Notes under the pieces: model-generated | The model's input: only the letters and a program-made list of their open reading frames with translations | Databases searched by the model: none | What the model was told of the DNA's origin: nothing | Translations under genes and position numbers: made by a program | Source: a virus | IMG/VR virus record: IMGVR_UViG_3300010339_000002 | Span: 5,329-69,328 of that record | Strand: one strand, 5' to 3' | DNA length: 64,000 nucleotides | Shown here: one piece after another, positions 1 through 64,000 of the stretch | Layout of the letters: each line of letters begins with the position of its first letter | How positions within the stretch are numbered: position 1 is the first letter of the stretch

Positions 1-220
1 GCACATCCGCTATTTCCTCCGGCGCGTTCGCTTGGTTGCGGGTGGATTCCTTCATGATCGGCACCCTGACCGTGGCGTAGATGGTCTCGGTATTGACCCC
101 GGCAGCAAGCGCCAGTTCGACCGCCTCTTCGAGCACTGCCGTGGCACGTCCTTGCTGCCCCATGAACCGGGGGAAGGTCACCTTGCACCACTCGTGGACG
201 GATTTTTGCGTCTCAGACAT
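1..220 (-). CDS. MazG-like nucleotide pyrophosphohydrolase (partial, runs off window start)
   Basis: ATG at 220; translated by hand MSETQKSVHEW...VLEEAVELALAAG...PEEIADV; EExxE and ExxD motifs typical of MazG. Confidence 0.6.
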   Translation of the reverse strand, partial: MSETQKSVHEWCKVTFPRFMGQQGRATAVLEEAVELALAAGVNTETIYATVRVPIMKESTRNQANAPEEIADV

Positions 221-434
221 CAGTTCCCTCTACGAAGCCTTCGGCCCAGATTTGGATCACCTTTATCAGTTCCTCGTTTGCATGGTTAGCGAAGATGTTC
301 ACGGTGATGCCTTCCGTGCTATGGCATGTGCCGCCCTCAATGACATGCACGCCGAACTTCTTCTTGATCGCCTTGGCGAGCCTTTTGACATGCTTCTCGG
401 GAACCGAGATCACGTATTGGTCGTAGAAATTCAT
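213..434 (-). CDS. hypothetical protein, paralog of 431-646
   Basis: ORF in overlapping minus-strand chain; shares LAKAxxxxFG and (W/Y)AxGF motifs with neighbour. Confidence 0.7.
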   Translation of the reverse strand: MNFYDQYVISVPEKHVKRLAKAIKKKFGVHVIEGGTCHSTEGITVNIFANHANEELIKVIQIWAEGFVEGTDV

Positions 435-646
435 CCGTTGGCTCCTTTGAGGAACCCATCGGCGTAGGCTTTCACAGTGGGAAGTAAGTAAGGAGCAACA
501 TCTCCAAAAATCTTCACACTCGTGCCCTCCGAGGTGATGAGCGTGCCGCTTGCGGTGACCTTGATGCCGAACGCTTCCCTAAGCGCCTTGGCCAGCTTCA
601 TGGCGACTGTCCCGCTCGGAGCTATGGCTATCAGTTCGTCGTACAT
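431..646 (-). CDS. hypothetical protein, paralog of 213-434
   Basis: ATG at 646 overlaps upstream stop; ATGA overlap with next gene. Confidence 0.7.
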   Translation of the reverse strand: MYDELIAIAPSGTVAMKLAKALREAFGIKVTASGTLITSEGTSVKIFGDVAPYLLPTVKAYADGFLKGANG

Positions 647-1678
647 TAACGACTCCTTTGTACTACAAGTCTGCTTTTCAGGACGTTCTTCTTCATCCAC
701 TCAGGCATACCGATACCCATGTCCAATGCTTTAGGAAAAAATTTCGGGTAGAACTTGGCTCCGTATCCATCCGGATCGCCGTTCAGCGGCCAATGCCAAT
801 CCTCACCCACCACATCCACCACCAAGGCGTCAATGAACAGATCACGGTCGAAGGTGTCAAAAATGCCCTCGTTTACGTCTCGCTTGAGGATCGGGTGAGT
901 TGCTGCATACTTCTCGATCTGCTCATCTGTGGGTGCGATGAAAAACCACTTCATACACTCGGAACGAATGGCGTCATACTTATTTTTTGACTTTTTTGGT
1001 TTGATTTTCTTCAAGGAACGGCTCACATTCTTTGTTAAAGCGTTCTTGGGCGAGGCGGATTTTGCGGTTCCTTGGGCTCTCATAACCTTCTCTCTTGCAA
1101 GTATAGCACCTTCGCTGGGATGCGCAACAGAAACCGTTGGAGTCCGCCCTGCACAGCATTGTATGTCCGCACGATAGGATTTCGATGGAGGTCCAGAGGT
1201 CTTTCTGTGTGTGCTTCACGATCTTGCGAAATGGCACGCCGCAGATCGCCGCTATTGATCTTGGCATTATTCCTCCAGCGTGCGAATCGGCCCGAGCGGC
1301 GGCTTGGGTTTCGGCTCCCAATTGTCGTACTTGCCCTCGGCGACATCCGCTTCGCAATTGGCAACAATGCCAGCGATGACAATCTCTTCGAAAGCTCTTT
1401 TGGCGTCGATCCGTTTGAGGGCGGCGTCGTTCGCTGCGCCTTGGTCCTTGCGGCGGCTCTTGCAGCGGCGCTTCGCCTTCGTGACCTTGTGTGCGTGTGC
1501 CATATTTTATTCCTCTTCTTCCTCGGTTCCTATTGAATAGATGAACCCGTGCGCCCGCAACCCGGATGTCTTGAACGCACGACCGCAACTCTGGCACCGG
1601 GTCTGCGGCGACTCCAGAGCGTGGGGGTCAAGACGAACCTTCGCATCGCAATCCGGGCATTCGAATATCCACGTCATG

Positions 1679-2080
1679 TCACGCCCCCTTCTTCCGGATC
1701 GCCTCCGTGAGGGTCCGATCCACGGTCTGAACAAGCTCGTTGCGGATGGCCCAAAGCTGGTCGGAGTTGAACTTCACGATGTCCTTGAGCCGGGCGTTTT
1801 CCTTTTCCATCTCCTCGGATTTCCACTTGCCTTGCAGCGCCTCGGTGACCGCGTCAGTGTTCGTGCGGACCAGCAGGTTCATTTTCCCGCAGTCTCCGCA
1901 CTTTAGCACCCGCCCCGAGAATTTGATCCAGCGGTCGGAATGCTCTGCTCCGCACGCCCCGCAGGTCCAGTTGTAGAACCCGTCGCAGATGAGCACGTAG
2001 GAGCCGAGGGTGTCCACCTTGGCGGCCTCGATGGGCTGCCCGTTGTCGTCTTCGTAGATTTCCTGCTGTAGGTTCTTCAT
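1679..2080 (-). CDS. zinc-ribbon hypothetical protein
   Basis: CGAC...CGDC pairs and C-terminal coiled coil. Confidence 0.6.
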   Translation of the reverse strand: MKNLQQEIYEDDNGQPIEAAKVDTLGSYVLICDGFYNWTCGACGAEHSDRWIKFSGRVLKCGDCGKMNLLVRTNTDAVTEALQGKWKSEEMEKENARLKDIVKFNSDQLWAIRNELVQTVDRTLTEAIRKKGA

Positions 2081-2439
2081 TTAGCTCCCCACCCGGTGCG
2101 ACCGCCCCCGAAGGCTGACCGGAATGTAGCTCGGCAAATCTTCCTCGATAGCAGCGACGATCGCGTTGATCTCCTTGCTGCCAAGGCGCTGGGAGCCGAA
2201 CGGCCCCCAATCGAAGTACAGGTCATAGGTGTGGGAGAGGGAGCCGTCCTTGTGCTTGTAGGAATGGTTGAACACGACACGGAGGCACAGGAACCCGGCA
2301 TGCTTCCAGATCACGTCAAGAAGCTGGTTCGAGCTATACGTCGCCTTGTCCAGCAACGTGACGCTGATGGACTTCATCAGCGGATGCTGGTGGTGTTTGT
2401 ATTCGATCTCGTGGCCTTCCTTCGTGATGTAAACCATGT

Positions 2440-3180
2440 CTACGGCTTTCCGATGTCGCGGTCGTCATTTTCAACAAGAATGACTTCGGCGTCGATGACT
2501 TCCGGCAGTTGCTCCTGCGGCTTGGACATGGTGAGGGCTCTGTCATAGTTCGGCATGCTTTGCCGCAGACGCTCCAGCCCCAGTTCACGAAGCTCATGGG
2601 AAACGACGCCCTCGATCTCAACCAGCGCCGCGCCGACCTTCTTCTCCATGTGCTCATCAAATTGTTCTTCGAGGAACGGAATGTTTCTCTTGATTTGCAT
2701 GAGTGCCATCTCGATGTCGTGGAGCACGGCTTTCTGCTCCGTCTTGCCAAGAGGCTTATTGCCCGGCAGATTGGACTCATTCAGTTTTTTGACGAGTCCG
2801 TCCAGCATGCTCGTAGCCTCCGCCATGGTGCGCTTGAGATCGTCTTGGAACTTGCTGGCGAAGTGCTCGGGCTCGGGGCATTCCTCATACTGCTTGGTCA
2901 GGATTTGTCTCAGCGTGCAGGGCGTGCCCATGCCGATGCCGAAGCTGCTCACGAAGCGAGCCCATTGCTCGTAGCTCATGTCGATGGTGACCAGCCTGCG
3001 GTCTGCATAGTGGTGGTCCTCATTGAGGCTCCGCCGCAGATCGGCGGTGCTGATCTCGACGCGGATGAACCCGTAGTGCTGCGCCTCGGAGCCGAACAAA
3101 TAAGTCTGTCCGCTCACACGGTTGGCGGTGATCGCGCCGAAGCTCTCGTGCTTTGTGATCTTATCGTCAAAGTGTGACAT
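2440..3180 (-). CDS. hypothetical phage protein
   Basis: long ORF; purine-rich SD before ATG 3180 (MSHFDD). Confidence 0.7.
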   Translation of the reverse strand: MSHFDDKITKHESFGAITANRVSGQTYLFGSEAQHYGFIRVEISTADLRRSLNEDHHYADRRLVTIDMSYEQWARFVSSFGIGMGTPCTLRQILTKQYEECPEPEHFASKFQDDLKRTMAEATSMLDGLVKKLNESNLPGNKPLGKTEQKAVLHDIEMALMQIKRNIPFLEEQFDEHMEKKVGAALVEIEGVVSHELRELGLERLRQSMPNYDRALTMSKPQEQLPEVIDAEVILVENDDRDIGKP

Positions 3181-3333
3181 CTGGTTTTCTTCCTTTCCTA
3201 TCCCACTCTTTACAGTATGGGCACCACTCACCCTTTTTGTGAACATTGTTCATGCACCTTGCGGGTGCGAATCTTAGGCTGGCACATCGTTGCCGCCTCG
3301 GTGTTCGGCGACCGTGATTCAGTCGCAGTTTGC

Positions 3334-3567
3334 TCATTTTCCTAGTTCCGTCCGAGCATGCCCGATGTCATGGAAACCAAGTGCCTGAATCTCCTGATTG
3401 TAGCGATCCTGCTCACGTTGGGCTTCCCGCAGAAAATTCTCATTCCAGTCAAGACTGGCGCAGAGCTTTCTCAATTCATCCTCCATGATCTCAATGAGGC
3501 GGCGGTTTGTCATCGCTTGAGTCACGATGGTTTGAACCTGCGCTTTGTTTTGGTCGTTTAGAACCAT
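3334..3567 (-). CDS. hypothetical protein (leaderless)
   Basis: ATG exactly 6 nt after TATACT of repeated promoter. Confidence 0.7.
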   Translation of the reverse strand: MVLNDQNKAQVQTIVTQAMTNRRLIEIMEDELRKLCASLDWNENFLREAQREQDRYNQEIQALGFHDIGHARTELGK

Positions 3568-3573
3568 GCCCTT

Positions 3574-3603
3574 AGTATACAGGGGGTGGGGGGATTTTAG
3601 CTA
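3574..3603 (-). promoter_or_regulatory. repeated phage promoter TAGCNAAAA...TGTATACT
   Basis: TAGCTAAAATCCCCCCACCCCCTGTATACT-N6-ATG; motif recurs 10 times in window. Confidence 0.85.
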
Positions 3604-4333
3604 CCACCACGACATCGGATGGAATTTCAGGGCAAAGCGGCATCGGGCGCACACAACTTCTTGGATGGTGAGACCAACACCGTAATCGTCACCGGGTTCG
3701 GGGAACCAATACTTTTCGGCTTTGACTTGGCAGGTCGGACACATGAACCACAAGGGGTTAACGAACTGTAGATTGTGGTAGCGCCAACAGGTTGAGCAGG
3801 TCAGCGCATGGTACAGGCGCTTGAGGCGGGCGTAGAGCCGAACATTGCAAGCATCGCATTCAAGTTTGGGAGCGGGTTTGTTTTCGCTCTGACTCTTAGC
3901 ATAAATTATCTTGGCTAGTTCGTCTGTAAGAATCCCATTGCAATGAGAGCAATTCATCAGCGTCCCCACTCCGGGTGATCGTCCAACGCACCGGCTGCAA
4001 TTTCGTCAATTTCCCATGATGCCAGCTTGCGCCCCCGCCTATAGATTTCCTTCGAGGACAAGGATGTTGTCGGCAGGTTGCCGTGCCCCGTCAATGCCCA
4101 CCCCTTCAATCCGGCTCCGTACTCGGAAAGCGGCACCCACCAATCTTCACCTGTGCCTACGCGGGGGCGTTTTTCTTGTCCCCACTTAATCACAGCATCC
4201 AAAAATCCGGTCGGCGGGGGCTGCTCGTGGGGCTTGTCTAGTTTCATGATGTGCTTATACGTCTGCGGCGGCCACAGTTTGGGGTCTGTGTCGATACGAA
4301 CTCTTTCACCGATGGATAAGTCGAGGGGCATTC

Positions 4334-4600
4334 TTATTTTGACTTCTCAATAGCTGCAAGCTTGCGACTGGCGACGGGAGACAATTCGTAAACACCGTGA
4401 TACAGTTTACCACGGATGATGGCGTCGGGAGTCTTGACGTAACCGATTTTGGTCATGAACTCGTCGGAGACGTTGATCGAGTTTGCATTTGCAGCGTAGG
4501 GAAGCAGGGTTTTTTCGAGTTTGGCGGCACGCTTCTTGTTCTTCGTGCTGACGAATTCGGCTGCAAGCTTCTTGAACTGGCTGGCGGTGATGGTTTTCAT
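4334..4600 (-). CDS. hypothetical protein (leaderless)
   Basis: ATG 6 nt after TATACT. Confidence 0.7.
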   Translation of the reverse strand: MKTITASQFKKLAAEFVSTKNKKRAAKLEKTLLPYAANANSINVSDEFMTKIGYVKTPDAIIRGKLYHGVYELSPVASRKLAAIEKSK

Positions 4601-4606
4601 ATCTAT

Positions 4607-4636
4607 AGTATACAGCGGTAAGGGGGATTTTGGCTA
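4607..4636 (-). promoter_or_regulatory. repeated phage promoter
   Basis: TAGCCAAAATCCCCCTTACCGCTGTATACT-N6-ATG. Confidence 0.85.
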
Positions 4637-4698
4637 GTTATCTTACCCCGGTAACTCACTCATTTTTAACGACTTAAAAAATAGTTTGTAGTCGTAAG

Positions 4699-5208
4699 TC
4701 AACAATTTGGAGCCGTTTCCTGCGTTGATATGAATTCCGGGGTGTACGAGTAGTCCCTGCCGTCGAAAGTGCCCCAGAACCGCTTAGAATCGCCTAGAAG
4801 GGGCTTCCAGCACGTGTCGAACCAACAGTTCTCCGGAGCCTCGGCGAACAACGGTGCCATCTGCTTGTGGGTGAAGCCAGCGAGGCCGCAGCCCACGGCT
4901 GAAATTTGAAAATTTTCCTCCGGGTGTTGCACTGCATACGTGATGAAGCCCGTCACATATCCGGCAACCTTTTCCAAGGGTAGAGTCTTGATGTTACGAT
5001 CCTTAGTCGGGATCGCATAGGAGTTGCCTTGTCGCCCGACTCCCCGACCATAAACGGCACCACGATATTTTTGGGCGTACAAGGCGGCTCCAGCACCATG
5101 ACGACCCGCGGTGTTGCTACCGAAAACCATCACAAATTTTACTTCTTCCCGTATAGATACCCCGTCCTTTGAGGGCCGCTCGATCCCAGACTTCGATTCT
5201 GATGTCAT
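4699..5208 (-). CDS. macro-domain-like phage protein (true start probably near 5133)
   Basis: VFGSNxAGRHGAGAA, G.QG.SYAIPT and VGCGLAG motifs. Confidence 0.7.
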   Translation of the reverse strand: MTSESKSGIERPSKDGVSIREEVKFVMVFGSNTAGRHGAGAALYAQKYRGAVYGRGVGRQGNSYAIPTKDRNIKTLPLEKVAGYVTGFITYAVQHPEENFQISAVGCGLAGFTHKQMAPLFAEAPENCWFDTCWKPLLGDSKRFWGTFDGRDYSYTPEFISTQETAPNC

Positions 5209-5962
5209 GCTGTCTCCTAAACGCTTCGTATTTTGCTAGGTACTCAGGTCGCCATAATCCCTTGACTTCTATGAATTCATTTGATGCTGGAAGCCAGAAA
5301 TCCGTTCGATATGTAGACTGCTTGCTTTTCCCCAGCCACTCATACTGCACAGGAAACGTATGGGATTCATATTGCCAATCAATTCCTCGTTGATCAAAAT
5401 ACTTCGCAACTCGGGCTTCCCATGTACTACGAAAACAAATCCGTGATCCGTCTTTCCGTGTATACCAAACCTTGAAAGCATGTCCCGGAGATTTTCCGTA
5501 GGCTGGGCTGTCTTTTCCTCGCCGTAGGGATTCTGGTTTGTGCTTCTTCCCGTAAAACGGGTTTCCCCGCCCGCTGAACCTGCGGCTAAAATCGAGTCGT
5601 AATTTTTCCGAGAAAACAGCGGGTTTACGATTCCGTCTGATTTTTGCTCGTGTAGCTGCTGTGTGTTTCTTGCCGAGTCGAGGATGCCCGTACTCAGCCC
5701 AATTTTGTTTGATCTTTTGCATCCTAATGCCGATGTTAACCTTTGCATTTTTGCGATTGGAACACAGCAAACAGAGAGTGTTAAGCTCAGCCAATTGAAG
5801 CTTCTTGTCCCTAACCAATCCGCATTCTGTGCATCTGCACACAACAATTCGCCAACTGTTGGGCTTAAACCAGCGTGGATCATATCCGAATTTTGCGACA
5901 GTTGCATCAATATCCACCCAAGGCTTAAGTTCTCGCGGCTCTTTCAGCAATTGCAGTTTCAT
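5117..5962 (-). CDS. homing-type endonuclease with NUMOD3-like repeats and C-terminal PD-(D/E)xK domain
   Basis: GKKHT and NPFYGKKH repeats; FRSTWEAR...YRTDF...FIEVKG; lower GC than flanks. Confidence 0.75.
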   Translation of the reverse strand: MKLQLLKEPRELKPWVDIDATVAKFGYDPRWFKPNSWRIVVCRCTECGLVRDKKLQLAELNTLCLLCSNRKNAKVNIGIRMQKIKQNWAEYGHPRLGKKHTAATRAKIRRNRKPAVFSEKLRLDFSRRFSGRGNPFYGKKHKPESLRRGKDSPAYGKSPGHAFKVWYTRKDGSRICFRSTWEARVAKYFDQRGIDWQYESHTFPVQYEWLGKSKQSTYRTDFWLPASNEFIEVKGLWRPEYLAKYEAFRRQHDIRIEVWDRAALKGRGIYTGRSKICDGFR

Positions 5963-7141
5963 CGGCAGTGCTCCTGCTGATGAAACCGGAAGTCGGTTTA
6001 GAGCCAAACATAAAGATCATCGTTTGCTCAATTCCCGGCTTCTGCGACGTTGTTCCGCACCGCGAGCCGATATATCCACATCAAAGGCAATCCCCAGTTG
6101 CAATTGATTCGCGTGGAAATAATCGCCAATAGCTTCTTTTATCGTTCTCCCGCGACCTACCGCTGGTGAACCAGAACGCGAAGTATTGTCCACCACGAAA
6201 TGACTGCCTGCCTTGCTTATCGTCAGCGTCATTTCCACTCCCTGACAGCATTTGCTATGTCGCTCGGATAAACCATGTGCGAGTACCGAAGGTGGTGCAT
6301 GTCGCAATCGCATCTCCAGCACTGGCAGCCGTCTTCCCGCTGGAATTCATCCGTGCCCTGAGTCCACCGGGTCGCCAGCCAAGCTTTTTTGTCCATGCCC
6401 TTGAGCGTCCAATTGCCGAAGACTTTCCTCTTGCCGCTCAGCGTGCGAACGACCGTGTTTTGGTCGCCGACCCGGAAGAAGTAAATCTTCTCGTCCACGA
6501 CAAGCCTGCGGAACCCCGAAGGAAATCCCCGTCTTTTACCCCCCATTTTGCTTTCTTTCCTCCAGCCCGCTGATCACGGTCGTGAGTATTTCCGTCGCTG
6601 AAGTGTAATCCAAGTTCGGCCCCACATGCTCCCGCAGATGCTTGAGGCAGGCAACCGCCGCATTGTCAACGACGGAATCCAGCTTTGCCCTTATCGTAAG
6701 CTTCGCAAGGGCGTTCTGGGCCAGCCACAACTTATAGCCCTCTTCGCTCTCGTCGTCCCCGCCCGAATAGGGAAACTTCTTCAGGTCTTCGTCCATCTGA
6801 TCGACAAGCTGCTGCATGCATTCGTGTAGCTCGCTCATTCTCCCTCCGGCAGGTTTATGAGTGCGTTCTCCCAGATCGATGTGTTTAATTTCAAAAGAGT
6901 CGTCAAGAAGAGCGCATCCAGTTCCTTCTTGGTGACCGAGGATAGGTTGAACGGAACGCATGTGACGGTGAAGCGGACTCCTTCGCCCATGGACAGGTCG
7001 AACTTCCAGTGGTTCTCGGTCTGTACGAATCGGCCGTCCCGTTCCTCATGATGACGCCACAGGATGGAGTCGTTCTTCTCCCCGTGCCGATCCCCGGCTT
7101 GAATGCTGGGAAAAAACTTGGATAATGCGCGAATCCTGTAC

Positions 7142-7966
7142 TCAGCGTACAGTTTTGTCATTGACATCGGCAGGATTTCCTCCGTCGTTAGCCCATCTGT
7201 CGGCGTCGTCCACTGGTTCTGGTTCGACTTCAGGAATGATAATCGGGCCGCGGTCGGAGGCCCATTCCTGCAATTCCTCCAGCGTGTAGAATCCCCACTT
7301 GTTTCTGTTTTGGTCATACGGATTCAGCGAGTATAGGACACTGCCGTCTTCCTGACGCCGGGGAGACAGGCCGAAATAGCGTTTGCCCTTTTCTTTCAAG
7401 AGCGCCTCGATCCCCGACTTTTCCATCTCCTCAAGCAAATCGTGCCGATCCTTGTCGGCATCATACCATCCGTCCCGGATGGATTGGGGAATCCGGTCAG
7501 CGATAAGGAGACACAAGCCGGGATTCTCAATGCCCATACCCTTAACGAAGGTGATGACTCCGTTCTTTTTCTGGAATTCGCCGTAGAGTTCCCAGATGAA
7601 TTTCTTTTCCGCGGGGTCGTCCGATACAACGCCAAAGCTGGCTTCGTCCCATGCTGCCCGCAGGCTTGTTCGGTCTATTTTCCTTTTTCTGAGTTCATCG
7701 GCATACTCCAGCATCAAATCGCCGTAACACAAGTAATAGAGTCCGTATGTTTGGTCAGGAGTGAAGTCGAATTCTTTAAGCCCCGGCGGCACCCGGCGAA
7801 TGATGCGGCGGTCGATGCCGAATACCGTGGGTTCGCGGTTCAGGTCAAAGGCATTCGCAAGGCCAGCGATGCCCCATTCGTGCTCCGAACAGAAGTCGGA
7901 ACCCAAACCGACGCCGAAGGTCGCTGAATCCAGCACCACTAGTTTTGGGCTTTGTCCCCGGATCAT
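7142..7966 (-). CDS. hypothetical phage protein
   Basis: 274-aa ORF in coupled chain. Confidence 0.7.
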   Translation of the reverse strand: MIRGQSPKLVVLDSATFGVGLGSDFCSEHEWGIAGLANAFDLNREPTVFGIDRRIIRRVPPGLKEFDFTPDQTYGLYYLCYGDLMLEYADELRKRKIDRTSLRAAWDEASFGVVSDDPAEKKFIWELYGEFQKKNGVITFVKGMGIENPGLCLLIADRIPQSIRDGWYDADKDRHDLLEEMEKSGIEALLKEKGKRYFGLSPRRQEDGSVLYSLNPYDQNRNKWGFYTLEELQEWASDRGPIIIPEVEPEPVDDADRWANDGGNPADVNDKTVR

Positions 7967-9407
7967 TGGACCTTTCCTTCCCTGCTTTCCATCAGCATCA
8001 CGATGTCCACGATGAGCGCCGTGCGTTCAACAGGGAATCCGAGGCGCTTTTGCAGCTTCTCCAAATCCCTCTTGTCCAGACCGAAGTCGCTGAGGCGGCT
8101 CTCGTCGGTCACCAGCAGGGGCTTGATCCTCGTCGCCTTCTCAAACTGTTCAAGGAAACGGTCCAGCACCATCTGGCGGGCGTCCAGTTGTTGCGTCGGT
8201 GCCATCTCTATCCGGAGTTTCTTCTCGGTCATGATTCGTACCACACGGGAAGGCCCCGGTCCTTTAAGATACTGTTGATGATAACCCGGTAGCTGTTGTT
8301 GATAAGCTGCGTGCCAAGAATCGCCTGCAAATGCTCGGTGTCACAGTCTATAAGGCGCTTCCACCTGAGCGGGTGCTCGGGGCACGTACCGTTGCAATGT
8401 TCGGTTCCGCCCTTGCCATAAGTTCCCCACATGGCAGCCTGTTTAGCGGTTTCAAGGCCGGTAATGCCAACAACGAATTGAGTTTCCTCGCCGTACCGTC
8501 TAACGGATGTGTCAATGAAATTCATTATGCGCTTTTCCAAGGACGGAGCTTGTTGCCCTTCCGCCTCTTCCGGAGCACCCAAAACCAAAAGATACGCAGA
8601 AACTTCGCGAATGTCAAGCTATGGGTATTTCCCACATGCCAACCACGACAGTACCAGCACTGGTAGGCGTCCATGTCCCGCCCCCACTTGATGGTTAGGT
8701 CGAGCGCCGCCCGTGCGGCGGACTGTTGGCTCCGGTAGTCGATCTTCGGCTTCCGCACGCCGTCCCGCTCGTAGACGCACGAGTTGTCGCGGCCGCACAG
8801 ACCGCTGACAATGGTGTGCAGCCAACGCTGGGGTAATGACTTGGACGTGACTATGATTCGCTTGATCACGGTCTCACCGCCGTGTGCAGCAGGTGGCGGC
8901 ACCACAAGATAAAGCCAACCGCCGAGAGGACGAAGACAACCGCCCCGGCTGCGATGACTTTCATCTCACTGCCTTGGAAGCTTTTCATACTGCCTTTAGC
9001 TGTAGCGTAGCTTGCCTATCAGCTTCAATCCGCCCCAAACCAGCAGGAGGAATACCACGATCAGAACCGGGAGGGCGGGTGCCCAAAAGACGAACCATGC
9101 GAACTTGACGCAGGTCCAAGCGAACGCAACGGAACAAATGAGAAGCCAAAGTATTTCCAGAACAATTTTCACGAGCCCCTCCGGTCGCCGATGCGACGGT
9201 CCTTACGCTTGCTGGAGTTGATGTCATGCCGGATAACCGAAACGGTCCGCGCCATCTGCATGCTTACCGCCTGCACCACGGCTGCGGTGTAGCGGTTCCT
9301 GTTCTTCCTCACGTCCGCCTCGATGTTCGAGAGCGTGACGATGTGGTCTGTTTTGCGCCGGGAAAACGGAAACTTCTTGGCTTCCTCGGGGTCATTCCCC
9401 AAATAGA

Positions 9408-9446
9408 TCATTTGCTTTTCCTAAGGATGGCTGTTGGTTTAACCAT
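9408..9446 (-). CDS. 12-aa leaderless micro-ORF (MVKPTAILRKSK) coupled to 9169-9411
   Basis: ATG 6 nt after TATACT; its TGA overlaps next ATG (ATGA). Confidence 0.5.
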   Translation of the reverse strand: MVKPTAILRKSK

Positions 9447-9452
9447 ACCCCT

Positions 9453-9482
9453 AGTATACAGCAATAAGGGAGATTTTAGCTA
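9453..9482 (-). promoter_or_regulatory. repeated phage promoter
   Basis: TAGCTAAAATCTCCCTTATTGCTGTATACT-N6-ATG. Confidence 0.85.
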
Positions 9483-9533
9483 CCCCAAGGGCTTGATTCC
9501 GGGCGATTTCCATGCTATTAGTTTCCATTAGGG

Positions 9534-9851
9534 GTGTTTCCCATGGTCAAATACAAGATCACCGTCTCGAAAGACCTCGAAATGGTGACGGTCCACTACG
9601 ATCTCAAAGTTCCCGTAGGCGGCAACGAGCTTATCGCCGACTTCTCCGTCTTTGTGGACGGGAAAAACGTCATAGGGGAAAAAGCATCCGGCAACACCAA
9701 GTTCTTCGGGACGGCATTCGCCAAGCTGAAGGACGAGACCAAAGACTGCCCCGTGAATTTCTCCATCACGAGCAATACGGACTTCTCGGCGAGCGGCAGC
9801 GATACGCTTCGCGGCGGCCATCCGTTTGACGACGCTGGTTTCTCGAATTAA
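9534..9851 (+). CDS. hypothetical beta-rich protein (rare plus-strand gene)
   Basis: clean ORF with GC3-rich codons, divergent from promoter at 9453-9482. Confidence 0.6.
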   Translation: MFPMVKYKITVSKDLEMVTVHYDLKVPVGGNELIADFSVFVDGKNVIGEKASGNTKFFGTAFAKLKDETKDCPVNFSITSNTDFSASGSDTLRGGHPFDDAGFSN

Positions 9852-10381
9852 CGTTCCATTATCCGCATGTACCGCCATAAGTGGCTTACATCGCATTGTC
9901 CGATGCGAATCAGATTTTCCTTGATTTTATAGGCGTAGGAAACCCGAGCCACATCCCAATAAACGGGCCGGAAAGAATACGCCTCATGTCCGCTCTTTTT
10001 TATTATAATCTTGAGCCCGAGCGTACGAAGCTCCCCGAGAAACTCGCTGAACTCCTCTTGAGTCCTAAGCGTGCGGAGATTTTGCTGCATGAGTTCCGGC
10101 ATGTTCACTCTACTCATTTGCTGCCTTCTTCGCCGATCTGTGCATCTTCGTCTGCAACTCGATGAATTCCGCTATGTCCCGCAGGCAATCCTGCTCGTAA
10201 ACGGTCATGCTGAGCGGACGGAAGATGTACTTACGCCAGCGGCCGAACCACTCTACGTAGCCAAGGAGCAAACTCTCATCGGTGTTCACGACCTCCCACA
10301 CCTGCGTCTTGCCGGATTCGCTCATGCGCAGGAAACGGAAGACGATCCATTTTCCTTTCATTGTGTCTTTGTCTACGGAGG

Positions 10382-10831
10382 TCAACATACGGACTTTCCC
10401 TCTGGCGTCCAGAGCGGCAGGTAATCCACCACGCCTTCCGCACGTTCGGGATAAACAGGCACAGTCGCAATCGCCGTGCGGGGATGGCAGCCCATGCCGT
10501 CGTCATAGGTACCGTAAATCTCGTCGTTCTCGTCCTCGAAATCGCAGTGCTCGATCCTCGCCTTGGCGAGCAGGCGGTGGATGTGCTCCAGTTCGCGGCT
10601 GTCCCGGCAGGACTTGTAGATCGTGGTGATCTTCTCGTCCGCCAGCGCTTCTAGGCGCTTGAAGGTGCGGGGATGCCTCTTGCTGCGCATGTCTTCGATC
10701 AAGCGGTGCATCTTCATGCGGCTAAGGGCGTGGCCGCCCTGCGCCGCCATGCGGCCGGGAACTTGGCGCACCGCGCCCAACGGTGTGTCCACCGTCTCGG
10801 CGATCACCACGTAGATGCGTTTTTCTTTCAT
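10382..10831 (-). CDS. peptidyl-tRNA hydrolase 2-like protein
   Basis: IYVVI...GRMAAQGGHA...TAIA pattern of Pth2 family. Confidence 0.6.
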   Translation of the reverse strand: MKEKRIYVVIAETVDTPLGAVRQVPGRMAAQGGHALSRMKMHRLIEDMRSKRHPRTFKRLEALADEKITTIYKSCRDSRELEHIHRLLAKARIEHCDFEDENDEIYGTYDDGMGCHPRTAIATVPVYPERAEGVVDYLPLWTPEGKSVC

Positions 10832-11213
10832 TTCTTCTTTTCCTCGGGATACACGTTGACGAACAGGCAGGCGGGGTAATCCTTCGTGTGAACGTTGTCA
10901 AGGGCTGCGCCCTGTTTGCCGATCACAGCCACCGACATACCCGCTGTGAGGTCGTAGCGAATGGTGTTCCGCACGGCGGTGGAAAGCTCACTGATCAATT
11001 CCAGAAGCTCTTCCGGCGTGCCGCTCAGGTAGAAACTGTTGCCGTTGTGCTCAAGCTTCATTTGATCCTCGTCTTCCCATAGTACTGAATCTTTCCCTCC
11101 CGGCGTGCCTGCTCAATCTTCCTCGAAGCATAAATCGTGAGAGCGATGGCAAGCACCATGGCGGTCACGATGATTATATCATAAAACGTCACAAGCCTCT
11201 CCTCCCAATCAGG

Positions 11214-11342
11214 GGCGGAGCCGGAGTAAATTCGGCTAACCGGGCGGTCAGACCCTCCGGCTCCGCATGGTACAGGGTTTTGAATCCGATGAGTTCTGCC
11301 GCGTTTCCGCGGGTTGGAGGGAACGTCACCGAGTCCTGTACC
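11214..11342 (-). ncRNA. candidate structured RNA (two rod-like hairpins)
   Basis: GCGGAGCCGGAG/CTCCGGCTCCGC and GGTACAGG/CCTGTACC stems, GAAA-capped inner hairpin; intergenic. Confidence 0.4.
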
Positions 11343-11366
11343 GAACCCAAGTCTCTTCGCTGCGGA

Positions 11367-11897
11367 CTACTTGATCCTCAGCGAATATTCAAAATCCAGC
11401 CACTCGTCGTGGTCGGCGTAAGCAGCCGGGGCGATCTGTTCGACGAAGATCACTTCCCGCGAGTTCACGATGATGTAGCGGGTGCGCTTGCTCGTTTGCA
11501 CGCCTTTATCGGTGTAGAGGCGGCGAGTATACGTGAATGGGTGGCCCTCCCATGTATCCTGCGAGCGGGTGTCAATGACCGCGCCGGGTCCGCCAGTAGT
11601 GTCGTCGTTTGCGTAGAAATCCGACGAGGTGTAGTCCGCCGCGATATCGTGATCCACGAAGCGAACGATTACGATTTGTATCACGTCGTGGTCCATGGAT
11701 GCGTAGGCGTAATTGCTGCTCTGGTTGTCTGTGCTGCGGCTCGTGTCGGTTATTATTGACCCGTTGAATGTCACTGAGAAGTATTGATTCGAAACCGGGG
11801 TCGTCTGCTTCCCTGTGTTCGGCCCTGTTGGGTACTGGGCGCAAGCGAGGGTTGCAAGCAAAGCGAATGCGATGAGAAAGAGTCCAAACTTTTTCAC
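11367..11897 (-). CDS. secreted/periplasmic protein
   Basis: signal peptide KKFGLFLIAFALLATLACA. Confidence 0.7.
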   Translation of the reverse strand: MKKFGLFLIAFALLATLACAQYPTGPNTGKQTTPVSNQYFSVTFNGSIITDTSRSTDNQSSNYAYASMDHDVIQIVIVRFVDHDIAADYTSSDFYANDDTTGGPGAVIDTRSQDTWEGHPFTYTRRLYTDKGVQTSKRTRYIIVNSREVIFVEQIAPAAYADHDEWLDFEYSLRIK

Positions 11898-11956
11898 GAT
11901 TTTTCCTGTGCTCTGATTTTGAGGGGGCGGAGTGAGCAATCCCGCCCCGAATAGGG

Positions 11957-12454
11957 TTAAGACTGCGGGCAACTCGGACGCGAGTCGTGCCAGCCGCCAT
12001 GGATGAAAGCATAGGACTGGTCAGTCAAGTCGTTGAACATCTGCGTTGCGTCGGTGTACGAATACTGGGTATAGAAGGTCTTCACAGACCCCTGTCCCCA
12101 ACCGCCAAAATCCAGCGAAGCCGTGTATTGCTCGTTCGTGTTGCTGATGGAGAAATGATACCAGAAGTTCATCTGCTGCCCGTTCTGCAACGAGAACGTA
12201 TTCCCATCGGAGCGACCGTCCGCATTGAGCCGCTCGATGATGAATTTCGGGATATTCTGCTGAGCGCCGGGAAGGTCTTTCATCGTGTAGGTACCCGTGA
12301 TGGTGACTTGAGCGATGAGAGCCGCGTTACTGATCGGTGCAACAACAGCACTACAGGGGGCGGGTCGCTGGCGCTGCTGTTGAACGGGAAACATTCCCGC
12401 ACAACCCGTGAACGTCAGAATTGCTGCGACAACTAATGCGAAAAGCGCTTTCAT
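11957..12454 (-). CDS. putative lipoprotein
   Basis: MKALFALVVAAILTFTGC lipobox. Confidence 0.7.
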   Translation of the reverse strand: MKALFALVVAAILTFTGCAGMFPVQQQRQRPAPCSAVVAPISNAALIAQVTITGTYTMKDLPGAQQNIPKFIIERLNADGRSDGNTFSLQNGQQMNFWYHFSISNTNEQYTASLDFGGWGQGSVKTFYTQYSYTDATQMFNDLTDQSYAFIHGGWHDSRPSCPQS

Positions 12455-12498
12455 AGAACCTTCCTTTTTGGTAGATTGGGGCCTAACTACAAAACCGT

Positions 12499-12981
12499 TT
12501 ACCGCACCAACTGAGGCTGGATTTCCTTCATGATGCTGTCGCAAGCAGCAACAATCTGTTTCACGACGACATTGAATTCCTGAACGTCCAGAATTCTCAC
12601 AGTCGAATCGATGCGAATAGAAAGATCGTCGTCCGAATCAAGGCTGATCTTCACGCGATCATAGTCATGGCTCAAGCGCGCGAGCTTCTTGTAGAGTTCA
12701 AGGCTGTCGGGAAGCGTTGCCTTGGGGGTCAGGGTGACAAATGTGACCAATTGACTCCCGTAAGAATAGTCGTCGTCACCGACCGCCGTAATGACCTTGT
12801 ACTTCCCGCCGAATGAATTGGGAACGAGAGCAACCCACACGGAAGGGTTTTTCGTTGCCACGAAGGAGTAATTGCTGCGGGGAAGTATCGAGTTCATCTT
12901 TGCGATGCCCTCGGATTTCTGGGCAAAGACGCCCGTTGCCAACAGCAGAACCAAAGCCACTGCCAGTACTATCTTCTTCAT
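12499..12981 (-). CDS. secreted YbjN/type III chaperone-like domain protein
   Basis: signal peptide; LYKKLARL...KISLDSDDDL pattern. Confidence 0.55.
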   Translation of the reverse strand: MKKIVLAVALVLLLATGVFAQKSEGIAKMNSILPRSNYSFVATKNPSVWVALVPNSFGGKYKVITAVGDDDYSYGSQLVTFVTLTPKATLPDSLELYKKLARLSHDYDRVKISLDSDDDLSIRIDSTVRILDVQEFNVVVKQIVAACDSIMKEIQPQLVR

Positions 12982-13024
12982 AACACACTTCTTTCTCCCA
13001 CAGTTAAAGTGAGTGGGTCACTTA

Positions 13025-13309
13025 TTACTGGGTAACCTCCCATGTTTCATCTTCGGTAACTGTATGTGTGCTAGTTGCTTCGCCACCGTCAGAATCCTTG
13101 GCTTCAAAATAATGCTCGCCAAGAGCGACAGTTGTAGTGCAGGTTGTCTTCGCTTCTGCTCGGCAGGCAAAGTCCTTGTCCACGTACAGGTTCAATGTGA
13201 CGTTGGTTTGATTGTCCAACGTAATCTTGGCCGTCTGTTCTGCGACCACGACGACAGCCGCGAGCAGGAGAACAACGAAGACCGCCAGTGATTTCGTTCC
13301 AAAGCGCAT
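13025..13309 (-). CDS. small secreted beta-sandwich protein
   Basis: signal peptide; LYVD...GEHYFEA. Confidence 0.6.
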   Translation of the reverse strand: MRFGTKSLAVFVVLLLAAVVVVAEQTAKITLDNQTNVTLNLYVDKDFACRAEAKTTCTTTVALGEHYFEAKDSDGGEATSTHTVTEDETWEVTQ

Positions 13310-13579
13310 ATTCCACCTTGAATAGAAGTATACTCAAATCCTGCCAAAAAGCCACCCTACAAATAGTACTCCAACCACGACGGAAAAAATCTGTACACCC
13401 AACAATGCACGGGACCGATGAACCAGCCGCCTCGGACATCCCAAGTCCGGCTGATTCGCACTTTCTGGAAACCCAAATCCCGCCAAGAAACCATACGCTT
13501 CCTTTTGCTGGCGGCTCTCGTTTTAACGACCTTCGCTCTTACCTCGGGGAACGGTCAAGCCCGCGACCAGCCAAATCCA

Positions 13580-14116
13580 TTACTTGGAACGAACCGAGTC
13601 AAAGAATTCGTCCGCATCCGCTCGGGTTGCGTTCAATGACTTGTCAAATATGACTACGCCGATGAACCTGCGATTTCCGGCGACTGACACCCGAAGGAAT
13701 GAATCGTCGGCGTTGTCTACGCTTTCGCCCTCGCGTGAGAAGTACCCCGCCAATGTTCCGCTTGTCCGGCTGCCGGGAACCAAAGTCCCTTTCATGGCGC
13801 TGATTCCGCCGTCAACGCAAGAATCCAAGAAAGCAACAGTAGACTCGTTTACGTTGCTGTCGTAATCAAAGACAGCAAGACCGAACCACGCATTGCCGTT
13901 TTTCGTCAAAGTGGAATACGTATAGCCTGTGTACGCAGATGCACCATCGGTGGTAGCCCCGTTGGTCACTTCCGCATTAATCTCGCTATCCGGCGTCGGA
14001 TACACTGCGCTGAACGTCGGACCATTGAACGGCGTGGTCAGTAGAAAACTCTGGGTAGCCAGAACAGGCAAAGCCAGCAGCGCCAAGCCCAGAATGATTG
14101 CCGAAAACTTCCTCAT
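13580..14116 (-). CDS. secreted protein, distant paralog of 11367-11897
   Basis: signal peptide; similar layout ending EFFDSVRSK vs DFEYSLRIK. Confidence 0.65.
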   Translation of the reverse strand: MRKFSAIILGLALLALPVLATQSFLLTTPFNGPTFSAVYPTPDSEINAEVTNGATTDGASAYTGYTYSTLTKNGNAWFGLAVFDYDSNVNESTVAFLDSCVDGGISAMKGTLVPGSRTSGTLAGYFSREGESVDNADDSFLRVSVAGNRRFIGVVIFDKSLNATRADADEFFDSVRSK

Positions 14117-15544
14117 GGTGAATCTCCTTTGGATTTCGATTGCTAAACGCCTTTCCGTTTTTTCGTAGGCCTCGGCTTATCGAGAGCCAGTTTGCATTCT
14201 AGCTGACAGAACTCCAAAAGCATGACCAGCCGGGGGTCCATCCATTCAAGGACTCCCATCCGGGTCGGAGGCTCGAAGCACTTTTTCCCGAAAACAGCAT
14301 ATGCCTCCTTAAAAGCCGCTCGGGCATAGCGCCGCTGCAACGGCACCAGCCGCTTTTGCAGGGCGTCCCATTTTCTCCAGCACTTGGGTCTCATACGCCT
14401 TCCCAATCTTCCTGCTTTTTCGTGGGCCTCGGCTTGCGCTTCCCCCCTCTAGTGGAGGCGCTCATCCGCATGCTCCAATATACCACGAACAACCCGCCGC
14501 TCGCAAAGAAAATCCAAAAGACTGAGGCTGGCATCAGTTCACGATCTCCCTGCGTGCCTTGCGGCGTTCTCGCGGGCACGGACGACATATTCCTCATGGC
14601 GAGGCTCGCGGCGGGCCTTGCGCCGCTGGTGCGAATTGCCGGAAAAGCCGCTCGTTGGCTTTGCCGGGGTTTTGTAGACTGGCTTCTTATTCGTCAGGTG
14701 CACCACTTCCTCCCCTTGAATTCCTTCGCATGCTGCCCGCAGTAAAGCTTCGCCGGGCCGTGCCCCGGCTTTCGGTGGCATTGGTGGCACATGCAGCTTC
14801 TTCCGCTTTCGTACACTTCCATGGCGCATCGCTCGGGCGTATACGCAGTCCCCTTAGGGTTGCCAGCCCACTCGTTGTAGCGCGTTTTCTGCGCCTGTTC
14901 CTTCGTCGTGGGCAAATAGCTAAAAATCATCCTAGCTCCGTTTCCCGATTAACGCACGTTCTTCATATTCTTCCTGCACGTCCCGCTCCGAACGCTTCTC
15001 GTAAGCAGCGATTGCGTCGCGCAGTTGGCACAAGATTGCTTGATTTCTTAGCCGCAGCGCATCGTGCGGCATTTGCAGGGCGAGTAAGTATCCCGATTTA
15101 CAGGCTTCGTACAATCGCTTCGTCACCTGTCCCTCGCTTTCCACCCGGCGATGAATCCGTCCGCCCGGCTCGTCAGCATCGTCACGGTATCGGGGTCCAG
15201 CGTCCCGTAGGAAATATACTTCACGCAGAATCCATAAGCCTTGTCGGGAAAAATCAGAATGCGATGCGGCTTGATCTTGAACTGCGCCATGAAGTACGCC
15301 ACCAAGGCTTCGATAACGTTCAAGCTGGCGTCAGCGGCGATCACGTACCTATGCTGGGTATCATGCTTCGCGATTAGCCCGCTCGCTGCGGCGTCAACAT
15401 TCTTCTTTGGTGTGGAATGACCGTATAGAGGATTGCACTCCGCAAAATGACAGTAGCCCGGCTTAGCTTGATGCTTGCACAGCTTGAGGTCAATGCCGTC
15501 TTGCTTGCCCCTCGATGTCGCCACGGATTGTTCCCTCCAACTAT

Positions 15545-15574
15545 AGTATACAGCGGCTTGGGGGTTTTTGGCTA
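15545..15574 (-). promoter_or_regulatory. repeated phage promoter (leadered, SD GGAGG follows)
   Basis: TAGCCAAAAACCCCCAAGCCGCTGTATACT. Confidence 0.85.
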
Positions 15575-15576
15575 CC

Positions 15577-15906
15577 CTACAGGCCCCGCTTCAATGCTTC
15601 GCGCAGCCCCTTGGCGTGCTTGCAGGGGGTCTTAGTGAACCCCAGCAGGACGAGAGCACACCGGAACATGGACCCGAGGCAGGTGCACAGGATGGCAGCC
15701 GTGCCGTTCCCCCAGCCCGCTTTCGTGTCCTTTATGACTTGAAGGTAGTAGCCCTCATTGGGATTGGTTTCGGACAAGGTAGCGAACATGCGGACGGAAG
15801 TACGGTCGGGCAATTGGTTCAGAACGGAGATGGGAACGCCGATTTCCTCGAACTCGCCGGGGCGAAGGTCGGGGAACCGCTCGGTAAAATACGATTTGAA
15901 AGGCAT
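15577..15906 (-). CDS. SWIM zinc-finger-like protein
   Basis: CTC...CKH motif; SD GAGGAG; TTGACA/TGCTATACT promoter upstream. Confidence 0.6.
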   Translation of the reverse strand: MPFKSYFTERFPDLRPGEFEEIGVPISVLNQLPDRTSVRMFATLSETNPNEGYYLQVIKDTKAGWGNGTAAILCTCLGSMFRCALVLLGFTKTPCKHAKGLREALKRGL

Positions 15907-15961
15907 ATGGGACTCCTCGGAAGCAGTATAGCATACGGCGAGGAGTGTCAACAACTATTTT

Positions 15962-15986
15962 GGGGAATTATCCCCTTAACTCCACA
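15962..15986. repeat. 25-bp inverted repeat, left copy
   Basis: GGGGAATTATCCCCTTAACTCCACA is 23/25 identical to reverse complement of 16837-16861. Confidence 0.8.
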
Positions 15987-16259
15987 GATTTTTGGCGGGA
16001 TTCTGGCGGGTCTTCAATTCGTCAACCAATGCTTTACCGAGTCTTTCCGCCTCGCTCCACTGCTTTCTCGTGAGGCCGGACTTCATCGCGGCACCAAGGG
16101 CGTCAAGCGCCCTGTTGAGGGCTTCCGTCGAAAGCGTCTTGATAGTGTCCGGCTGCCACGCTTGCTTAGGGTTTAGCTCCCCGGCGACCTTGAACAAGTC
16201 GCTCAGTATGTTATCGGACTGGTCTTCCCGGCTCATCTTGCCCCTCAAATAGGGGGCAG

Positions 16260-16799
16260 CTAGTCCACATTTTCCGTCAATTCCGCATAGGTGATTCGCT
16301 TCCCCGCCACGGCGTCCACCAAGCTGTCCAGCGTCCTGTCGTCGCACCATTGCTTCCAATTGAGAGTATCGGTAAGCTGCGGGATTGGCGCATTCCCCGG
16401 AGCGAGCATCAGCATCACGGCGTCAACAGTATCATTGATGGTGTTTTCGTTGTCGATGTGCACCAAGATATCGATGTCCAGCGCCGCCTTGTATTTTGCG
16501 GTTTGCGCTTCGGCTTTGGCACGGTCGCTTCCCCCCACCTTCACTTCAATCCCCACCATTTTTGCTGTGAGCGGAGATGCCGCTATTAAGTCGCACCGTC
16601 CTACCTTGTTGTAATATGGCTGGTTGGAGCCGTCTTTCCTGAGCGGGGCGTCGCAACTGTTGCCCGCGACAGCGCCACGCCCAACTTCGCAGCGGACTTG
16701 AAATCCCGCCCGGCGCAAGGCGTACCAAAGCTCGCATACGACATCGGTTTCGGAGCGGTGGAAAGCGAAGGTATGTAGTCCTAACATATCGTCCTCCAT
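16260..16799 (-). CDS. PD-(D/E)xK nuclease-like protein (leaderless start at 16799)
   Basis: RSE...L...G.QV.CE...GRCDLIA...GIEVK motif; ATG 6 nt after TATACT. Confidence 0.6.
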   Translation of the reverse strand: MEDDMLGLHTFAFHRSETDVVCELWYALRRAGFQVRCEVGRGAVAGNSCDAPLRKDGSNQPYYNKVGRCDLIAASPLTAKMVGIEVKVGGSDRAKAEAQTAKYKAALDIDILVHIDNENTINDTVDAVMLMLAPGNAPIPQLTDTLNWKQWCDDRTLDSLVDAVAGKRITYAELTENVD

Positions 16800-16805
16800 A
16801 CCCAT

Positions 16806-16834
16806 AGTATACAAGAGACGGAGGATTTTGGCTA
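16806..16834 (-). promoter_or_regulatory. repeated phage promoter
   Basis: TAGCCAAAATCCTCCGTCTCTTGTATACT-N6-ATG. Confidence 0.85.
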
Positions 16835-16836
16835 CT

Positions 16837-16891
16837 TGTGGAGTTAAAGGGATAGTTCCCCTATTTTGTGGACTCAAGGGAATAAGTCCCA
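16837..16891. repeat. two tandem copies (30-bp period) of the inverted repeat, right end
   Basis: TGTGGAGTTAAAGGGATAGTTCCCC and TGTGGACTCAAGGGAATAAGTCCCA. Confidence 0.75.
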
Positions 16892-18695
16892 AAAATTGAG
16901 TCGGGGAGTCGGTGCATAGTATGAGAGACTCTGCGGTTGTGACTCCCCGACAAGAGGCTTGGGAAGAGAGGTTCTTAATACCTACTCCATCAGCCTCTAT
17001 TTTGGGGTGGCTAGTTGCTTTTCGCTTGCAGCCAGCAATTCCTTTAGGACCCGCAGGCGTTCCTTTTCCGCTGCGGCTGCTTTCTTGGCATTGCGCTTGT
17101 CGCGTGCCCAAATCCCCCGCTGCTGGTGTTCAAATTGGGCGGTCGTAATTGTCAATCGTTCCCCGCTTTGCCTGAAAGACTTAATCATTGGAATCTCCTA
17201 AGGGATTCTTCCAGCCTTCTTGCGAGCGGATTTCAAGTATCTGCTCTATCGTGAGTCCCTTTCCGAGGTCGTCGGCGTCCCAACCTTTGGCTTTACAGTA
17301 CTGTTCCACAAAAGCATGGCGGGCGGAGAGGAACTTCACATCCTTCTCACTGAGCCCACATACTTTGATTCCGTTTCCCAAGTCTAGCTCCATGGTCTTT
17401 TTCCTTTCAGGCCCCACGCCAGCGCGTAGATTAGGACGCCAGCGCAGAGCAGGGATTCAAATACGGCGAGCCATTCGATCAGGAGTTTCCAGTTCATAAG
17501 ACCCTCGGTGGCTTTGGAAGCGTCGGTATGATTGCCGTTGCAGCGGCGCTCTTCCGGCGAGACTCTTCCCGATATCGTTGCGACAATTTTGCGTTCTCGT
17601 GAGTTAGGAGTTCCTTCCGGGCTTCATCAATTCCGTTTTGGTAGTAGTGGGTAAGCCACTGCACATATTCATTGCGAGTCGGACCCTCTGGAAGTGCAAG
17701 TGCCCACCTCATCGTGGCATCGACTTTTGCTTGCTCCCGGTCTATTGTTTCCACGCTGCCCGGAGGGAAAAGACCGCTAAGATGGATCAATTGCTGGTTG
17801 AGGACGTGGTATACCGCTATGGACAAGCCTTCTTCTTTGACCATGGTTTTATCGACCGCAACCGCCGTTTCAACCCTTCGTTTCCTGAGCCGACCGACCA
17901 AGAGTTTCCAGTCCACGCTATTGATTCTCCTGCTAAAATAATACCACGCCTGCCGAGGAAAGTCTTTATTGTTTCTTCTGGCCGTGCATCAGCCTTTTGA
18001 GCGAAGCGTTCAGGTCAGCGTGCTCTACTGGTTCGGGTTCCTGCGGCGTCGCCGACGCCCGTGCGCTCAGAAAAACGATGTAATGGTTGGGCTCTGTGTT
18101 GACCGCGCGGCAAACCGAGTGAAGGTCCAGTTTGGTCTCGCCGGAATCCACGACGAAGTACAGGAAGCAGCCCTTCTTCTGGGAGTGCCAAGCGGTGTGC
18201 GGCGGCCACAGGTCGTGCTTGGCTACGGAATACTGATCCTTCCACTCGTAATCCTTGTGCCCGTCAATGTACTCTCGGGCCATGCGGACGGCTTTGTCCA
18301 TTTGGTCCACGGGGATAAAGGCGATCTTCTCCATCTTTTCGCCCGGACCCACTTTCACAAGGGCAAAACGTTCGGACGATGCCGATACTTCGACAACCAC
18401 CCTCACAAAGTTTTTGGGGAACTTGCTAAAGTCCGAAGTATCCACCGAATTCATGGCTTCTCCTGCCTGCGAATCCTGAGCTTCTCGATCTCCGCGTCCA
18501 GCCGAGCGAACGCCTCGTCTTCTTTTTCTGAGCCGCGATACGTCTTTTTGGGGGTAGAGACTTCCGTGATCTCGGCGCTGAGTTCCTCGAAGGGACGGAC
18601 CCGTTTTTCATGCAGTTGGTGGGCAAATCCTTCGCCCGCATAATAGCTCATGTCAATTTGGGAGTCGCAGCTTCTCGACTCCTATCCTCGCTCTT

Positions 18696-18725
18696 AGTAT
18701 ACAGGGGTCGGGGGGATTTTGGCTA
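18696..18725 (-). promoter_or_regulatory. repeated phage promoter with 5-prime UTR hairpin
   Basis: TAGCCAAAATCCCCCCGACCCCTGTATACT; GGAGTCG/CGACTCC hairpin 18661-18682. Confidence 0.85.
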
Positions 18726-19078
18726 CTTGGCTGGGAGCGAGGACTGCGGCTGGTCCACGGCCTCCTGAAGTATCTCTCCCCAGCGTTCGAGGGAGCCGCG
18801 GTAGCCGAGTTTCTTGGCCTGCTTGTACGAAGGCCCGAAAAGCTGTTGGTAGAGGGCTTTGTGGGGAACCCGCATGAAGACCCCGCCGACTATGCGGAGC
18901 CGGGGAAGCTCCGGATCGTTCGGATCGGTGTTCGCCACTACAAGCTCGACGTAGGATTTCGCCGTCGTGTCGATCAGGCGGCAGATGCCCAAAATGTCGC
19001 CGAGGTCCGGCGGGGAGACATCGAGCAGATCGACGAATTTGTCGGCCATAAATCTTCCTCTATTGACAAAACCCAAAG

Positions 19079-19504
19079 TCATTTCTTTAGTTGCTCCTCA
19101 AACCAATCTGCAACGGCACGTAACCCTAAAGGATCAGTTTCAGATGACTTAATTCTATTAGCTCTAGCGGAGATCACGGCTATGTTACCTTTTACATATC
19201 CGAATTGCGGAAGAATACGATCTAAACTTGGTGATTCAGGAAGAGCGCCCAAGTATGCTTTAGCTTGTCGGAATGGGGTTTTGAATATGGGGCAACAGTT
19301 GTCTTTAGGCCAAACCTCAAAAAGATCGGGTAGTTTGATTGAAAAAGGAAGGTTTGACTGTTTCGCTCGTGTTTGAGCCCGAGAAAGCATACGTCTGATT
19401 CCAAGTTGTCCGTTAACTCGACGACGATAACAGTCTCGACAAGCCCCATTGGTAGAAGGTCCATTAACATGCTTTGGGCACGGATCACCGCTTTTCGTTG
19501 GCAT
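19079..19504 (-). CDS. HNH-family homing endonuclease-like protein
   Basis: CPI...SPSLDRI...GYVKGN...ISARANRIK; AT-rich relative to flanks. Confidence 0.75.
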   Translation of the reverse strand: MPTKSGDPCPKHVNGPSTNGACRDCYRRRVNGQLGIRRMLSRAQTRAKQSNLPFSIKLPDLFEVWPKDNCCPIFKTPFRQAKAYLGALPESPSLDRILPQFGYVKGNIAVISARANRIKSSETDPLGLRAVADWFEEQLKK

Positions 19505-19590
19505 GAGTTATTATTCCGTTGCCTTCAAGAGCATCTGGTACGTTTCCCGAAGGACCCTTTCCCTTCGCTCTTTTTCTCTTTCTTCTCGGG

Positions 19591-21183
19591 TCATTTTCCA
19601 CCTCCAGCCGGGGGATCGGGGAACTTCGTATCCCTCCAAGTGCCGTCGCCCAGCTTGACCTGCATCTTCGTCGGATCGTCCGGATTCGGGCGCTGGCCAT
19701 AGATATCAAGCTTGCCTTCCTTGGTTTGGGTGTCCATATTCGAAACGCCTGTGTCCGTCGTGCCCCGAGGAACGACTTCTGCGGCTTCCATGACTCGGAG
19801 GCTTCGAGCCCGGCGAGTGATGGCACGCAGGAAATTGTTGTAGGTTTCCTCGTCCAGTTGGTAGTTGGGATCGAAAATGGGCGTGAGGATGTCCAGCACG
19901 CCGACCTCGCCCTCCGCCTCCGCCGCCGCATAAATTTGGAACAACAAGCCCTTCAATGGATTCTTGGTCAAAGCGTCCAATACCGCGGCGTACCGCATGA
20001 CCTCGCTCTCCGCGAGGTCGGCGGGAATCTCCATCACTGGCTCGGTGTAGTGGTTGATCGGCTGGATGATGCCGTGCTTCAGGTCCTCGATCACTTCCAG
20101 CGAGCGATTGCTGGCGTCCTCAAGCTGCTTGGCTTGGCGCTCATCCAAAGCGTGCCGCGTGCACGAGGCGATGAATCCCGTCAGGTTGAGGACAAGCTGG
20201 GTCTTCTCGTCCGGCCACTTGGAGGTGTAGACAATCCGCAGCAATTCGTCCCGCTCGATATCCGTCAATTCGACTCCCGTTCCGGTCTTGTCGTGGACCG
20301 ACTTGAGGAACTGCTCGAATCCGAGGCTCTTCAGGACTTTTACCGCTGTCACGCGAAGCGTAGCCCGGTGCGTTAGCGCCTGCTCCAGTATGTCGATTTC
20401 CTGAAGCACCCGCTGGTGGTCCACCCCATGGGGATCAAGCTTCTGAACGTCCTCCGGCGCTACAACAACCCCGTTGTTCTGCAAGTAGATGTAGCTGTCG
20501 ATGAGCGGGGTCTCGGCGTAGTCGTGGATCAACCCGATCAGGTCCGACCTGATCAGGCTGTACATTAGGGTGCCATACGCCGTAGGAGCCCCTGTGCGGT
20601 CGAAAGCACGGTTGGGGCACTCCTGCCTAAGCAAATTCCATACGTCCTCGTCCGGGGCGTCCTTGAACGTTGTGGGCTCCGTGGCACAGCCTTCGCACGT
20701 GCAGTTGAGGGAGAGATGGGGCCTTACCAAGGTGTAGCCCTTGAAGATGCGTTCAAGCCAGCGGCGGACGGGACAACCCTCGTCAGGGTGCGTTAGGACG
20801 TTGTGGAAATTCCGCCCCTCTCCTAAAATCTCCGCGTACTGTTCAAGATCGGTCACCGAGGACGTGAAAGTTCCATCATCGTTGATGTATTGCTTGCCTA
20901 GCCGGGCGTCTCCGCCGAATACGGCCCTGCGGTTGACGACGAACTGATTTTCAATAGCCGTAAAGCGAGGATCGTGGATAAGGTTCCATGTGGGGCCGAG
21001 GGTCTGCACAAATCCCCTGTCGCCGAACACGATCTCATGCATTAGTTGACAGTAATGAAATTCTTCCCGCTGGACCTCGGTTTCCTCATAAATCCTGTAG
21101 ATTCTTTTGTTGTCGTCCAGCATTCCGAAAATGCGTTTCAGATTTTCCACTACGTCTCCCTTATGTAAGCGGGCCTCATTCAA
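19591..21183 (-). CDS. hypothetical protein, 530 aa
   Basis: long ORF, phage-like codon usage. Confidence 0.75.
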   Translation of the reverse strand: MNEARLHKGDVVENLKRIFGMLDDNKRIYRIYEETEVQREEFHYCQLMHEIVFGDRGFVQTLGPTWNLIHDPRFTAIENQFVVNRRAVFGGDARLGKQYINDDGTFTSSVTDLEQYAEILGEGRNFHNVLTHPDEGCPVRRWLERIFKGYTLVRPHLSLNCTCEGCATEPTTFKDAPDEDVWNLLRQECPNRAFDRTGAPTAYGTLMYSLIRSDLIGLIHDYAETPLIDSYIYLQNNGVVVAPEDVQKLDPHGVDHQRVLQEIDILEQALTHRATLRVTAVKVLKSLGFEQFLKSVHDKTGTGVELTDIERDELLRIVYTSKWPDEKTQLVLNLTGFIASCTRHALDERQAKQLEDASNRSLEVIEDLKHGIIQPINHYTEPVMEIPADLAESEVMRYAAVLDALTKNPLKGLLFQIYAAAEAEGEVGVLDILTPIFDPNYQLDEETYNNFLRAITRRARSLRVMEAAEVVPRGTTDTGVSNMDTQTKEGKLDIYGQRPNPDDPTKMQVKLGDGTWRDTKFPDPPAGGGK

Positions 21184-22785
21184 CGGTCGCTTGACACAAC
21201 CTAATACTCACTCCGCAGTACTTCCCGAGGAGGGATTGCCTATGATCCAAAAGCAAAACACACAAATCCTCAGGAGACAAACGCCGACAAACCGAACTAA
21301 ATAGGGAGGTGATCTTTTATCTACACCTGACCTTCGCAGGGAGTCGTGTGCCCGCGAGGGTCTTCGTGTGCTTGACGTGGGGTGCGTGGCACCAGCACGT
21401 TCCGTCGAGGTACTTGCGGCCGTCGAAGAATCCCAGACCAGCGTTGCGGTACCGTTTCATGAATTTTGGGTTAGTCTGTTCTTCCTCGGTCAGCAACTCG
21501 ATCTCCCATCGCCCATAGGGATCGGTGCCGAGAAGCCCGCGGTTGGCTGCCCGGATGATCTCGCGGTCGGCGGCAGTCAGCGTCGAGTAGCGACTGATGA
21601 TGTCCAGAATTCTCTCCAAAGCATCGCAAGGTTCGGTTACTTCAGAAGTACGAATCATGATCTCCTCCATAAAATTTTCATAGGCGGTTCTTCCTGACGA
21701 TCCGAGCCATCAGTTCCCCAACAGGATCGTCCCATTGTGCCACATTTTTGATCAGGTTTGCCATCCAGTCGAAATGCTTCGCACAAAGCCACATGAGGGG
21801 TTCTCCGTGCAAAAGGCGCAGTTCGCTATCGTCCTCGGATTCGATGCAATTGTGGGCTGGCAGCCCGCAGGCTTCGGTCTCCGATATCGGCCATTGGCAT
21901 TCATGCGGCATCAGATTCTCACAGGAGCCCCGGATTGAGTTTCTTGACCTTGGTGATGTGTTCAGGAGAGTAGTTCGTGCGATTCCACTCCCGCAACTTT
22001 TCAATCAATAAGTCAAAATGTTCGGTGCAGTAGCATTTCAACATACCTTCCGGACTATAGGCGGAGTGCGTCGGGGGCTTGTCGCATTGAACAGGCGGCC
22101 CTTCCTCGGGGAAGATGGGGAAGATCACAACACAACAAGCTTTGTCATCTACGTGCATTTCTTGCCCCGGCGATCCGGCAGCTTGTACAGCTTCTCAAGC
22201 CACTCGACATCCGCTTTGGCCTTCTCGTCTAACGGCTTGGCCGCCATAGCCCGCTTCCGGGCTTTCACGGGTCTGTCGTCTATCTCCCAGATCGACTCGT
22301 ACCAATCGTCCTCGTCTTCGAATTCCTCGCTGTGCTCTTCCGTAAAGGCGAGAAGCTTGTCCTCCCAGTCACTCAGCGTGGCGGCTTTGTCTTCCAACAG
22401 GGCGTCCCATTCTTGGAGGGTGGACTGGTATTTCTTCAACTCCTCGAAGCCTGCTTGTAGCTGTTCCTCGGTGAGTTTCGTCTTTGGCTTGCTAAGTTTA
22501 TCGTCCACAATCAGTCCTTTGGTAGCGCTTTCTTAAGGTCGGGAATCGAATCCCCGCAGGTGAAGCATTCACAGCCTGCTGGATGGTCTTTCGTCCATTG
22601 CTGCAAATCCCACAGGGCTTCACGGGCGGCGTCTTCCAGCGTCATCGCCCATTGCTGGTCCACCAGCGCCATTTCGTCGTCAAAGTGGTTGTCACATTCT
22701 CGTAGCATGGCTTCTGCTTCGTTTTCTGGGAGCTTCATCGCCCTGACCTGCTCCCGCGTGTATTTTGCCCCTTGTACAAAGTGCC

Positions 22786-23517
22786 TCATCTGATTTCGAC
22801 AGTCCTTTCAAAGTGGGCAGCCAGCCCGCCGCGGTGCAGCTTGACTGTCCAGCCGTCCTTGTCCACGTAGGTGAATCCGTGGTTCGAGGCGAACATCGGC
22901 TCGATGGCGATTCGCTGCCCGACGATAAGGGTCGTTGCCGGGGAGCCGTCAAGCTCGTTGGCGATATGCGGTTCTTGATGCAAATTTTCTCCTATACCAT
23001 GCCCCCCATATCCGTGAACCACGTAGACCTCGTACTCCTTGGCCACCGCCTCAATTGCTTTGGCGATGTCGTGGGTCGTATTCCCGGCAACCGCCTTCGC
23101 CACCCCGGCTTCGAGGGCTTCCTTCGTCGCCTTGACAAGCTTGCGGGCGACTGCCGAGCAGTGTCCGACGAGCACCGTGGTCGCGCCGTCGTCGTAGTAA
23201 TTGACTGCGTGTCCTTCGGCGTCGGTCACTTGCTCTAGCGTGCCAAAGTCGATCTTTACGACCGTGCCCTCCTCAATCTTGCGGTCGCGGGGAATGCCGT
23301 GGATCACCTCGTTGTCGATGCTCACGCAGATGGACGCCGGGTAGCCCTCCTCCTTGCCGAAGTTGGGCGGCTTGTAGCCCTTGCACGCGGGTGTGACTCC
23401 GCGCAAACGGCAAAGCGCCTCTGCCATTTCGTCCAACGACTTCGTGGTTATGCCGGGCTTAACCGCTGCGGCCAGATGATCGATGATCGCCTCAAGCTTC
23501 GTCTTATTTTCCACCAT
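22786..23517 (-). CDS. map: type I methionine aminopeptidase
   Basis: YPASICVSIDNEVIHGIP, KIDFG, YGGHGIG..LHQEP, IAIEPM, AAHFERT motifs. Confidence 0.95.
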   Translation of the reverse strand: MVENKTKLEAIIDHLAAAVKPGITTKSLDEMAEALCRLRGVTPACKGYKPPNFGKEEGYPASICVSIDNEVIHGIPRDRKIEEGTVVKIDFGTLEQVTDAEGHAVNYYDDGATTVLVGHCSAVARKLVKATKEALEAGVAKAVAGNTTHDIAKAIEAVAKEYEVYVVHGYGGHGIGENLHQEPHIANELDGSPATTLIVGQRIAIEPMFASNHGFTYVDKDGWTVKLHRGGLAAHFERTVEIR

Positions 23518-24733
23518 TACTCAGCAGCCACTCCTTGGCTTCCTTCTTGGACTTGAAGGAGCCCGTGTTGTCGTCGAAATCGTAGTAGAGCCACCACCTG
23601 CCTTTGCAGCAGAATAGCTGAATGCCGTCTTGGAGCGGCTGCAATGTGCCGCTCAAGACCACGGGCTTTCCATCCAACCAGACTTTTGCCGTTGCGGTGG
23701 CTCGCTTCATATACTGGTCAATACTGAGGTTTTCCTTACTTCTTGCCGTTGGGCTCTTTCATTTGTTTTTCCAACGAAGCAAACCACGAGGCCTCTTCTT
23801 TACTCATCGGAACCTCGCCCGTATCAGGGACTTGGGGACTCTTGGTTTTGAACACACGCTCGTCCAAGTAAGCCTGTGCGCAGGCCGCGCATCGGGGCGA
23901 AGGCAGGTCAAAGATTTCCCGCGGGATAATCTGGTCCCCGTCGTCCTCCTCCTGTACACCGACCTGCTTGTACAGTCCCCCGGTGACCCGCTGGTTGCAT
24001 ATGGGGCACCGGGACTCCGTGACGGGATGCTCAGCAAAGAACGCATCGGTCTGCTGTTCCAGCCATGCAAGGGACTCCTCCGTCAGGGCGAACGAATGGT
24101 TGAGCAGGGACAGAAAGTTTTCGTTGGAAAGGTCCGGATCAAGTAGGTGATCTTTCGGGAGCATGTGATGCTCCCGCAGCAGCGCCTCAAACTCAATGAT
24201 GGCGGTGCGCTTCGTGATCCGCCCGCTGGCCCAATTGCTGTGGATCGCGTATATCTCGTCGTGAAAGTTCATCATGCGTCCTCCGAGGCGTCCGGAGGGT
24301 ACACCGCGGAGAAACGCTCAAGGGCGTACTCAACCTCGTCTTTGGTGATTCTTGGAAAATCCGAGTGGGGGATGCAGTCGTTTGACAGCCAAAGCAGGAT
24401 GTCATTGACGGGAAATTTCTTGGGGCGGCGAGCAAAGACCGCATCCAATCCCATCACCGCAGCCCAGCTTACGCCGGGCATGGGGTTGGATTTGTACTCA
24501 GGATGGCGCTCATTGATCATGAACCGATAGAACGCCTTGAGGCGATCTGAGCGGACGTAAAGGTTGAAAGGCTTGCCGTACTCGGAGTTGACGATGCTGA
24601 TTTGCTTGATTTCGTCCATATCTGGATAATACCAGACCGGAATCGAACGTCCAGAAAATTATGCCTGCGACGCGAAACAACCGCTAGATTTCGCACAAAG
24701 GTTTTAGGCCTTTTCAGTGCGGCAGGCAAGGCC

Positions 24734-25303
24734 TTAGAACACTACGCCGAGGCGGATTCTAAATCCGGGATGGTGGTAGTTGTACAGGAAGTAGCAGTCC
24801 GTGTCGGTGTCGTAGTCGATATAGACATCGTCGTCCCAGCCCCAGTCGTCAAACCACGGGTCATACATGTTGAACCAGAAGCCGCCGTACCAGAAGCGCC
24901 AGCCGGAGCCATACCACATGCGGGGTCCGAAGCGGAAACGGTGCCCATATCCAAAATGGTCATTGTGCCAGCCACGGTCGAAATGACGCCCGTCGAAGTG
25001 GCTGCGGTCGTTGGCACTCGTGTGACGCCCTTGGTCGCCCGTGAAATGCCCTCGGTCGGTTACTCGCGGTTGATGCCCCTGATTGCCGTGCGAGGCCGCT
25101 CCGCGGCTACCGCCCTTGTGGGAGGAGCCTTTGCTGGCGCTCCCGTGGCTGCTTCCACCGCTGTGGCCTCCGCTAACACTCCCATGGGAAGAGCCTCCGC
25201 CACCCCCGCCGTGGGAACCGCCGCCTCCACCGCTCGGATGCTGAGCTACAGAAAGGCCAACAAAACTGAAGAAAAGAACCAATAGACCGATAAAGTATCT
25301 CAT
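24734..25303 (-). CDS. secreted Gly/Ser/His-rich low-complexity protein
   Basis: signal peptide, GGGGSH repeats, aromatic-rich C terminus. Confidence 0.7.
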   Translation of the reverse strand: MRYFIGLLVLFFSFVGLSVAQHPSGGGGGSHGGGGGGSSHGSVSGGHSGGSSHGSASKGSSHKGGSRGAASHGNQGHQPRVTDRGHFTGDQGRHTSANDRSHFDGRHFDRGWHNDHFGYGHRFRFGPRMWYGSGWRFWYGGFWFNMYDPWFDDWGWDDDVYIDYDTDTDCYFLYNYHHPGFRIRLGVVF

Positions 25304-27453
25304 GGATGTTCCTCGCTATCTAATAAACCCGTATTCGCAAGGTTCGTTGTGTTAGACGAATGGCAAATCAAAGACGGTTTCAACTATCGCGCAAATTCCC
25401 AGTTGGTTACGCAATCAGTGCTGGGCTCGTATGACAGCATAATACGGCGCTTTCCGGGGCCGGGCTTGATCCGCGCCCGCTGGTCCCCGCAGAACCAGAC
25501 ATCCAGATTGTCATCATGGTCAAATTTGATGTGAGTCTGGGCGGCCGAGTGGTTGGCATCCGGCCCCTCGGGATAGTAGTAGACAGACGTGATGACACCC
25601 TCGTAGAATGTCCGGCCATAGAATTGCCGCCCGTGTTCGGACTTCTTTTGCTCCGCCTGCTGCTGGGCCGGAGGCGCGGCGGACGGCACCTTAGACTGCG
25701 CTTGGACGGTGGCTTTCCTCGATATGGGCAGCGGCATGAATGCCAGCGCGATGATTCCGAAACCAATAAAAATTCCTAGAACAACGCCTTTCATTCTTCC
25801 CCCTCCGGTGTCTCGATGATCTTGGGCACGATCTCAGGCACTTGCGAAAACATCTTTTCCCGAGTCTCTTCCATCAGTTCGTGGAACCGCTTGGGCTGGT
25901 AATCGTAGCACTTGTGGGCGGCAAGCTCCTCAGGCGTAAGCTCCCGCTTCACGCCGTCCCTTGGGCGGTAGGGATTTAGGTTCAGGTACCCAGTGGAATA
26001 CAATTCCATGTCCCGCTCTTGCCGTTCGCGCCAGCCGAGGTTGTTCTTGATGCGCTCCTCGCAGGTCTGGATCAAGTAGCCCCGCTGGCAGCGGCAGCCG
26101 CCCTCGTCGCCCCCGGCGATCCGGTCGGCAATGATCTTCTCAGCGTCCTCGCGGGTGTCCACGGCCCCAAAGTCCTCGCCCCCGGCGACACTGCAATGTG
26201 GATCAACGATGTGGTATCTCATTGGCTCATTCCCCATCCTCCTGAAGATGAGTCAGAACCCAGTGCGTGTCCCATTCCCTTCGGGTCTTGAACAGCAATG
26301 GCGGCTCCTTACCCGTGCACTGGTAACAGGCCGGACGCCACCGGAACCACGAGCGCCAGCCTTTGTACCAGAAGGGCTCGGGGATCGCCGGAACCCAGCC
26401 AAGCTGCTCGTCGTATTGCGATGTGGGGCTCATGTCACGCTCCGCACAATCCGTTGTGCTCCGGGCAGGGAACGGCCGGACTGTCGTCGATTCGCCCTAT
26501 TCCCGTGCCGAAGCAAAACTCGCAGCCTCGGTAACTCGGATCGGCCCGCCGCTGTTCCCGCAGTGCTATCAGCCGGGTGGTCTCCTTCGCCGACTCCTCG
26601 ATGCTTTTCACCAAGTCGCTTAATCGTCCCGTCAGCATGGCTGGGTCAGCCTGATTTCTGTTTCAAACGGCAGATGCATATTGCCGTTGTACATCGCCTT
26701 GCCGAAAATCTGCATGAGTTCATGCAACTGGAACCGTATCCATCCGTCCGCTTCGGTCTGCGACTTGCGGATGCTTTTTGGCACGTCGGCGGGCTCCGTC
26801 GCCTTCCAGTACTCGGCCCACAGTGCCTCGCCTGCCGGGGTCAGCTTCACCCAGACATTGTCGTTGACGTTGATGGTAATCATTCGAGCCTCCAGCCGGA
26901 CCATGCGTTAATGGGTGACTGCGATTCGTTGTCCATTACAGGATACACCCCGTCCATGCCGTCGTCAATAAAGCGGCCGACCGACCGCTCGCCGCTCGGC
27001 AGGGCGAACAGCACTTTGGTATTGACGGGGGGTTGCTTCTCGGTCTCGAAGCCTTCTGCCTGTAAAACGATAAGGCGCTTCGCCGTCTCCACGCGGCTGA
27101 TATAGTCGTTGACCGCGAATTCAATCTGCCGAAGCTTCGGGCCGTGCTCGAAGGGGATGTAGAACCGCTGCCAGCAGATGTGGCAGCCCGCGAGGGGCTG
27201 GGAAGGATCGTGCCCGTGGTAGGGGCATTCGGGCAATTCGGGAAGCTGGAACATGAAACCTAATACTGGAAATTAACGGATCGGCAGTGAAAAACTTCAT
27301 TTCCCAGCTTCCTAACGTCATCATTAGAGGCGCTGGAAGGCGCTTCGACGTTGCCCAGAGGTTGTGGGACGTAGGCCTAGCTGAAAAATTTCCATGAGTA
27401 AGCGGGCACCCCCAGCCGTTCGCACGTCAATTCACTTCATGGAGGGAACTCCC

Positions 27454-27531
27454 ATGAGATTTCGCCTTAACAGCGCAGTCATCATTGCGGTGATTGCTAT
27501 CATCGCTTTGGCACTCCTCGTAGCACGATGA
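27454..27531 (+). CDS. 25-aa hydrophobic peptide (type I toxin-like)
   Basis: SD GGAGG, MRFRLNSAVIIAVIAIIALALLVAR*; below ORF-track cutoff. Confidence 0.5.
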   Translation: MRFRLNSAVIIAVIAIIALALLVAR

Positions 27532-27587
27532 CGATCAGACAATTCTGACGGACGCCGCCCGCCGTCTGTTACTCAAACGGGCTTTCT

Positions 27588-27758
27588 TTATCGTAGTCCT
27601 CGAAGTTTTTGCTCTGTGCTACTCAAGCGCCTTTCGATGTTCCCTAAGCGGTTTTCAATCTTTTTGATCGCGGAGATCAAATCATCAAGGGCTCCACGCG
27701 TATTCGTTTCGGGAATGTAGGTGGCCTTGGATTGGGCGTTATGCAAATTGATACTCAT
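27588..27758 (-). CDS. 56-aa coiled-coil protein
   Basis: MSINLHN...IKKIENRLGNIERRL; GAGTATTA motif 7 nt upstream. Confidence 0.55.
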   Translation of the reverse strand: MSINLHNAQSKATYIPETNTRGALDDLISAIKKIENRLGNIERRLSSTEQKLRGLR

Positions 27759-27828
27759 ACGGTATTAATACTCATGAAGCCAGAATCCCAACGTATTCAA
27801 GCTTGGATCGAGAGAGAAGAACGAAGTT

Positions 27829-27903
27829 TGGTGGGACCGGAGGGACTTGAACCCCCATTCCCTGCTTAAAGGGCAGGTCTTCTAACCGTTGAATTACGGT
27901 CCC
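27829..27903 (-). tRNA. tRNA-Lys(TTT), C33 variant
   Basis: anticodon arm CCTGC-CC TTT AA-GCAGG; encoded CCA. Confidence 0.85.
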
Positions 27904-27904
27904 A

Positions 27905-27980
27905 TGGTCCCCTCAGCGAGACTCGAACTCGCAACCCCAACGCTTAAAAGGCGTGTGCTCTGCCATTGAGCTACGAGGGG
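27905..27980 (-). tRNA. tRNA-Lys(TTT)
   Basis: CACGC-CT TTT AA-GCGTT; TTCGA T-loop; CCA. Confidence 0.9.
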
Positions 27981-27985
27981 GAAAG

Positions 27986-28066
27986 TGGGGGGCGTGGCGG
28001 GACTCGAACCCGCATTTTCAGTCCAGTTAAAGGCTACGGTTTAGAAGACCGCGTTTCTACACGCCC
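27986..28066 (-). tRNA. D-armless tRNA-Arg(TCT)-like gene with long variable region
   Basis: acceptor GGGCGTG/CACGCCC, 7-nt linker, GCGGT-CT TCT AA-ACCGT, T arm, CCA. Confidence 0.7.
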
Positions 28067-28183
28067 AAAGGTGGGATCAACGTTTTCGTCTGAGGTAATC
28101 GGGAAGAAGGATCAACCCGACATAGAAGAGCCACAGGACCACGACGAGTCCTATTGCGGCACCGAGTTGTGCTAGAGTCTGCA

Positions 28184-28372
28184 TTACTTCTTCCTTGCGT
28201 ACTTTACTGCTGCTTTACCAAGCTCTTCGGGCGTTGCATCGAATGCCTGTTTCATGCCCCGCCGCGCTTCCGGCATCTGCATGCCTTTGAGCATCAGATC
28301 GAAGTACGCCTGCGACATTCTCGTCTTTCCGTTCTTGCGGGCGGTCGTAACGACTTGTTCGAACTTCGTCAT
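28184..28372 (-). CDS. hypothetical protein inside tRNA operon
   Basis: 62-aa ORF between tRNAs. Confidence 0.55.
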   Translation of the reverse strand: MTKFEQVVTTARKNGKTRMSQAYFDLMLKGMQMPEARRGMKQAFDATPEELGKAAVKYARKK

Positions 28373-28377
28373 AAATT

Positions 28378-28452
28378 TGGCTGCTTCGGGTGGACTCGAA
28401 CCACCATAACATGCTCCAGAGGCATGTGTCCTGCCAATTAGACGACAAAGCA
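28378..28452 (-). tRNA. tRNA-Gln(CTG)
   Basis: CATGC-CT CTG GA-GCATG; U1-A72; G73 CCA. Confidence 0.9.
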
Positions 28453-28635
28453 GCAGAAACTTATTTCGATGGTACGGCTCTTTTCCAGCCGATGGTTAAA
28501 GCTCCCACGCTCCATGCTCGCCCTTCGAAACTGGGCGAGATCAGCGGAGCGCCATGAAACGAAAACCACCAAGGGCACGGGCTCCACGGCGTCCACCCAG
28601 CAAACCAATGAAGCTTCATATCCGTTCTCCAAATC

Positions 28636-28710
28636 TGGTGGCCCCACCCGGACTCGAACCGGGATTTCAAGTTTAGGAAACTAGCGTCCTCTCCATTGAA
28701 CGATGGAGCC
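28636..28710 (-). tRNA. tRNA-Arg(CCT)
   Basis: CTAGT-TT CCT AA-ACTTG; T arm; CCA. Confidence 0.85.
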
Positions 28711-28714
28711 ATGA

Positions 28715-29056
28715 AGCCGTTGCTAACGAGCGCAAAGTCGTTCTTACACTCTCTCGCGTTCAGTGAGGGCTCAACATCCGCCCGTCAACGCTACTGAGCC
28801 AGCAACGGCAAATTCACACAAAACCGAGAATCCTGCGATCCGTGGCCACGGACTCTCAACCGCAGGAGAAGGGACAAGAGAGCTTCCCCGCCCAAACGCC
28901 TGTACTAAGCGCCTCGGGCTTTAGCCGGAGCCCGAGAGCCCCGACGAATTCCATACGGGGGAGGGCCTCCACAATGCCCTCCCCCGTCCTAGCCATCGTC
29001 CTCGCCGGGCGGCGATCCCGATGGTCCGGCTCAACTCAGACCTTCTGTTGAGCCGA
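28715..29056 (-). ncRNA. candidate large structured ncRNA within tRNA operon
   Basis: about 340 nt without convincing ORF and at least six strong hairpins. Confidence 0.5.
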
Positions 29057-29072
29057 TCTCATGAACATCGAC

Positions 29073-29288
29073 CTACTCAATTCTGCAACAACGAACTGGC
29101 GAGCATCCATCAACCGTTAGATCAGAATACGCCCCGTATCCGTCGCTACCTTCAATCTTCACATACGGACGATAAGCGTATCGATACTCGTAGTGATAAG
29201 CATACTGTTTCCAGACTTGCCCATTTGTGAGCCGAATACTGGTATTCCCATTCCAACCGTTAAATGAGTCCTCTATCTGATAGGTCAT
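29073..29288 (-). CDS. hypothetical protein
   Basis: 71-aa ORF, FNGWNG...LTNGQVWKQ. Confidence 0.6.
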   Translation of the reverse strand: MTYQIEDSFNGWNGNTSIRLTNGQVWKQYAYHYEYRYAYRPYVKIEGSDGYGAYSDLTVDGCSPVRCCRIE

Positions 29289-29805
29289 GATTTCTCATTC
29301 CTTCACTGATCCGCTGTTTTACAACCTCAGACCATGCTTTACCTTTGTTCCATGCTTTCGGCGGATTTGCCGCTTTAGTGCGTTTCTCCGTAGCCGCAAT
29401 TTTGGCACGAACTTCTGCCGCGTGTCTCCAACCACGACGGTTACGATTTGCTGCGGCGACCGCTTGTCCCACATGCGTTGGGCGCTTTTTACCCAACTTC
29501 AGTTGCCGCTGAATCTCGCCGAAACCCTTGGGCATTTTGCCGTTTTCCCCCTCCCGCAAATTCATGCAAAAAGGGTCGGCTATAAACGCCGCAATCAATT
29601 CTTTTTCCTTCCCAAAGGCCGATTCGGCATCCGGGCAGATAAACAAGACTTCTTTCTTGAAGTTGACCCGTCCGTACTTTCTCACGGCTCTCTCGATATA
29701 CGTTCCAGAGCCTAGATAAGTGTCGGACGGGTTCTTCGTTTTGTGATACCCGAAGTAGTACTTACCGTTCACTAGATTCGTCGTCTTGTAAACGGTATGG
29801 AACAT
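29260..29805 (-). CDS. GIY-YIG homing endonuclease (Seg-like)
   Basis: TVYKTTNLVNGKYYFGYH...YLGSG; NUMOD3-like tail AWNKGK. Confidence 0.9.
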   Translation of the reverse strand: MFHTVYKTTNLVNGKYYFGYHKTKNPSDTYLGSGTYIERAVRKYGRVNFKKEVLFICPDAESAFGKEKELIAAFIADPFCMNLREGENGKMPKGFGEIQRQLKLGKKRPTHVGQAVAAANRNRRGWRHAAEVRAKIAATEKRTKAANPPKAWNKGKAWSEVVKQRISEGMRNHDLSDRGLI

Positions 29806-29809
29806 CAAG

Positions 29810-30361
29810 CTACTTATCCAACTCAATATTCCAGTACAGCCAGCCGCCGTCCACCCATGGCTTCCAAGTCGGATGCATCTTCTTGATCCGGAGCTTGAAG
29901 TTGTACTTCGGGTCGTCCGGCTTGGGCTCGAACGGCGTCCTGCGCAAATGCATGCCTGCCTGCTCCGGAATGTTTCCGGACTTGTGCTTGTTGCACCTGA
30001 TGCATGACAGCACGAGGTTCGTCCACTTCGACGTACCGCCGAGGCATCGCGGAACCACGTGGTCCAAAGTGTACTCCGGCAGATGAAGCAGCTTGCCGCA
30101 GTACTGACACTCGCTGTTGTCCCGAATCGCAACGTTGCGGCGGGAGAATGGGACCGCTGTCTTCCGGCGACGACGCACCCAGTTCTTGGCGCGAATGACA
30201 GTCGGCATGTTCATCTCGAACGACGGAGAGTGAAGGATGCGCTCTTCGTCCTCCCCGAGGATCGTTGCGCGGTCCTCCCAGATCAGCTTCACGGCCTTCT
30301 GCCAGCCGACGAAGCCGATGGGCATCCCCGTCATGTCAAGCACTAGTGTGTCACACGACAT
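29810..30361 (-). CDS. HNH endonuclease (McrA-like)
   Basis: RDNSECQYCG...TLDHVVPR..GG.S.WTNLV.SCIRCN..K. Confidence 0.9.
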   Translation of the reverse strand: MSCDTLVLDMTGMPIGFVGWQKAVKLIWEDRATILGEDEERILHSPSFEMNMPTVIRAKNWVRRRRKTAVPFSRRNVAIRDNSECQYCGKLLHLPEYTLDHVVPRCLGGTSKWTNLVLSCIRCNKHKSGNIPEQAGMHLRRTPFEPKPDDPKYNFKLRIKKMHPTWKPWVDGGWLYWNIELDK

Positions 30362-30362
30362 T

Positions 30363-31055
30363 TTATTTCCTTCCTAACTTCCACCCCTCGGCTAAAAACT
30401 CCGAAAGTCTTGATAAAACTACAGTCTTTGTTACAGAGCCCCTATGCACCCACTTATTAGGGAATTCCGTAGCCCACTTCTTGTGGGCATTAGACAACTT
30501 TAAGCGTGTTGATTTCGGCATTTTCTTACCTTTATTCCACGCGGAATGCCCAAAAACCTGCCGCAACTTAGAGACAGCGGGTGTTCCTCCTGTAATACTT
30601 TTACGCCCTCGTCCATGAGCAATGTCCCTAATCGTTCGCTTGCTAACCCCGAATTCTTCACGTAGCTGCCTTACTGTTGCACCCTTACTTGCTTTTTGAC
30701 GAATTACAACAACTTGCTCATCTGTCAACTTGGTATTACTGCGGTGGAGTCCCACCTCTCGAACATAGTCCCAACCGCCGTGTCCGCCTTTATTCAAATT
30801 CATGCACAGCGGATCGCGTCCGCGGCAGCACTGGATCAATTCGTCTTCCTTCCCAAAGGCCGACTCCGGGTCAAGGTAGATAAACAGCACCTCCTTGCGG
30901 AAGTTTTGTTCCCCATACTTCGCAACGGCTCGCCTGATATACGTTCCCGATCCAAGATAATCGTCATAAGGACTTCGTGTCTTGTGGACACCAAAGTAGT
31001 ATCTACTGTTCACAAGATTTGTTGTCTTATAGACCGTATAAAAGTGCCGTTGCAT
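30363..31055 (-). CDS. GIY-YIG homing endonuclease with HTH
   Basis: TVYKTTNLVNSRYYFGVH...YLGSG; HTH-like VRQLREEFGVSKRTI; paralog of 29260-29805. Confidence 0.9.
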   Translation of the reverse strand: MQRHFYTVYKTTNLVNSRYYFGVHKTRSPYDDYLGSGTYIRRAVAKYGEQNFRKEVLFIYLDPESAFGKEDELIQCCRGRDPLCMNLNKGGHGGWDYVREVGLHRSNTKLTDEQVVVIRQKASKGATVRQLREEFGVSKRTIRDIAHGRGRKSITGGTPAVSKLRQVFGHSAWNKGKKMPKSTRLKLSNAHKKWATEFPNKWVHRGSVTKTVVLSRLSEFLAEGWKLGRK

Positions 31056-31078
31056 ATCTCCTTTCCAATCCTCAGACT

Positions 31079-31154
31079 TGGTGCGCCCGGAGAGAGTCGA
31101 ACTCTCGACCTTGGGCTTAAGAGGCCCCTGCTCTACCAATTGAGCTACGAGCGC
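31079..31154 (-). tRNA. tRNA-Lys(CTT)
   Basis: GGGGC-CT CTT AA-GCCCA; CCA. Confidence 0.9.
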
Positions 31155-31196
31155 ACTTTACTACAGTACCACATTCCCGACCTTCGTCGGGAAACT

Positions 31197-31271
31197 TGGT
31201 GGGTCTGCCGAGACTCGAACTCGGGTTCCATCCTTAAGAGGGATGTCTTCTCGCCGCTGAATTACGGACCC
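31197..31271 (-). tRNA. tRNA-Lys(CTT)
   Basis: CATCC-CT CTT AA-GGATG; CCA. Confidence 0.88.
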
Positions 31272-31277
31272 AAAATC

Positions 31278-31352
31278 TGGCTCCTCGGGAGGGGATCGAA
31301 CCCCCGACCATTCGGTTAACAGCCGACCGCTCTACCGCTGAGCTACCGAGGA
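31278..31352 (-). tRNA. tRNA-Asn(GTT)
   Basis: canonical TCCTCGG acceptor; GTCGG-CT GTT AA-CCGAA. Confidence 0.92.
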
Positions 31353-31363
31353 ACTGAAACTCT

Positions 31364-31510
31364 TTACCGCAACTTCCGTATCTCCGCCACAACGCTATCT
31401 TCCAAATGCTTGATCGCCGCCGTTATGGCCTTGGCGCTTCGCGCTTCCAAGAAGTGGTCCATGACAGCGCCCAAAACAAAGCTTCCTATAACCGCGATGA
31501 CCGTACCCAT
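31364..31510 (-). CDS. 48-aa single-pass membrane protein in tRNA operon
   Basis: SD GGGAG; MGTVIAVIGSFVLGAVMDH... Confidence 0.55.
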   Translation of the reverse strand: MGTVIAVIGSFVLGAVMDHFLEARSAKAITAAIKHLEDSVVAEIRKLR

Positions 31511-31526
31511 AGTCTCCCTTCAAACT

Positions 31527-31602
31527 TGGCTGGGGCGGTAGGATTTGAACCTACACCGTCTCGGGTAACAACCGAGCGTCCTGCCAGTTGGACCACGCCC
31601 CA
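31527..31602 (-). tRNA. tRNA-Asn(GTT), divergent copy
   Basis: CTCGG-TT GTT AC-CCGAG; TGGGGCG acceptor; G73 CCA. Confidence 0.85.
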
Positions 31603-31607
31603 AAACT

Positions 31608-31683
31608 TGGCTGGGAGAGCAGGACTCGAACCTGCAACCTTGCGGATCAGAGCCGCCTGCGCTACCAATTGCGCCATCTCCCA
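31608..31683 (-). tRNA. tRNA-Gln(CTG)
   Basis: GGCGG-CT CTG AT-CCGCA; U1-A72; CCA. Confidence 0.9.
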
Positions 31684-31687
31684 AAAC

Positions 31688-31773
31688 TGGAACGGGTGAC
31701 AGGACTCGAACCTGCATTCCCCGAAGGGCTAGGCGTTCGTAGCGCCCGTGGCGTCCATTGCCGTCACACCCGC
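31688..31773 (-). tRNA. tRNA with ACG (Arg) anticodon and long variable arm
   Basis: GGGCG-CT ACG AA-CGCCT; variable hairpin CCC-TTCG-GGG; U73. Confidence 0.75.
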
Positions 31774-31778
31774 AAATC

Positions 31779-31857
31779 TGGTGACCCTAGTGGGACTCGA
31801 ACCCACGACCTCTTCCTTCGGATGGAAGCGCTCTAAATCCAACTGAGCTACAGGGTC
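31779..31857 (-). tRNA. tRNA-Arg(CCG)
   Basis: CTTCC-AT CCG AA-GGAAG; CCA. Confidence 0.9.
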
Positions 31858-31902
31858 AAACTCTTGGGCCAGTGTACTTGATCGTTAGACGACCTCCCGA
31901 CT

Positions 31903-31940
31903 TGGTGGGGAGGGCGGGATTTTTACCCGCATTTCTGGCC
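31903..31940 (-). pseudogene. tRNA 3-prime fragment (T arm + acceptor strand + ACCA)
   Basis: GCGGG-TAAAAAT-CCCGC-CCTCCCC-ACCA with no 5-prime half. Confidence 0.5.
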
Positions 31941-31946
31941 CTAATC

Positions 31947-32023
31947 TGGTGCGCCCGGAGGGATTCGAACCCCCAGTCTTTGCGTTCGTAGCGCAACATC
32001 CTGATCCGTTGAACGACGGGCGC
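31947..32023 (-). tRNA. tRNA-Arg(ACG)
   Basis: TTGCG-CT ACG AA-CGCAA; GCGCCCG acceptor; CCA. Confidence 0.9.
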
Positions 32024-32075
32024 GTAATCTGCTTGTAACGGCCCAGCATAAAATGCTTGTGCTGGCCCAAAACCT

Positions 32076-32152
32076 TGGGGTGGGAGATGAGGTTCGAACT
32101 CACATCCTTCGGTGCCACAGACCGACGCTCCACCAGTTGAGCTACTCCCACC
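32076..32152 (-). tRNA. tRNA-His(GTG)
   Basis: TCGGT-CT GTG GC-ACCGA; encoded G-1 and C73. Confidence 0.92.
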
Positions 32153-32163
32153 ACTACAAAAAC

Positions 32164-32243
32164 TGGGGTGACGGGCGGGAATCGAACCCGCGAGACCACG
32201 GTTTCACAGACCGGGAAGACATCCCAACAGTCATCACCGTCAC
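32164..32243 (-). tRNA. atypical tRNA-His(GTG)
   Basis: GTG anticodon, C73, intact acceptor and T arm; aberrant D arm, no G-1. Confidence 0.65.
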
Positions 32244-32283
32244 ACTCTGCGTGCCCGGCTGACTCACGGGTACGACTTAAACT

Positions 32284-32358
32284 TGGCAGGGGAGGAGGGA
32301 CTCGAACCCCCGTAGCTGGTTTTGGAGACCAGAGTCCTAGCCGCTGGACGACTCCCCT
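32284..32358 (-). tRNA. tRNA-Trp(CCA)
   Basis: CTGGT-CT CCA AA-ACCAG; AGGGG acceptor; G73. Confidence 0.92.
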
Positions 32359-32397
32359 AAAACAAAAAACCCGCCGAACCTTCTCGGTCAGCGGGTC
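32359..32397 (-). terminator. intrinsic terminator (attenuator) directly upstream of first tRNA
   Basis: GACCCGCTGACC-GAGAA-GGTTCGGCGGG then TTTTTTGTTTT. Confidence 0.85.
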
Positions 32398-32423
32398 TGG
32401 AATTCTTGGATTGGAGATTTGAT

Positions 32424-32558
32424 CTACGTTACGATCACTCCATCGAAGAACGGACCCGCCGCGGTATTCCACCGCTGGCCGTCGCCCTGATGCTTTCGGG
32501 CGGCTCTCGTCGAATTGGATTTCCTGAAGGTCATGTTCTTAACCACAATACTGCGCAT
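32424..32558 (-). CDS. attenuator leader peptide, Arg/Lys/Asn/His/Gln/Trp-rich (44 aa)
   Basis: MRSIVVKNMTFRKSNSTRAARKHQGDGQRWNTAAGPFFDGVIVT*; alternative in-frame ATG at 32534. Confidence 0.75.
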   Translation of the reverse strand: MRSIVVKNMTFRKSNSTRAARKHQGDGQRWNTAAGPFFDGVIVT

Positions 32559-32562
32559 CTAC

Positions 32563-32590
32563 ATAATACACCAGACAGCGGGAAAATCAA
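32563..32590 (-). promoter_or_regulatory. sigma70-like promoter of tRNA operon
   Basis: TTGATT-N16-TATTAT. Confidence 0.6.
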
Positions 32591-33668
32591 TAGGAATTGT
32601 CGAAAATATTTCAAGAAAGGTCGGACTAGGGCTAAAACCAGCAGTTTCAATGGGTTTTCCGCTAGTCGTGGCTCAGCCATTGGTAGTAAAGCAGGCGGCA
32701 GATGCAGCCGGGGACGTTGTTCGTGCCGTGCCCCATGCAGTTCGGATTGGCATCGGCCTGCTCCGGCACGTCGGGCACCAGCGCCGCTTTGAGCCAGTCA
32801 AGTAATCGTTTAATCATCTGTCGCTCCGATGTTGCTCGCGTTCACCCACGAACTGTCGGGATAGAAAAACTCCGCAAGTTCGCAGCACACGTAAGCCCAC
32901 TCACCGTTGATTTTAATAGTCATCAGGGGACGCTGCAAGTCCTCCGCCTCGTTCTCGTAGTGGCAGCCGGGGCAGCACTTTACTCCGGTGTACTTGAAGT
33001 CCTTGCACGTCTTCATTGCTTCCACTGACGGAATTCCCCGGTCGGCTGGAAACAGCGCTGGCATATTTGCGATTCGATCTCACACTGAGGAGCCCAAAAA
33101 GTTTGCTGGCTGTGGCCGACCGCATGGCAGACGAAGATGCCAAAGGAATCCTTGAGCAAATATTCGCGGCTTCGCCAAATCTCTTTCCATCTTCGTGGGT
33201 TCCTTACTCGGGACCAGAGCACCTGTCGTCCCCATTTGCTGAAAACGTTCCAGCCTTCCCTTGCCGCTCCGCTCATTTTTCCATCCTTTCCCAGTGCCCG
33301 CCCTCGGCGCACGTCCCGCCGACCCAGCGCTGCTTGGGCCGGAGAGCATTCGTCTCTCTGCGTTGCTTTGCGAACTTATCCGCCATGCCGGGGTCTTTCC
33401 TTTCCCTGTGGCTTTTCTTTGCTGTTTCTTTCGCCATTACCTCTCCTTGGTCTCCGACTCAATGTACTCGGCCATCTCCTCGGCTTGCCATCGGGACAAT
33501 TTCCGCGGCCGACCGGAGCGCAACCAAGTGCAAACATCCTCCGCCTTCTCTTGGCCCGAACGGATCGCCTCGATGAACGGCTGGGCTTCGTCCTCGATCC
33601 TCTCTTCCGCTCTCATGAGGGTCGGGCTCACAGCGACCATCATGCCGTTTGCTTCAGCCCTTCTCAGA

Positions 33669-34421
33669 CTATCCCTCAGTTTTCCCATGTTCTTTTTCCT
33701 CGCCTTTGATGGCTTCCTGAACTTCGGCGGGAAGCAAAGCAATTCGCTCCCGCGTGACGATTTCCGAACGGGAGGGATTCGCGGAATAAACGTACGGAAT
33801 GCTCTCTCCGCTCTCGTCCCGATAATCCATATAGTGGGTGAGGTACACCCAAGGCTGCTCCTTCCATACGGGCAGGAACGGGCCGACCTCGCGGAACTGC
33901 TGCAAGTGGAACCGGAAGGCTTCGCGGGCGTCAATGTCGGCGATCAGAGTGTCATCGCGCCAATGGCCGGAATACCCGACAGGAATGAGAACTCCCGTAC
34001 CAACGTGGAGATTGAAATAGCAGGTGCCGCCGTTCAGCTTGCCGTAATAGGTGTCGAATTTCAGGAGCAGCCCCTCATCGGCTTTCCAGAAAACATAGAG
34101 GGTTTCATTTACGTCTGGCTCTCTCCTGCTTTTGCCGACGAAGGGGAGGGCTAGAACCTGCTTGAATCCCTCCGCCTCGATGACCTCGAAATATTCCTTA
34201 AGCGGCATGGCCCAGTAGGAATCGTTGCGTTCCTGAAGCCCCGCCTTCCTGTGCCTGCCATTTTCGTGCATCAGAGCCATCCCCAGCCAGACGGTAGATT
34301 CGTCGTCGTGGGAGTCCTTCCCGGTAATTTTTTCTGCCGTGTCCAAAGCGTCGAACGCCAGCAATCGCTTGAGCTTTGAATCGGGAATTACTGACTCTTT
34401 TTTCTGTGGTTTGGTGCTCAT
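33669..34421 (-). CDS. hypothetical phage protein
   Basis: 250-aa ORF in coupled chain. Confidence 0.7.
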   Translation of the reverse strand: MSTKPQKKESVIPDSKLKRLLAFDALDTAEKITGKDSHDDESTVWLGMALMHENGRHRKAGLQERNDSYWAMPLKEYFEVIEAEGFKQVLALPFVGKSRREPDVNETLYVFWKADEGLLLKFDTYYGKLNGGTCYFNLHVGTGVLIPVGYSGHWRDDTLIADIDAREAFRFHLQQFREVGPFLPVWKEQPWVYLTHYMDYRDESGESIPYVYSANPSRSEIVTRERIALLPAEVQEAIKGEEKEHGKTEG

Positions 34422-34844
34422 TTCTTATTGCTCCAATGCTTCTCTTCGAGGGGATTGCACTCCGAGCAGCGCCAGCCATAGACATGCCCGAAGAACACCC
34501 GAGGCTCCATGGGAGCTTCACATTTCTCGCAGAGCGGCACATCCATGCCAAGCATCAGCGATGTGTCGCCGAGTGGCCTCTCGGACCTGACGGGCTCGTT
34601 GTCCACCAGCGGGTCGAATATGTCGAAGATGCTCATACATCTACAATCTTATACCAGAGCTTGCGAATCTTGATAAAAAGCGGCTCCGGCTTGATCCCAT
34701 TAGGTGGATAGAACCGCTTCATCAGGCAATCGGGGCACTCGTGCCGGAGGTGCAAATCCGTGATGTACTCCTGACCGCACTGGCAGCGCTCCAGCAAGTG
34801 TGCCTCTTGCCTGCCCCGCACGTCGAGGTCTATGTGCTCGTCGT

Positions 34845-35138
34845 TCATAATATCTTCGCCTCCCCAAGATGCGGACGCTTGCGCTTCCACTCGATCCACT
34901 TCCGCACAGCCGGGTGCGCCTTCAGCTTCTCAATGGTATTGTACTCCCGTTCAAGCTCTTTTTCACTGAAAAGGGCGTGAAGCTGGTTGTGGCACGGGCG
35001 GCACATGTCGGCGGTCTTTTTCCGCTCGTCCCCAAAGTCCCGCTTCACCTTCCGATTGTGCCGCATCCGCGGGATCAGGTGGTGGTCGGTCAGCCGCATC
35101 CCGTCCATCTCGCAAAGCTCGCAGACCCCTACTCCCAT
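34845..35138 (-). CDS. small HNH-type protein
   Basis: CELC...LTDHHLIP...CRPCHNQLH. Confidence 0.8.
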   Translation of the reverse strand: MGVGVCELCEMDGMRLTDHHLIPRMRHNRKVKRDFGDERKKTADMCRPCHNQLHALFSEKELEREYNTIEKLKAHPAVRKWIEWKRKRPHLGEAKIL

Positions 35139-35581
35139 AGACTGTGGGGCTCCCGTGGCCAGAATCGATACTCACGTTTCTTATCCGGGTCATAAAAGCC
35201 CCAAGACCTTGCAAGTCGATTAGCCTCCCATTCATCGGGCCGCTCTTCGTAGTGAGGCATCTCTTTAGCCATATCGATTGGTCCGGCGTGTCTCAGAGCA
35301 ACGTGAGCAAATTCGTGCGCTACTGTGTAGTTTACTCGTTCCTGCGGATCGGTTTCAAGGATGGGGTCTAAGTAGATGTGCCAGCGGTTGGTTCCTCCGC
35401 TTTGCCAAGCAGAACCCGATACATTGCTGGGTGCGAGAATATCTACATTTAATTCATCCAAGACACCACCGGGCACTCTCGCCGCAAAATATTGCAACGC
35501 TTTGTAAGTTTTAGCTCTGCGTTCTTTATCTATTGACCAACAGAACCGCTTCTCGAATTCTTCCCAATCCATGCTTGCCAT
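35129..35581 (-). CDS. ImmA/IrrE-like zinc metallopeptidase
   Basis: YTVAHEFAHVAL.H ... EWEANRLA. Confidence 0.7.
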   Translation of the reverse strand: MASMDWEEFEKRFCWSIDKERRAKTYKALQYFAARVPGGVLDELNVDILAPSNVSGSAWQSGGTNRWHIYLDPILETDPQERVNYTVAHEFAHVALRHAGPIDMAKEMPHYEERPDEWEANRLARSWGFYDPDKKREYRFWPREPHSLWE

Positions 35582-36990
35582 CCTAATCGAACCGAATCGT
35601 ATTTCCCTTGAAGAGCCCGGAGCAGACCGCGCCGCTCACAGGCTTTCCCGAGGGAGACACCGCCGTGAAGCCTGTGCTGAACAGATCATGGTTGTCACAG
35701 GTGAACCAGCGGTATCCCGTTGTCTGCACATGCGTGTAGCCGTTGTCTTCCAAGGTTTTCTGTGCTGTGACGGGAGAAGTACAGGCCATGGGCATAAGAA
35801 TGATGTACAGGACTATCCCCGCCAAGATAAGGAATCCTTTCAGGATTGTCTTTGCGTCGTCTTTATCCACGGCTATTCCTCTTTCAAGTAGGACTGCGCG
35901 TCCCACATCGAGACGTGCTGTCCGCTCTCCGTGACGACGCTGAATCCGCCTTGCGACGGTGGTGCTAGTTCCCCGTTCGGGCCGATGCCACTCTTGGAGA
36001 CGATTCTCTCCACGCGGCCCCCGACCTTCACGTGGGTCGCTTCCCTCACATCAACGCCCTCTTTCATTGTTTTTCCCTCTGTCACTCTTGATCGTTGTCT
36101 CTCAAGGCGAGCACATGCACGGCATGGCACGTTTCTTGTGCATGGGCAACAAACGCCGCCAGAGACTTTTGATCCCCGCGTTGTCCGAAAACAAGCATGC
36201 TCTCTGTTTTGTCGTTTGCATCGGTCACATCAAAGTTTCCCTTGATTTTCCCATCGGGAGTAAGAAGCAGCTTGAGTTCTGATGTCAATCCGTTTTTACC
36301 GCTTGACACGCGCACAAAAGTAAGGATGTCCACCTCTTGGTCGCCATAGGGCAGGCGGTCGCCTTGCTTGAATGCATACTTGAATCCGGCGCTCTTATGG
36401 CGACGCTCTTTTCGCAACCCCACCCCGTAAAGGGCTGACAAACTTTGCTCGTACTTTGCGGTGATAACATCGTCTGTCACTGACAAGCTGTATCGCCCAC
36501 CCTCAGTGTCGGGGTTTCCGCAGAAAGCCAGATTCCACTCGCCAGCCATCTTGGCTTGGGCAGCGATCAGGTCCGGACCCAGCAGTGCAAAATCCGTGTC
36601 CTGTTGCCCAAAAAGAAGCAGCGAACTCCCCAGCAGGATGACAGCAAGTAGCGCGCAATACGGTGTCCATGTTTTGAAATTCATCATTCTTCTCCTCGGG
36701 TTCTCATTTCTTTGAGTTCCCAAATCTTTGCCCTGTAGTGCCGGATGGCACGCATCACGTCTTCTTCGGTGACACAGCTTGTCGCGTGGATGCCAGCCGA
36801 CGCGAGGACTTTGGCGCTGTAATGCGGAAGGTTTCGAATCTCTTCCTCCAGCGAATCCACCGGGTCTTCGGTGTTCGCCGAGGACGCGGGGTCGTTGGCC
36901 CAGTCCGTAAGGTCTTTCTCTACGCCGCCAACCGCCACGCCGAGCCAAGGCTCGGGACCAGTTGGAACGTGGGTACAAACACCTATCGGC

Positions 36991-37971
36991 TTAGCTTTTT
37001 TCTTTGGCATCAGCCTTTTCCTTCTCGTAAAGCTCCATGGCCACCTTGACCATCTCCCGCTCGACCCATTTTTGGTCTTCCCATTCCTTGATGGCTCCCG
37101 GATTCGCTTTGCAGTGCTCCGATATCCACCATGTTGACGCGGAGAACGCCTTGCTGATAATCCGCAAGACCGCATTGCTTTGGTTCCAGACCGTCTCCTG
37201 CGCGGCGGTCACGATGTCACTGACCTTGCCGAGATCAACCGCTGGGGGCAAGCCGGAAGCCAGCCGGGCAGCTTCGAGTCGGGTGAAAAGTTCCTGTGCG
37301 ATCTCTTCAATGTCCCTCAGGGTTCCGGCTTTACCCTTCCGGATGTCAATCAGGTGCTCCCTTTCGGGGCGGGGTAGCGTGATCCTGCCCGTCTGCATAA
37401 GCTCAATGCCCTCGTTGAGCACGCGGACCAGATGCATGGCCGCCTTAGTATCGTAGCCAAACTCGGCGATCAAATCCAGCCGCTTCCCCCGCTTGCCCTG
37501 CCCCTCGCCCTTGAGCGTGCGGAGCATGTGCTCGCAGAACTTTTGGAAATGCAGCCCGGCGTGGGAACTCAGGAACACGGGGATATTCGGCGTGACGAAG
37601 TGCTCCCAGATGTCGCTCTTGGGTGCGAGGTTGTTTACGAACATGAACTCGATGGCGCTCGGGTTGCCGGATGTTGCCATCTTCGCCCACTTGCGGAGGG
37701 AGTACATGTTCATGTCGATGTCCCCCGCATTGTTGCGCACCTTGTCTCCCGCCGTGCTCCAGACCCAGTGCTCGTCCACGCCGCGGACGCCGACGATCTC
37801 TTCCAGCGGCGGGACGTATACGCCAAGCAGGTCGAAATCGCTTTTGTTTTCTAGCTTCACGCCGTGCGCTGCGGACCCGCCGATGAAGAGGTGGACGGTT
37901 TCGCCCAAGTACGGATAGTCGGTGTTTTGGACGATCAGTTCGTAGATTTCTGGCGCTTGACGAGGAACCAT
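36991..37971 (-). CDS. Pol-beta superfamily nucleotidyltransferase (YcgL/RlaP-like, RNA-repair associated)
   Basis: GGSAAHG....SDFD..GVY, GNPSAIE, GYDTKAAMHLVR. Confidence 0.85.
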   Translation of the reverse strand: MVPRQAPEIYELIVQNTDYPYLGETVHLFIGGSAAHGVKLENKSDFDLLGVYVPPLEEIVGVRGVDEHWVWSTAGDKVRNNAGDIDMNMYSLRKWAKMATSGNPSAIEFMFVNNLAPKSDIWEHFVTPNIPVFLSSHAGLHFQKFCEHMLRTLKGEGQGKRGKRLDLIAEFGYDTKAAMHLVRVLNEGIELMQTGRITLPRPEREHLIDIRKGKAGTLRDIEEIAQELFTRLEAARLASGLPPAVDLGKVSDIVTAAQETVWNQSNAVLRIISKAFSASTWWISEHCKANPGAIKEWEDQKWVEREMVKVAMELYEKEKADAKEKS

Positions 37972-38184
37972 AGATTACACCCTGCTAGTATTGTGAATGT
38001 TGCTGGCAAAAATGCAAGATCAAAGCGGTGCATGCGCAGCATCATGACCGCCCAAATGCAATTTCCTACGATGCTTGCGGCCCATCCGGCCCTGAGGTAC
38101 TGCCGTCCGAGAAGGACGTAGCACAGAATGAGCACAAAATTGGCGAACCAGATCATAAGACTTAATACTGAATTGTCAATTTTA

Positions 38185-38643
38185 TCAGGAATTTTCTATG
38201 CGGGCCTCAAACGGGAGCCTCGCCTGATAGTGGCGACTGTCCTGTTTCCAGCAATTGCATGGAGCACACATGGTTTGTAGGTTCTCAAGGCTGTCCGGCC
38301 CACCCTTTGATCTCGGAAGAACGTGATCTTTCGTCATGAGGATTTCCCGGCCATCCGCCCGCACCGCATAAAGATTGAAATGCCAAGTCTTGGCAGTAGC
38401 CTTGAAGCCCGAACCGTCCTTGAGTTTCTTAGCGCTGCGTTCCTTGGCGAAGTATTTTCCTTCGAGCCCGCAACTTACGCAGACCAACGACCGGGCGAAA
38501 ATCTGGTACCGCAGGGAGATGACCGGGATTATGTCGCCATCAAACATCGCCCAAGCGTTACCAAGCTGCGACAGTACGGCCTCCACCGTGTAGATGCCGT
38601 TGCGCTCGTAGCCCGGATGGAAGCCGATCTTTAGAGGGGCCAC
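38185..38643 (-). CDS. HNH endonuclease
   Basis: CVSCG...TKDHVLPRSKGG.D..ENLQTMCAPCN. Confidence 0.85.
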   Translation of the reverse strand: MAPLKIGFHPGYERNGIYTVEAVLSQLGNAWAMFDGDIIPVISLRYQIFARSLVCVSCGLEGKYFAKERSAKKLKDGSGFKATAKTWHFNLYAVRADGREILMTKDHVLPRSKGGPDSLENLQTMCAPCNCWKQDSRHYQARLPFEARIENS

Positions 38644-39592
38644 TTATTTCTCTTTTCTCGGCATACAGAATACACACTTTTTGGGGTCGCATTTCCCTGC
38701 GGCGTGCGCATCCAAGTTCTTGATGAACTCGATCTCGGCATCGAAGTCCAACACGGTTTCGGTCTTGTGGAATCCCATCGGGGGACGAGGCGGCTTGGGT
38801 TTCCCGCTCATTCTTCCGGAATCCTTTCGACACCCAAGATTTCCGCGGTCTCGGCCTGCTCCAGCCTGCTGATCCGCTCGCCGCTGACGTAGCTGGCGAC
38901 GAAGTCGAGGATGTCCCTGCCGGGGACTCGGACCTCGTTGCCTGTTCTCATGTCCTTAACGTATACATCGCCGCTCAGGTCTTGGTTATGGTTGAAGATC
39001 GTGGCCTTGCCAGTGAACGTGTGCATCAGCGCCACCCTTCATTAGATGACGGCCTAACGTCCGGGTCCGGGAAACTTACCTGAGTCCCGAACGCCTCCAT
39101 CAGTTCCTTCTGGTCCTCGTAAAGGAACTGCGTCCAGTTGCCACCATGGTCGTGCTGGGCGACTTCAAGAAAAACGCAACGGGGATCGCCGCCGCTCATG
39201 CTCCGGTACACGCGGGTAACCTGCGCCAAGCCGCCGATGACATCGTCCTCGCCATGGTCCAAGTAGAGGCAAGTCTGCGTGTAGATCAAATCACTTGGTT
39301 TCGGCACCCAGTGCTTGCCAGACTTGATCCGCATGCGGAGAATGGCGATCTGCTCCCGCGAGAACATGTTCTCGCCCTTTCGGCAGAACTTCTTGCCGCG
39401 CTCCGTCGCATACCAACTGCCCTCGGAGGTCGTTGCGACTTTGATGTAGCCCAGCTTTACCAGCCGGGCCAACGCTTTGAAATCTTCCGTGGTTCTGGCT
39501 TGGTGCGTGTATGCCGCTGAAACTGATTTCCTGACAAGAGTCACGAGGTGGCTCTTTTCCAGTGCGGATAGGCGTGCTTTCATTTGCCCCCC

Positions 39593-40216
39593 TTAGGCGT
39601 TGTACTCGAACTCCGCGATCTTCCCGCCGTTGGCCCTGTGCTGCCGGAGGAGGGAAACCACCTGCCAGCCGAGAGCAGTCAATTTGTACTGCGGGTTGAT
39701 CCCCGTGCCCACAGACGAGACGAGTCCCGCAGCTTCCAGATCATCGCAGCAATCCCAGTCGTCGTGGTCCTTCAGTTCGCCGAACTTGTAGCGGGTGGGA
39801 TATTCCCCGGTGCTGCCCTCATGGGCAAGGTACGGATGGAGCATGGGGTTGCAGCGCATCTGGCGCTTGTCCGGCTTGCCACCGTGGTCCACGCAGCGAG
39901 TCTCAATGTAGACGAAGGTTGACCAATGGTCCGCCCCGAATTGCTGCATGGGGACGAATTTCTTGACCGCCTTGTGCCGGACGTTCTTCGCCGTCGTCTT
40001 TGACGGTCGGTAGAAAGCGGCCAAGCTGTTGATCGTCGTGATCTGTTCGCCCGGCTGGTATTCCACGTTGATCCCGCGGAGAGTCCCCTCCTTGATGAGG
40101 AACAGCCCGCCGTCTTCGGCTGGCTTCAAGCACTCGACAACCGCCGTGCCGAAGCGGCTGTGCACCATGCGGTAGTTCTTGCCCCGCACCAGCTTCTTGC
40201 TAGATATGGCTTTCAT
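39593..40216 (-). CDS. hypothetical phage protein
   Basis: 207-aa ORF with SD GGAG. Confidence 0.7.
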   Translation of the reverse strand: MKAISSKKLVRGKNYRMVHSRFGTAVVECLKPAEDGGLFLIKEGTLRGINVEYQPGEQITTINSLAAFYRPSKTTAKNVRHKAVKKFVPMQQFGADHWSTFVYIETRCVDHGGKPDKRQMRCNPMLHPYLAHEGSTGEYPTRYKFGELKDHDDWDCCDDLEAAGLVSSVGTGINPQYKLTALGWQVVSLLRQHRANGGKIAEFEYNA

Positions 40217-41710
40217 GCTTCATCTCCTGTCTTATGATAGCATAAACTCCGGCTTGAACATAGCTCATTGGACCTTTTCGTCATAAAGCTTGCATCGCAG
40301 GACGAACGCCGTCATGCAAGCCTGCACGAATTCGCGGCTCATGCACTCGTTGTCGCACTCAACTTTTCCATCCGGCCGCCGGACAAATGTCAAAACCCCA
40401 AAGCCGAACCCCTTGATGGCCCACTTGATCTCGAATCCCTCTCCGCGATCGTGCTTGAACGTGCTCCCGAGCGTGCAGGCGGCGAACTCCCACTTGCCGA
40501 CTTTGATGGGTATTTCAAGCATGGTCGGTATGTCAACGACTACCCGGCCCTCGGCGACAAGCTTCTTGATCTCTTTTAGCCGTGCCGCGCTCGCGGGTTT
40601 TTTCCGAGGTTTCATTGTTCCTCTCCGCAATTCGGGCAATTCCTGTTCCCCGTGGGCACCCGAGTCCCGCAGTGCTTGCACCGCTTGTGGGGCTGCTCGA
40701 AGTCCCCGATGCTGATCTCTGCCCGTGCAAGCTGGCCGAGCAAGTCCTGACCGTGGTCCAGCCCCCTGTTGTACGCCGTCGCGATCGCGTTTCCAACCGC
40801 TATGTAGAATTCGTTGACTAGCGCCCGCTGCTCCGGCGTCATGAGGTGGAACGTGCTGAATGTCCCTTTGGGGTAGAACGACCCGGTGTTCGGGAGCACC
40901 GGGACCATAGGATCGCCTGCTTTGTCATCGTGGTCAACGGGAGGCGAAAAAGCCCGGAGTAGCTTGAGGTACAGTTCCGCCACTTCGTCATAGCGGTTCC
41001 CGAGGGAGTCGCCCCACGCAGGGCCGTAGCCTTCAGTACAGACTTCGCACAGGTTCGGGTCCTTGAGGTGCTTGCGCACTCGGTACCTGCGCTTCGGCTT
41101 GAACGTCTCAGTCATATTGATGGGTCTTTACCCTCTTGCCACTTCCGATGCACAACTCTTCTCCCTCCGGCCGAAGGTCGCCCCGTTTTCTCTCTGATGG
41201 AAAATGAACACGCAATTTCCCGCCGCGCTTTGCGATGAAGCGCCCGCAGTCTGGACAAACTCCGAATGCTCGCTTAGGCATTTATTCCCATCGCTTTCTT
41301 CAACCGCTTGACCGCCTTCGTCAAAGCAGCGCAGTCGTCGCATCCACAAGGCCTCCAAATGAACTCACCGTCCTCGTCCAAATCCATCGGCCCGCAGAAC
41401 GGAACGTGCATTGCATTCCTGCGAGATGCGTGCTGCTCCAGAATCCCCTCAAGAATTTTGAGTGTCTTTTCCATTCAGCGTAAATTACTCCAATTTGTAC
41501 AACTCCTCAAGTTCCTTCTCTTCACAAAGCTCGCGAGTCGGAATCCTAAATCCGCCCGGTGTGTCTACCGTGCCGTCCGGGTTCACCACCCAGCCCACCT
41601 TTTCGCAGTAGGCTTTGTCGGGAAACGGAATCCAATGAGCGAATATGCCACGGATCAAGTCTGGGTCGAACTTCACGCCACGGCATATGTCCTCAAGCTC
41701 TTCCCGTGAC

Positions 41711-42310
41711 TTATTCCCAGTAGGTTCGCCAGTCGGCATGGTAGACCTCGATAAGTTTCTTCATGTAGGCGTTGGTCTTGATCTTCACCATGAAATCGTC
41801 GCCTTTGGCGACCACACCTTCCCACACAGGATACTTGCCCTCATGCACGTCCTCAATGAACTGCTTGTTCAGGTTGCCTTCGTAGACCACCTGAGCGGCG
41901 TACGGCAGGTCGCCGAAGTTCCGCACGAAGTCCCGCGGGCGCATGATGCCCCGCTTGTAGAGGTTCACGTCGAACAGCCAGAGTTTCTTGGGCTCGTCCT
42001 GCACGTGCCGCCCGGCGAACGTGCTCGGGCCGAGGAACTCGGTGAACACGATGGCGGACTGCACGCCCCGCTCGATCTCCTTGCAGCGCCGGGCGATCTC
42101 GTCGCCCATGGTGTTGAGGAAGATCGGTATCGCCTGCCCGAACAGCGGATCGCTGGCGTCAAACATCTGCGTGCGGGTGCCGAACTTGTACCAGCCGCGC
42201 TTCGGCGACCACTCCCACCTGAGATTGGAGCCGTCGTATTTGACGAAGGCGATGCACTGCTTCCCGAGGGGAGCTTTCGCCGAGCCTGCGATTTCGGGGT
42301 ATTGCTTCAT
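41711..42310 (-). CDS. RNA ligase-like nucleotidyltransferase
   Basis: motif I KYDGSN, EF.G, LFDV, EGVV, KIK. Confidence 0.75.
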   Translation of the reverse strand: MKQYPEIAGSAKAPLGKQCIAFVKYDGSNLRWEWSPKRGWYKFGTRTQMFDASDPLFGQAIPIFLNTMGDEIARRCKEIERGVQSAIVFTEFLGPSTFAGRHVQDEPKKLWLFDVNLYKRGIMRPRDFVRNFGDLPYAAQVVYEGNLNKQFIEDVHEGKYPVWEGVVAKGDDFMVKIKTNAYMKKLIEVYHADWRTYWE

Positions 42311-42948
42311 TCGGTTTCCGCCATCCTAGATATGACGTTGAGCAAAAACTTGAAAGTCAGGGGCGTAGGCTCCTCGCCGTCTGTCAGGCGAAGCTGGCTG
42401 TCCGCCGCCAAGCCGACCGAGAACCGACTATCGTCATACGCGGCTTGCAGCCGGGCGTCCGTCTGTCGTTCGATTCGCATGCTGCGCTTCATTTCACTCC
42501 TAAGGCGGCTTTGTATCCCTCAACGAAGGAAAACGCCTGATCGCTCCATCGAAGAATGTCGAGGTTATCTTGCCAAACCCTCGTCCGTATGTCGAAACTG
42601 TCGGCGTTCTGCGAATACTCCACATAGATAGTACCCTTGTCTACGGGGTTGATGCGACCAAGATACTCAACGGTCTTTTCGGCGACCTGCTTGGCGAGTT
42701 CCCGGTTCTCGCCGAAATCCGTCACGTCCAAATGCGTGATGTCGTAACTCATAGCAACCCCATCATCTTCCAGATTTCATTGATCCGTTCCTGATACCCA
42801 TCCCTTAGGGACTGAGGCAAAGAGGTATTCTTTTCGAGAATCTTAGCGGCAAGGACTTCGCTGAGCGTGCCAATCGCCACGCGGACAGTCATGGCTTGCG
42901 CCGGAGTCAATGTCGTACCGTTGATCGTGATGATTGTTTCCGCTGGCA

Positions 42949-45909
42949 TCATTTGTCCTCTCGTAATCCGGGTACCCAGAATTTAGATTTCTCGTAATCC
43001 TTCCTTGCCTTCCGTATCAATCTTTTCACGTGTGCAGCCAGTCTGTCCACATCAATCTCACGTTCTTCGGTGCTGTTAGCCGAGAAATCAGAGAGCCCGT
43101 AGTCCTTCGGTTCTTGGGAAATGGGGAACGTAAAAATGCAAACGTCGTAGCGATAATCCTTGTCCTTGCCATGGAGACGATTCTTTGCATCCTGCGTCAG
43201 ACGATACTGCTCGGAGTACACCTTGGTCAGGTTTTCCTTGCGCGCTTCGTCCGGCGCATTCCGGTAAAGCAAATACGCCGCATCATAGATGCCGACTGCA
43301 AGATACTTCAGTTTGTTCTCTTTCAGCGTCAAGGCGAAAGGTATGTAGCAACTGGGGTTCACTACCCTGCCGTTAACGCTGAGTTGCATTCTATGCCGCA
43401 ACGTGAGCCAGCGGGCGTATACGTCGTCCCAGACTCCCGGCGTCATAGGCTTCAACAGCATGGAGTTCTTCTCGTAATTCAAGATTTGCTCAAAAGCGGC
43501 TTGCTTCTCGGAGAACTTATCCACTGGAGTCGGGCGGTCAAACCATTCGCCTGCGCCGGACCACTCGTGCAGGATTGTTTCCGTCGCATTGACGGACAGC
43601 AGGCGCTTCCATTGCCGGGACTGTTCCTTGAACTTGTTCTTCTGCCGCACCAGTGCAATCCGATGAACCCATGCCATCGGCCAGAGGCGGTTATCTTCTT
43701 CCTCTGCCTTCGGGGCGCAGTACAAAGCTACCGTCTGAGCCTTCCCGCTTTGGACGAATCGCAGGGGCTCCAGCCCTTGGGCTTTGGCCCAGCTTTCGGC
43801 GATTTGCCAGTCGGCTTCGGCGTCGGGCATTGTGCTGATGTTGCGCGATACAGTCCAAATCTGGTTGAGCAACTTTGGAAATTCCACAGGATCGTCCGCC
43901 GATACCAGCGGCTCCCCGCGGTGCGCCGCCCGCCACGCGATTACGGCGGTGTCTATGGCCTTGGCGGCTTCCTTTGGCGTGGCGACCTTGCCGTCTTCAA
44001 GAGCTTTCGCCAGTTTCGCTCGTGTGGCAGCTTCCTGCTTCTCTTCCTCCAGCAGGTGCTTGATGGCGGTCTTGAAGAGCCGGATATACTTGAGAAAGTG
44101 CTGGCGGTTTTCCCGGTCGTGCACATACCACCCCAATTCATCCGCCTTCACGGCATCCAAGCAAATGTAACCCGTATGACCATAGCCCGTGAACTTACTC
44201 AGGTTGACGCTGGCTTGAAATTCCCGAACATGGGCATCAACCCAAACACCGCTCTGCCGCTGAGACCAAACGTCTTGTTTTACGCCACACTTGACAAAGA
44301 TATTCTTGCCTTCCCGGTAGGCGATCTTCACACCGTAAGGACCAGCCGGATCGGCAAGCCAGCGGTCGCGGTAATCGTTGCTGCGGTAATTCGATTTACA
44401 GACGCCGGGAGCCGTAGTCGTGTTCATCACGTCGCTCCACATGCAAATGACGCGGGAGCCGGACTGCAAATAGGCATTCTTTTGCTTGGCCCATATGCTG
44501 AACTCCGGCTTGTCCTCGCCCGGCAGCATCTTGCCGCTGCCTTCGGCGTCGTAGACGAAACGCATGTACTTCTGCTGGAACAACATGCTGATGAACCGCA
44601 TGCCCTTCGGCTCGTCGTAGAAGGTGCCGAAGAGATTCTCCCGATGGTCAAGCCCAGCGAGTAAAATCAAAAACCGCTTGTAGTGTACGGCAATCCTCTC
44701 GTGTTCCGAGAGCTTGTCCGTGTATTGGACATCGTTGTACGTAATGCGCCGACCCTCGTCCTGCCCCCACCACTTGGTATCCCGGAAGATGTCGTCGATA
44801 TCCTTCTCGCTCGGGAACAGCTTGGGAGATTGCATGTGGCTTTCCACCGGGGAATAGACTACATGGATGTTCTCGCCGTTGCGTATCAGTAAAAACACAG
44901 TCTTGTTCTGTTCATTCTTGACGGCATTTTCCCAAGCGTTTCCATAATCCTGCTCGCGGCGAGTCATTGCTACGCACACGATGCAACGCTCGGTCGGAAA
45001 AATCTGGTTCACGAGACTTTTGTACTTCCGCAGCGTCTTGAAGAATTCCTTGTCGCTGCTGGCGTCGAACTTTTCGTCCACGTCCGCCCACGCACTGAGT
45101 TCCTCGTCCACGTACAGCTTCCGCTGCATGATCGTCAGGGGCAGGTGTTCGCCATCCGGGCCGTCCGGCGCATCCTTGCCTTTGCTCACCTGCTCCATGT
45201 GCACGTCGGTGCCGACGTACAGGTCAAGGGACTTGATTCCGGTCATGAGCTTCGCCACATGCGTCTGAATGTCTTCAGTCGTTGCCAGCGCAGCGGCAGC
45301 TTGTTCTTGGTAAAACGGCGTCATAGCCTTGACCGTCTCGCCGATCTCTTCGACCTTCGCCTTGATGTGGTTCGCCTGAATCGTTGCGATTTCGTGCGCC
45401 TTCGCCATGCTGAGTTTCATCGTCTCCACCTTATCGGTGGTTAGGGTGGAGTCGAGCGCAGCATCCGGCGTCGGCGTCGGCGGAGGCAGGGTATCAGCGG
45501 CACCGGGGAGGAGTTTTTGTTTTTTCTCCCATTCCCGCAACCCGGCATCCACAACTTCTTTCATCGCTTCGGGGTTGACGCTGATCTCAGCCAACTCATG
45601 CTGGAGTTTCGTGACCTTGCCTTGAACCTCTGCAAGTTCCGCGTTGCGGATACGCTTGTAGTCCGGGCAGTACTCGAACTTTTCTAGGAATTCCTGTACG
45701 AGGAAGCGATCTTCCGAGTCACTTCGGGGGTTAGCAGCATACCACCGGGGGTGGGGGCGCAGGATAATCGTGTGGGCAGCATTGTCCACGTCACGCACGG
45801 ACTGAATCAATAACACATCGCCCTTGCGGATGTCACGATCCTCCATGGCTACGAGCGCACGCCAGTATTGCCCGGCTTGCAGCGTCACGATTTGTTCATC
45901 ATCATTCAT
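42949..45909 (-). CDS. large hypothetical protein, 986 aa
   Basis: longest ORF; N-terminal coiled coil; no recognisable catalytic motif. Confidence 0.85.
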   Translation of the reverse strand: MNDDEQIVTLQAGQYWRALVAMEDRDIRKGDVLLIQSVRDVDNAAHTIILRPHPRWYAANPRSDSEDRFLVQEFLEKFEYCPDYKRIRNAELAEVQGKVTKLQHELAEISVNPEAMKEVVDAGLREWEKKQKLLPGAADTLPPPTPTPDAALDSTLTTDKVETMKLSMAKAHEIATIQANHIKAKVEEIGETVKAMTPFYQEQAAAALATTEDIQTHVAKLMTGIKSLDLYVGTDVHMEQVSKGKDAPDGPDGEHLPLTIMQRKLYVDEELSAWADVDEKFDASSDKEFFKTLRKYKSLVNQIFPTERCIVCVAMTRREQDYGNAWENAVKNEQNKTVFLLIRNGENIHVVYSPVESHMQSPKLFPSEKDIDDIFRDTKWWGQDEGRRITYNDVQYTDKLSEHERIAVHYKRFLILLAGLDHRENLFGTFYDEPKGMRFISMLFQQKYMRFVYDAEGSGKMLPGEDKPEFSIWAKQKNAYLQSGSRVICMWSDVMNTTTAPGVCKSNYRSNDYRDRWLADPAGPYGVKIAYREGKNIFVKCGVKQDVWSQRQSGVWVDAHVREFQASVNLSKFTGYGHTGYICLDAVKADELGWYVHDRENRQHFLKYIRLFKTAIKHLLEEEKQEAATRAKLAKALEDGKVATPKEAAKAIDTAVIAWRAAHRGEPLVSADDPVEFPKLLNQIWTVSRNISTMPDAEADWQIAESWAKAQGLEPLRFVQSGKAQTVALYCAPKAEEEDNRLWPMAWVHRIALVRQKNKFKEQSRQWKRLLSVNATETILHEWSGAGEWFDRPTPVDKFSEKQAAFEQILNYEKNSMLLKPMTPGVWDDVYARWLTLRHRMQLSVNGRVVNPSCYIPFALTLKENKLKYLAVGIYDAAYLLYRNAPDEARKENLTKVYSEQYRLTQDAKNRLHGKDKDYRYDVCIFTFPISQEPKDYGLSDFSANSTEEREIDVDRLAAHVKRLIRKARKDYEKSKFWVPGLREDK

Positions 45910-47412
45910 GCTCAGGAGCTTTCTTATGAACCTGATCCAATGGTAACTCGACGATCCTGCCGTCGATGTTCACCCCGGCGAAGGAATACGGATGCTTCTC
46001 ACTGCCATGGTCCACAAGGTAGTGGATGCGTCCCTCCACAACTACAAGATCGTCGATTTTGAGATTGTCCATTACGGGCACCTTTCACGGGACTTTTCTG
46101 TTGTTCGTTCTATCCGTTCCTCCCACTAATGCAGCCGCCCCGCCCGCGTACAGACGACCCAAATGCCAAAACCAACCTTCACCGCAAAGAAAATTGCAAT
46201 CAGAATCAAGAATCGCAGCCGATGATTGCTGCGCACGATCATTTTCTTATCGCTCCTAATTCCACCACCTTGCGTCCGTTCTCGGTGATGCGATATTCGT
46301 TGTTCCGCCATGCCCAAGCCGGGTCGCCAACAGCCTTGATCCAGCCCCAATCGGCGAACTTGCACATGGTGTCAGTGCGGACCCCTTCCCGACCCCTTAT
46401 GTCATCGCCTATGATGAGCGATGCGCTGGATGGTCCCCTGATGCCGGAGAACCAGCGGATTTCCGCACCCTCTTGACAGAGCTTCCTGAGAAGTTCCATC
46501 TGCTTCGCGGTCGGCTTGGGTCCGAGGGACTCAGGCATAGACCACCTTCCTTCCTGAGCAATACGGGCATTCCTTCATCGGGATGGTGCCATTGGTGTAC
46601 TGCTCCGTGGTGAAGGGCGTGACGGCGACCCGCTTGGTGTCGAGGCACCAGTTGCAGGCGGGCGACTTCGCAAGAAATGCCAAACGCTTGCTCTTGAATG
46701 CCGCCTTTTGGTCAACCGCCATTTTTCCAGTCCTTTTCGAAGACGGCCAATGCCTCTTCGAGCGAAGTCGAATACATCGGCCCAGATTCCCATGTCAGGC
46801 GCTTGCGCATCCACGAACCTTCGTCCCGCTTGTCCAGCAAAATCAGGTTGCAGCCCCGACGATACGAGAACATCTTATCATAACGCTCGGTCGCCGCCTT
46901 CGAGAACTCCGCGATTCGCCGGAGTTCCTCGGTCGTGTATTTCTTGGGCTCGCCGCAGACCGCAACGACGCTCTTGAGGTCGGGCTTGTCTTTGGTGGGT
47001 TGGTCGAGCGCCCACATCATAGAGTTGGCGACGGAGCAGATGCCGAACCCGTAGCCCCCGGAGTTCCACTCCAGTTGGTTGATTAGGGCCTTCCGCTCTT
47101 TGGCGGCGGCTGTCTTGATGCTGCCTAGTTTCGCTCTCAATGCCATCAGATGCTTGTTCATCGCTTCCCCTCAAAAATTGGAATATCCGATGCCCGGTTC
47201 CACGTTGGGGTATACGCGCTGGAACTCGCGCCCCGCCTCGAACGCTTGCAGGAGTAGCGCCTGAAACGCTTGCAGGCGGTTCTCAGCCGCTATCTCCTCC
47301 GGCGTGGGGCGATCTCCTGCCGGGAGCGGAAAGAGGCTCTCAACGGTCGCCAGCGAGTCGGGGGCGTTCTTGCGATACCAATCGAGAATGGCTAGGACGT
47401 TCTTTGGGTGCT

Positions 47413-47721
47413 TCATACTGCCTCCCTGCTGTGGCGTATGATCTTTTGAATAGCTTCTTGGGCACTTTGGATGACTTCCTTATGCTGCTCTATTTGTTTC
47501 ATGAAAAGCGTGCTTTCAGCGCCCATCACGAAGAGGTCGGTGCGGAGGGGGAATTCCTTGTAGGCGAATTCGACATAGCCCCCGCCGCTCGGGATTGGAG
47601 TGCGCGCTTTGTGGGCCTCGGCTTCTACGAGGTCCGTGGTAACGCCAACGGCGGTTTCAGCCTCGAACTTCGGGGCCTTTTTGATTTCCAGCAAGACGTA
47701 GACCGATAATACAGTTTCCAT
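47413..47721 (-). CDS. hypothetical protein (leaderless)
   Basis: ATG 6 nt after TATACT (METVLSV). Confidence 0.65.
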   Translation of the reverse strand: METVLSVYVLLEIKKAPKFEAETAVGVTTDLVEAEAHKARTPIPSGGGYVEFAYKEFPLRTDLFVMGAESTLFMKQIEQHKEVIQSAQEAIQKIIRHSREAV

Positions 47722-47727
47722 ACCCCC

Positions 47728-47756
47728 AGTATACAGGAGGCCGGGGGTTTTCGCTA
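47728..47756 (-). promoter_or_regulatory. repeated phage promoter
   Basis: TAGCGAAAACCCCCGGCCTCCTGTATACT-N6-ATG. Confidence 0.85.
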
Positions 47757-48129
47757 CCTCAGTTAACCGAAGTTTCGGGGGAAACAAGCCCCTTGTTTCT
47801 GGCTACTTCCAACTGGCCGTCGGCGGCGAATCCGATCCAATCCATGCCCGAGTTCTTGGCGCAGCCCGGATCGTTGCACTCCGCAGCATGCTTATCCATG
47901 AGGCATAGGGGGCACGGGGCGTCCTCGTACATCATGCTCATGCCGAACGCTTCAAGGGCGTTGTTCCAGATGGCAAAGTTCGCCGCTATCAGCGGATCGT
48001 AGGCGTCGGAACCCTCAAGCTCATCCGTAACGATTGGTGCTGCTTTCGCGCCGCTGCCAGCAACGAGATGTCCAAGCCCCCGCGCTTCGATTGCTTCCTT
48101 CAGCCCATCCCAATGCTCTTGGCAGATTT

Positions 48130-48453
48130 TCATCGCTTAGCCCCCAGAATAATTGCTATGATGGCGAACGCAAATGCCAGCGCCCGCCGTACAGTCAGCG
48201 GCTCTTGGAAAAACCAAATGCTCACGGCGAGGCATGCAAGCAGCATACCTGTCTCCCAGATCAGTGCAAGCTGCCCGAAGTCCGTAACCCGAAAAGCGAT
48301 GGCACAAGGATATGCCGCAATTGCGTAAAGCACCGTTCCGAGGAACAGGTTCCACCAGAACCGCTCGGTCGCGCTGCGCTTCAGGAACACATCCGCCAGC
48401 AGCACGGACCCGATCCCGCCGGAAACAACCGCTGTCAGTACCCACCATTTCAT
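48130..48453 (-). CDS. SMR/DMT-family small membrane transporter
   Basis: 107 aa, four hydrophobic helices, FFQEPLT. Confidence 0.65.
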   Translation of the reverse strand: MKWWVLTAVVSGGIGSVLLADVFLKRSATERFWWNLFLGTVLYAIAAYPCAIAFRVTDFGQLALIWETGMLLACLAVSIWFFQEPLTVRRALAFAFAIIAIILGAKR

Positions 48454-48592
48454 TTTTTAGGCACCACCCAGATGATGTCATGACGCTTGTAATGGAGAAA
48501 ATCGCCATAGATAGCAAGAACCAAATTGTGCACGATAATCATGGTTGCAAGCAATAGGATCAACGACAGCAGAGTCGAAATCCCGTAGATGA

Positions 48593-48874
48593 TCAGTCGT
48601 CGCCGCATGAATCGGCCAATTCCGCGATCACGTCGCCGTGGCACGCTTTCGGCTTGCACCAGCATCCGAGCGTTTTTCCGCGGACTTCATGTAGCTTAGC
48701 CAGCAGTTCGGGCTTTTGCAACAAATATCGCCGGAACCTTTCGATCACGCACTTGCGCCCGCAGCCAGACTCAACCTTGAAGGGGTTACACCAAGGGGAC
48801 TCGGGGAACTCAGCAAACGCACGGCCTATATAAAGATCAAACGCATCCTTGCGAACGTGGACTACTCGGGTCAT
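48593..48874 (-). CDS. DUF4326-family protein
   Basis: YIGR...SPWCNPF...GKTLGCWCKPKACHGDV. Confidence 0.85.
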   Translation of the reverse strand: MTRVVHVRKDAFDLYIGRAFAEFPESPWCNPFKVESGCGRKCVIERFRRYLLQKPELLAKLHEVRGKTLGCWCKPKACHGDVIAELADSCGDD

Positions 48875-50212
48875 GGGTTGTCGGGCGTGCGCTGCCCGAA
48901 AAGCTTTCTGCCGATCAGTTCGCAATGCATGAGGAGCAATTTCATTAGCGAATCGCATTTAGCCTCAGGCGCGCCTGCCGCCTTCATCGCTTCTGCCGCC
49001 CGCGTAGCTTCTTCCAGCACCACATCATCAAACTGCTTTCGTGTTACGGTTACCATATGGGCTCCTTATTCGACTATTCCACCCGGCCCGATAACAATCA
49101 GCCCGGAACGCTTGCCGAATGTGACGTTTTTCTTTTCGCTCATGTCGGGATACGGCCCGTTGAATTTACGGAATTTGCCGTGGGAGAAAGTGAAAGCGCA
49201 ATCGCTTGTACCACTGTCGTCCCAAGGCCACGGCCATCCGTTTTCGGGGAACGAGGCATCATCGCGTGTTTTCAGCCAAGCCAAGACGGCTTTGCGATAT
49301 CCCTTCTCGCTTCTGGCCTTCTTCACGGAGTCTTCGACTTCGTCGCCGTCCCAAGCGATGGAGCCGATCCACTCCGCCTTGCGTCCCGTCCCTACGTAAT
49401 AGTCAGCGCGTGTCCCCATCGTTGTCTCCTAGAAAATGTACCCCAATTTTTAGCTAGTGCTAAGAATCATCTTCATCTTTTGCCAACTTTCCAGTCGCCC
49501 ACGCCAAGGCAATGAGTGCCAAAGCAGCTATAACTGTTCCTACTTTCACTCGCAACTCCCGGCTGGGGCCGGGCTCGGGTTTAACATCGAACGGTCCCCA
49601 CCCGAAGAGCCGCGCCAATTCATCTTCCTTTTGACTCAAGGATGTAGCATGGTACGGCGGCTTCCCGGCAGCGGAACACACACCGCTGTGATGCATTGTC
49701 TGGGTACCGCAGATATGACATCTCGGTTGGTTCAGGGTTTGGGGGGTAAACTCTTTGTCGGACTCGAAGTCGGCTTTTGTCGGCTTGTAGACTGCGTGGC
49801 GCTCTATGTTCGCCCGCACCTTGGCGGGATCGCAATGCCAACGGCTTCCATTGATGTACTTGTTTTCCGAGACCGCAGGATTAGCGTGCTCCCATCCGTA
49901 GATAACGCGCTGCCTGACCCCCGCCCACGGCTTGGTCAGTTTGATCGGTTGGCAGCAGTAGTAGCAGAGCGGTTGCCAATCCTCGCCCCTCCACGGATAA
50001 TCTGGATTCGACGGCGGGATGAGTTTGTTGTATTCCCTTATGGACGGTACGTCGGTGCCGCTGCCATGGCAAAAAGCGCAGAAGCCCGTAACCCGGCCTC
50101 GATGAAGGTCGTCCTTAGCCGCCCAGCCCGTTCCCCCGCATCGCATACAGCAACCCATACAATCTCCTAAATGTGGTGTTCTCCAAAATATATAATACCA
50201 GACTCCTTAAGT

Positions 50213-50731
50213 ATGGCAACAACAAAAGAACTTTATCAACAAAGAAAAGCAAACAACCTTTGTGTGGGCTGCGGAAAACTGCCCCCGGAACAAAACCGAG
50301 TAAGGTGCACCGCTTGCTTGAAATTAGCGGCAACTCAAGGGATGAATCACTTCAATAGCCTGACTCTGGCACAACGCAGAGAAAAATATAGGCAGATGAA
50401 TTGTTATCTGTCCCGCAAAACCAACCGAGATAGATGGAATAAACTTGAACGTGCCAGAAACTTCCAATTAAAGACCGAAACCATCAATGCCTATGGTGGA
50501 AAGTGCGTTTGTTGCGAGGAGACAGAAGTGAAGTTTCTCACTCTTGACCACGCTAATGGAGATGGTAAAAACCACAGGGCCAAGCTTGGAGTCGGTGCCG
50601 GAGTTCAGTTCTATGCCAAGCTCAAGAAAATGAGTTTTCCACCTTGTGGGCTTCAGGTTATGTGCGCCAATTGCCACCAAGCAAAGAGTAAATACGGAGT
50701 TTGTCCGCATCAGCAAAAGGGTCAAATATGA
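50213..50731 (+). CDS. HNH homing endonuclease, antisense to flanking genes
   Basis: YGGKCVCC...LTLDH.NGDG..H...LQVMCANCH; TATAAT at 50191. Confidence 0.85.
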   Translation: MATTKELYQQRKANNLCVGCGKLPPEQNRVRCTACLKLAATQGMNHFNSLTLAQRREKYRQMNCYLSRKTNRDRWNKLERARNFQLKTETINAYGGKCVCCEETEVKFLTLDHANGDGKNHRAKLGVGAGVQFYAKLKKMSFPPCGLQVMCANCHQAKSKYGVCPHQQKGQI

Positions 50732-51909
50732 CAATCAACGACAGTCAGTAGCGTACTATCCGGTAGGCTGTCGATCAAGTCCGAAAATTGCTCCAACCAC
50801 TGGTCTTCGTCTTTTTCGTCGTGAACCGCTCCCCACCAGCCCATCTCGCCGCGTTCGTACCATTGCCCATCCTTCACGACGGCGAACGTGGAAAAAGCCC
50901 CCTTGCGGGCGCGCTCGATGTATTTCTCGCGGGTGCAAAGGAAATCGTCCGCATCGAACCAACGGGCGTCCCTGTCCTTGCTGTCGCGCAGCGCCTTGAT
51001 CGCTGGCTGTTCGCCGTATTCCTTGCGGGCGGCTCCCCAATCGACGGCGGGCAAGCCCTCATCCATCCCGCCCGTACGGTTGCGATCCTGCACTTCCTTC
51101 CATGAAAGATGCGCCGGGCATCCTTCGGTGACGCTGGCGAACAGATCGTACTGTTCCGCCGCTTTGGCTCCCGCCTCGTCCTTCATGCCTTCGATGTCGA
51201 TGTCGCCTTTCATGCACAAGTCGGCGCGGTCTTCCTCCGGTTCCTCGTAATCCGGGTCCATGCGGTTGAGCCCCGGCTCACCAACGGCACCCGATGCTCC
51301 GGCTTTCAGCTTGAAGAAACCGTTCCAGCGCCCGCCGACTTTATACCAGTCCCAGTGTTTGTTCGGGTTGGTACGGTCGATCACCTTGACGGCCTCCCCC
51401 TTTTCGTCAAGCTGGGTCCAGCCGTACTTGTGTTCTTCCTTCAAGTCCGGGGTCTCGCCATGGAGCAGTGGCTTGTGCCCGTAATACCCCTCGACGAAAT
51501 CGCGGAAGCTCTCCACGGTGTTTGCGTTGACCCGGACTTCTTTCCAGCCCTCCGGCAGGAAATGAACCTTGGAGCGGTAGCCCAGCCCATCGTTCCAGTC
51601 TTGCGATGTCCAGCTAATCCCGCTGCCGCCACCCATGCCGAGCGGTCCCTTGCCATTGAAGTTGCCGTGCTTCTTGAGTTCCTCTTCCGTGAATTCCCGG
51701 TAAAACTGATCCTGATACGGATTGTGAAGGTTGCCTTCGGGGTCTTGGTACCGCAGCTTCGTGTAGGATTCGTATTCCTTCCGCGCCTCGTCGGTTTGAT
51801 CGATATTTTGCACGTACTTGTTGTCATCCCCCGTGCATTCGAACTCGTGGAACGGAGCAAGCTGCTCCTCCGTGTTATCACCAACTACCAGAACAGTGAA
51901 ATGTGACAT
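50722..51909 (-). CDS. conserved phage-type hypothetical protein
   Basis: MSHFTVLV...NP..HWDWY.VGGRW...GEMGWWG...TVVDCHI pattern. Confidence 0.8.
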   Translation of the reverse strand: MSHFTVLVVGDNTEEQLAPFHEFECTGDDNKYVQNIDQTDEARKEYESYTKLRYQDPEGNLHNPYQDQFYREFTEEELKKHGNFNGKGPLGMGGGSGISWTSQDWNDGLGYRSKVHFLPEGWKEVRVNANTVESFRDFVEGYYGHKPLLHGETPDLKEEHKYGWTQLDEKGEAVKVIDRTNPNKHWDWYKVGGRWNGFFKLKAGASGAVGEPGLNRMDPDYEEPEEDRADLCMKGDIDIEGMKDEAGAKAAEQYDLFASVTEGCPAHLSWKEVQDRNRTGGMDEGLPAVDWGAARKEYGEQPAIKALRDSKDRDARWFDADDFLCTREKYIERARKGAFSTFAVVKDGQWYERGEMGWWGAVHDEKDEDQWLEQFSDLIDSLPDSTLLTVVDCHI

Positions 51910-52954
51910 GGTTCTCCCTCAGGTATAATTGCCTACGGTGTCAGATACTCAGGAGCTTAGCATAAGCCCATACGTCGAATACCAGCAACAGTAGGTCAAA
52001 GCAAAACAGTATTGCAACAACCAGACGCATCAGTCCCTCTCAGCCCATCCCCAAAAGAACCACCACTCTCGTCCCCAAGAATTCAAGTGCCCCGTGCATG
52101 AAAATCTATCATCCACAAGACCGTAGCAAAGCACTCGAATTCGGCCAAACCACGCGCACCTAATACGAAATGGTACCTTGATCACCCGCTGCTCCTCAAA
52201 TTCAGCGTCCCAACCCCTTGAGCCTCGCGCGCGACCGCGACCCCGAGGCGAATAGCTTCGGCACCGGAGCTACAAAGCGGAAGAGCCGGATGTCACTGTG
52301 CTTCATGTAATTCGCAATTTTCGTGATGCCCTCGGCTTCCCGCGCTTCCTTGGTAGCTTCCAAGCAAAACATCCCCGAGGGATTGAAAATATTGACTGGC
52401 GCGGACTCCGCTTTCCGATATTCCCGGACAGGAAACGCATCAATGGCGATTCGGCGCATTTGCGGCGTTGCTTTTGGAACCGGAGCATCCGGCGGGGTTT
52501 GAGCCTTCAAACCCATGGCGAGCAGAGAAGCCAAGATTAGTATGCTGGCCCTCACGGATGGTCATCTCCCAAGAATCCGCTGACCCAGCCCTGTGTCTTG
52601 CCGTCCGAATAGCCAAGAAAGTACGCCCCCACAGCAACCGCAGGAATCACGATCAGCAGGAAAAAATTCGCCACGACCCGAACGGTGAATGCGTCCAGTA
52701 ATCCTGTTAGAACATGCATCCAAACTCTCCTTCAACCATTCTATGGGAATGCGGGCATCTTGCAAGGAAATTCGGCGTCCCATCACACCACCTCAAGGTG
52801 CCGACTGTGCCATTCTGCATGTTCGGGGCAGAGCCAGAGCTTTACCAACACCGACTTGCCTTCCTCAACAACACTGTAGGCTATGAAATTGTGGGCGATC
52901 CTGCCGCAAAGCTCGTAGCGGCCCGTCCCGCCGATTTCCTGCTGGCAGTAATGT

Positions 52955-53224
52955 TCAGTCACGGGGGTCGTCCTCATAGAACGCCAAGGCCGTTTCGCTG
53001 CCTGCGGGAACTTCCGTGAATCCGGCGTCCGTAACCGCGTAGCAATCCGGATGGGCGGCCTTGGCCTCCTCGAACTTCGCATCGCTGACATCCAGCGTCA
53101 CGCACGAGAAGTACTCCGTGGAGCAGAGCTTGTACAGGCCGAGGGCGGCGTGCACGCACTGGGCACGGGATTTGCCGCAAGTCATTTTCAGGTTGCGCCT
53201 GACCAGAATCTTAATCCTCTTCAT
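52955..53224 (-). CDS. peptidyl-tRNA hydrolase 2
   Basis: ILVRRNLKMTCGK..AQCVHAA...DAGFTEVPAGSETALA. Confidence 0.9.
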   Translation of the reverse strand: MKRIKILVRRNLKMTCGKSRAQCVHAALGLYKLCSTEYFSCVTLDVSDAKFEEAKAAHPDCYAVTDAGFTEVPAGSETALAFYEDDPRD

Positions 53225-53497
53225 CGTAGAAATCTCCGTAATCAAAATCGTCAGGCTTTCCCCGTCTCACCCAGTCGTCATACCCCGCTTTGTAGGCCAC
53301 CGCTTCGTCATAGTGGTCGGCGCAAACAAATTCCGCGTAGTTATAGATCGTGCCTTTCACCAACCCGCCCGGGTCGTACGAGGGGTTGCGGAACTTGGCA
53401 AGCTTGAAGCAGCCGATCCGGCATTTCTCGCAGCTTACGCTACAATCGCACGGACCCTTGAAGATTTGGACATCGCAGAAATGTTCTTCCACGCGGA

Positions 53498-53854
53498 TTA
53501 CCCGCTTCCGGCACAAATACAGTCGCTAGACAGCGCCTTGATGACCTTTAAGTAGCTCTTACCCCCCACATCCGGCTGCAAGGCTTTCAACAAGGTGACG
53601 GGCTTGCTAAGGATAAAAGCCATGCCAAGATCAAAATGACTGCCCTTTGAGTCAACATCCCACACAATGCCAACCGCATCGCACTCGCGCATTGCCTTGG
53701 CGTGGGCATTGCAGATATCGATACCCACAGGGTCGGATTGGTCAACATCTCTCGGCGGAAAGTGGACGGTATGCCCCCCATCTTCTAGCTGTCGTACAAT
53801 TCCTGCGGAATCAAAGGACGCGTTCCGAACTGGGCAAATCAAATATATTTTCAT
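53498..53854 (-). CDS. nucleoside 2-deoxyribosyltransferase-like protein
   Basis: KIYLICP...HFPPRD...CDAV...SKGSHFDLGMA. Confidence 0.7.
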   Translation of the reverse strand: MKIYLICPVRNASFDSAGIVRQLEDGGHTVHFPPRDVDQSDPVGIDICNAHAKAMRECDAVGIVWDVDSKGSHFDLGMAFILSKPVTLLKALQPDVGGKSYLKVIKALSSDCICAGSG

Positions 53855-54017
53855 TCGCTGTGCTCCATGGAAAGTACGTGGTGAAGATTAATGTTGGCAC
53901 TCGGCTACTTTTACCGTCAGTTAACGCCATTCACCCTTGCGGGTCTTCATCCCTGACAGTTTTATTTCACCCCGCGGCGTTGCCGCTCGCGGCACCACAA
54001 GGACTAATACTGAAGAA

Positions 54018-54109
54018 TGGCGGACGGAGAGAGAGTTGAACTCCCAACGGGCTTTTAGACCCGTAACCGTTTTCGAGACGGCCGGACTTGCCAATGTACC
54101 AACCCGTCC
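54018..54109 (-). tRNA. tRNA-Ser(CGA)
   Basis: GCCGT-CT CGA AA-ACGGT; long variable arm; G73 CCA. Confidence 0.9.
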
Positions 54110-54114
54110 AAATC

Positions 54115-54208
54115 TGGAGGAGAGGAGCGGAATCGAACCCCTAATCCGCCATCTCTGACGGATAGCTGTTTTCAAGACAGCCGGACCTGCCAATGTACCA
54201 ACCTCTCC
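54115..54208 (-). tRNA. tRNA-Ser(TGA)
   Basis: GCTGT-CT TGA AA-ACAGC; long variable arm; U73. Confidence 0.88.
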
Positions 54209-54213
54209 AAAAC

Positions 54214-54303
54214 TGGCGGAGACGGTGAGATTCGAACTCACGGCACCCTTTCGAGTACACATGCTTTCCAAGCATGCGCCTTAGGCCGCTCGGCCACGTC
54301 TCC
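54214..54303 (-). tRNA. tRNA-Ser(GGA)
   Basis: CATGC-TT GGA AA-GCATG; long variable arm; G73. Confidence 0.92.
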
Positions 54304-54310
54304 TAAAACT

Positions 54311-54403
54311 TGGTAGTCCCGGAGGGATTCGAACCCCCAATCACGCCCCAATCTAGGGCTTGCGGTGTATAAGGCCGCTGTTTTACCGTTAAACTACGGG
54401 ACT
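54311..54403 (-). tRNA. tRNA-Ile(TAT) with long variable arm
   Basis: AGTCCCG/CGGGACT acceptor, A73; loop CT TAT AC; variable hairpin GCCC-TAGATTG-GGGC. Confidence 0.75.
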
Positions 54404-54412
54404 ACTTAAACT

Positions 54413-54504
54413 TGGCGGAGTGTGCTGGATTCGAACCAGCGGTCCCCCTTTCGAGGGACGGCGGTTTAGCAAACCGCTGGGTTAAGCCTCTCCCCCAACA
54501 CTCC
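54413..54504 (-). tRNA. tRNA-Ser(GCT)
   Basis: GCGGT-TT GCT AA-ACCGC; long variable arm; G73. Confidence 0.92.
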
Positions 54505-54506
54505 GT

Positions 54507-54544
54507 AAAAACAAAAAAGCCGCCGAACCCTTTGGGCTGGCGGC
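54507..54544 (-). terminator. intrinsic terminator (attenuator) directly upstream of first Ser tRNA
   Basis: GCCGCCAGCCC-AAA-GGGTTCGGCGGC then TTTTTTGTTTTT. Confidence 0.88.
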
Positions 54545-54567
54545 GCTTACTGCCTCTGTGTGCTCGC

Positions 54568-54651
54568 TTAGTCTGTCGTGTAGACACGCACACCGCCGCC
54601 TGCCCCTGAGGAGCTACTAGATGACGACGATATGCGAACGATGTATCCCAT
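54568..54651 (-). CDS. attenuator leader peptide with Ser8 run (27 aa)
   Basis: MGYIVRISSSSSSSSGAGGGVRVYTTD*; codons ATA TCG TCG TCA TCT AGT AGC TCC TCA. Confidence 0.88.
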   Translation of the reverse strand: MGYIVRISSSSSSSSGAGGGVRVYTTD

Positions 54652-54657
54652 GTCTAT

Positions 54658-54687
54658 ATAATACCGCGGTAGCGGGTATTTTGGCTA
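54658..54687 (-). promoter_or_regulatory. repeated phage promoter variant driving Ser leader
   Basis: TAGCCAAAATACCCGCTACCGCGGTATTAT-N6-ATG. Confidence 0.8.
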
Positions 54688-55302
54688 GAACTATTTTTCA
54701 GGCATGATCCGGCAAATTGCCGACAGGTTCTTCCGGTTTGTGACCGCCGCCTCTGCCCTCTTCTTGGAAGAGACCGTCTTCCACGGCAGCCATCTCCCCC
54801 CGGTGAGGTACTCAATCTTCCACTTCATTTCCCGATCCTTCCCCCGGTCATGCCGAGGACGCAGGCACCCACAAACGCAACCAGCCCAAGCACGACGACG
54901 GCTGTAGCAAAGCCGATCAAAAACCACACAAGCTGGCAACTCATCTCGCCTTTGCCGCTTTTTTCTTGGGCTCCGGGAGGGGCTTAAGCTCGAACCAGAA
55001 CCCGGCAAAGCCGACCGCCGTCTCTCCGGTCTTGGGGCTGTACAGCCGCCCGTCCTTATCCTCGATCGCGTTCTTGGACACGCTGGCAATAGTGGTTGTC
55101 TCTTCGGACGTGACTCCGGCTCCGTGCACCAGTAAACGGACCTTCTGGCCTTTTTTGAATGTCATGCCCATAAAAAATTGGCTGGACCGACCCTCACGAA
55201 CCGTCCCTTTGTCGTCAGATTCGGGACGTAGTGTCTGACAGTAGGATTGCCTCATCGGCAAACAGCCCAGCCACTCACCTAATACTGCGGCCCATCGCAG
55301 AA

Positions 55303-55692
55303 TCATCGAATGCCCGCGTTGTCTTCCGCGTCAAATTGCTCTTGCAAGTGGTGGCGTCGAACAAAGTTCATATATCTGTTGCGGGTCACCAAAAGATAGA
55401 AATCCTGAACCTTGTTGTACTCATTGTAATGAGGCAAATCCACTATCATGCAGGCCAGCATCTCATTGTTGCGGGCATCGATCTCTTTCAATGAAAGCAG
55501 GTTTGTCGCCATGCGGTTCGGCGTGCCGCTATGAATAAAGTTGAATTCGGCCGTCAAGTAGGCAGTGCGCTCCGTTTGGCTGCCCCAAAGAGCCGCCTCA
55601 GCTTGACACTGTGTTGCCGTTTGTGCGAGCATCGGCGAAGCGAACAGCAGTACCATCAGTAAAAGAATGACTGATACGAATTTGTGCCCCAT
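55303..55692 (-). CDS. secreted hypothetical protein
   Basis: signal peptide, SD AGGAGG. Confidence 0.65.
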   Translation of the reverse strand: MGHKFVSVILLLMVLLFASPMLAQTATQCQAEAALWGSQTERTAYLTAEFNFIHSGTPNRMATNLLSLKEIDARNNEMLACMIVDLPHYNEYNKVQDFYLLVTRNRYMNFVRRHHLQEQFDAEDNAGIR

Positions 55693-55749
55693 GTTTTGTT
55701 TCCTCCTGCCGCCGCTCCCTTGGGCTGCGGTTCTGCGATCCGTGTTACG

Positions 55750-56319
55750 TCAGCCTTGTTCTTCGGGTTTGTCCAATGCCTGCAACAGGATCGGCTTCTC
55801 CGCCTGCCCCGGCTCCGAAGCCGGGGTGTCTTCCCCGAGGCGGTCGGCGACGTAGGCGTCCCCTTGGTTGAAGCGCAGCGCGCCGCCGAGCTTGACCGCT
55901 CGAACCTTGTCGCTGAACTCGGCGAAGCCCTCTTGGTCTTCGCTCAGCAGGAATTTTTGCAGGAATTCCTTGCTTTCGGCGGTGACGCCGACCCACTCGT
56001 CGCCGTCAAAACCGTACACGCCGCAGCCGACCATCCCGATCTGTTTTTCGCCGTAACCGGAAGTGACGACGGCGTACACGCCGCCTTGCGGCCCCCGCAC
56101 GGCCACGATGTGCACGTCGCCGTAGCTCAAGTCGCCGGAGTTCACATGGGCCACCGTCGATTTCACGAAGCTCCTGCCCTCCACCCACGCCTTCTCGTCG
56201 CGGATGTAGAGCCAGTTCTTGTAGAACTCGACGGTCACGCCCTGCGGGCTCGCGAAGGAGCCCCCGCAGGGATTTCCACCCAAATCCACAGCCATCGTGT
56301 CCCAGTTGCTCAGTGCCAT
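55750..56319 (-). CDS. hypothetical phage protein
   Basis: 189-aa ORF, GC3-rich. Confidence 0.7.
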   Translation of the reverse strand: MALSNWDTMAVDLGGNPCGGSFASPQGVTVEFYKNWLYIRDEKAWVEGRSFVKSTVAHVNSGDLSYGDVHIVAVRGPQGGVYAVVTSGYGEKQIGMVGCGVYGFDGDEWVGVTAESKEFLQKFLLSEDQEGFAEFSDKVRAVKLGGALRFNQGDAYVADRLGEDTPASEPGQAEKPILLQALDKPEEQG

Positions 56320-56360
56320 TGCTTTACCGCCCCCGTTCGGCTACTCGGCCGAGTTTGGTA

Positions 56361-56588
56361 CTATCGACATCTCACTTCATGGGCAACTCTTTGTCCGGGA
56401 CACTGCTCCCAACAATGAGTAGTTCCATTGTCGTTGACACAAAGCTCCCAATAACAGCCGTTCGTTTGCTTCATCCAACCCGTACAGCTAGGAGTTGGTG
56501 CGGCAGTCAGTGGCGTAGTGCTGTAATAAGCGGCGAAAAACCCCGTTATCAACAGCACTGCTACAGATAATACAAGCTTGAGTTTCAT
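56361..56588 (-). CDS. small secreted cysteine-rich peptide
   Basis: signal peptide plus mature part with six Cys. Confidence 0.6.
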   Translation of the reverse strand: MKLKLVLSVAVLLITGFFAAYYSTTPLTAAPTPSCTGWMKQTNGCYWELCVNDNGTTHCWEQCPGQRVAHEVRCR

Positions 56589-56634
56589 TTTCTTTCCTTC
56601 GATCTTGGCTCGATTCCCGGCTCGACCTGCCGTA

Positions 56635-57039
56635 CTAGAATTTCTGCTGAGCGACTTCACACTGAAAGTGATGCGTGTCGTTGATTGTCAACGCTCCGCT
56701 TGTTCGGCTAATGTTATATGTTAGTGGATTAGTCCAGAAATCCCCACGCGGTCCGTGCATCAAGACTCGTCCCCCTGTCCATGTAACCCTAGTGGAAGTG
56801 AACACCGCTGGATGGAAGTTTCCATCGTCATGTTCTAGGTAATCAGACTTGGCTCGACTGTTGATCTCGTCAAGTGTGATATGTATTTCCGGCTCACGAA
56901 GTTCCGGAAAACTGTCTGTAGAAACGAATGCACAGGAAAGGGTCTTCTCCTGTGCCATTGCTGAAACTGAGGCAAGAGACACGAAGAACAAGAAAGCCAC
57001 TGCTAACGCCAAAAATTTAAGCCCGGTTCTTACTTGCAT
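56635..57039 (-). CDS. secreted hypothetical protein
   Basis: signal peptide ending SAMA. Confidence 0.6.
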   Translation of the reverse strand: MQVRTGLKFLALAVAFLFFVSLASVSAMAQEKTLSCAFVSTDSFPELREPEIHITLDEINSRAKSDYLEHDDGNFHPAVFTSTRVTWTGGRVLMHGPRGDFWTNPLTYNISRTSGALTINDTHHFQCEVAQQKF

Positions 57040-57118
57040 GATGCCCTCCCAGTCAAAGTTTACTGCTGTCTTCCCCACCCGGTCTCCGTTTTCTTTCACC
57101 TGTAGAGTATACCACAAG

Positions 57119-57703
57119 CTAGTTAGGTTTATCACGGCAAATCGTAATCGCTTGGTGAAACTTGTCAGCCAGCTTTTGGGTATCTTCGCGGGTGGTGCCG
57201 CCCGGCAACGAAAAGACAGAAATGGGACTCGCAATAGCTGTCCCGCGTCGAATCGCGATGGAGCGGTACCCGTCTGCGGTTTTCAGGATAATCCAATCCC
57301 GATAATCGGGAAGCGCGTCACCGCTCAAACTCAGAATAGTGACGGCGACATCAGGGTCGATATCCTTGAGATTAAAGAGGATATCCATGTTGACCAAATC
57401 CCGGTGTTTGAGATGAACGCTTACACGCTCGTGGGCGTCGTCTATCAAGACATCCTTGTCGCTGACGGGTTCCGGGTATTCGCGGACGATGCTCACGTGC
57501 ACGGTGGCTTCGCAGCCGTCGAATTCAATGCGGTCCCGTTCACTGCGAGAGACATCCTTCGGTTCAATCAAGGTGTAAGAACCGTTTCGTTCAACAAAAC
57601 TTTGAATCCAATTCGTGATCTCTTTCAAATTCGTTACTTTGAAAGCCGTCAAAGCCAGAACGGACATCAAAGAAAGCAGCAACACGGGTATCTTGAGTTT
57701 CAT
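57119..57703 (-). CDS. secreted hypothetical protein
   Basis: signal peptide MKLKIPVLLLSLMSVLA. Confidence 0.6.
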   Translation of the reverse strand: MKLKIPVLLLSLMSVLALTAFKVTNLKEITNWIQSFVERNGSYTLIEPKDVSRSERDRIEFDGCEATVHVSIVREYPEPVSDKDVLIDDAHERVSVHLKHRDLVNMDILFNLKDIDPDVAVTILSLSGDALPDYRDWIILKTADGYRSIAIRRGTAIASPISVFSLPGGTTREDTQKLADKFHQAITICRDKPN

Positions 57704-57764
57704 GATTAACCCTTCTTCGGTTTGATGAAGAACAACTTGTAAACGTCCGATCCATAAAAGGCAT

Positions 57765-58772
57765 TCAAATCCATCCCGAGAGCGGTCGCTTCCAGATGTC
57801 CCGGCCAAAATCCCGTCCAGCGGGCGAACATCGAATCGTGCCCCTTGCTAGTTTAGTTTCGGCTGCTTTCTTGGCATCAGCCACAGAGCCTTTGAAAGCG
57901 ACAACAGGCTTTCCGTCTCGGGTTGTAACATGATAGTCTACCCCCCAACCACACAGCCATTCGGCTACATTGGCAGCGGAATGACGCCAACAGCTTTTTC
58001 CGGGGGGGAAATGAATTTCAGCCGTAAAGGGATTCTGGATACCAAAAATATATTCGTCTTTCACACCCATTCCAACTGATAAGTTGTCGCTTCTCCAAAT
58101 GTCCTTATCATTGTCAGGGCTTCCATATTTTGCATCCATCTCCTCTGTGCGGGGCAGGAAGCCTTGATACGCCAGTTCTACATTCTTAGCATAGACGAGA
58201 ACATAATCGGTCGTGTTGGGGTTGCTTGCCTTCGGAGAATAAGCACATTCCCACGTAACAATCCCTAGTCGATTCTCTTCCCCGAAGATATCATCCATCA
58301 GCAGCCCGAGGCGGAAAAGTTCTTGAGGCCCGATGTGCACCGCGATCACGCCAGATGCCTTCAACAAGCGCCTCATGAGGCGAAGCCTGAGCTTCATGAA
58401 ACTCAGCCATTTGCTATGGCGGGAGGCGTCCTGCGCCTTGACCCAATGCCCGGCATCGGGGTCTTGGCTGGACATCGATAGGGCTTCGACTTCCTTCTTG
58501 CTCAGGTAGAAATTGTCCTCGTAGCAGAAATCGTTGTTGCCCGTGTTGTACGGCGGATCGCAGAGCATCAGGTCAACCTGCCCCATCAGGCGGTACTGTC
58601 CGAACATCAGGGTCTTCATGACTTCGACGTTGTCGCCCTGCATGACCAAATTAGTTTGGTTGAGCGGCATGCGACCGACGCTCTTGTTTTCGTCTTTGGT
58701 AAGAGTTACGGGCTTGATGTTGGCATAGATGTTGTCGCATCCCGGCCATATAAGCTTGCTCAGGTTAGCCAT
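57765..58772 (-). CDS. type III Mod-like DNA adenine methyltransferase, C-terminally truncated
   Basis: GDN..V, DPPYNTG, HSKWLSFM..RL, DDIFGEEN; no FxGxG SAM-binding motif before stop. Confidence 0.8.
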   Translation of the reverse strand: MANLSKLIWPGCDNIYANIKPVTLTKDENKSVGRMPLNQTNLVMQGDNVEVMKTLMFGQYRLMGQVDLMLCDPPYNTGNNDFCYEDNFYLSKKEVEALSMSSQDPDAGHWVKAQDASRHSKWLSFMKLRLRLMRRLLKASGVIAVHIGPQELFRLGLLMDDIFGEENRLGIVTWECAYSPKASNPNTTDYVLVYAKNVELAYQGFLPRTEEMDAKYGSPDNDKDIWRSDNLSVGMGVKDEYIFGIQNPFTAEIHFPPGKSCWRHSAANVAEWLCGWGVDYHVTTRDGKPVVAFKGSVADAKKAAETKLARGTIRCSPAGRDFGRDIWKRPLSGWI

Positions 58773-58778
58773 ACCCTT

Positions 58779-58808
58779 AGTATACATCGGTTGGGATGGT
58801 TTTCGCTA
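58779..58808 (-). promoter_or_regulatory. repeated phage promoter
   Basis: TAGCGAAAACCATCCCAACCGATGTATACT-N6-ATG. Confidence 0.85.
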
Positions 58809-58842
58809 GAAATTAGTGCTTTGGAATCAACCAGCTAGGGAC

Positions 58843-60627
58843 TTAATCGGCCCCGAGGCTAAGTCCGTTGCTGCTCAAAGTCTGTTGCAGCCACTCTAAT
58901 CCCACAGTCCGAATACCGAGAGCCTTGGCTTTGTCGAGCTTGCTTCCCGCGTCTTCCCCCACGATCAGCAGGTTGATTTTCTTGCTGACTCCGGACTTCG
59001 CCACGGCTCCGAGGCTTTCCAGCTTCTTCGTTATCGAATTGCGGTCTTCCTCGAAAGCTCCGGTGATGCAAAATATCACTCCGTTCAACGGGGCGGAAAC
59101 CTTCGGTTTTTCCACTGGCATAGGTCTTACTCCCCTCTCGTACAGAGTATAGCACATTTTTAGGCTCTCGGGGTCGTTGGCCCATTCGCAGATGGAACCG
59201 AGCTTCGCTTCCCCAAAGCCCTCAAGTTCCAGCTTCGGCAGGAGAAGCAGCTTATCTGGCAAATTAGCGATGTCATCAGACTTGAGGTCCAAGGAAATAG
59301 CGATTTGCTTGCCAAGCGTCGCACCGATCATCGGGATGCACAACGCTTTAATCCAACGTTCCCATGATGCGGTCTTTGCGGCCTCAAGAGACTTCACCAT
59401 TTTGAGAACTGTTACGGCGAAGCCATCATCCCGTAGAAATTCCATTGCGGAGGCTTCGCCATATTTGGCAATGCCGTTTTGCACATCTTGGAGGAAATCA
59501 TACAACTCTCCGAGATCATGGCACCCGATGTCCGCCAACCGAGTTGCCATCTCCGGCCCCAGTCCGTCGATCTCCAGCACTTCCCTGCTGCCGATAAAAG
59601 TCAGGGTGTCCCGGACTCGGCCGGGACACCCCTTGTTGGGACAACGATGGATGAGAATACCAACACCGCCCTCGTCCGACTCTTCGAGTGGGGTGCGGCA
59701 CTCTGGACAATTGAGCGGGGAAACGATCTCAATAAGTCCCATCGCCAACTCCGACTCGGGGAGAACTCTTGTTATTAAAGGAATTACCTCCCCGCTGCGA
59801 CATATCTCCACAGTACAACCCAATTTCAGTCCCATCTCCCCAATCCAAGTGGCGTTGTTTAGGGTTACCCTAGTTACTGTGGCTCCAGCGAGCACCACAG
59901 GATCAATAATACCTACGGGTGTAAGTTTTCCACTCCTTCCAACTTGCCAAACTATTTCCCGAAGACGGGATACCGCTGTGGAACTTTGCGGCTTGAAACA
60001 AATTTGATAGTTCGTGTACTTGCTGCCCACACCAAGCTGGCGACGGAGCTTGTGGGAATCTACTTTGATGACCACACCGTCTGCCTGAATATCAGACTTT
60101 TTGTTTTCTTCTAGGGTCTCATGCAAAGCCGAGATTAGTTTCTCCGCATCGCGTGCCAATCTTCCAGATGGCGCGGGAAAGCCAGATTCGGCAAGCAACT
60201 CTAGGCGTTTTAATCCGGAATCTGGCAGTGCTTCGTTATCACCCAGCACATCCCACGGTACGATCTGGATTTCTCGGTCGGAAATCAAGCTGATATCCTT
60301 GAGCTTCATCGTGCCGCCAGTAAGGTTGCGAGTCGAAGTATAGACCTTGCCGCCTCTCGCCTCGGCTTCTTTGTTCAGTCGTTCGAGCGTACTGTTTTTC
60401 ATTACCAGTTCGCCGCGGACCTCAAGCTCTGCGGGTAGCGACGCTGGAAGGGTCTTGGGAATCGACCCAACGGCGTATGCTTGCGGCGTGATGTCCTCGC
60501 CGCTCCTGCCGTCGCCTCGGGTCAGAGCGCGGAACAGCGTGTGGTGCCTGTAGAGAAGCGCACAAGAAATTCCATCCCGTTTTGGCTCAACACAAACAAT
60601 TGTCTTTTCCGACTTTACATTACTCAT
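58843..60627 (-). CDS. ligA: NAD-dependent DNA ligase, C-terminal part (adenylation, OB, Zn, HhH, BRCT)
   Basis: EPKRDG, LTRGDG, EVRGE, DGVVIK, VGRSGKLTP, CPEC...C...C, BRCT. Confidence 0.92.
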   Translation of the reverse strand: MSNVKSEKTIVCVEPKRDGISCALLYRHHTLFRALTRGDGRSGEDITPQAYAVGSIPKTLPASLPAELEVRGELVMKNSTLERLNKEAEARGGKVYTSTRNLTGGTMKLKDISLISDREIQIVPWDVLGDNEALPDSGLKRLELLAESGFPAPSGRLARDAEKLISALHETLEENKKSDIQADGVVIKVDSHKLRRQLGVGSKYTNYQICFKPQSSTAVSRLREIVWQVGRSGKLTPVGIIDPVVLAGATVTRVTLNNATWIGEMGLKLGCTVEICRSGEVIPLITRVLPESELAMGLIEIVSPLNCPECRTPLEESDEGGVGILIHRCPNKGCPGRVRDTLTFIGSREVLEIDGLGPEMATRLADIGCHDLGELYDFLQDVQNGIAKYGEASAMEFLRDDGFAVTVLKMVKSLEAAKTASWERWIKALCIPMIGATLGKQIAISLDLKSDDIANLPDKLLLLPKLELEGFGEAKLGSICEWANDPESLKMCYTLYERGVRPMPVEKPKVSAPLNGVIFCITGAFEEDRNSITKKLESLGAVAKSGVSKKINLLIVGEDAGSKLDKAKALGIRTVGLEWLQQTLSSNGLSLGAD

Positions 60628-60643
60628 ATAGAGGTACCATCAA

Positions 60644-61369
60644 TTGAAATTTGACCGAAAGACCGCCATAGCATCGGTGTATGAAATTCGTAACAATCAA
60701 ACCAATGCTGTGTATATCGGCAGTAGCACGCATACTCATTTTCGTTGGGATCGTCACTACCGTGAGCTTACTCGGGGAGTTCATGTTAACCCCAAGTTGC
60801 AAGCCGCGTGGAACAAGTATGGAGCGGACAAGTTTGAATTCAAGATGCTTGAAACCCACGAAAATCCGACCGAGAAATTCCTGCGTGAACGTGAAAAAGC
60901 TGTAATCTTGCAGACTGGGGTGCTGATTACAGGATACAACTTGTCGGCCGATACCGTTGCTCCTATGGCTGGTAGAAAGCACTCGGATGTTTCGCGTGCC
61001 AAAATGTCTGCGTCTCAAACTGGACGTAAACACACAGAAGAAACAAAAAAGAAAATTGGAGAAGCGAACAGTCGTCGTGTTTGGACTCCAGAAATGCGAG
61101 CAAAGCGAGCGGAAATAGCCCGTAAAAACCAAATTGGAAAAACCTATGTCATGTCTAAACAGGGCCGAAAAAATATATCTGAAGCGAAAAGGGGCAAGCC
61201 TACAGGTCCGTGGGCTCAACCGATGTCCTTGGAAGGACGAAAAAACATTAGTCGTGCGCATTTGGGAATCAAACGCAAAGCTCCTGTGACTGCCAAAGAA
61301 CGTGAAAATAGGCGTCAAGCGGCCTTGCTTCGTTGGGCTACAATCAGGGAAGCGCATCATACCACCTAA
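60644..61369 (+). CDS. GIY-YIG homing endonuclease with NUMOD3 repeats, inserted antisense in ligA
   Basis: SVYEIRN...VYIGSS...H.N.KLQ.AWNKYG; GRKHS/GRKHTEETK. Confidence 0.9.
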   Translation: MKFDRKTAIASVYEIRNNQTNAVYIGSSTHTHFRWDRHYRELTRGVHVNPKLQAAWNKYGADKFEFKMLETHENPTEKFLREREKAVILQTGVLITGYNLSADTVAPMAGRKHSDVSRAKMSASQTGRKHTEETKKKIGEANSRRVWTPEMRAKRAEIARKNQIGKTYVMSKQGRKNISEAKRGKPTGPWAQPMSLEGRKNISRAHLGIKRKAPVTAKERENRRQAALLRWATIREAHHTT

Positions 61370-61634
61370 GAAGCTCTTCTTCTTCATACTTGTTCTCAAT
61401 GCTGAGCATCGGCACAGCATGCAAGATGCGGCCACTAGTGAGGTCGCTGCCGACCGAGGAAAGCACAGGCGCATAGTCGGCAAATTCCGGGTACCGCTCA
61501 ACCAAATCCTTTAGCTGGCGCTCCAGCGCGTCGAATTCCGCATCCGACATGATGGGCTGGTTCTTCTTGTAGTACGCCTCGCTCGCTTCCCTGAGCCGGG
61601 CGTTGAAATCGACTATCTGTTGCCGAACGTTCAT
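61344..61634 (-). CDS. ligA: NAD-dependent DNA ligase, N-terminal part (domain Ia)
   Basis: AYY....PIMSDAEFDAL...L..L...YPE...VG...H..PMLSI. Confidence 0.9.
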   Translation of the reverse strand: MNVRQQIVDFNARLREASEAYYKKNQPIMSDAEFDALERQLKDLVERYPEFADYAPVLSSVGSDLTSGRILHAVPMLSIENKYEEEELLRWYDALP

Positions 61635-62124
61635 AGCTTGTCCTCACTGAGGCTTCGTGACTGGCAGAACCTTATCGGGGAACGCCTCGTGAAACGTCTC
61701 ACGGGCATCAGTCTTCCCGATGAATCCAAGCTCTCCTCGGCCTTCCAGCGTCATCTTCTTATCCAACTCTGTGTATTCCGGCGTGTACTTCCACACATTA
61801 GGCTTGTTGGTGGGCATGAACATGTTCATCTCACTCACAGCCCCGCACGCTTGGCAAACAATATCTACGGAACGAGCGCAGCAGTAACCGAAGACCCGCA
61901 TGTCGGTTGACCCGCAGTTCTTAGGACAAGGATGCTCCGCCTTGTATGTGTATCTCATTCGATTTCGCAATCGTCCACGTGGTTCGCGTACAGGATGCAC
62001 CACACAACAGCTATGAAATTGAAGATCAAACCTTCCCAGTGGTGGTGGGCGGCTTGTATGGCTCCGGTCGCTGCTGCGGCAGAGATAAATAGGACAACAG
62101 TTAACAGCTTTTTCTTTTTGATAG

Positions 62125-62442
62125 TCATGATCCCTCCATGGCTGCATAAGCAGAATAGATCATCCATGCTGTCGCCGACGCCAGAGCGACGACCATCATG
62201 GTTTCGACGCAGAAGTCAACGACTGTACTGCCGCAATGCAGCAGGTGGGGAAAGTAAACAAGCACCAAGATGAATGCAACCCAATGGCTGGTGCAGTAGG
62301 GGCATGACAATCCCCCGCCAAGGAAGGCGCTCCGGCCCTTGATCCACCCGCGCAAAGGGGCGAACATCTCAGACCTTGAGATCGTCATGCTGATCGCCCC
62401 GCAGGCGATGCTCAGGAACACGAGCGCGAGAAACTCGTTCAT
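62125..62442 (-). CDS. DUF1360-like membrane protein
   Basis: FAPLR...LSCPYCTSHWV. Confidence 0.65.
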   Translation of the reverse strand: MNEFLALVFLSIACGAISMTISRSEMFAPLRGWIKGRSAFLGGGLSCPYCTSHWVAFILVLVYFPHLLHCGSTVVDFCVETMMVVALASATAWMIYSAYAAMEGS

Positions 62443-63192
62443 TTCTTGCCGTCGTCCACGAAATGGATTATCGGGCAGATACCGTCATGGGCGGCTTTTG
62501 CCCGCTCGCTCAGGACTTCGGTGAATCTCGTGATGGCTTGGATCGGGTGCCTTCGCACTTTTTCCTTGGTCTTTTCGACGGCCCAGATGACGCCAACAAT
62601 AAAAGAGAGTATCAGCGCCACGTACACAAGAGAGGCGGCCAACGCTATCAAGCCGTGTACGCCGCAGTACTTGTAGAGGATGCCCAAGCCAGCGACGGCG
62701 AGAACCGATAACGTCCACCAAATCCTCGGACGCGAAAAGACGAACCGCAAGGGAGCCCAAAGAAGGACTATCCGGACGTAGGGACAAAGGTTGAAGGTGG
62801 CTTCCTTGTCCCATGCTGCATACTCCTCCACGGATTGCTCATGTACCTGCTTGAACCAGAAGTTAAAAACCCTGTAGTGCCACGTATTCTTTGATATGTT
62901 CATGTTGCCCCCGCAAGATACGAGTTTAAGGCATAGGGAATGGAGAGTCAAACAAATTCATTCGCAGTCGGACCAAAACTTGTGGTTGCCGGAGAGGTCT
63001 CTCAGGGGGTGGGTGTACTCGCAATAATTGTGCCGCTTGGAGCCGTTGAAAACCACCTGTCTGTTGCCCGTGAAGGCCGACTTGACGCCGTGCTCCGGGC
63101 AGATAACCAGTCCCGAGGCGGCGACGGAAAGCGCGAACAGCAGAACGAGAAGAAGCAACGTAATGATGATGATCCTCTCTTTGTAGCACCAA

Positions 63193-63846
63193 TCAATTGC
63201 TGATCGTAAAGCTGGCCTTAACATTTTTTGCTTCTTTCTCGGTGATCTCGATTTTTTTGCCATCGGGATCAGCGATATAGAACCGGGCGGTCTGGAGATT
63301 GGCGTAGGTCATCTTCTCGCCCGTCGCCTTGGGGTCTTCGTACTTAACTTCGTAGGAGGCACCCTCCCACGTAGGCTCCCACTTGTCGTTGAGCACCTGC
63401 GAAGCAATGCGGTATTTGTACTCCAGCTTTTCCCGCCAGCTTGCCTTTTTGGCGTCGATCTTGTGAGTGCGCCCCATGTTGTGGATAAGGTCAGAAACCT
63501 TAATGAGCCGCGCGGCGGGGTTTGCTTTTGCGCGATAGATGAAGTCCCGGTAGGATTCACCTTCCTGGCGTGTGAGCGCATCAACGATCGCGGCGACGTT
63601 CTTGCCGAACCACTGCTCGATCTTTTCGATGGTGTAGAGCTTGTTGTCCTCGACGGCATCGTGCAGGACGGCGGCGATGAGTATTTCCTCGGTCGTAAAG
63701 CCCTTGACCGGATACTCGTCCAATTCTTTTTGCACGTCGAGCATGACCGCCATCGAATGCATGAGGTGGGGCATGCCGTCTTCGTCGATCTGCCCAATGT
63801 GGGCGAGGCCCGCCGTGGTGATGGCTAGTTCGATGAGGTTACTCAT
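63193..63846 (-). CDS. HD-domain small alarmone hydrolase-like protein (SpoT/Mesh1 type)
   Basis: AH.GQ....G.P...H, AAVLHDAVED, FG..VA.IV..LT, IKVSD..HN. Confidence 0.85.
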   Translation of the reverse strand: MSNLIELAITTAGLAHIGQIDEDGMPHLMHSMAVMLDVQKELDEYPVKGFTTEEILIAAVLHDAVEDNKLYTIEKIEQWFGKNVAAIVDALTRQEGESYRDFIYRAKANPAARLIKVSDLIHNMGRTHKIDAKKASWREKLEYKYRIASQVLNDKWEPTWEGASYEVKYEDPKATGEKMTYANLQTARFYIADPDGKKIEITEKEAKNVKASFTISN

Positions 63847-63852
63847 ACCCCT

Positions 63853-63882
63853 AGTATACAGCGGCTCGGGGGATTTTCGCTA
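63853..63882 (-). promoter_or_regulatory. repeated phage promoter
   Basis: TAGCGAAAATCCCCCGAGCCGCTGTATACT-N6-ATG. Confidence 0.85.
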
Positions 63883-64000
63883 GGTCGTATTTGCGGCAAA
63901 CAGGGGGTTCTTCAGCAGCTTGGTAACCTTGATGCCCTTGCCCCGATAGGGTATTTCCTTCTGCTTCTCGACCGCTGGGCGTTTCGGGCGCTCCAAGAAA

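What the first reader, a model, noticed from the sequence alone, without database searches (positions are those of the whole stretch)
32284..32590. Second attenuator: multi-amino-acid leader whose codons match the 16-tRNA operon
Seen: promoter TTGATT-N16-TATTAT, then ORF 32558-32424 MRSIVVKNMTFRKSNSTRAARKHQGDGQRWNTAAGPFFDGVIVT. Fifteen of the first 31 codons are Arg (CGC, AGG, AGA, CGA, CGG: five different codons), Lys (AAG, AAA, AAG), Asn (AAC, AAT, AAT), His, Gln (CAG twice) or Trp, and none of these occur after codon 31. The downstream operon has tRNAs only for these six amino acids, and its Gln tRNAs are only CTG, matching the CAG-only leader. Leader GGCGGGTC (32460-32453) pairs with GACCCGCT, the terminator 5-prime arm (32397-32390). 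The pairing is extended by TTCTT/AAGAA, TGGAG/CTCCA and GATC/GATC, with the TAG stop near the apex. The terminator U-tract touches tRNA-Trp. Inference: a codon-sampling OR-gate sensor. Caveat: ATG 32558 is only 4 nt from the -10; the in-frame ATG 32534 keeps 12 of the 15 codons.
Basis: partly seen in the sequence, partly recalled or inferred. Interest (0 to 1): 0.93.

Follow-up and report, generated by a model that had tools for sequence, protein, structure and literature searches.

The report
Leader-peptide attenuator gating phage tRNA operon
A soil phage places a tiny reading frame, holding at least one codon for every tRNA type in the gene row behind it, in front of a switchable transcription stop, so it probably makes these spare tRNAs only when ribosomes read those codons slowly.

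Summary
Observation confirmed. On the minus strand a sigma-70-like promoter (32590-32563) precedes a 44-codon ORF (32558-32424). A 71-nt hairpin follows (32460-32390, -31.3 kcal/mol, z -5.7). Its 3' arm is the 5' arm of a strong terminator (32397-32359) that abuts tRNA-Trp.

Codons 2-31 hold at least one cognate codon for each of the 10 tRNA species of the 16-gene array (15 of 30 codons). Codons 32-44 hold none (0 of 13). Only 21 of 65,256 stop-free 30-codon windows of the contig cover all ten, and 12 of those are the leader itself. This terminator and its sister before the Ser/Ile array are the two strongest in the window.

The nearest deposited phage, Tunturi_5, has three arrays, each behind a short ORF plus terminator. 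Own-array pairing of the five leaders is the best of 120 permutations. Its Trp-first operon shares this promoter motif.

Best reading (about 0.65): a ribosome-mediated attenuator that opens the operon when a sampled codon is decoded slowly.

Weak points:
- ATG lies 4 nt from the -10, with no Shine-Dalgarno.
- Mostly one or two codons per tRNA.
- The terminator is favoured at equilibrium.
- No RNA data and no orthologue sequence.

I found no paper on such control. The scan noted the same kind on other phage DNA before.

The parts
32594..32611 (-). Upstream promoter motif AAATATTT-N4-CAATTC, continued by CCGCT at 32581-32577
   Evidence: The composite motif (AATTC..CCGCT..-10) occurs once in the 64-kb window (here). 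It occurs once in the 30-kb Tunturi_5 locus L009, in front of that phage's Trp-first tRNA operon.
32563..32590 (-). Sigma-70-like promoter TTGATT-16-TATTAT
   Evidence: 9 of 12 positions. It is the only promoter-like site on the minus strand between 34938 and 26968. It aligns colinearly with the sister element's promoter (CCCGCT..TATTAT).
32424..32558 (-). Leader ORF, 44 codons plus TAG. In-frame alternative starts are GTG 32546 and ATG 32534.
   Evidence: No homologue among called proteins.
32466..32555 (-). Sensing stretch, codons 2-31: 15 codons cognate to the 10 tRNA species of the operon
32390..32460 (-). Antiterminator hairpin. The outer helix is GGCGGGUC/GACCCGCU and the stop codon (32426-32424) lies near the apex.
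   Evidence: -31.3 kcal/mol, z -5.70, 0 of 200 shuffles fold as well.
32359..32397 (-). Intrinsic terminator: stem 32397-32369 and U-rich tail to 32359
   Evidence: -20.8 kcal/mol, z -4.72. It is the second strongest hairpin-plus-T-run of the whole window. Its 3' arm and tail are shared with the sister terminator.
31079..32358 (-). tRNA block 1: Trp-CCA, His-GTG x2, Arg-ACG, Arg-CCG, Arg-ACG, Gln-CTG, Asn-GTT x2, Lys-CTT x2 (with a 48-codon ORF inside)
   Evidence: His 32164-32243 and Arg-ACG 31688-31773 are ARAGORN calls without an Rfam gathering-level hit.
27829..28710 (-). tRNA block 2: Arg-CCT, Gln-CTG, D-armless tRNA-like Arg-UCU (27989-28066), Lys-TTT x2. Homing-endonuclease genes (31054-29260) separate it from block 1.
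   Evidence: No promoter-like site, and only one weak terminator-like site (30904-30889, inside the endonuclease ORF), on the minus strand between the blocks. Membership of the same operon is inferred.

Best explanation
This is a ribosome-mediated (leader-peptide) transcription attenuator that gates a 16-gene phage tRNA operon.

Transcription starts at the promoter at 32590-32563. A ribosome translates the short ORF while RNA polymerase moves on.

When decoding is slow: codons 2-31 hold one to three codons for each of the ten tRNA species encoded downstream. If the ribosome is held up at any of them, the 71-nt antiterminator hairpin (32460-32390) forms behind the polymerase. It ties up the 5' arm of the terminator, and polymerase runs on into tRNA-Trp and the rest of the array.

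When decoding is smooth: the ribosome is inside codons 32-44, on the 5' arm of the antiterminator, as the terminator is made. The terminator then forms and the transcript ends at 32359.

The new tRNAs would relieve the stall, giving negative feedback.

Shown here: the parts, their overlap, the codon-to-tRNA match, and the recurrence of the design. Inferred: translation of the ORF, the timing, conditional termination, and that block 2 belongs to the operon.
For: (1) Codon match. All 10 tRNA species have a cognate codon in codons 2-31. This holds in only 21 of 65,256 null windows, 12 of them the leader's own. For codons 10-31 it holds in 4 of 78,238 windows. 15/30 cognate codons against background 0.23 gives P = 1.1e-3, and 15/30 against 0/13 gives P = 1.0e-3. 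The leader has CAG only, and Gln-CTG is the only Gln tRNA.

(2) Switch. The antiterminator folds at -31.3 kcal/mol with z -5.7 and the terminator at -20.8 with z -4.7. They share GACCCGCU.

(3) Geometry. Before the terminator 3' arm exists, the modelled probability of the outer antiterminator helix depends on where the ribosome sits. It is 0.76-1.00 at codons 2-30, 0.29 at codon 31 and 0.00 at codons 32-40. The sensing codons stop where stalling would stop helping.

(4) Placement. The two strongest hairpin-plus-T-run terminators among the 52 found in the window are this one and the sister element. Both directly abut the first tRNA of an array, and I see no -10-like hexamer in between (by eye).

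(5) Sister element at 54651-54505. It has 8 consecutive Ser codons using all six Ser codons, plus ATA, in front of Ser x4 and Ile-UAU tRNAs. Its terminator 3' arm is homologous.

(6) Related cultured phage Tunturi_5 (42% identity over 90% of a 986-aa protein). Each of the three array heads I read in L009 follows a short ORF plus terminator. The ORF's codons are enriched for its own array (P = 1e-3, 2e-4 and 2e-3). Across the five leaders and five arrays, the true pairing is the best of 120 permutations on both measures. The stop codon lies 24-34 nt before the terminator 5' arm in all five.

(7) The promoter motif is shared with Tunturi_5's Trp-first operon, while the two peptides are unrelated.

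(8) Leaderless starts are usual in this phage. In 8 of 10 promoters of its TAGCNAAAA family the ATG lies exactly 6 nt after the -10.
Against: - The ATG lies 4 nt, not 6 nt, after the -10. Neither it nor the internal ATG has a Shine-Dalgarno, so translation is unproven.
- The promoter consensus match alone is not above chance.
- Over the whole ORF the enrichment is only P = 0.051. The leader fits the large Tunturi_5 array T2 about as well (21/43, P = 0.075).
- With the complete terminator present, equilibrium folding gives the terminator P >= 0.81 at 42 of 44 ribosome positions (0.33-0.42 at codons 24-25).
- The refolding barrier from antiterminator to terminator is only 2.2 kcal/mol. The switch must therefore be kinetic, and that is not shown.
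- A ribosome parked on the stop codon does not cover the outer helix in the model (0.82).
- Without any ribosome the antiterminator is the default (0.82). Untranslated read-through transcripts from upstream genes could therefore pass.
- Six of the ten tRNA species have a single codon, unlike the codon runs of classical attenuators.
- No orthologue sequence and no RNA data could be obtained.
- In an unrelated phage family a sigma-70-like promoter sits between a similar terminator and the tRNAs. A terminator upstream of an array therefore need not gate it.
Confidence: 0.65

Rival explanations
1. Plain promoter plus leaky or RNA-only conditional terminator. The 200-nt leader RNA is not read by ribosomes. 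The ORF and its codon coverage are chance, and the hairpin pair acts without translation (for example through a protein or RNA factor, or as a processing signal).
For: The start-codon geometry is poor and there is no Shine-Dalgarno. Whole-ORF enrichment is only P = 0.051. The terminator is favoured at equilibrium whatever the ribosome position. The switching barrier is low.
Against: The coverage of all 10 species is rare: 21 of 65,256 windows, 12 of them the leader's own. It survives the alternative start. The sensing codons end where the model says stalling stops helping. The same ORF-plus-switch design, with other codons matching other arrays, recurs in the sister element and three times in Tunturi_5. 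No Rfam family fits the RNA.
Confidence: 0.17
2. An ordinary small protein gene (44 aa) with its own promoter and terminator. The tRNAs are made by unregulated read-through, and the peptide has a function of its own.
For: Phage genomes are full of small genes. The analogous ORF in Tunturi_5 is annotated as hypothetical protein gp308.
Against: No homologue was found among 5.8 billion clustered proteins with a word-based search. The peptide is unrelated to that of the homologously placed Tunturi_5 ORF although the promoter motif is kept. The last 13 codons are dictated by the antiterminator stem. The terminator abuts the first tRNA, so the tRNAs have no other visible promoter.
Confidence: 0.08
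3. A tRNA-sensing riboswitch of the T-box kind. The leader RNA binds uncharged tRNA directly.
For: The leader contains GGUGGAAUACCGCGG. From memory this resembles the conserved T-box sequence. This is a recalled resemblance, not a test.
Against: The Rfam search of the 601-nt stretch at E <= 10 gave no T-box match. In the folds that stretch pairs with itself as a local hairpin. One specifier cannot sense ten tRNAs.
Confidence: 0.02

Closest known systems
Multivalent leader-peptide attenuators of enterobacterial amino-acid operons (thrL: Thr and Ile; ilvGMEDA leader: Ile, Val, Leu). Established knowledge, recalled.
   Same: A short promoter-proximal ORF carries regulatory codons for more than one amino acid. 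An antiterminator and a terminator share an arm. Ribosome position decides between them.
   Different: The regulated genes here are tRNA genes, not biosynthetic enzymes. Ten tRNA species of six amino acids are sampled, mostly by one or two codons each, rather than by runs. Codon choice follows isoacceptors (five Arg codons for four Arg tRNAs; CAG only). There is no clear 1:2 pairing, so the state without translation is predicted to be read-through. The start may be leaderless.
Sister element of this window (54651-54505) and three leaders of Tunturiibacter phage Tunturi_5 (PP885688.1; L009 6157, 14223, 26574)
   Same: All have a promoter, a short ORF, an antiterminator/terminator and a tRNA array. 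The stop codon lies 24-34 nt before the terminator 5' arm. Each ORF is enriched for its own array's codons. The terminator 3' arm is shared with the sister, and the promoter motif is shared with Tunturi_5's Trp-first operon.
   Different: The sister uses a run of 8 Ser codons and has a clear 1:2 hairpin. The Tunturi_5 Trp-first leader has a Shine-Dalgarno and a 19-nt 5' leader. The peptides are unrelated.
Leaderless polycysteine short ORFs acting as cysteine-responsive attenuators in mycobacteria (bioRxiv 10.1101/834739; seen: search listing and start of abstract)
   Same: A leaderless short ORF at the 5' end of a polycistronic transcript senses decoding of particular codons.
   Different: Those control cysteine-related operons and sense one amino acid. 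From the part I saw I do not know their downstream mechanism.
Anabaena trn operon: a silent 26-gene tRNA array induced under translational stress, repressed by TrcR (PMC10272220, passages read; PMC8421152, listing only)
   Same: An accessory tRNA array is kept off and switched on when translation is impaired.
   Different: Control there is by a protein repressor at the -10 box. The words 'leader' and 'attenuat' do not occur in PMC10272220.
T-box riboswitches
   Same: A leader RNA with antiterminator/terminator alternatives reports on tRNA status.
   Different: There is no Rfam match. T-boxes read one tRNA directly without a ribosome and, as far as I recall, regulate synthetase and amino-acid genes.

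Membership tests
Ribosome-mediated (leader-peptide) transcription attenuators | Short ORF between the promoter and the regulated genes | tested here: met
   A 44-codon ORF lies at 32558-32424, directly after the promoter-like site.
Ribosome-mediated (leader-peptide) transcription attenuators | ORF enriched in codons that report on the regulated function | tested here: met
   10 of 10 tRNA species are covered, and 15 of 30 codons are cognate (P = 1.1e-3). Full coverage occurs in 21 of 65,256 null windows, 12 of them the leader's own. Over the whole ORF the enrichment is only P = 0.051.
Ribosome-mediated (leader-peptide) transcription attenuators | Intrinsic terminator between the ORF and the regulated genes, with no promoter after it | tested here: met
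   The terminator at 32397-32359 folds at -20.8 kcal/mol with z -4.7. It is the second strongest of the window and abuts tRNA-Trp at 32358. There is no promoter-like site downstream on this strand until 26968.
Ribosome-mediated (leader-peptide) transcription attenuators | Alternative antiterminator structure that uses the terminator's 5' arm | tested here: met
   The hairpin 32460-32390 folds at -31.3 kcal/mol with z -5.7. Its 3' arm GACCCGCU is the terminator 5' arm.
Ribosome-mediated (leader-peptide) transcription attenuators | Stalling at the regulatory codons favours the antiterminator, and full translation favours the terminator | tested here: inconclusive
   The footprint model before the 3' arm is made gives 0.76-1.00 at codons 2-30 and 0.00 at codons 32-40. 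At the stop codon it gives 0.82. At equilibrium the terminator wins at 42 of 44 positions, and the barrier is 2.2 kcal/mol.
Ribosome-mediated (leader-peptide) transcription attenuators | The leader is translated and read-through responds to charged-tRNA supply | not testable with these tools
   No RNA run holds the stretch. The start codon is 4 nt from the -10 and has no Shine-Dalgarno.
Rfam leader families (Trp_leader RF00513 and others) | Covariance-model score at or above the gathering threshold | tested here: not met
   Trp_leader scores 16.2 bits against a gathering score of 41 (E = 1.8). Nothing else apart from tRNA matches.
T-box riboswitch (RF00230) | Match to the T-box covariance model (specifier loop, T-box sequence) | tested here: not met
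   No T-box match at E <= 10 in 32200-32800.
This phage's leaderless TAGCNAAAA...TG-TATACT promoter family | TAGCNAAAA box 24 nt before the -10, and an ATG exactly 6 nt after the -10 | tested here: not met
   The sister element is a member (TATTAT variant). This promoter has TATTGATTTT in place of the box and only 4 nt to the ATG. It shares CCCGCT..TATTAT and resembles the Tunturi_5 Trp-operon promoter instead.

The most novel reading that the evidence does not exclude
The element is a ribosome-based alarm for damage to the host tRNA pool. Lys, Arg, Asn, His, Gln and Trp tRNAs are, as I recall, frequent targets of anticodon nucleases used in anti-phage defence. When such a nuclease removes any one of them, the ribosome halts at that tRNA's one to three codons in the leader, and the phage switches on its replacement tRNAs. 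An RNA-repair-type nucleotidyltransferase (RlaP domain, 36991-37971) lies close by. Mostly one or two codons per species would then make sense. They ignore mild amino-acid shortage and respond only to near-total loss of a tRNA.
Probability: 0.22. Interest if true: 0.9.

Novelty: new variant of a known kind. Interest (0 to 1): 0.8.

Why it matters
Leader-peptide attenuation is a textbook mechanism, but it is known for amino-acid biosynthesis and a few translation genes.

Here the same logic appears to regulate tRNA genes themselves, and the leader acts as a codon-by-codon sampler of the very tRNAs it controls.

If true, it explains how large phages decide when to express their tRNA arrays, an open point in the debate over why phages carry tRNAs.

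It also gives a ready-made, compact sensor of the decoding speed of chosen codons. And it links tRNA arrays to host tRNA depletion or cleavage.

The cultured relative Tunturi_5, with three such leaders, makes the idea directly testable at the bench.

Tried and rejected
Relatives
- Four DNA patterns and three protein or alignment queries found no relative in viral contigs.
- The metagenome scan with the 250-aa neighbour gave 8 distant loci (23-55% identity). None of the 8 has a tRNA.
- The genome-contig scan with the 986-aa protein family gave 30 loci in bacterial chromosomes and plasmids. That protein is therefore not a phage hallmark, and I did not pursue those loci.
- The leader peptide has no word-sharing homologue. 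Short uncalled ORFs would be missed by that search.

Expression
- No RNA holder is listed for the stretch.
- Contigs of run X2 (peat) hold a roughly 88%-identical relative at depth near 4000. The contigs laid on it leave 32408-32495 uncovered, and the letters are not retrievable, so no orthologue comparison was possible.

Rejected readings
- T-box and other Rfam families: no match.
- An independent promoter between terminator and tRNA-Trp: by eye there is no room and no -10-like hexamer, and the scan lists none.
- The generalised measure 'any upstream partner of the terminator arm' was too noisy for the two elements of this window. I rely on the explicit outer-helix measure.
- Supplementary files of papers were not consulted. 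Table S3 of PMC11924767 may hold annotation of the Tunturi_5 small ORFs.
Full report
WHAT IS THERE

The window is part of a single 69,328-base virus record with 54.5% G+C. Nearly all genes near the finding lie on the minus strand. Read on that strand, the order is as follows:
- The end of a 51-codon ORF, at 32662.
- An A/T-rich stretch and the motif CAATTC (32611-32594).
- A promoter-like TTGATT-16-TATTAT (32590-32563).
- An ATG four bases later (32558) that opens a 44-codon frame ending in TAG at 32424.
- A long hairpin.
- A G+C-rich hairpin followed by TTTTTTGTTTT (to 32359).
- tRNA-Trp at once, from 32358.

ARAGORN finds 11 tRNA genes in a first block (32358-31079). After three homing-endonuclease-like ORFs it finds four more (28710-27829). 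Rfam adds a tRNA-like gene at 27989-28066. This gene has intact acceptor, anticodon (UCU) and T arms, but its D arm is replaced by 4 nt and its variable region carries a 19-nt insertion. The total is 16 genes and 10 species: Trp-CCA, His-GTG, Arg-ACG, Arg-CCG, Arg-CCT, Arg-UCU, Gln-CTG, Asn-GTT, Lys-CTT and Lys-TTT. Two of the ARAGORN calls (His 32164-32243, Arg-ACG 31688-31773) have no Rfam gathering-level hit. Both duplicate a species that has another copy.

THE CODON MATCH

Codon by codon, codons 2-31 contain CGC, AAG, AAC, AGG, AAA, AAT, AGA, CGA, AAG, CAT, CAG, CAG, CGG, TGG and AAT. That is 15 of 30 codons, with at least one cognate codon for every one of the ten species. Codons 32-44 contain none.

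As a null I took every stop-free window in the six frames of the contig:
- 21 of 65,256 windows of 30 codons cover all ten species, and 12 of those are the leader's own windows. The other nine fall in three places, one of them inside the tRNA genes.
- If translation starts at the in-frame ATG 32534, codons 10-31 still cover all ten species. Only 4 of 78,238 windows of 22 codons do so.
- Against the codon usage of long ORFs (cognate fraction 0.23), 15 of 30 gives P = 1.1e-3. The contrast 15/30 against 0/13 gives P = 1.0e-3.

Weaker points:
- Over the whole ORF (15 of 43) the enrichment is only P = 0.051.
- The leader matches the large codon set of an unrelated array (Tunturi_5 T2) about as well (21/43, P = 0.075).
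- Five Arg codons hitting all four Arg isoacceptor classes has P = 0.085 by itself.

The strength of this leader is therefore complete coverage, not density.

THE RNA SWITCH

The stretch 32460-32390 folds into a 71-nt hairpin of -31.3 kcal/mol (z -5.70; 0 of 200 shuffles fold as well).

The terminator (32397-32369 plus tail) folds at -20.8 kcal/mol (z -4.72), and its 5' arm is that same GACCCGCU. Among the 52 hairpin-plus-T-run sites that my scan found on both strands of the window, the two strongest are this terminator and the sister terminator at 54518. Both abut the first tRNA of an array. A strong terminator placed directly in front of genes that have no other visible promoter makes sense only if it is conditional or leaky.

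I modelled a ribosome as a block from 15 nt before to 12 nt after the first base of the A-site codon. Before the terminator's 3' arm is transcribed, the probability of the outer antiterminator helix is:

| Ribosome position | Probability |
|---|---|
| Codons 2-30 | 0.76-1.00 |
| Codon 31 | 0.29 |
| Codons 32-40 | 0.00 |
| Stop codon | 0.82 |
| No ribosome | 0.82 |

The sensing codons thus end where a stall would cease to favour read-through. Every species has a codon at position 30 or earlier.

Against this:
- Once the full terminator is present, equilibrium favours it at 42 of 44 ribosome positions (P >= 0.81).
- The refolding barrier is only 2.2 kcal/mol.
- A ribosome resting on the stop codon does not cover the outer helix.

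As in classical attenuators, the decision would have to be kinetic. A ribosome running through codons 32-44 while polymerase makes the terminator gives termination. I cannot show the timing.

PROMOTER AND START

The phage has a promoter family, TAGCNAAAA...TG-TATACT, with ten copies if the sister element is counted. In 8 of the 10 an ATG lies exactly 6 nt after the -10, which points to leaderless mRNAs. The sister element is a member.

The promoter of this finding is not. It has TTGATT where the box would be, and only 4 nt separate the -10 from the ATG. No Shine-Dalgarno precedes either ATG. This is the weakest link.

The upstream region does have a counterpart. The composite motif AAATATTT-N4-CAATTC-N12-CCGCT-N8/9-(-10) occurs once in the window (here). 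It occurs once in the 30-kb Tunturi_5 locus, in front of that phage's own Trp-first tRNA operon.

RECURRENCE

Sister element (54651-54505). It encodes MGYIVRISSSSSSSSGAGGGVRVYTTD*. The eight Ser codons use all six Ser codons and are preceded by ATA. Behind its terminator lie Ser-GCT, Ile-UAU, Ser-GGA, Ser-UGA and Ser-CGA. The 3' arm and T-run of the two terminators are nearly identical.

Tunturi_5. The closest deposited phage is Tunturiibacter phage Tunturi_5 (308,711 bp, an Acidobacteriota host, Arctic soil). It shows 42% identity over 90% of the 986-aa ORF. In its tRNA region (L009; 39 tRNAs) I read the sequence upstream of the three array heads. Each has a short ORF followed by a terminator:

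| Leader ORF | tRNAs behind it |
|---|---|
| MKTLCLSSYCLSSSLSLSDGWDLRTGRDADMI* | Leu, Cys, Leu, Leu, Tyr, Leu, Ser x3 |
| MQHVSTFRFAVPATAGNPAGQQGTNACDTGGGKVVKW* | Asn (ARAGORN left this anticodon unresolved), Gln x2, Gly, Thr x3, Pro, His, Ala x3, Phe, Pro x3 |
| gp308, MKQILKQLGHDFDIRGKRGVVVDTWDITIRGERKWSDVRDMRVLRERPV* | Trp, Asp, Met x2, Lys x2, Val x2, Arg x4, Glu x2 |

Own-array enrichment is P = 1e-3, 2e-4 and 2e-3. For the five leaders and five arrays, the true pairing is the single best of 120 permutations, both for the fraction of cognate codons and for species covered. The stop codon lies 24-34 nt before the terminator's 5' arm in all five.

Sub-blocks of tRNAs that follow interspersed ORFs (block 2 here, and several in L009) were counted with the array in front of them. 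I did not look for further leaders there.

The Tunturi paper does not use the words 'leader' or 'attenuat' (passages read).

An unrelated, A+T-rich phage group. It turned up through the pattern GGNTTTTTGTTTTAGGGG. In 10 of 18 hits the pattern lies 65-130 nt before a large array that starts with Gln-UUG. These loci carry a 37-42-codon ORF. Four of its 5 distinct versions contain all 20 amino acids (the null is 251 of 42,812 windows, the leaders included). An antiterminator/terminator pair follows. In the three I read, a sigma-70-like promoter then sits between terminator and tRNAs. That is a warning that such a terminator need not gate the array.

WHAT IT MOST LIKELY IS

It is most likely a leader-peptide attenuator that opens the tRNA operon when any of the sampled codons is read slowly (confidence about 0.65). 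The rivals are:
- An untranslated leader with a leaky or factor-dependent terminator (0.17).
- An ordinary small gene (0.08).
- A T-box-like riboswitch (0.02; no Rfam match).

Mostly one or two codons per tRNA suggest a response to severe loss of a tRNA rather than to mild starvation. Together with a nearby RlaP-type RNA-repair domain protein, this allows the bolder reading of a counter-defence alarm against tRNA-cleaving nucleases. The target lists of such nucleases are recalled, not tested.

COMPARISON WITH WHAT IS KNOWN, AND NOVELTY

The mechanism is that of the multivalent attenuators (thrL and the ilv leaders; recalled). It differs in its target (tRNA genes), its isoacceptor-level sampling and its probable default-on state.

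Leaderless short-ORF attenuators exist in mycobacteria (10.1101/834739; listing and start of abstract).

The nearest published control of an accessory tRNA array that I found is the Anabaena trn operon. A protein, TrcR, represses it at its -10 box (PMC10272220, passages read; PMC8421152, listing only).

Four full-text searches found no paper that describes leader-peptide control of tRNA genes. The library covers open-access papers and bioRxiv only.

Earlier notes of this scan describe the sister element and the same kind of element on other phage DNA. They are unchecked leads, and I did not use them as support.

WHAT I COULD NOT DO

No RNA run holds the stretch.

Noticed in passing
L009 (PP885688.1 225000-255000): 6157-6256, 14223-14337, 26574-26723: In the cultured jumbo phage Tunturi_5, each of the three tRNA array heads I read follows a short ORF plus terminator. 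The ORF's codons mirror its own array (Leu/Cys/Tyr/Ser; Asn/Gln/Gly/Thr/Pro/His/Ala/Phe; Trp/Asp/Met/Lys/Val/Arg/Glu). Only the third ORF is annotated (gp308, hypothetical).
   Followed up: partly
L011 3400-3690, L016 12555-12850, L017 1826-2090 and seven more loci (L013, L014, L015, L018, L021, L026, L027): An unrelated A+T-rich phage group has a conserved 37-42-codon ORF in front of its 20-27-gene tRNA array. Four of the ORF's 5 versions contain all 20 amino acids. An antiterminator/terminator pair follows. In the three loci I read, a sigma-70-like promoter (TTGACG-17-TAAGAT) then follows.
   Followed up: partly
window 54311-54403 (-): A tRNA with anticodon UAU (ATA codon) has a long variable arm like class II tRNAs, discriminator A, and a C-A mismatch at the anticodon stem end. 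It lies inside the Ser array. Which amino acid it carries is open.
   Followed up: no
window 27989-28066 (-): A tRNA-like gene with anticodon UCU has no D arm (4 nt instead) and a 19-nt insertion in the variable region. Rfam scores it at 36.8 bits and ARAGORN misses it. It is the only AGA reader of the operon.
   Followed up: partly
window 3579, 4612, 9458, 15550, 16811, 18701, 47733, 54663, 58784, 63858 (-): A phage promoter family, TAGCNAAAAtCCCCC...cTG-TATACT. In 8 of 10 copies an ATG lies exactly 6 nt after the -10, which implies leaderless mRNAs.
   Followed up: partly
window 36991-37971 (-): A 326-aa protein with an RlaP domain (RNA-repair-pathway DNA polymerase beta family; E = 2.9e-18), about 4.4 kb upstream of the tRNA operon.
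   Followed up: no
window 42949-45909 (-): A 986-aa ORF with no Pfam domain belongs to a large family (1373 representatives at E <= 1e-3). The family is also found in bacterial chromosomes and plasmids (30 loci) and in Tunturi_5.
   Followed up: partly
window 29260-31054 (-): Two GIY-YIG-like ORFs and one HNH ORF (read from motifs in the translations; no family search was run) split the tRNA array into two blocks. A 48-codon ORF with a Shine-Dalgarno (31510-31364) sits between the two Asn tRNA genes.
   Followed up: no
window 27500-36000, run X2: A peat metagenome run holds a relative about 88% identical at contig depth near 4000. Its tRNA array seems rearranged or shorter (joints 32219->29771 and 31992->30835).
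   Followed up: partly

Follow-up and report, generated by a model that had tools for sequence, protein, structure and literature searches.

Two tRNA arrays and the elements upstream of them

The DNA analysed here (the window) is a 64,000-nt stretch, positions 5,329 to 69,328, of the soil phage record IMGVR_UViG_3300010339_000002, which has a length of 69,328 nt. According to a run search, the window sequence occurs in its source DNA run only, and no RNA run is listed for this DNA. Two tRNA arrays, detected with ARAGORN and by Rfam tRNA matches, lie on the minus strand, as do all parts of sites 1 and 2 described below. The first array is divided into 1a (31079–32358), with Trp(cca), two His(gtg), Arg(acg), Arg(ccg), Arg(acg), Gln(ctg), two Asn(gtt) and two Lys(ctt), and 1b (27829–28710), which lies beyond homing-endonuclease genes and contains Arg(cct), Gln(ctg), a weak tRNA (28066-27989; Arg(tct) as read by eye) and two Lys(ttt). 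Array 2 (54018–54504) consists of Ser(gct), a 93-nt tRNA with anticodon tat, Ser(gga), Ser(tga) and Ser(cga). No tRNAs beyond arrays 1 and 2 were found in the record, which is about 30% complete. The parts upstream of each array follow one order, beginning with a promoter-like element; an ATG 4–6 nt 3' of its -10 box opens a short ORF, and a terminator then leads to the first tRNA.

At site 1, upstream of array 1a, a consensus scan detected a sigma-70-like promoter element (32563–32590; TTGATT, 16 nt, TATTAT). The leader ATG lies 4 nt 3' of this -10 box, a spacing that is close for a transcription start at +1. The leader ORF (32424–32558; 44 codons and TAG) is translated as MRSIVVKNMTFRKSNSTRAARKHQGDGQRWNTAAGPFFDGVIVT; 15 of its 44 codons match tRNAs encoded downstream, with each of the 10 anticodon classes represented. 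Full 10-class coverage was also seen in 474 of 48,876 stop-free 44-codon windows (1.0%), and against this background the codon match at site 1 is only moderate. Within the sensor core (32466–32498; CGA AAG CAT CAG GGC GAC GGC CAG CGG TGG AAT), 8 of the 11 codons match Arg(acg), Lys(ctt), His(gtg), Gln(ctg), Arg(ccg), Trp(cca) and Asn(gtt), a level of at least 8 cognate codons that was reached by 270 of 138,592 11-codon windows. Folding predicted a 1:2 hairpin (32458–32479; GCCAGCGGUGGAAUACCGCGGC; -11.7 kcal/mol), which includes the CAG CGG TGG codons and occupies part of region 2, and an antiterminator (32388–32462; -34.5 kcal/mol) in which pairing of CGGCGGGUC with GACCCGCUG encloses an inner hairpin, where the leader ORF ends with its stop codon. 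The intrinsic terminator (32359–32395) comprises a hairpin at 32395-32370 (-16.6 kcal/mol) and the tract T6GT4.

At site 2, the sigma-70-like promoter element (54658–54687; TAGCCA, 18 nt, TATTAT) is followed after 6 nt by the ATG of a leader ORF of 27 codons and TAA (54568–54651), translated as MGYIVRISSSSSSSSGAGGGVRVYTTD and conserved in five metagenome contigs. Its sensor (54607–54633; ATA TCG TCG TCA TCT AGT AGC TCC TCA) consists of Ile-AUA and every one of the six Ser codons. Of 138,604 windows, six have six distinct Ser codons within nine codons, and four of these belong to the site 2 leader itself. Predicted structures include helix 1:2 (54587–54636; CGCAUAUCGUCGUC with GGCGGCGGUGUGCG; -25.5 kcal/mol), which would sequester region 2 when no ribosome is on the sensor, an antiterminator (54534–54605; GGGCAGGCGGCG with CGCCGCCAGCCC; -32.5 kcal/mol) and an intrinsic terminator (54508–54544) with a hairpin at 54544-54519 (-18.4 kcal/mol) and T6GT5. 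Both antiterminators share the 5' arm of the terminator and enclose the leader stop codon (54570-54568 at site 2; together with the end of the ORF at site 1).

The first-pass annotation had claimed a common terminator at both sites, and this was borne out. When the window was searched with GGTTCGGCGGSTTTTTTGTTTT, allowing up to 3 mismatches, the 22-mer GGTTCGGCGG(G/C)TTTTTTGTTTT was matched exactly twice, at 32380-32359 and 54529-54508, each time before a tRNA array; no match occurred in 100 dinucleotide shuffles, and the 69,328 nt of the whole record contain no further copy. The two copies are identical at 21 of 22 nt, the variable base being G at site 1 and C at site 2, and the 5' arm compensates this single difference (CCCGC...GCGGG versus GCCGCC...GGCGGC). 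By the ARAGORN boundaries, 0 nt separate the 22-mer from tRNA-Trp (at 32358) and 3 nt from tRNA-Ser(gct) (at 54504). A scan of the whole record for hairpins of at most -9 kcal/mol followed by at least five T gave seven terminator candidates, three of them on the minus strand; those at sites 1 and 2 were the strongest, and the coding strand has no other strong canonical terminator. The antiterminator strand had also been described as Gly/Ala codons just 3' of the sensing codons, and this is true at both sites (ACC GCG GCG GGT, 32461-32454, at site 1; GGG GCA GGC GGC GGT, 54605-54594, at site 2).

Proposed attenuation mechanism

Both sites probably represent ribosome-mediated (leader-peptide) transcription attenuators that gate the phage tRNA arrays. 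The initial reading of the two sites as attenuators with different sensing codons agrees with the leader-peptide attenuator anatomy present before the arrays at both. The evidence consists of this anatomy, the codon-anticodon match and two comparative results given below, namely that TTA co-varies with tRNA-Leu(UAA) and that the helices are supported in a related phage family.

In the proposed mechanism, a host-type promoter would start the mRNA at or next to the ATG of the short ORF, and the leader ORFs at both sites look leaderless. The first part of the ORF has about one codon per tRNA species encoded downstream, and the second part (Gly/Ala codons) and the stop codon sit within the strong predicted antiterminator, whose 3' strand is the 5' arm of the terminator abutting the first tRNA. 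When the sensor codons are decoded fast, the ribosome would melt the antiterminator, the terminator would form and the array would be off. If any sampled tRNA were scarce or uncharged, the ribosome would stall upstream, the antiterminator would persist and the polymerase would read into the tRNA genes. The outcome would be an OR-gated negative feedback on decoding capacity, and tRNA limitation might arise when the host is shut off, through anticodon nucleases of the host or from codon demand of the phage itself. From the sequences we infer the transcription start at both sites, as well as leaderless translation, stalling, termination and readthrough.

Full-length equilibrium folds always favoured the terminator (P 0.65-0.99), and the attenuation model consequently rests on co-transcriptional kinetics. 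Folding with a ribosome footprint was applied to transcripts ending before the terminator 3' arm. At site 2 pairing of the terminator 5' arm was about 0.9 when the ribosome occupied codons 2-12; it was 0.55-0.7 when the ribosome covered codons 13-24 or the stop codon, and also in its absence. These folds predict a clear disruption of the antiterminator by the ribosome at site 2 and only a shallow contrast (0.49-0.94) at site 1. No relatives of the site 1 unit were found, and the evidence for site 1 is weaker than that for site 2.

Related units in metagenomes and in phiCbK-group phages

The Ser unit of the site 2 type is present in five metagenome contigs. Because the motif was the query that retrieved them, they provide no independent evidence of its conservation. 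Their promoters read TTGACA, 17 nt, TACTAT or TATTAT, and all six Ser codons are kept, in differing order, in the three variant leaders (3/3). In the relatives L040, L038 and L042, a leader with TTA goes with an array that encodes tRNA-Leu(taa), and the window has neither; this co-variation holds in 3 of 3 testable lineages. ATA and tRNA(tat) co-vary in two of three lineages, L038 having ATA in its leader yet no tRNA(tat) within 1.4 kb. Since the lineages are mutually related, both co-variations amount to few independent events. Column-wise covariation among four Ser leaders gave one pair changed on both sides, and controls were not exceeded. In footprint folding of L038 and L026/L040 the antiterminator was lost after the ribosome had passed the sensor; the L026/L040 leaders also folded into the antiterminator without a ribosome.

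In the phiCbK group, units of like design but other sequences precede tRNA arrays of cultured Caulobacter and Brevundimonas phages (CcrColossus, phiCbK, Karma, Rogue, CcrSC and Brevundimonas phages). They fall into two leader families, the terminators of which are unlike each other. Leaders of the first family, MxxYR(N/Q)(N/F)V.QI.VVR..., precede Tyr/Phe/Val/Ile/Gln/Asn/Arg arrays in 13 cultured phages, and windows in which at least 12 of 13 codons specify this set of amino acids numbered 63 within leaders versus one outside (88,317 windows). In this family, 99.3% of terminator cells were paired, with four pairs changed on both sides (0/500 shuffles reached the score); the corresponding values were 97.7%, two pairs and 6/500 for the antiterminator, and 93.6%, two pairs and 0/500 for helix 1:2. 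The alignment thus supports all three predicted helices in a 13-sequence family that differs in sequence from the window's. The second family is represented by phiCbK gp083, in which 41 of 45 codons specify S, A, L, T, P, K or H, and the annotated terminator after it lies 23 nt upstream of a Pro/Lys/Leu/Ala/Ser array.

Among the phiCbK-like phages, tRNA-Asn is present in the array downstream of all six leaders with at least two Asn codons and of two of the seven leaders with one. The leaders of phiCbK, Papperlapapp, Bambus and Gurke have Arg CGN codons, and ARAGORN found no tRNA-Arg in their arrays. A plain promoter without a leader stands before the Trp-Gly-Gly array of CcrColossus. For some phiCbK-like leaders the annotation is 'hypothetical protein', and a term search of the phiCbK-like genome paper (PMC3556154) gave no occurrence of 'attenuat' or 'leader'.

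Like the units in the window, the phiCbK-like units have a promoter (TTGACA), an ATG shortly after the -10 box (7-8 nt), sensor codons that fit the downstream tRNA set, tRNAs grouped by amino-acid set, and Ala/Gly codons (GCG GGC) as region 2. Their leader and terminator sequences, however, are unrelated to the 22-mer of the window, and their terminators lie 23 to about 130 nt upstream of the first annotated tRNA, compared with 0-3 nt in the window. The sorting of tRNAs into separately led operons by amino-acid group, proposed from the window alone, recurs in these cultured phages, where Tyr/Phe/Val/Ile/Gln/Asn/Arg codons are found in one leader and Ser/Ala/Leu/Thr/Pro/Lys/His codons in the other. 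With two such leaders, the further leader-plus-tRNA operons that had been predicted exist in kind.

The hairpin and U tract could alternatively form a structured 5' leader of the tRNA precursor, acting in processing or stability, next to an unrelated ORF. Such a role would fit a U tract located 0-3 nt from the mature 5' end of the first tRNA, but in stem strength, loop size and T6GT4 tract the element conforms to canonical intrinsic terminators, the equivalent phiCbK-like hairpin lies 23 to about 130 nt from the first annotated tRNA and was annotated by the depositors as a rho-independent terminator, and the alternative pairing with the leader is conserved in the phiCbK-group family. We consider a precursor leader highly improbable.

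The first-pass annotation had also treated the motif as a marker of tRNA leaders, and this did not hold in a wider search, in which the motif proved to be an ordinary terminator elsewhere in IMG/VR and in metagenomes. None of the 23 IMG/VR loci with the 18-mer had a tRNA within 1.2 kb, and 5 of 21 metagenome loci with the 21-mer are tRNA leaders, the remaining 16 being unrelated terminators. The motif without a tRNA directly downstream at all 23 and at 16 of 21 loci, the background of about 1% for codon coverage at site 1, and the hypothetical-protein annotations mentioned above would suit ordinary leaky terminators at the end of a small-protein gene or of the upstream transcript, with the arrays expressed by constitutive partial readthrough and the ORFs being micro-proteins or chance frames that sense nothing. 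This explanation appears unlikely, as six Ser codons are kept but reordered in three diverged leaders, TTA follows tRNA-Leu(taa), two more leader families match their arrays far beyond background, and an antiterminator overlapping the terminator arm is kept in 13 phages with changes on both sides.

Origin of the two units and comparison with known attenuators

It had been suggested that the two units arose from one duplicated and re-specified module. This is unproven, since no likeness was detected outside the 22-mer and the -10 box: 500 of 2000 shuffles reached the similarity score of the leader bodies, and the promoters have only the -10 stretch GTATTATRTAG in common (37/2000 shuffles). GGTATTAT-like -10 boxes occur at two further places in the window. 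The most likely source of the shared 22-nt 3' arm and U tract is common descent or gene conversion in this phage lineage; as there are two copies only, duplication with divergence and conversion cannot be told apart. Separate origins of the two attenuators are a possible, if rather doubtful, alternative, the 22-nt block having been copied by recombination or gene conversion, or fixed because selection favoured efficient termination or RNase P processing beside a tRNA. The dissimilar leader bodies and promoters, and the 22-mer as a sharp island of identity, point in that direction, as do the unlike terminators of the two phiCbK leader families and a faint likeness at GGCGGG(T)CCGTTC between site 1 and the Tyr...Arg leader of phiCbK (15 to 186/1000 shuffles) that site 2 does not show (548-836/1000). 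Against separate origins stand the U tract, which is free of pairing constraint and yet also identical (T6GT4), and the order of parts and placement of Gly/Ala codons common to both units. Across phages, it is the design that is reused, not the sequence of the 22-mer.

Leader-peptide transcription attenuators of amino acid biosynthesis operons are known from enterobacteria (trpL, hisL, thrL, ilvL and pheL). Like these, the phage units comprise a promoter and a short ORF that contains regulatory codons; their 1:2, 2:3 and 3:4 helices exclude one another, and an intrinsic terminator directly precedes the genes under control. As with thrL and ilvL, several amino acids would be sensed at once. The phage units differ in that they would regulate tRNA genes, so that what is sensed and what is made are molecules of one kind. 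The sensor also has about one codon per isoacceptor, including synonymous codons, instead of a run of a single codon, the leader mRNA looks leaderless, and the units are phage-encoded. No membership in an Rfam leader family was found, the gathering cut-off being reached by tRNAs only; with permissive filters, the best match was that of site 1 to Trp_leader RF00513, at 16.2 bits (cut-off 41, E 0.83), and site 2 gave no score.

The pheM leader attenuator controls the pheST (Phe-tRNA synthetase) operon and likewise uses ribosome-mediated attenuation to adapt one part of the decoding machinery to tRNA charging, but it is bacterial, concerns a single amino acid and controls synthetase, not tRNA, genes. 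T-box riboswitches, which control synthetase and amino acid genes, also read the state of a specific tRNA through a terminator/antiterminator switch, binding uncharged tRNA directly without a ribosome or ORF; no T-box match was found at the window sites in the Rfam search. In mycobacteria, leaderless polycysteine short ORFs act as Cys-responsive attenuators (bioRxiv 10.1101/834739), which are similar in using a leaderless short ORF as the sensing element. They are reported to control cysteine-related bacterial operons and involve neither tRNA genes nor phages. A full-text literature search found no published description of leader-peptide attenuators before phage tRNA arrays.

The reason why phages carry tRNA genes is debated, the alternatives being codon compensation and escape from host tRNA-cleaving defences. 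To our knowledge, almost nothing has been reported on the regulation of phage tRNA genes. On balance, we lean towards the view that tRNA arrays of large phages, including phiCbK, are under a previously unrecognised feedback loop, modular by amino-acid group, in which leaderless leader peptides with one codon per tRNA would sense decoding capacity as OR gates, turning the array on as soon as one of these tRNAs is limiting. Tiny ORFs written in the codons read by the array, together with a switchable stop, suggest that the tRNAs are synthesized only when decoding falters. If this is true, the phage would gauge the need for its encoded tRNAs by translation itself and make them on demand, which would add a new class of targets to a classical mechanism and provide a simple autoregulatory loop for tRNA supply. 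Because the design is also found in cultured Caulobacter and Brevundimonas phages, it is testable by standard genetics, and such units could act as compact, codon-programmable sensors of tRNA availability.

The shared terminator and the two leader units

ARAGORN detected 20 tRNA genes, all on the minus strand and in two groups. In the whole viral record (69,328 nt, about 30% complete according to CheckV; the window is its bases 5329-69328) there are exactly two copies of the 22-mer GGTTCGGCGGSTTTTTTGTTTT, at 32380-32359 (site 1) and 54529-54508 (site 2), both on the minus strand, and no match was obtained in 100 dinucleotide-shuffled controls. tRNA-Trp begins at 32358, abutting the first copy, and tRNA-Ser(gct) begins at 54504, 3 nt past the second. 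A scan of the record for hairpins of -9 kcal/mol or lower followed by at least five T yielded seven terminator candidates, three of them on the minus strand, and sites 1 and 2 were the strongest (-16.6 and -18.4 kcal/mol). The lone G/C difference between the two copies is offset by a matching change on the 5' side of the terminator hairpin. The first-pass annotation had proposed a common terminator at two attenuators, which was borne out, each copy adjoining the first tRNA of its array.

The distance from a sigma-70-like promoter to the terminator is about 200 nt at site 1 and about 150 nt at site 2, and a short ORF opens with an ATG that lies 4 nt (site 1) or 6 nt (site 2) beyond the -10 box, TATTAT. 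The leader peptide of site 2, MGYIVRISSSSSSSSGAGGGVRVYTTD-stop, includes the sensor ATA TCG TCG TCA TCT AGT AGC TCC TCA, and the array behind it consists of Ser(gct), a tRNA with the anticodon tat, Ser(gga), Ser(tga) and Ser(cga). Across the record, 6 of 138,604 windows had six distinct Ser codons within nine codons, four of them being the site 2 leader. The peptide of site 1, MRSIVVKNMTFRKSNSTRAARKHQGDGQRWNTAAGPFFDGVIVT-stop, has the core CGA AAG CAT CAG GGC GAC GGC CAG CGG TGG AAT and is followed by Trp, two His, two Arg(acg), Arg(ccg), Gln(ctg), two Asn and two Lys(ctt) and, past two homing-endonuclease genes, by Arg(cct), Gln, two Lys(ttt) and a weak tRNA read by eye as Arg(tct). This leader covers all ten anticodon classes, as do 474 of 48,876 (1.0%) stop-free 44-codon background windows, and at least eight cognate codons in 11, as in the core, were found in 270 of 138,592 windows; the codon match is less striking than the Ser match at site 2. 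As had been noted from the sequence, the sensing codons differ between the sites (Ser codons and ATA at site 2, Arg/Lys/His/Gln/Trp/Asn at site 1), and at both sites Gly/Ala codons right after the sensor encode the antiterminator strand.

In the predicted antiterminators (helix 2:3; -32.5 kcal/mol at site 2, -34.5 kcal/mol at site 1) the 5' strand formed by these codons pairs with the terminator 5' arm, enclosing the end of the leader ORF and its stop codon at both sites. Helix 1:2 (-25.5 kcal/mol at site 2, -11.7 kcal/mol at site 1) can sequester this 5' strand when the sensor is free. In full-length equilibrium folds with a ribosome footprint the terminator always dominated and ribosome positions were not discriminated for either leader, as expected of a kinetic switch. 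Since these folds did not discriminate, footprint folding was redone on transcripts ending before the terminator 3' arm. At site 2, a ribosome on codons 2-12 allowed the antiterminator to form, with the terminator 5' arm about 0.9 paired, and pairing of this arm dropped to 0.55-0.7 when the ribosome had cleared the Ser codons or reached the stop, or when no ribosome was present, where the antiterminator would be removed by helix 1:2 or by the ribosome itself. In this model site 2 acts as a textbook attenuator would. The contrast at site 1 was shallow (0.49-0.94), and its logic would depend mainly on the ribosome at the stop codon having to unwind the antiterminator. Together, the sequence features suggest leader-peptide attenuation of a tRNA operon, very probable at site 2 and probable at site 1; the functional steps, from the start at the ATG to stalling, termination and readthrough, are all ones that we infer.

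At 24619-24633 (minus strand) the ATG of an ordinary 115-codon ORF lies 8 nt past the -10 box TGGTATTAT of a promoter, and no Shine-Dalgarno sequence is present. An ordinary gene with its ATG at the predicted transcript start makes leaderless starts plausible in this system, and hints at a wider use of leaderless mRNAs by the phage or its host.

Proposed copying of the module and reach of the motif

It had further been suggested that a single module was duplicated and re-specified by changing its leader codons. The part of this proposal that stood is the shared 22-mer, in which identity extends to the unpaired U tract and therefore favours copying rather than convergence; the rest of the units is not detectably alike. 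Outside the 22-mer, the local score between the leader bodies was reached by 500 of 2000 shuffles. For the promoters the value was 37 of 2000, the likeness arising only via GTATTATRTAG, and similar -10 boxes are also found at other promoters in the window. Two copies alone do not allow duplication with later divergence to be distinguished from gene conversion.

The first-pass annotation also suggested looking for the motif beside tRNA genes elsewhere; its use as a marker was not borne out. The 18-mer GGTTCGGCGGNTTTTTTG was found at 23 loci in IMG/VR, none with a tRNA within 1.2 kb, and the 21-mer at 21 loci in the metagenome collection, of which 16 were unrelated terminators and five (contigs L026, L036, L038, L040 and L042) have it 3 nt ahead of a tRNA-Ser array. 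Within the genome of the window the shared terminator is a real and specific feature, a lineage-specific copy and no general marker.

Because the five contigs were found via the motif, its conservation in them proves nothing. Their leaders occur in three variants (MYIVRISSSSSLTSSGGTVGVRTDI-stop, the same with an -IV-stop end, and MAIVRISSSSSSSLGAGEGVRTDIA-stop), all of which retain ATA plus the full set of six Ser codons, in altered order, behind promoters with TTGACA, 17 nt and TACTAT or TATTAT and with the ATG 7-10 nt beyond the -10 box. TTA is present in the leader and tRNA-Leu(taa) in the array of L040, L038 and L042, and the window lacks both; L026 and L036 stop short of that part of the array and were left out of this comparison. 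The match between codons and array is imperfect in L038, which has ATA in its leader yet no tRNA(tat) within 1.4 kb. Column-wise covariation, computed from only four distinct Ser leaders, gave one pair that changes on both sides and did not exceed the controls. In L038, ARAGORN also called a tmRNA at 369-697 (tag AGEGVRTDIA-stop); this call is false, a fusion of the C-terminal portion of the leader with tRNA-Ser, and may be repeated by annotation pipelines.

A tRNA-Ser 24-mer common to all five relatives had no match in IMG/VR, nor did the 986-aa protein of the window have a relative there, and the motif searches of IMG/VR and the metagenomes gave no relatives of site 1. By tblastn, no cultured phage exceeded 49% identity to the 395-aa protein of the window or 32% to its ligase. 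Among sequencing runs, the stretch was listed for the probable source DNA run alone and for no RNA run.

Leader families in cultured Caulobacter and Brevundimonas phages

The 395-aa protein (50722-51909, minus strand) showed 34% identity to gp105 of CcrColossus (tblastn). Directly behind gp105 lie, in order, a TTGACA promoter, the ORF MMTYRNNVRQIRVRQFNLAGRSHVGDGGSEG-stop, a depositor-annotated rho-independent terminator, and a tRNA array that includes Val(gac), two Ile(gat), Val(cac), Gln(ctg), Gln(ttg), Asn(gtt) and two Arg(acg). The leader codons CGC AAC AAC GTG CGC CAA ATT CGA GTT CGC CAG cover all seven array anticodons. By blastn this leader was matched in 47 Caulobacter and Brevundimonas phage records, 13 of which (62,241 nt in total) were examined and aligned. 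Of 88,317 windows, 63 inside leaders and one outside drew 12 or more of their 13 codons from Y, F, V, I, Q, N and R.

In the 13-sequence alignment, 99.3% of cells were paired in the terminator (helix 3:4; four pairs changed on both sides, score reached by 0 of 500 shuffles), 97.7% in the antiterminator (two pairs, 6 of 500) and 93.6% in helix 1:2 (two pairs, 0 of 500). The CcrColossus register of helix 1:2 was only 50% paired across the phiCbK alignment and was rejected; a register one column over fits. tRNA-Asn was present in all six phages whose leader has at least two Asn codons and in two of the seven with one, and since the phages fall into few clades, the independent events behind this association are few.

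In CcrColossus a second, Shine-Dalgarno-led mini-ORF of 5-6 codons (L051, 10322-10356) lies past the terminator and ahead of the first tRNA, reading GGAGATCG .. ATG AAC AAC GGC GGG TAA, or ATG ACY GGC GGN GAC TGA; its position is conserved and it is also found in CcrBL10, Papperlapapp and Gurke. A tRNA-like gene with a weak anticodon stem (L051 10453-10524, 30.8 bits in Rfam for CcrColossus, with equivalents in the phiCbK-type records L054 and L056) has a loop that reads GAA (Phe) by eye. Just upstream of it, a Tyr(GTA)-like class II tRNA is unannotated in several records, so that annotated phiCbK-type arrays are incomplete.

A second leader family is represented by gp083 of phiCbK, MFALSHNSLSTKAASPASLSLAPLATATKPSTKPTTSASHSTDHL-stop, in which S, A, L, T, P, K and H account for 41 of 45 codons. 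An annotated terminator comes next, 23 nt ahead of a Pro, Pro, (Thr), Lys, Lys, Leu x3, (His), Ala, Ser, Ser array, and of 40,285 windows, 25 inside leaders and none outside had 38 or more of their 45 codons from this set. For the ORF before the Pro...Ser array of CcrColossus (MTFSTHKPSTLKP...), Thr codons at first made a leader reading doubtful; the corresponding arrays of Karma and CcrBL10 carry a tRNA-Thr(ggt) according to ARAGORN. A plain promoter, without a leader, precedes the Trp-Gly-Gly array of CcrColossus. In Myxococcus phage Mx1 the tRNAs are dispersed, a hairpin 5 nt before tRNA-Lys has no matching leader, and nothing comparable was seen. Regions with tRNAs were also located in Xanthomonas phage XbC2.

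The two leader families of phiCbK have unlike terminators, which indicates that it is the plan that is reused among phages and not the 22-mer sequence. A faint likeness between site 1 and the phiCbK Tyr...Arg leader near region 2 was reached by 15 to 186 of 1000 shuffles, and shuffle comparison gave no likeness of site 2 to the phiCbK leaders. Homology of the site 1 leader to those of phiCbK would be at best marginal.

Array composition, neighbouring genes and known attenuators

The UAU-anticodon tRNA of the window (54311-54403, minus strand, 93 nt; also L040 1128-1221) was called Ile by ARAGORN. Its long variable arm and discriminator A73, both read by eye, point to a class II (Leu/Ser/Tyr-type) build, so that its assignment to Ile is tentative. 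It lies among Ser and Leu tRNAs, and ATA, its codon, comes first in the Ser run of each leader. The weak tRNA at 27989-28066 (minus strand; Rfam 36.8 bits) was missed by ARAGORN; it carries an insertion, and its anticodon loop was read by eye as TCT (Arg, codon AGA). Over-long tRNAs also occur in array 1, namely His (80 nt), Arg(acg) (86 nt) and Arg(ccg) (79 nt). Just upstream of tRNA-Arg(cct), a G+C-rich segment of about 350 nt (28711-29060, minus strand) has many hairpins, no ORF and no Rfam match, even with permissive filters.

Homing/HNH endonuclease genes lie at 29260-30361 and 38185-38643 (both minus strand; Pfam HNH and HNH_5, PHROG homing endonuclease), and two of these genes divide array 1 in two. 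Five accessory genes, all on the minus strand, lie around the arrays, encoding an RlaP-type nucleotidyltransferase of an RNA repair pathway family (36991-37971), a methionine-aminopeptidase-like M24 peptidase (22786-23517), a DUF4326 protein (48593-48958), an HD-domain hydrolase (63193-63846) and an NAD-dependent DNA ligase (58843-60627). In phiCbK-like phages, peptide deformylase and PhoH adjoin the tRNA arrays; Mx1, like the window, has DUF4326 near its own tRNAs.

The anatomy of the window units is like that of classical leader-peptide attenuation, from which they differ in having tRNA genes as the regulated genes, roughly one sensor codon for each isoacceptor and an apparently leaderless leader mRNA, and in being carried by a phage. 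According to Rfam they belong to no leader family. Full-text literature searches, with a coverage that takes in few subscription journals, gave no description of attenuators before tRNA genes. In the term-searched text of the phiCbK genome paper, "attenuat" and "leader" do not occur, and Rfam is reported there to have found tRNAs as the only RNA elements (PMC3556154). The earlier proposal that tRNAs are sorted into separately led operons by amino-acid group gained support from the independent family in cultured phages. These results support a grouping of phage tRNA arrays by amino-acid set, each with its own codon-matched leader, an arrangement that appears to be new.

What the first reader, a model, noticed from the sequence alone, without database searches (positions are those of the whole stretch)
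54018..54687. Serine-sensing leader-peptide attenuator controlling a phage tRNA-Ser operon
Seen (minus strand), in order: promoter 54658-54687; leaderless ORF 54651-54568 MGYIVRISSSSSSSSGAGGGVRVYTTD, with codons ATA TCG TCG TCA TCT AGT AGC TCC TCA (eight consecutive Ser using all six Ser codons, preceded by the rare Ile ATA); an intrinsic terminator (54544-54507) ending 2 nt before the first tRNA; then Ser(GCT), Ile(TAT), Ser(GGA), Ser(TGA), Ser(CGA), exactly the tRNAs that read those codons. The leader segment GGCGGCG-GTGTGC (54600-54588) can pair with GCACAC (54563-54558) and with CGCCGCC (54545-54539, the 5-prime arm of the terminator), giving a mutually exclusive antiterminator with the stop codon inside it. 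Established: this is the trp/his/thr/pheST attenuator layout. Inference: stalling on any Ser codon or ATA frees the antiterminator, so the phage transcribes tRNAs only when that decoding capacity is lacking (starvation or host anticodon-nuclease defence). I do not know of attenuation described for tRNA genes.
Basis: partly seen in the sequence, partly recalled or inferred. Interest (0 to 1): 0.96.

Follow-up and report, generated by a model that had tools for sequence, protein, structure and literature searches.

The report
Leader-peptide attenuator gating phage tRNA-Ser array
A giant soil phage puts its serine tRNA genes behind a tiny test gene made of serine codons and wired to a switchable transcription stop, so it probably makes these tRNAs only when ribosomes read serine codons slowly.

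Summary
On the minus strand lie a phage-type promoter, an ATG 6 nt after its -10, and a 27-codon ORF with ATA plus eight Ser codons (all six Ser codons). A -19.8 kcal/mol hairpin with a T-run ends 2 nt before five tRNAs that read exactly those codons. The Ser run is the only amino-acid run of 8 or more in six frames of the 69-kb contig.

The attenuator reading is supported. Alternative 1:2, 2:3 and 3:4 helices exist as in trp or his leaders. A second cassette in the window (32558-32359) has a codon for each of the 7 anticodons of its array. A distant 463-kb relative has six such cassettes, each matched to its own array. Seven distinct Ser-leader homologues keep all three helices, with compensatory changes. 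Swapping leaders and terminators weakens the pairing (permutation P=5e-5).

Weak points: no RNA data exist, so translation and termination are not shown. Equilibrium folds always favour the terminator, so any switch must be kinetic. 2 of 14 cassettes lack a clear terminator.

Five literature searches found no attenuation of tRNA genes in print. This scan had already noted the same kind of cassette on other phage DNA. I class it as a new variant of a known kind, of high interest.

The parts
54658..54687 (-). Promoter: non-canonical -35 region TAGCCA(AAAT) and -10 TATTAT (54663-54658)
   Evidence: One search finds a 9/12 match. One search shows it is one of 10 copies of a phage promoter family; in 8 of the 10 an ATG lies 6 nt after the -10. 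Function is not shown.
54568..54651 (-). Leader ORF, 27 codons plus TAA, leaderless or nearly so (ATG 6 nt after the -10)
   Evidence: Translation is not shown.
54607..54633 (-). Regulatory codons: ATA (54633-54631) plus eight Ser codons using all six Ser codons
   Evidence: the only run of 8 or more in the contig; all 5 of 5 array anticodons have a codon here.
54623..54636 (-). Segment 1 (CGCATATCGTCGTC). It pairs with segment 2 to form the anti-antiterminator hairpin.
   Evidence: the 1:2 hairpin is -25.5 kcal/mol. An equivalent helix exists in 7 of 7 Ser homologues.
54587..54600 (-). Segment 2 (GGCGGCGGTGTGCG), the Gly/Val/Arg codons just after the Ser run. It pairs either with segment 1 or with segment 3.
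54558..54563 (-). GCACAC, the inner part of the antiterminator. It pairs with GTGTGC of segment 2 and lies 5 nt after the stop codon.
   Evidence: truncated-RNA folds
54534..54545 (-). Segment 3 (CGCCGCCAGCCC): the 5' arm of the terminator and the 3' partner of the antiterminator
   Evidence: duplex with segment 2 -26.9 kcal/mol; 0 of 300 shuffles as good
54507..54530 (-). Segment 4 (GGGTTCGGCGGC, 54530-54519) plus the T-run TTTTTTGTTTTT (54518-54507)
   Evidence: hairpin -19.8 kcal/mol; the 22-nt 3' half recurs only once more in the window, before the other array.
54018..54504 (-). Regulated tRNA array: Ser(gct), tRNA(tat), Ser(gga), Ser(tga), Ser(cga)
52955..53854 (-). Same-strand genes just downstream: a 118-aa protein (53854-53498) and a PTH2 peptidyl-tRNA hydrolase (53245-52955). 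They may be co-transcribed.
   Evidence: PF01981 E=1.1e-11; PF05014 scores below its cut-off. Co-transcription is not shown.
32359..32590 (-). Second, paralogous cassette: promoter, 44-codon leader ORF 32558-32424, then a terminator and T-run running from about 32397 to 32359
31079..32358 (-). Array behind the second cassette: Trp, His x2, Arg(acg) x2, Arg(ccg), Gln, Asn x2, Lys(ctt) x2

Best explanation
This is a ribosome-mediated (leader-peptide) transcription attenuator that gates a phage tRNA array.

Proposed mechanism:
- Transcription starts at or just before the ATG at 54651, and a ribosome translates the 27-codon leader.
- If ATA and the Ser codons are decoded fast, the ribosome runs on to the TAA. 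Segment 2 re-pairs with segment 1 behind it, or is covered by it. The hairpin at 54545-54519 then forms and RNA polymerase stops at the T-run, 2 nt before the first tRNA.
- If decoding of any of these codons is slow, the ribosome stalls on segment 1. Segment 2 is then free to pair with GCACAC and the terminator's 5' arm. The terminator cannot form, and polymerase reads into the five tRNA genes that decode exactly those codons.
- The result is negative feedback on decoding capacity: tRNAs are made on demand.

Status of each step:
- Shown by sequence: the layout, the codon-anticodon match, the three alternative helices, and their conservation and co-variation.
- Inferred: translation of the leader, the direction of the switch, and the physiological trigger (host tRNA loss, host shut-off or starvation).
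For: (1) Anatomy. ORF, codons, hairpin and tRNAs are as described.

(2) Start codon. The ATG sits 6 nt after the -10, as in 8 of 10 copies of this phage's promoter family.

(3) Helices in the window: 1:2 -25.5, 2:3 -32.5, 3:4 -19.8 kcal/mol.
- The free full-length leader folds as 1:2 plus 3:4, the terminated state.
- RNA cut before the 3' arm forms 2:3 when a modelled ribosome has its A site on ATA through Ser5. It forms 1:2 with a free segment 3 when the ribosome is at the stop codon.

(4) Internal replicate. The array at 32358 has the same promoter motif, and the same 22-nt terminator half occurs nowhere else in the window. Its leader has a codon for 7 of 7 array anticodons (P=0.046).

(5) Relatives not found through leader sequence. 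The 463-kb G001 was found via DNA ligase at 50% identity. It has six cassettes: Ser(+TTA), Trp/His/Arg/Asn/Gln/Lys, Val/Gly/Ala/Asp/Cys/Glu, Tyr/Leu/Phe, Pro/Met/Phe and Thr/Ile/Gln.
- In a 5 x 5 leader-by-array matrix the own array gives the highest enrichment in 5 of 5 columns and 4 of 5 rows.
- G002 has two more cassettes.

(6) Codon statistics.
- Enrichment, binomial P: window Ser 3.7e-4, G001 Ser 6.9e-5, Val 1.2e-3, Pro 3.9e-3, Thr 6.4e-7, G002 Trp 3.2e-5.
- Anticodon coverage: 5/5, 7/7, 5/5, 9/10, 11/12, 6/6, 5/6, 6/6, 7/8 and 6/6.
- Fisher combined P is 8.7e-8 for the first nine of these. It is 3.5e-5 for the seven cassettes not ascertained by a leader pattern, the Thr cassette (6/6) among them.

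(7) Ser-leader homologues. Seven distinct full-length ones exist.
- The peptides differ, but all keep six Ser codons.
- A TTA codon is present in the 6 distinct leaders from lineages that carry Leu(taa). That tRNA was seen in 4 of the 6; the other two contigs end or show none. TTA is absent from the window, which has no Leu(taa).

(8) Antiterminator.
- In 12 of 12 cassettes tested, the best ORF-to-terminator-arm duplex lies just 3' of the regulatory codons. Energies are -15 to -27 kcal/mol and the shuffle fraction is 0.067 or lower.
- L048 changed its terminator arm to GCCATCAG, and its leader carries CTGATGGC.
- Cognate leader/terminator pairs beat swapped pairs: sum -221.4 against -183.2 +/- 8.3, P=5e-5; the cognate leader ranks 1-2 of 11 in 10 of 11.

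(9) The 1:2 helix is present in 7 of 7 Ser homologues, with shuffle fractions 0.003-0.03.
Against: - No RNA evidence. No listed run holding this DNA is on record as RNA, so translation, the 3' end at 54507 and regulated read-through are untested.
- With the full-length RNA, the terminator is predicted at about 0.85 probability for every modelled ribosome position. The switch cannot be read from equilibrium folding and must be kinetic.
- A cruder measure across homologues did not separate 'stalled' from 'at stop'.
- In the second cassette the simple footprint model gives the antiterminator in most states, including at the stop codon.
- The window's second leader is not significantly enriched by the plain binomial test (P=0.10).
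- 2 of 14 distinct cassettes (G001 Pro/Met/Phe and G002 Trp-type) have no hairpin plus T-run between leader and tRNAs.
- The leaders have no Shine-Dalgarno sequence.
- A second promoter-like site inside the leader (54656-54627) could give transcripts that lack the ATG.
- Method limits: leader ORFs were picked by eye in upstream regions. The Ser homologues were found with patterns that fix ATA and four Ser codons. They are related, so they are not independent. The shuffles were mononucleotide.
Confidence: 0.75

Rival explanations
1. The cassette is a real switch but is not read by ribosomes. It is an RNA-only or factor-dependent antiterminator, for example direct tRNA binding in T-box fashion or a phage antitermination protein. 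On this view the ORF is incidental.
For: The alternative helices exist whether or not the ORF is translated. The leaders have no Shine-Dalgarno sequence. There are no expression data.
Against: - The codon content of 14 leaders follows the anticodons of their own arrays, in frame with an ATG. An untranslated RNA has no reason to do this.
- Changes among homologues within the Ser run are synonymous Ser codons or TTA, with one TAT.
- No T-box or any other Rfam family matches the leader at E<=1.
- The ATG spacing is the same as at the phage's protein-gene promoters.
Confidence: 0.07
2. The leader is an independent micro-gene or small RNA with its own terminator. Its product could be a micropeptide, a trans-acting attenuated RNA or a translational decoy. 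The tRNAs are then expressed simply by constitutive leak-through or from an unrecognised start.
For: - The terminator is strong and always favoured at equilibrium.
- 2 of 14 cassettes lack a terminator.
- In G001 small protein ORFs sit between terminator and tRNAs in two cassettes.
- A promoter-like site lies inside the leader.
Against: - The peptide sequences are not conserved apart from codon class.
- The T-run ends 2 nt before the tRNA, so there is no room for a separate promoter after it.
- A conserved, co-varying antiterminator that overlaps the terminator arm has no role in a plain terminator.
Confidence: 0.1
3. The switch works with the opposite sign or senses general translation capacity rather than these codons. 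For example, a close-following ribosome could be needed to prevent termination, so that stalling lowers tRNA output.
For: - The footprint model for the second cassette is ambiguous.
- In the G002 Trp-type leader, read by eye and not scored, the only hairpin near the stop codon overlaps the last codons.
Against: - In the window the stop codon lies 23 nt before the terminator's 5' arm, too far for a terminating ribosome to melt it.
- The regulatory codons sit in segment 1 and the antiterminator partner lies just 3' of them in 12 of 12 cassettes. That is the geometry of stall-induced read-through.
Confidence: 0.06
4. Chance: an accidental short ORF rich in Ser codons next to an ordinary terminator.
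For: The promoter-like match alone is not above chance.
Against: - It is the only amino-acid run of 8 or more in the contig, and 0 of 200 simulations gave one.
- The design recurs in 14 cassettes, with combined coverage P=8.7e-8 for nine of them.
- Leader/terminator co-variation has P=5e-5.
Confidence: 0.02

Closest known systems
Leader-peptide attenuators of amino-acid operons (trpL, hisL, leuL, pheL; multivalent thrL and ilvGMEDA leaders). Recalled textbook knowledge; related papers seen only as listings.
   Same: A promoter-proximal short ORF with a run of regulatory codons. Segments 1-4 give mutually exclusive 1:2, 2:3 and 3:4 helices, followed by an intrinsic terminator with a T-run. The peptide is free to drift while the codon class is kept. 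The second cassette and the G001 cassettes are multivalent, like thr and ilv.
   Different: The regulated products are tRNA genes, not enzymes, so the output directly replaces the sensed molecule. The system is phage-encoded. The leader mRNA is leaderless or nearly so. One phage carries up to six parallel cassettes, which together cover most amino acids. The leader is not a sequence member of any Rfam leader family.
pheST (phenylalanyl-tRNA synthetase) attenuator of E. coli (recalled, not read here)
   Same: Leader-peptide attenuation applied to a component of the translation apparatus rather than to biosynthesis.
   Different: It controls a synthetase protein, uses one amino acid, and is chromosomal.
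T-box riboswitches
   Same: A terminator/antiterminator decision that reports on the state of a specific tRNA.
   Different: A T-box binds uncharged tRNA directly, without a ribosome, and has a conserved Stem I, specifier loop and T-box sequence. No such match was found here.
Inducible trn tRNA array of Anabaena sp. PCC 7120 (PMC8421152, passages read; PMC10272220, abstract read)
   Same: A supernumerary tRNA array that is silent by default and is induced when translation is impaired.
   Different: Control there acts at the promoter, through direct repeats bound by the repressor TrcR. 'Attenuat', 'leader peptide' and 'terminator' occur 0 times in PMC8421152. It is cellular, not phage.
Phage tRNAs as an answer to tRNA-targeting host defences (PMC10264068; title and start of abstract seen in the listing)
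   Same: It gives a plausible reason for a phage to carry, and to time, its own tRNAs.
   Different: It concerns tRNA sequence escape. From what I saw it describes no codon-matched leader or attenuator. The full text was not read.

Membership tests
Ribosome-mediated (leader-peptide) transcription attenuator | Short ORF directly behind the promoter with a usable start codon | tested here: met
   ORF 54651-54568. Its ATG lies 6 nt after the -10, as in 8 of 10 copies of the phage promoter family. Translation itself is not shown.
Ribosome-mediated (leader-peptide) transcription attenuator | Run or enrichment of codons that correspond to the regulated product | tested here: met
   ATA plus 8 Ser codons. 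9 of 26 codons are cognate against a background of 0.093, P=3.7e-4. 5 of 5 anticodons are covered, P=0.027. It is the only run of 8 or more in the contig.
Ribosome-mediated (leader-peptide) transcription attenuator | Intrinsic terminator between the leader ORF and the regulated genes | tested here: met
   A -19.8 kcal/mol hairpin plus TTTTTTGTTTTT ends 2 nt before the tRNA. The simple scan missed it because of a bulge. Across relatives, 12 of 14 cassettes have one.
Ribosome-mediated (leader-peptide) transcription attenuator | Antiterminator that is mutually exclusive with the terminator and uses the 3' part of the leader ORF | tested here: met
   54600-54587 pairs with 54563-54558 and 54545-54534 at -26.9 kcal/mol; 0 of 300 shuffles are as good. 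12 of 12 cassettes have one. Cognate beats swapped pairs, P=5e-5. In silico only.
Ribosome-mediated (leader-peptide) transcription attenuator | Anti-antiterminator (1:2) hairpin that contains the regulatory codons | tested here: met
   54636-54623 pairs with 54600-54587 at -25.5 kcal/mol. Present in 7 of 7 Ser homologues, with shuffle fractions 0.003-0.03.
Ribosome-mediated (leader-peptide) transcription attenuator | A ribosome position decides which helix forms | tested here: inconclusive
   Truncated-RNA folds fit the model in the window. Full-length equilibrium folds always give the terminator. A cruder measure across homologues, and the second cassette, do not discriminate.
Ribosome-mediated (leader-peptide) transcription attenuator | Read-through rises when the regulatory codons are decoded slowly | not testable with these tools
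   No run on record as RNA holds the locus. The phage is uncultured, and the nearest cultured ligase relatives are at most about 32% identical.
T-box riboswitch | Match to the T-box covariance model (Stem I, specifier loop, T-box sequence) | tested here: not met
   No Rfam match on 54505-54660 at E<=1 other than the tRNAs downstream.
Curated Rfam leader families of amino-acid operons | Sequence and structure match to a curated leader model | tested here: not met
   No match at E<=1 on either leader. Only tRNAs are found at gathering score in the whole window.
Repressor-controlled inducible tRNA array (Anabaena trn/TrcR) | Tandem direct repeats over the -10 and start site, bound by an RHH repressor | not tested
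   I searched for neither a TrcR homologue nor such repeats. The paper's mechanism was read.

The most novel reading that the evidence does not exclude
The cassettes form a modular, codon-addressed sensing network. A giant phage measures the cell's decoding capacity codon family by codon family, with a set of interchangeable leader modules: the same promoter, terminator and 3' end, with the sensing codons swapped. It switches on only the tRNA block that is running short. This would let it ride out host tRNA cleavage by anticodon nucleases, or the decay of the host pool after shut-off. In G001 six such modules cover most of the amino acids.

A further, bolder possibility is that the class-II-shaped tRNA(UAU) co-monitored by the ATA codon is not an ordinary isoleucine tRNA.
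Probability: 0.45. Interest if true: 0.93.

Novelty: new variant of a known kind. Interest (0 to 1): 0.86.

Why it matters
Why phages carry tRNAs, and how they time them, has been argued for decades. Here the control element itself states what is being measured: the decoding speed of exactly the codons that the downstream tRNAs read. If it works as the sequence implies, four things follow.

- It extends classical attenuation from amino-acid supply to tRNA supply.
- It gives the first cis-regulatory logic for phage tRNA arrays.
- It explains why arrays in these giant phages are sorted by amino acid.
- It offers compact, re-addressable sensors of codon-specific translation capacity.

The idea is directly testable with a 200-nt fragment in a reporter or in a reconstituted transcription-translation system.

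Tried and rejected
- RNA evidence: the look-up of sequencing runs listed 2 holders, both DNA, with no RNA holder. Read laying was therefore not used, and nothing can be said about expression.
- Synteny search with neighbouring proteins. The 118-aa protein gave 2 loci with no tRNAs. The 189-aa and 986-aa proteins gave no relatives.
- The exact 22-nt terminator half gave 0 hits in viral contigs.
- blastn of the region against cultured phages gave only tRNA-level matches covering 12% of the query or less. tblastn with the ligase found nothing above about 32% identity, so there is no cultured relative to test in.
- Pattern scans returned chance hits, which I dropped before counting. These were 11 of 15 viral loci without tRNAs, 3 of 11 metagenome loci (L055, L056, L063), and the single genome-contig hit (L066). 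L043 is a different architecture and is reported under Noticed in passing; it is not counted as a homologue.
- The MAFFT alignment of the eight Ser leaders (A2) misaligned the terminators because of indels. I therefore used neither count of structure pairs nor RNAalifold, and scored helices per sequence instead.
- The footprint measure (any pairing of the 5' arm) was too crude and is not used as support.
- A tRNA(UAU) homologue was not found in the Ser arrays of G001, L058, L060 or L062. Only a 23-nt match turned up, at the end of L061. Conservation of the ATA codon is therefore partly explained by the search pattern and by the 1:2 helix (CGCAUAU with GUGUGCG).
- Supplementary files of papers were not opened. 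They could hold leader annotations that I did not see.
Full report
WHAT IS THERE.

On the minus strand the sequence reads, in order:
- a -35-like TAGCCA (54687-54682);
- a -10 TATTAT (54663-54658);
- six bases, then ATG at 54651;
- a 27-codon ORF, MGYIVRISSSSSSSSGAGGGVRVYTTD, ending with TAA at 54570-54568;
- a bulged hairpin GCCGCCAGCCC-AAA-GGGTTCGGCGGC (54544-54519, -19.8 kcal/mol);
- TTTTTTGTTTTT (54518-54507), then two bases;
- tRNA-Ser(gct), tRNA(tat), Ser(gga), Ser(tga) and Ser(cga), running from 54504 to 54018.

The regulatory stretch is ATA TCG TCG TCA TCT AGT AGC TCC TCA. Each of the five anticodons has a cognate codon in it.

The tool's simple scans are weak here. The promoter-like match is not above chance, and a second equal match lies inside the leader. 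The terminator scan missed the bulged hairpin.

The promoter is nevertheless one of ten copies of a phage-specific motif. In eight of the ten, an ATG follows the -10 by exactly six bases. Leaderless starts therefore look like the rule for this phage.

The Ser run is the only run of eight or more identical residues in any frame of the 69,328-bp contig. It did not arise in any of 200 Markov simulations.

THE SWITCH.

The free leader folds (-56 kcal/mol, z=-2.65) into two hairpins:
- Hairpin 1:2 pairs the first regulatory codons (CGCAUAUCGUCGUC, 54636-54623) with GGCGGCGGUGUGCG (54600-54587).
- Hairpin 3:4 is the terminator.

Segment 2 can instead pair with GCACAC (54563-54558) and with CGCCGCC of the terminator's 5' arm. 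The energies are 1:2 -25.5, 2:3 -32.5 and 3:4 -19.8 kcal/mol.

I folded RNA cut before the 3' arm, as it would be while polymerase is deciding. A 30-nt ribosome footprint with its A site on ATA through Ser5 gives the antiterminator. A ribosome at the stop codon gives 1:2 with segment 3 left free.

Against this, with the complete RNA the terminator is predicted at about 0.85 for every ribosome position. The decision must therefore be kinetic, as in the classical cases, and cannot be proven by folding. The same model is ambiguous for the second cassette. A cruder measure across homologues was uninformative.

REPLICATION INSIDE THE WINDOW.

The array at 32358-31079 (Trp, His, Arg, Gln, Asn, Lys) is preceded by three shared elements:
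- the same CCCGCT...GTATTAT promoter motif (2 matches in the window, 0 expected);
- a 44-codon ORF;
- a terminator whose 22-nt 3' half is the only other copy of the Ser cassette's.

Its leader contains CGA AAG CAT CAG ... CAG CGG TGG AAT, that is, one codon for each of the 7 distinct anticodons (P=0.046). It also holds AGG, AAA and AGA, which are read by the tRNAs of the third array further downstream.

Plain enrichment is not significant: 12 of 43 codons, P=0.10.

RELATIVES.

No cultured phage is close. Through the NAD ligase (50% identity) I reached G001, a 463-kb virus record with 69 tRNA matches. Its arrays have the same order as the window's. Six of them are headed by a short ORF written in the amino acids of the array:

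| Leader peptide | Array behind it |
|---|---|
| MNRISSLSSSSSSFGG... | Ser x4 + Leu(taa) |
| MTSMKHNTVARKQWRNRRHD... | Trp/His/Arg/Asn/Gln/Cys/Lys |
| ...AVATTGGVVCAGEAGTVAAGAAVED... | Val/Gly/Ala/Asp/Cys/Glu |
| MNRVSLSLSLLYSLLSG... | Tyr/Leu/Phe |
| MNLMRPFTMFRPCMPTM... | Pro/Gln/Met/Phe |
| MKQTQTTRTTTTQRITIT... | Ile/Thr/Gln |

A 5 x 5 matrix of leaders against arrays puts the own array on top in 5 of 5 columns and 4 of 5 rows. A third phage, G002, has a Ser leader and a Trp-type leader, MIFRQHNTNQIGGHKHPANRQWRKR.

Pattern scans found further Ser leaders. After dropping chance hits there are seven distinct full-length homologues and one truncated.
- The peptides differ, but all keep every one of the six Ser codons. 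Only four of these are fixed by the search pattern.
- A TTA codon sits in the run in the lineages whose array includes Leu(taa). It is absent in the window, which has no such tRNA.

Coverage of anticodons by leader codons is 5/5, 7/7, 5/5, 9/10, 11/12, 6/6, 5/6, 6/6, 7/8 and 6/6. Fisher combined P is 8.7e-8 for the first nine. It is 3.5e-5 for the seven cassettes that were not ascertained through leader sequence, the Thr cassette (6/6) among them.

CO-VARIATION OF THE HELICES.

In 12 of 12 cassettes with a terminator, the most stable duplex between the ORF and the terminator's 5' arm lies just 3' of the regulatory codons. Energies are -15 to -27 kcal/mol, and the fraction of 300 shuffles as good is 0 to 0.067.

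Where the terminator arm changed, the leader changed with it:
- L048: GCCATCAG with CTGATGGC.
- L058: CTCGCC with GGCGAG.
- The Trp-type cassette of the window: GACCCGCTG with GCGGCGGGTC.

In an 11 x 11 matrix, cognate leader/terminator pairs sum to -221.4 kcal/mol against -183.2 +/- 8.3 for permuted pairs (P=5e-5). The cognate leader ranks first or second for 10 of 11 arms. The 1:2 helix is found in 7 of 7 Ser homologues.

Caveats: the Ser homologues are related, the shuffles are mononucleotide, and I chose the leader ORFs by eye.

EXCEPTIONS.

Two of 14 distinct cassettes have no hairpin plus T-run between leader and tRNAs. These are the G001 Pro/Met/Phe cassette and the G002 Trp-type cassette; the latter has three tandem repeats of about 35 nt instead. 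In two G001 cassettes small protein ORFs lie between terminator and tRNAs.

COMPARISON WITH WHAT IS KNOWN.

The design is that of the trp/his/thr/ilv leader-peptide attenuators, and the multi-amino-acid leaders resemble the multivalent thr and ilv leaders (recalled knowledge).

It is not a member of any curated RNA family. Rfam gives nothing on either leader at E<=1, and no T-box.

Five full-text searches found no report of attenuation acting on tRNA genes. The nearest case in print is the inducible trn array of Anabaena. That array is controlled at the promoter by the repressor TrcR. I read passages of PMC8421152, where 'attenuat', 'leader peptide' and 'terminator' occur 0 times, and the abstract of PMC10272220.

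Those are AI notes, not independent evidence. I re-tested the ones on this window.

VERDICT.

My confidence is 0.75 that this is a ribosome-read attenuator whose read-through rises when ATA or Ser codons are decoded slowly. The trigger (host tRNA cleavage, host shut-off or starvation) remains open. I class it as a new variant of a known kind, with interest 0.86.

Noticed in passing
window 54311-54404 (-): The AUA-reading tRNA(UAU) has unusual features. It has a class-II-like variable arm (93 nt in all), discriminator A73, a 4-bp D stem and a C-A mismatch at the end of the anticodon stem. A homologue sits in the G002/L064 array. Its amino-acid identity (Ile, Leu-like or other) is open.
   Followed up: partly
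window 27989-28066 (-): An aberrant tRNA with anticodon UCU (Arg AGA) and an odd D region. ARAGORN does not call it. Rfam tRNA scores 36.8 bits (gathering 29). AGA occurs in the second leader.
   Followed up: partly
window 3574, 4607, 9453, 15545, 16806, 18696, 47728, 54658, 58779, 63853 (all -): Ten copies of a phage promoter motif: TAGC-AAAA-C-rich, spacer, then TGTATACT or TATTAT. In 8 of the 10 an ATG lies exactly 6 nt after the -10, which implies leaderless mRNAs.
   Followed up: yes
L037 3312-3632 (G001): A bacterial class A RNase P RNA gene (208 bits, gathering 100) sits inside the tRNA array of the 463-kb relative. None was found in the window.
   Followed up: yes
L036 5248-5566 (G001); L065 5981-6055 (G002): G001 has three tRNAs with anticodon CTA (readers of TAG). 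G002 has one with TCA (a reader of TGA). This hints at stop-codon recoding in these relatives. All six G001 leaders end in TAA.
   Followed up: no
L043 4352-4375 and 4677-4700 (54-kb virus record G003): A different architecture. An ATG followed by seven Ser codons runs straight into tRNA-Ser(gct), with no terminator. An ATG ... TAT TAT CGC abuts a tRNA-like sequence with anticodon GTA that neither ARAGORN nor Rfam calls. This may be a second way of coupling translation of cognate codons to a tRNA gene.
   Followed up: partly
window 52955-53245 (-) and 36991-37971 (-): A PTH2 peptidyl-tRNA hydrolase lies just downstream of the Ser array; G001 has a similar ORF after its Ser array. There is also an RlaP RNA-repair nucleotidyltransferase. 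Together with the tRNAs these suggest a translation-rescue and RNA-repair gene set.
   Followed up: partly
window 32442-32424 (-) and L036 about 3850-3832: The window's Trp-type leader and G001's Thr/Ile/Gln leader share the same last residues (DGVIVT, then stop) and similar DNA. This suggests that the cassettes are paralogous modules whose sensing codons were exchanged.
   Followed up: no
L065 about 7150-7255 (G002): Three tandem copies of a motif of about 35 nt lie directly 5' of tRNA-Trp, where the other cassettes have a terminator.
   Followed up: no
window 28720-29070 (-): A GC-rich stretch with several hairpins lies upstream of the third tRNA array. It has no leader ORF and no Rfam match.
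   Followed up: no
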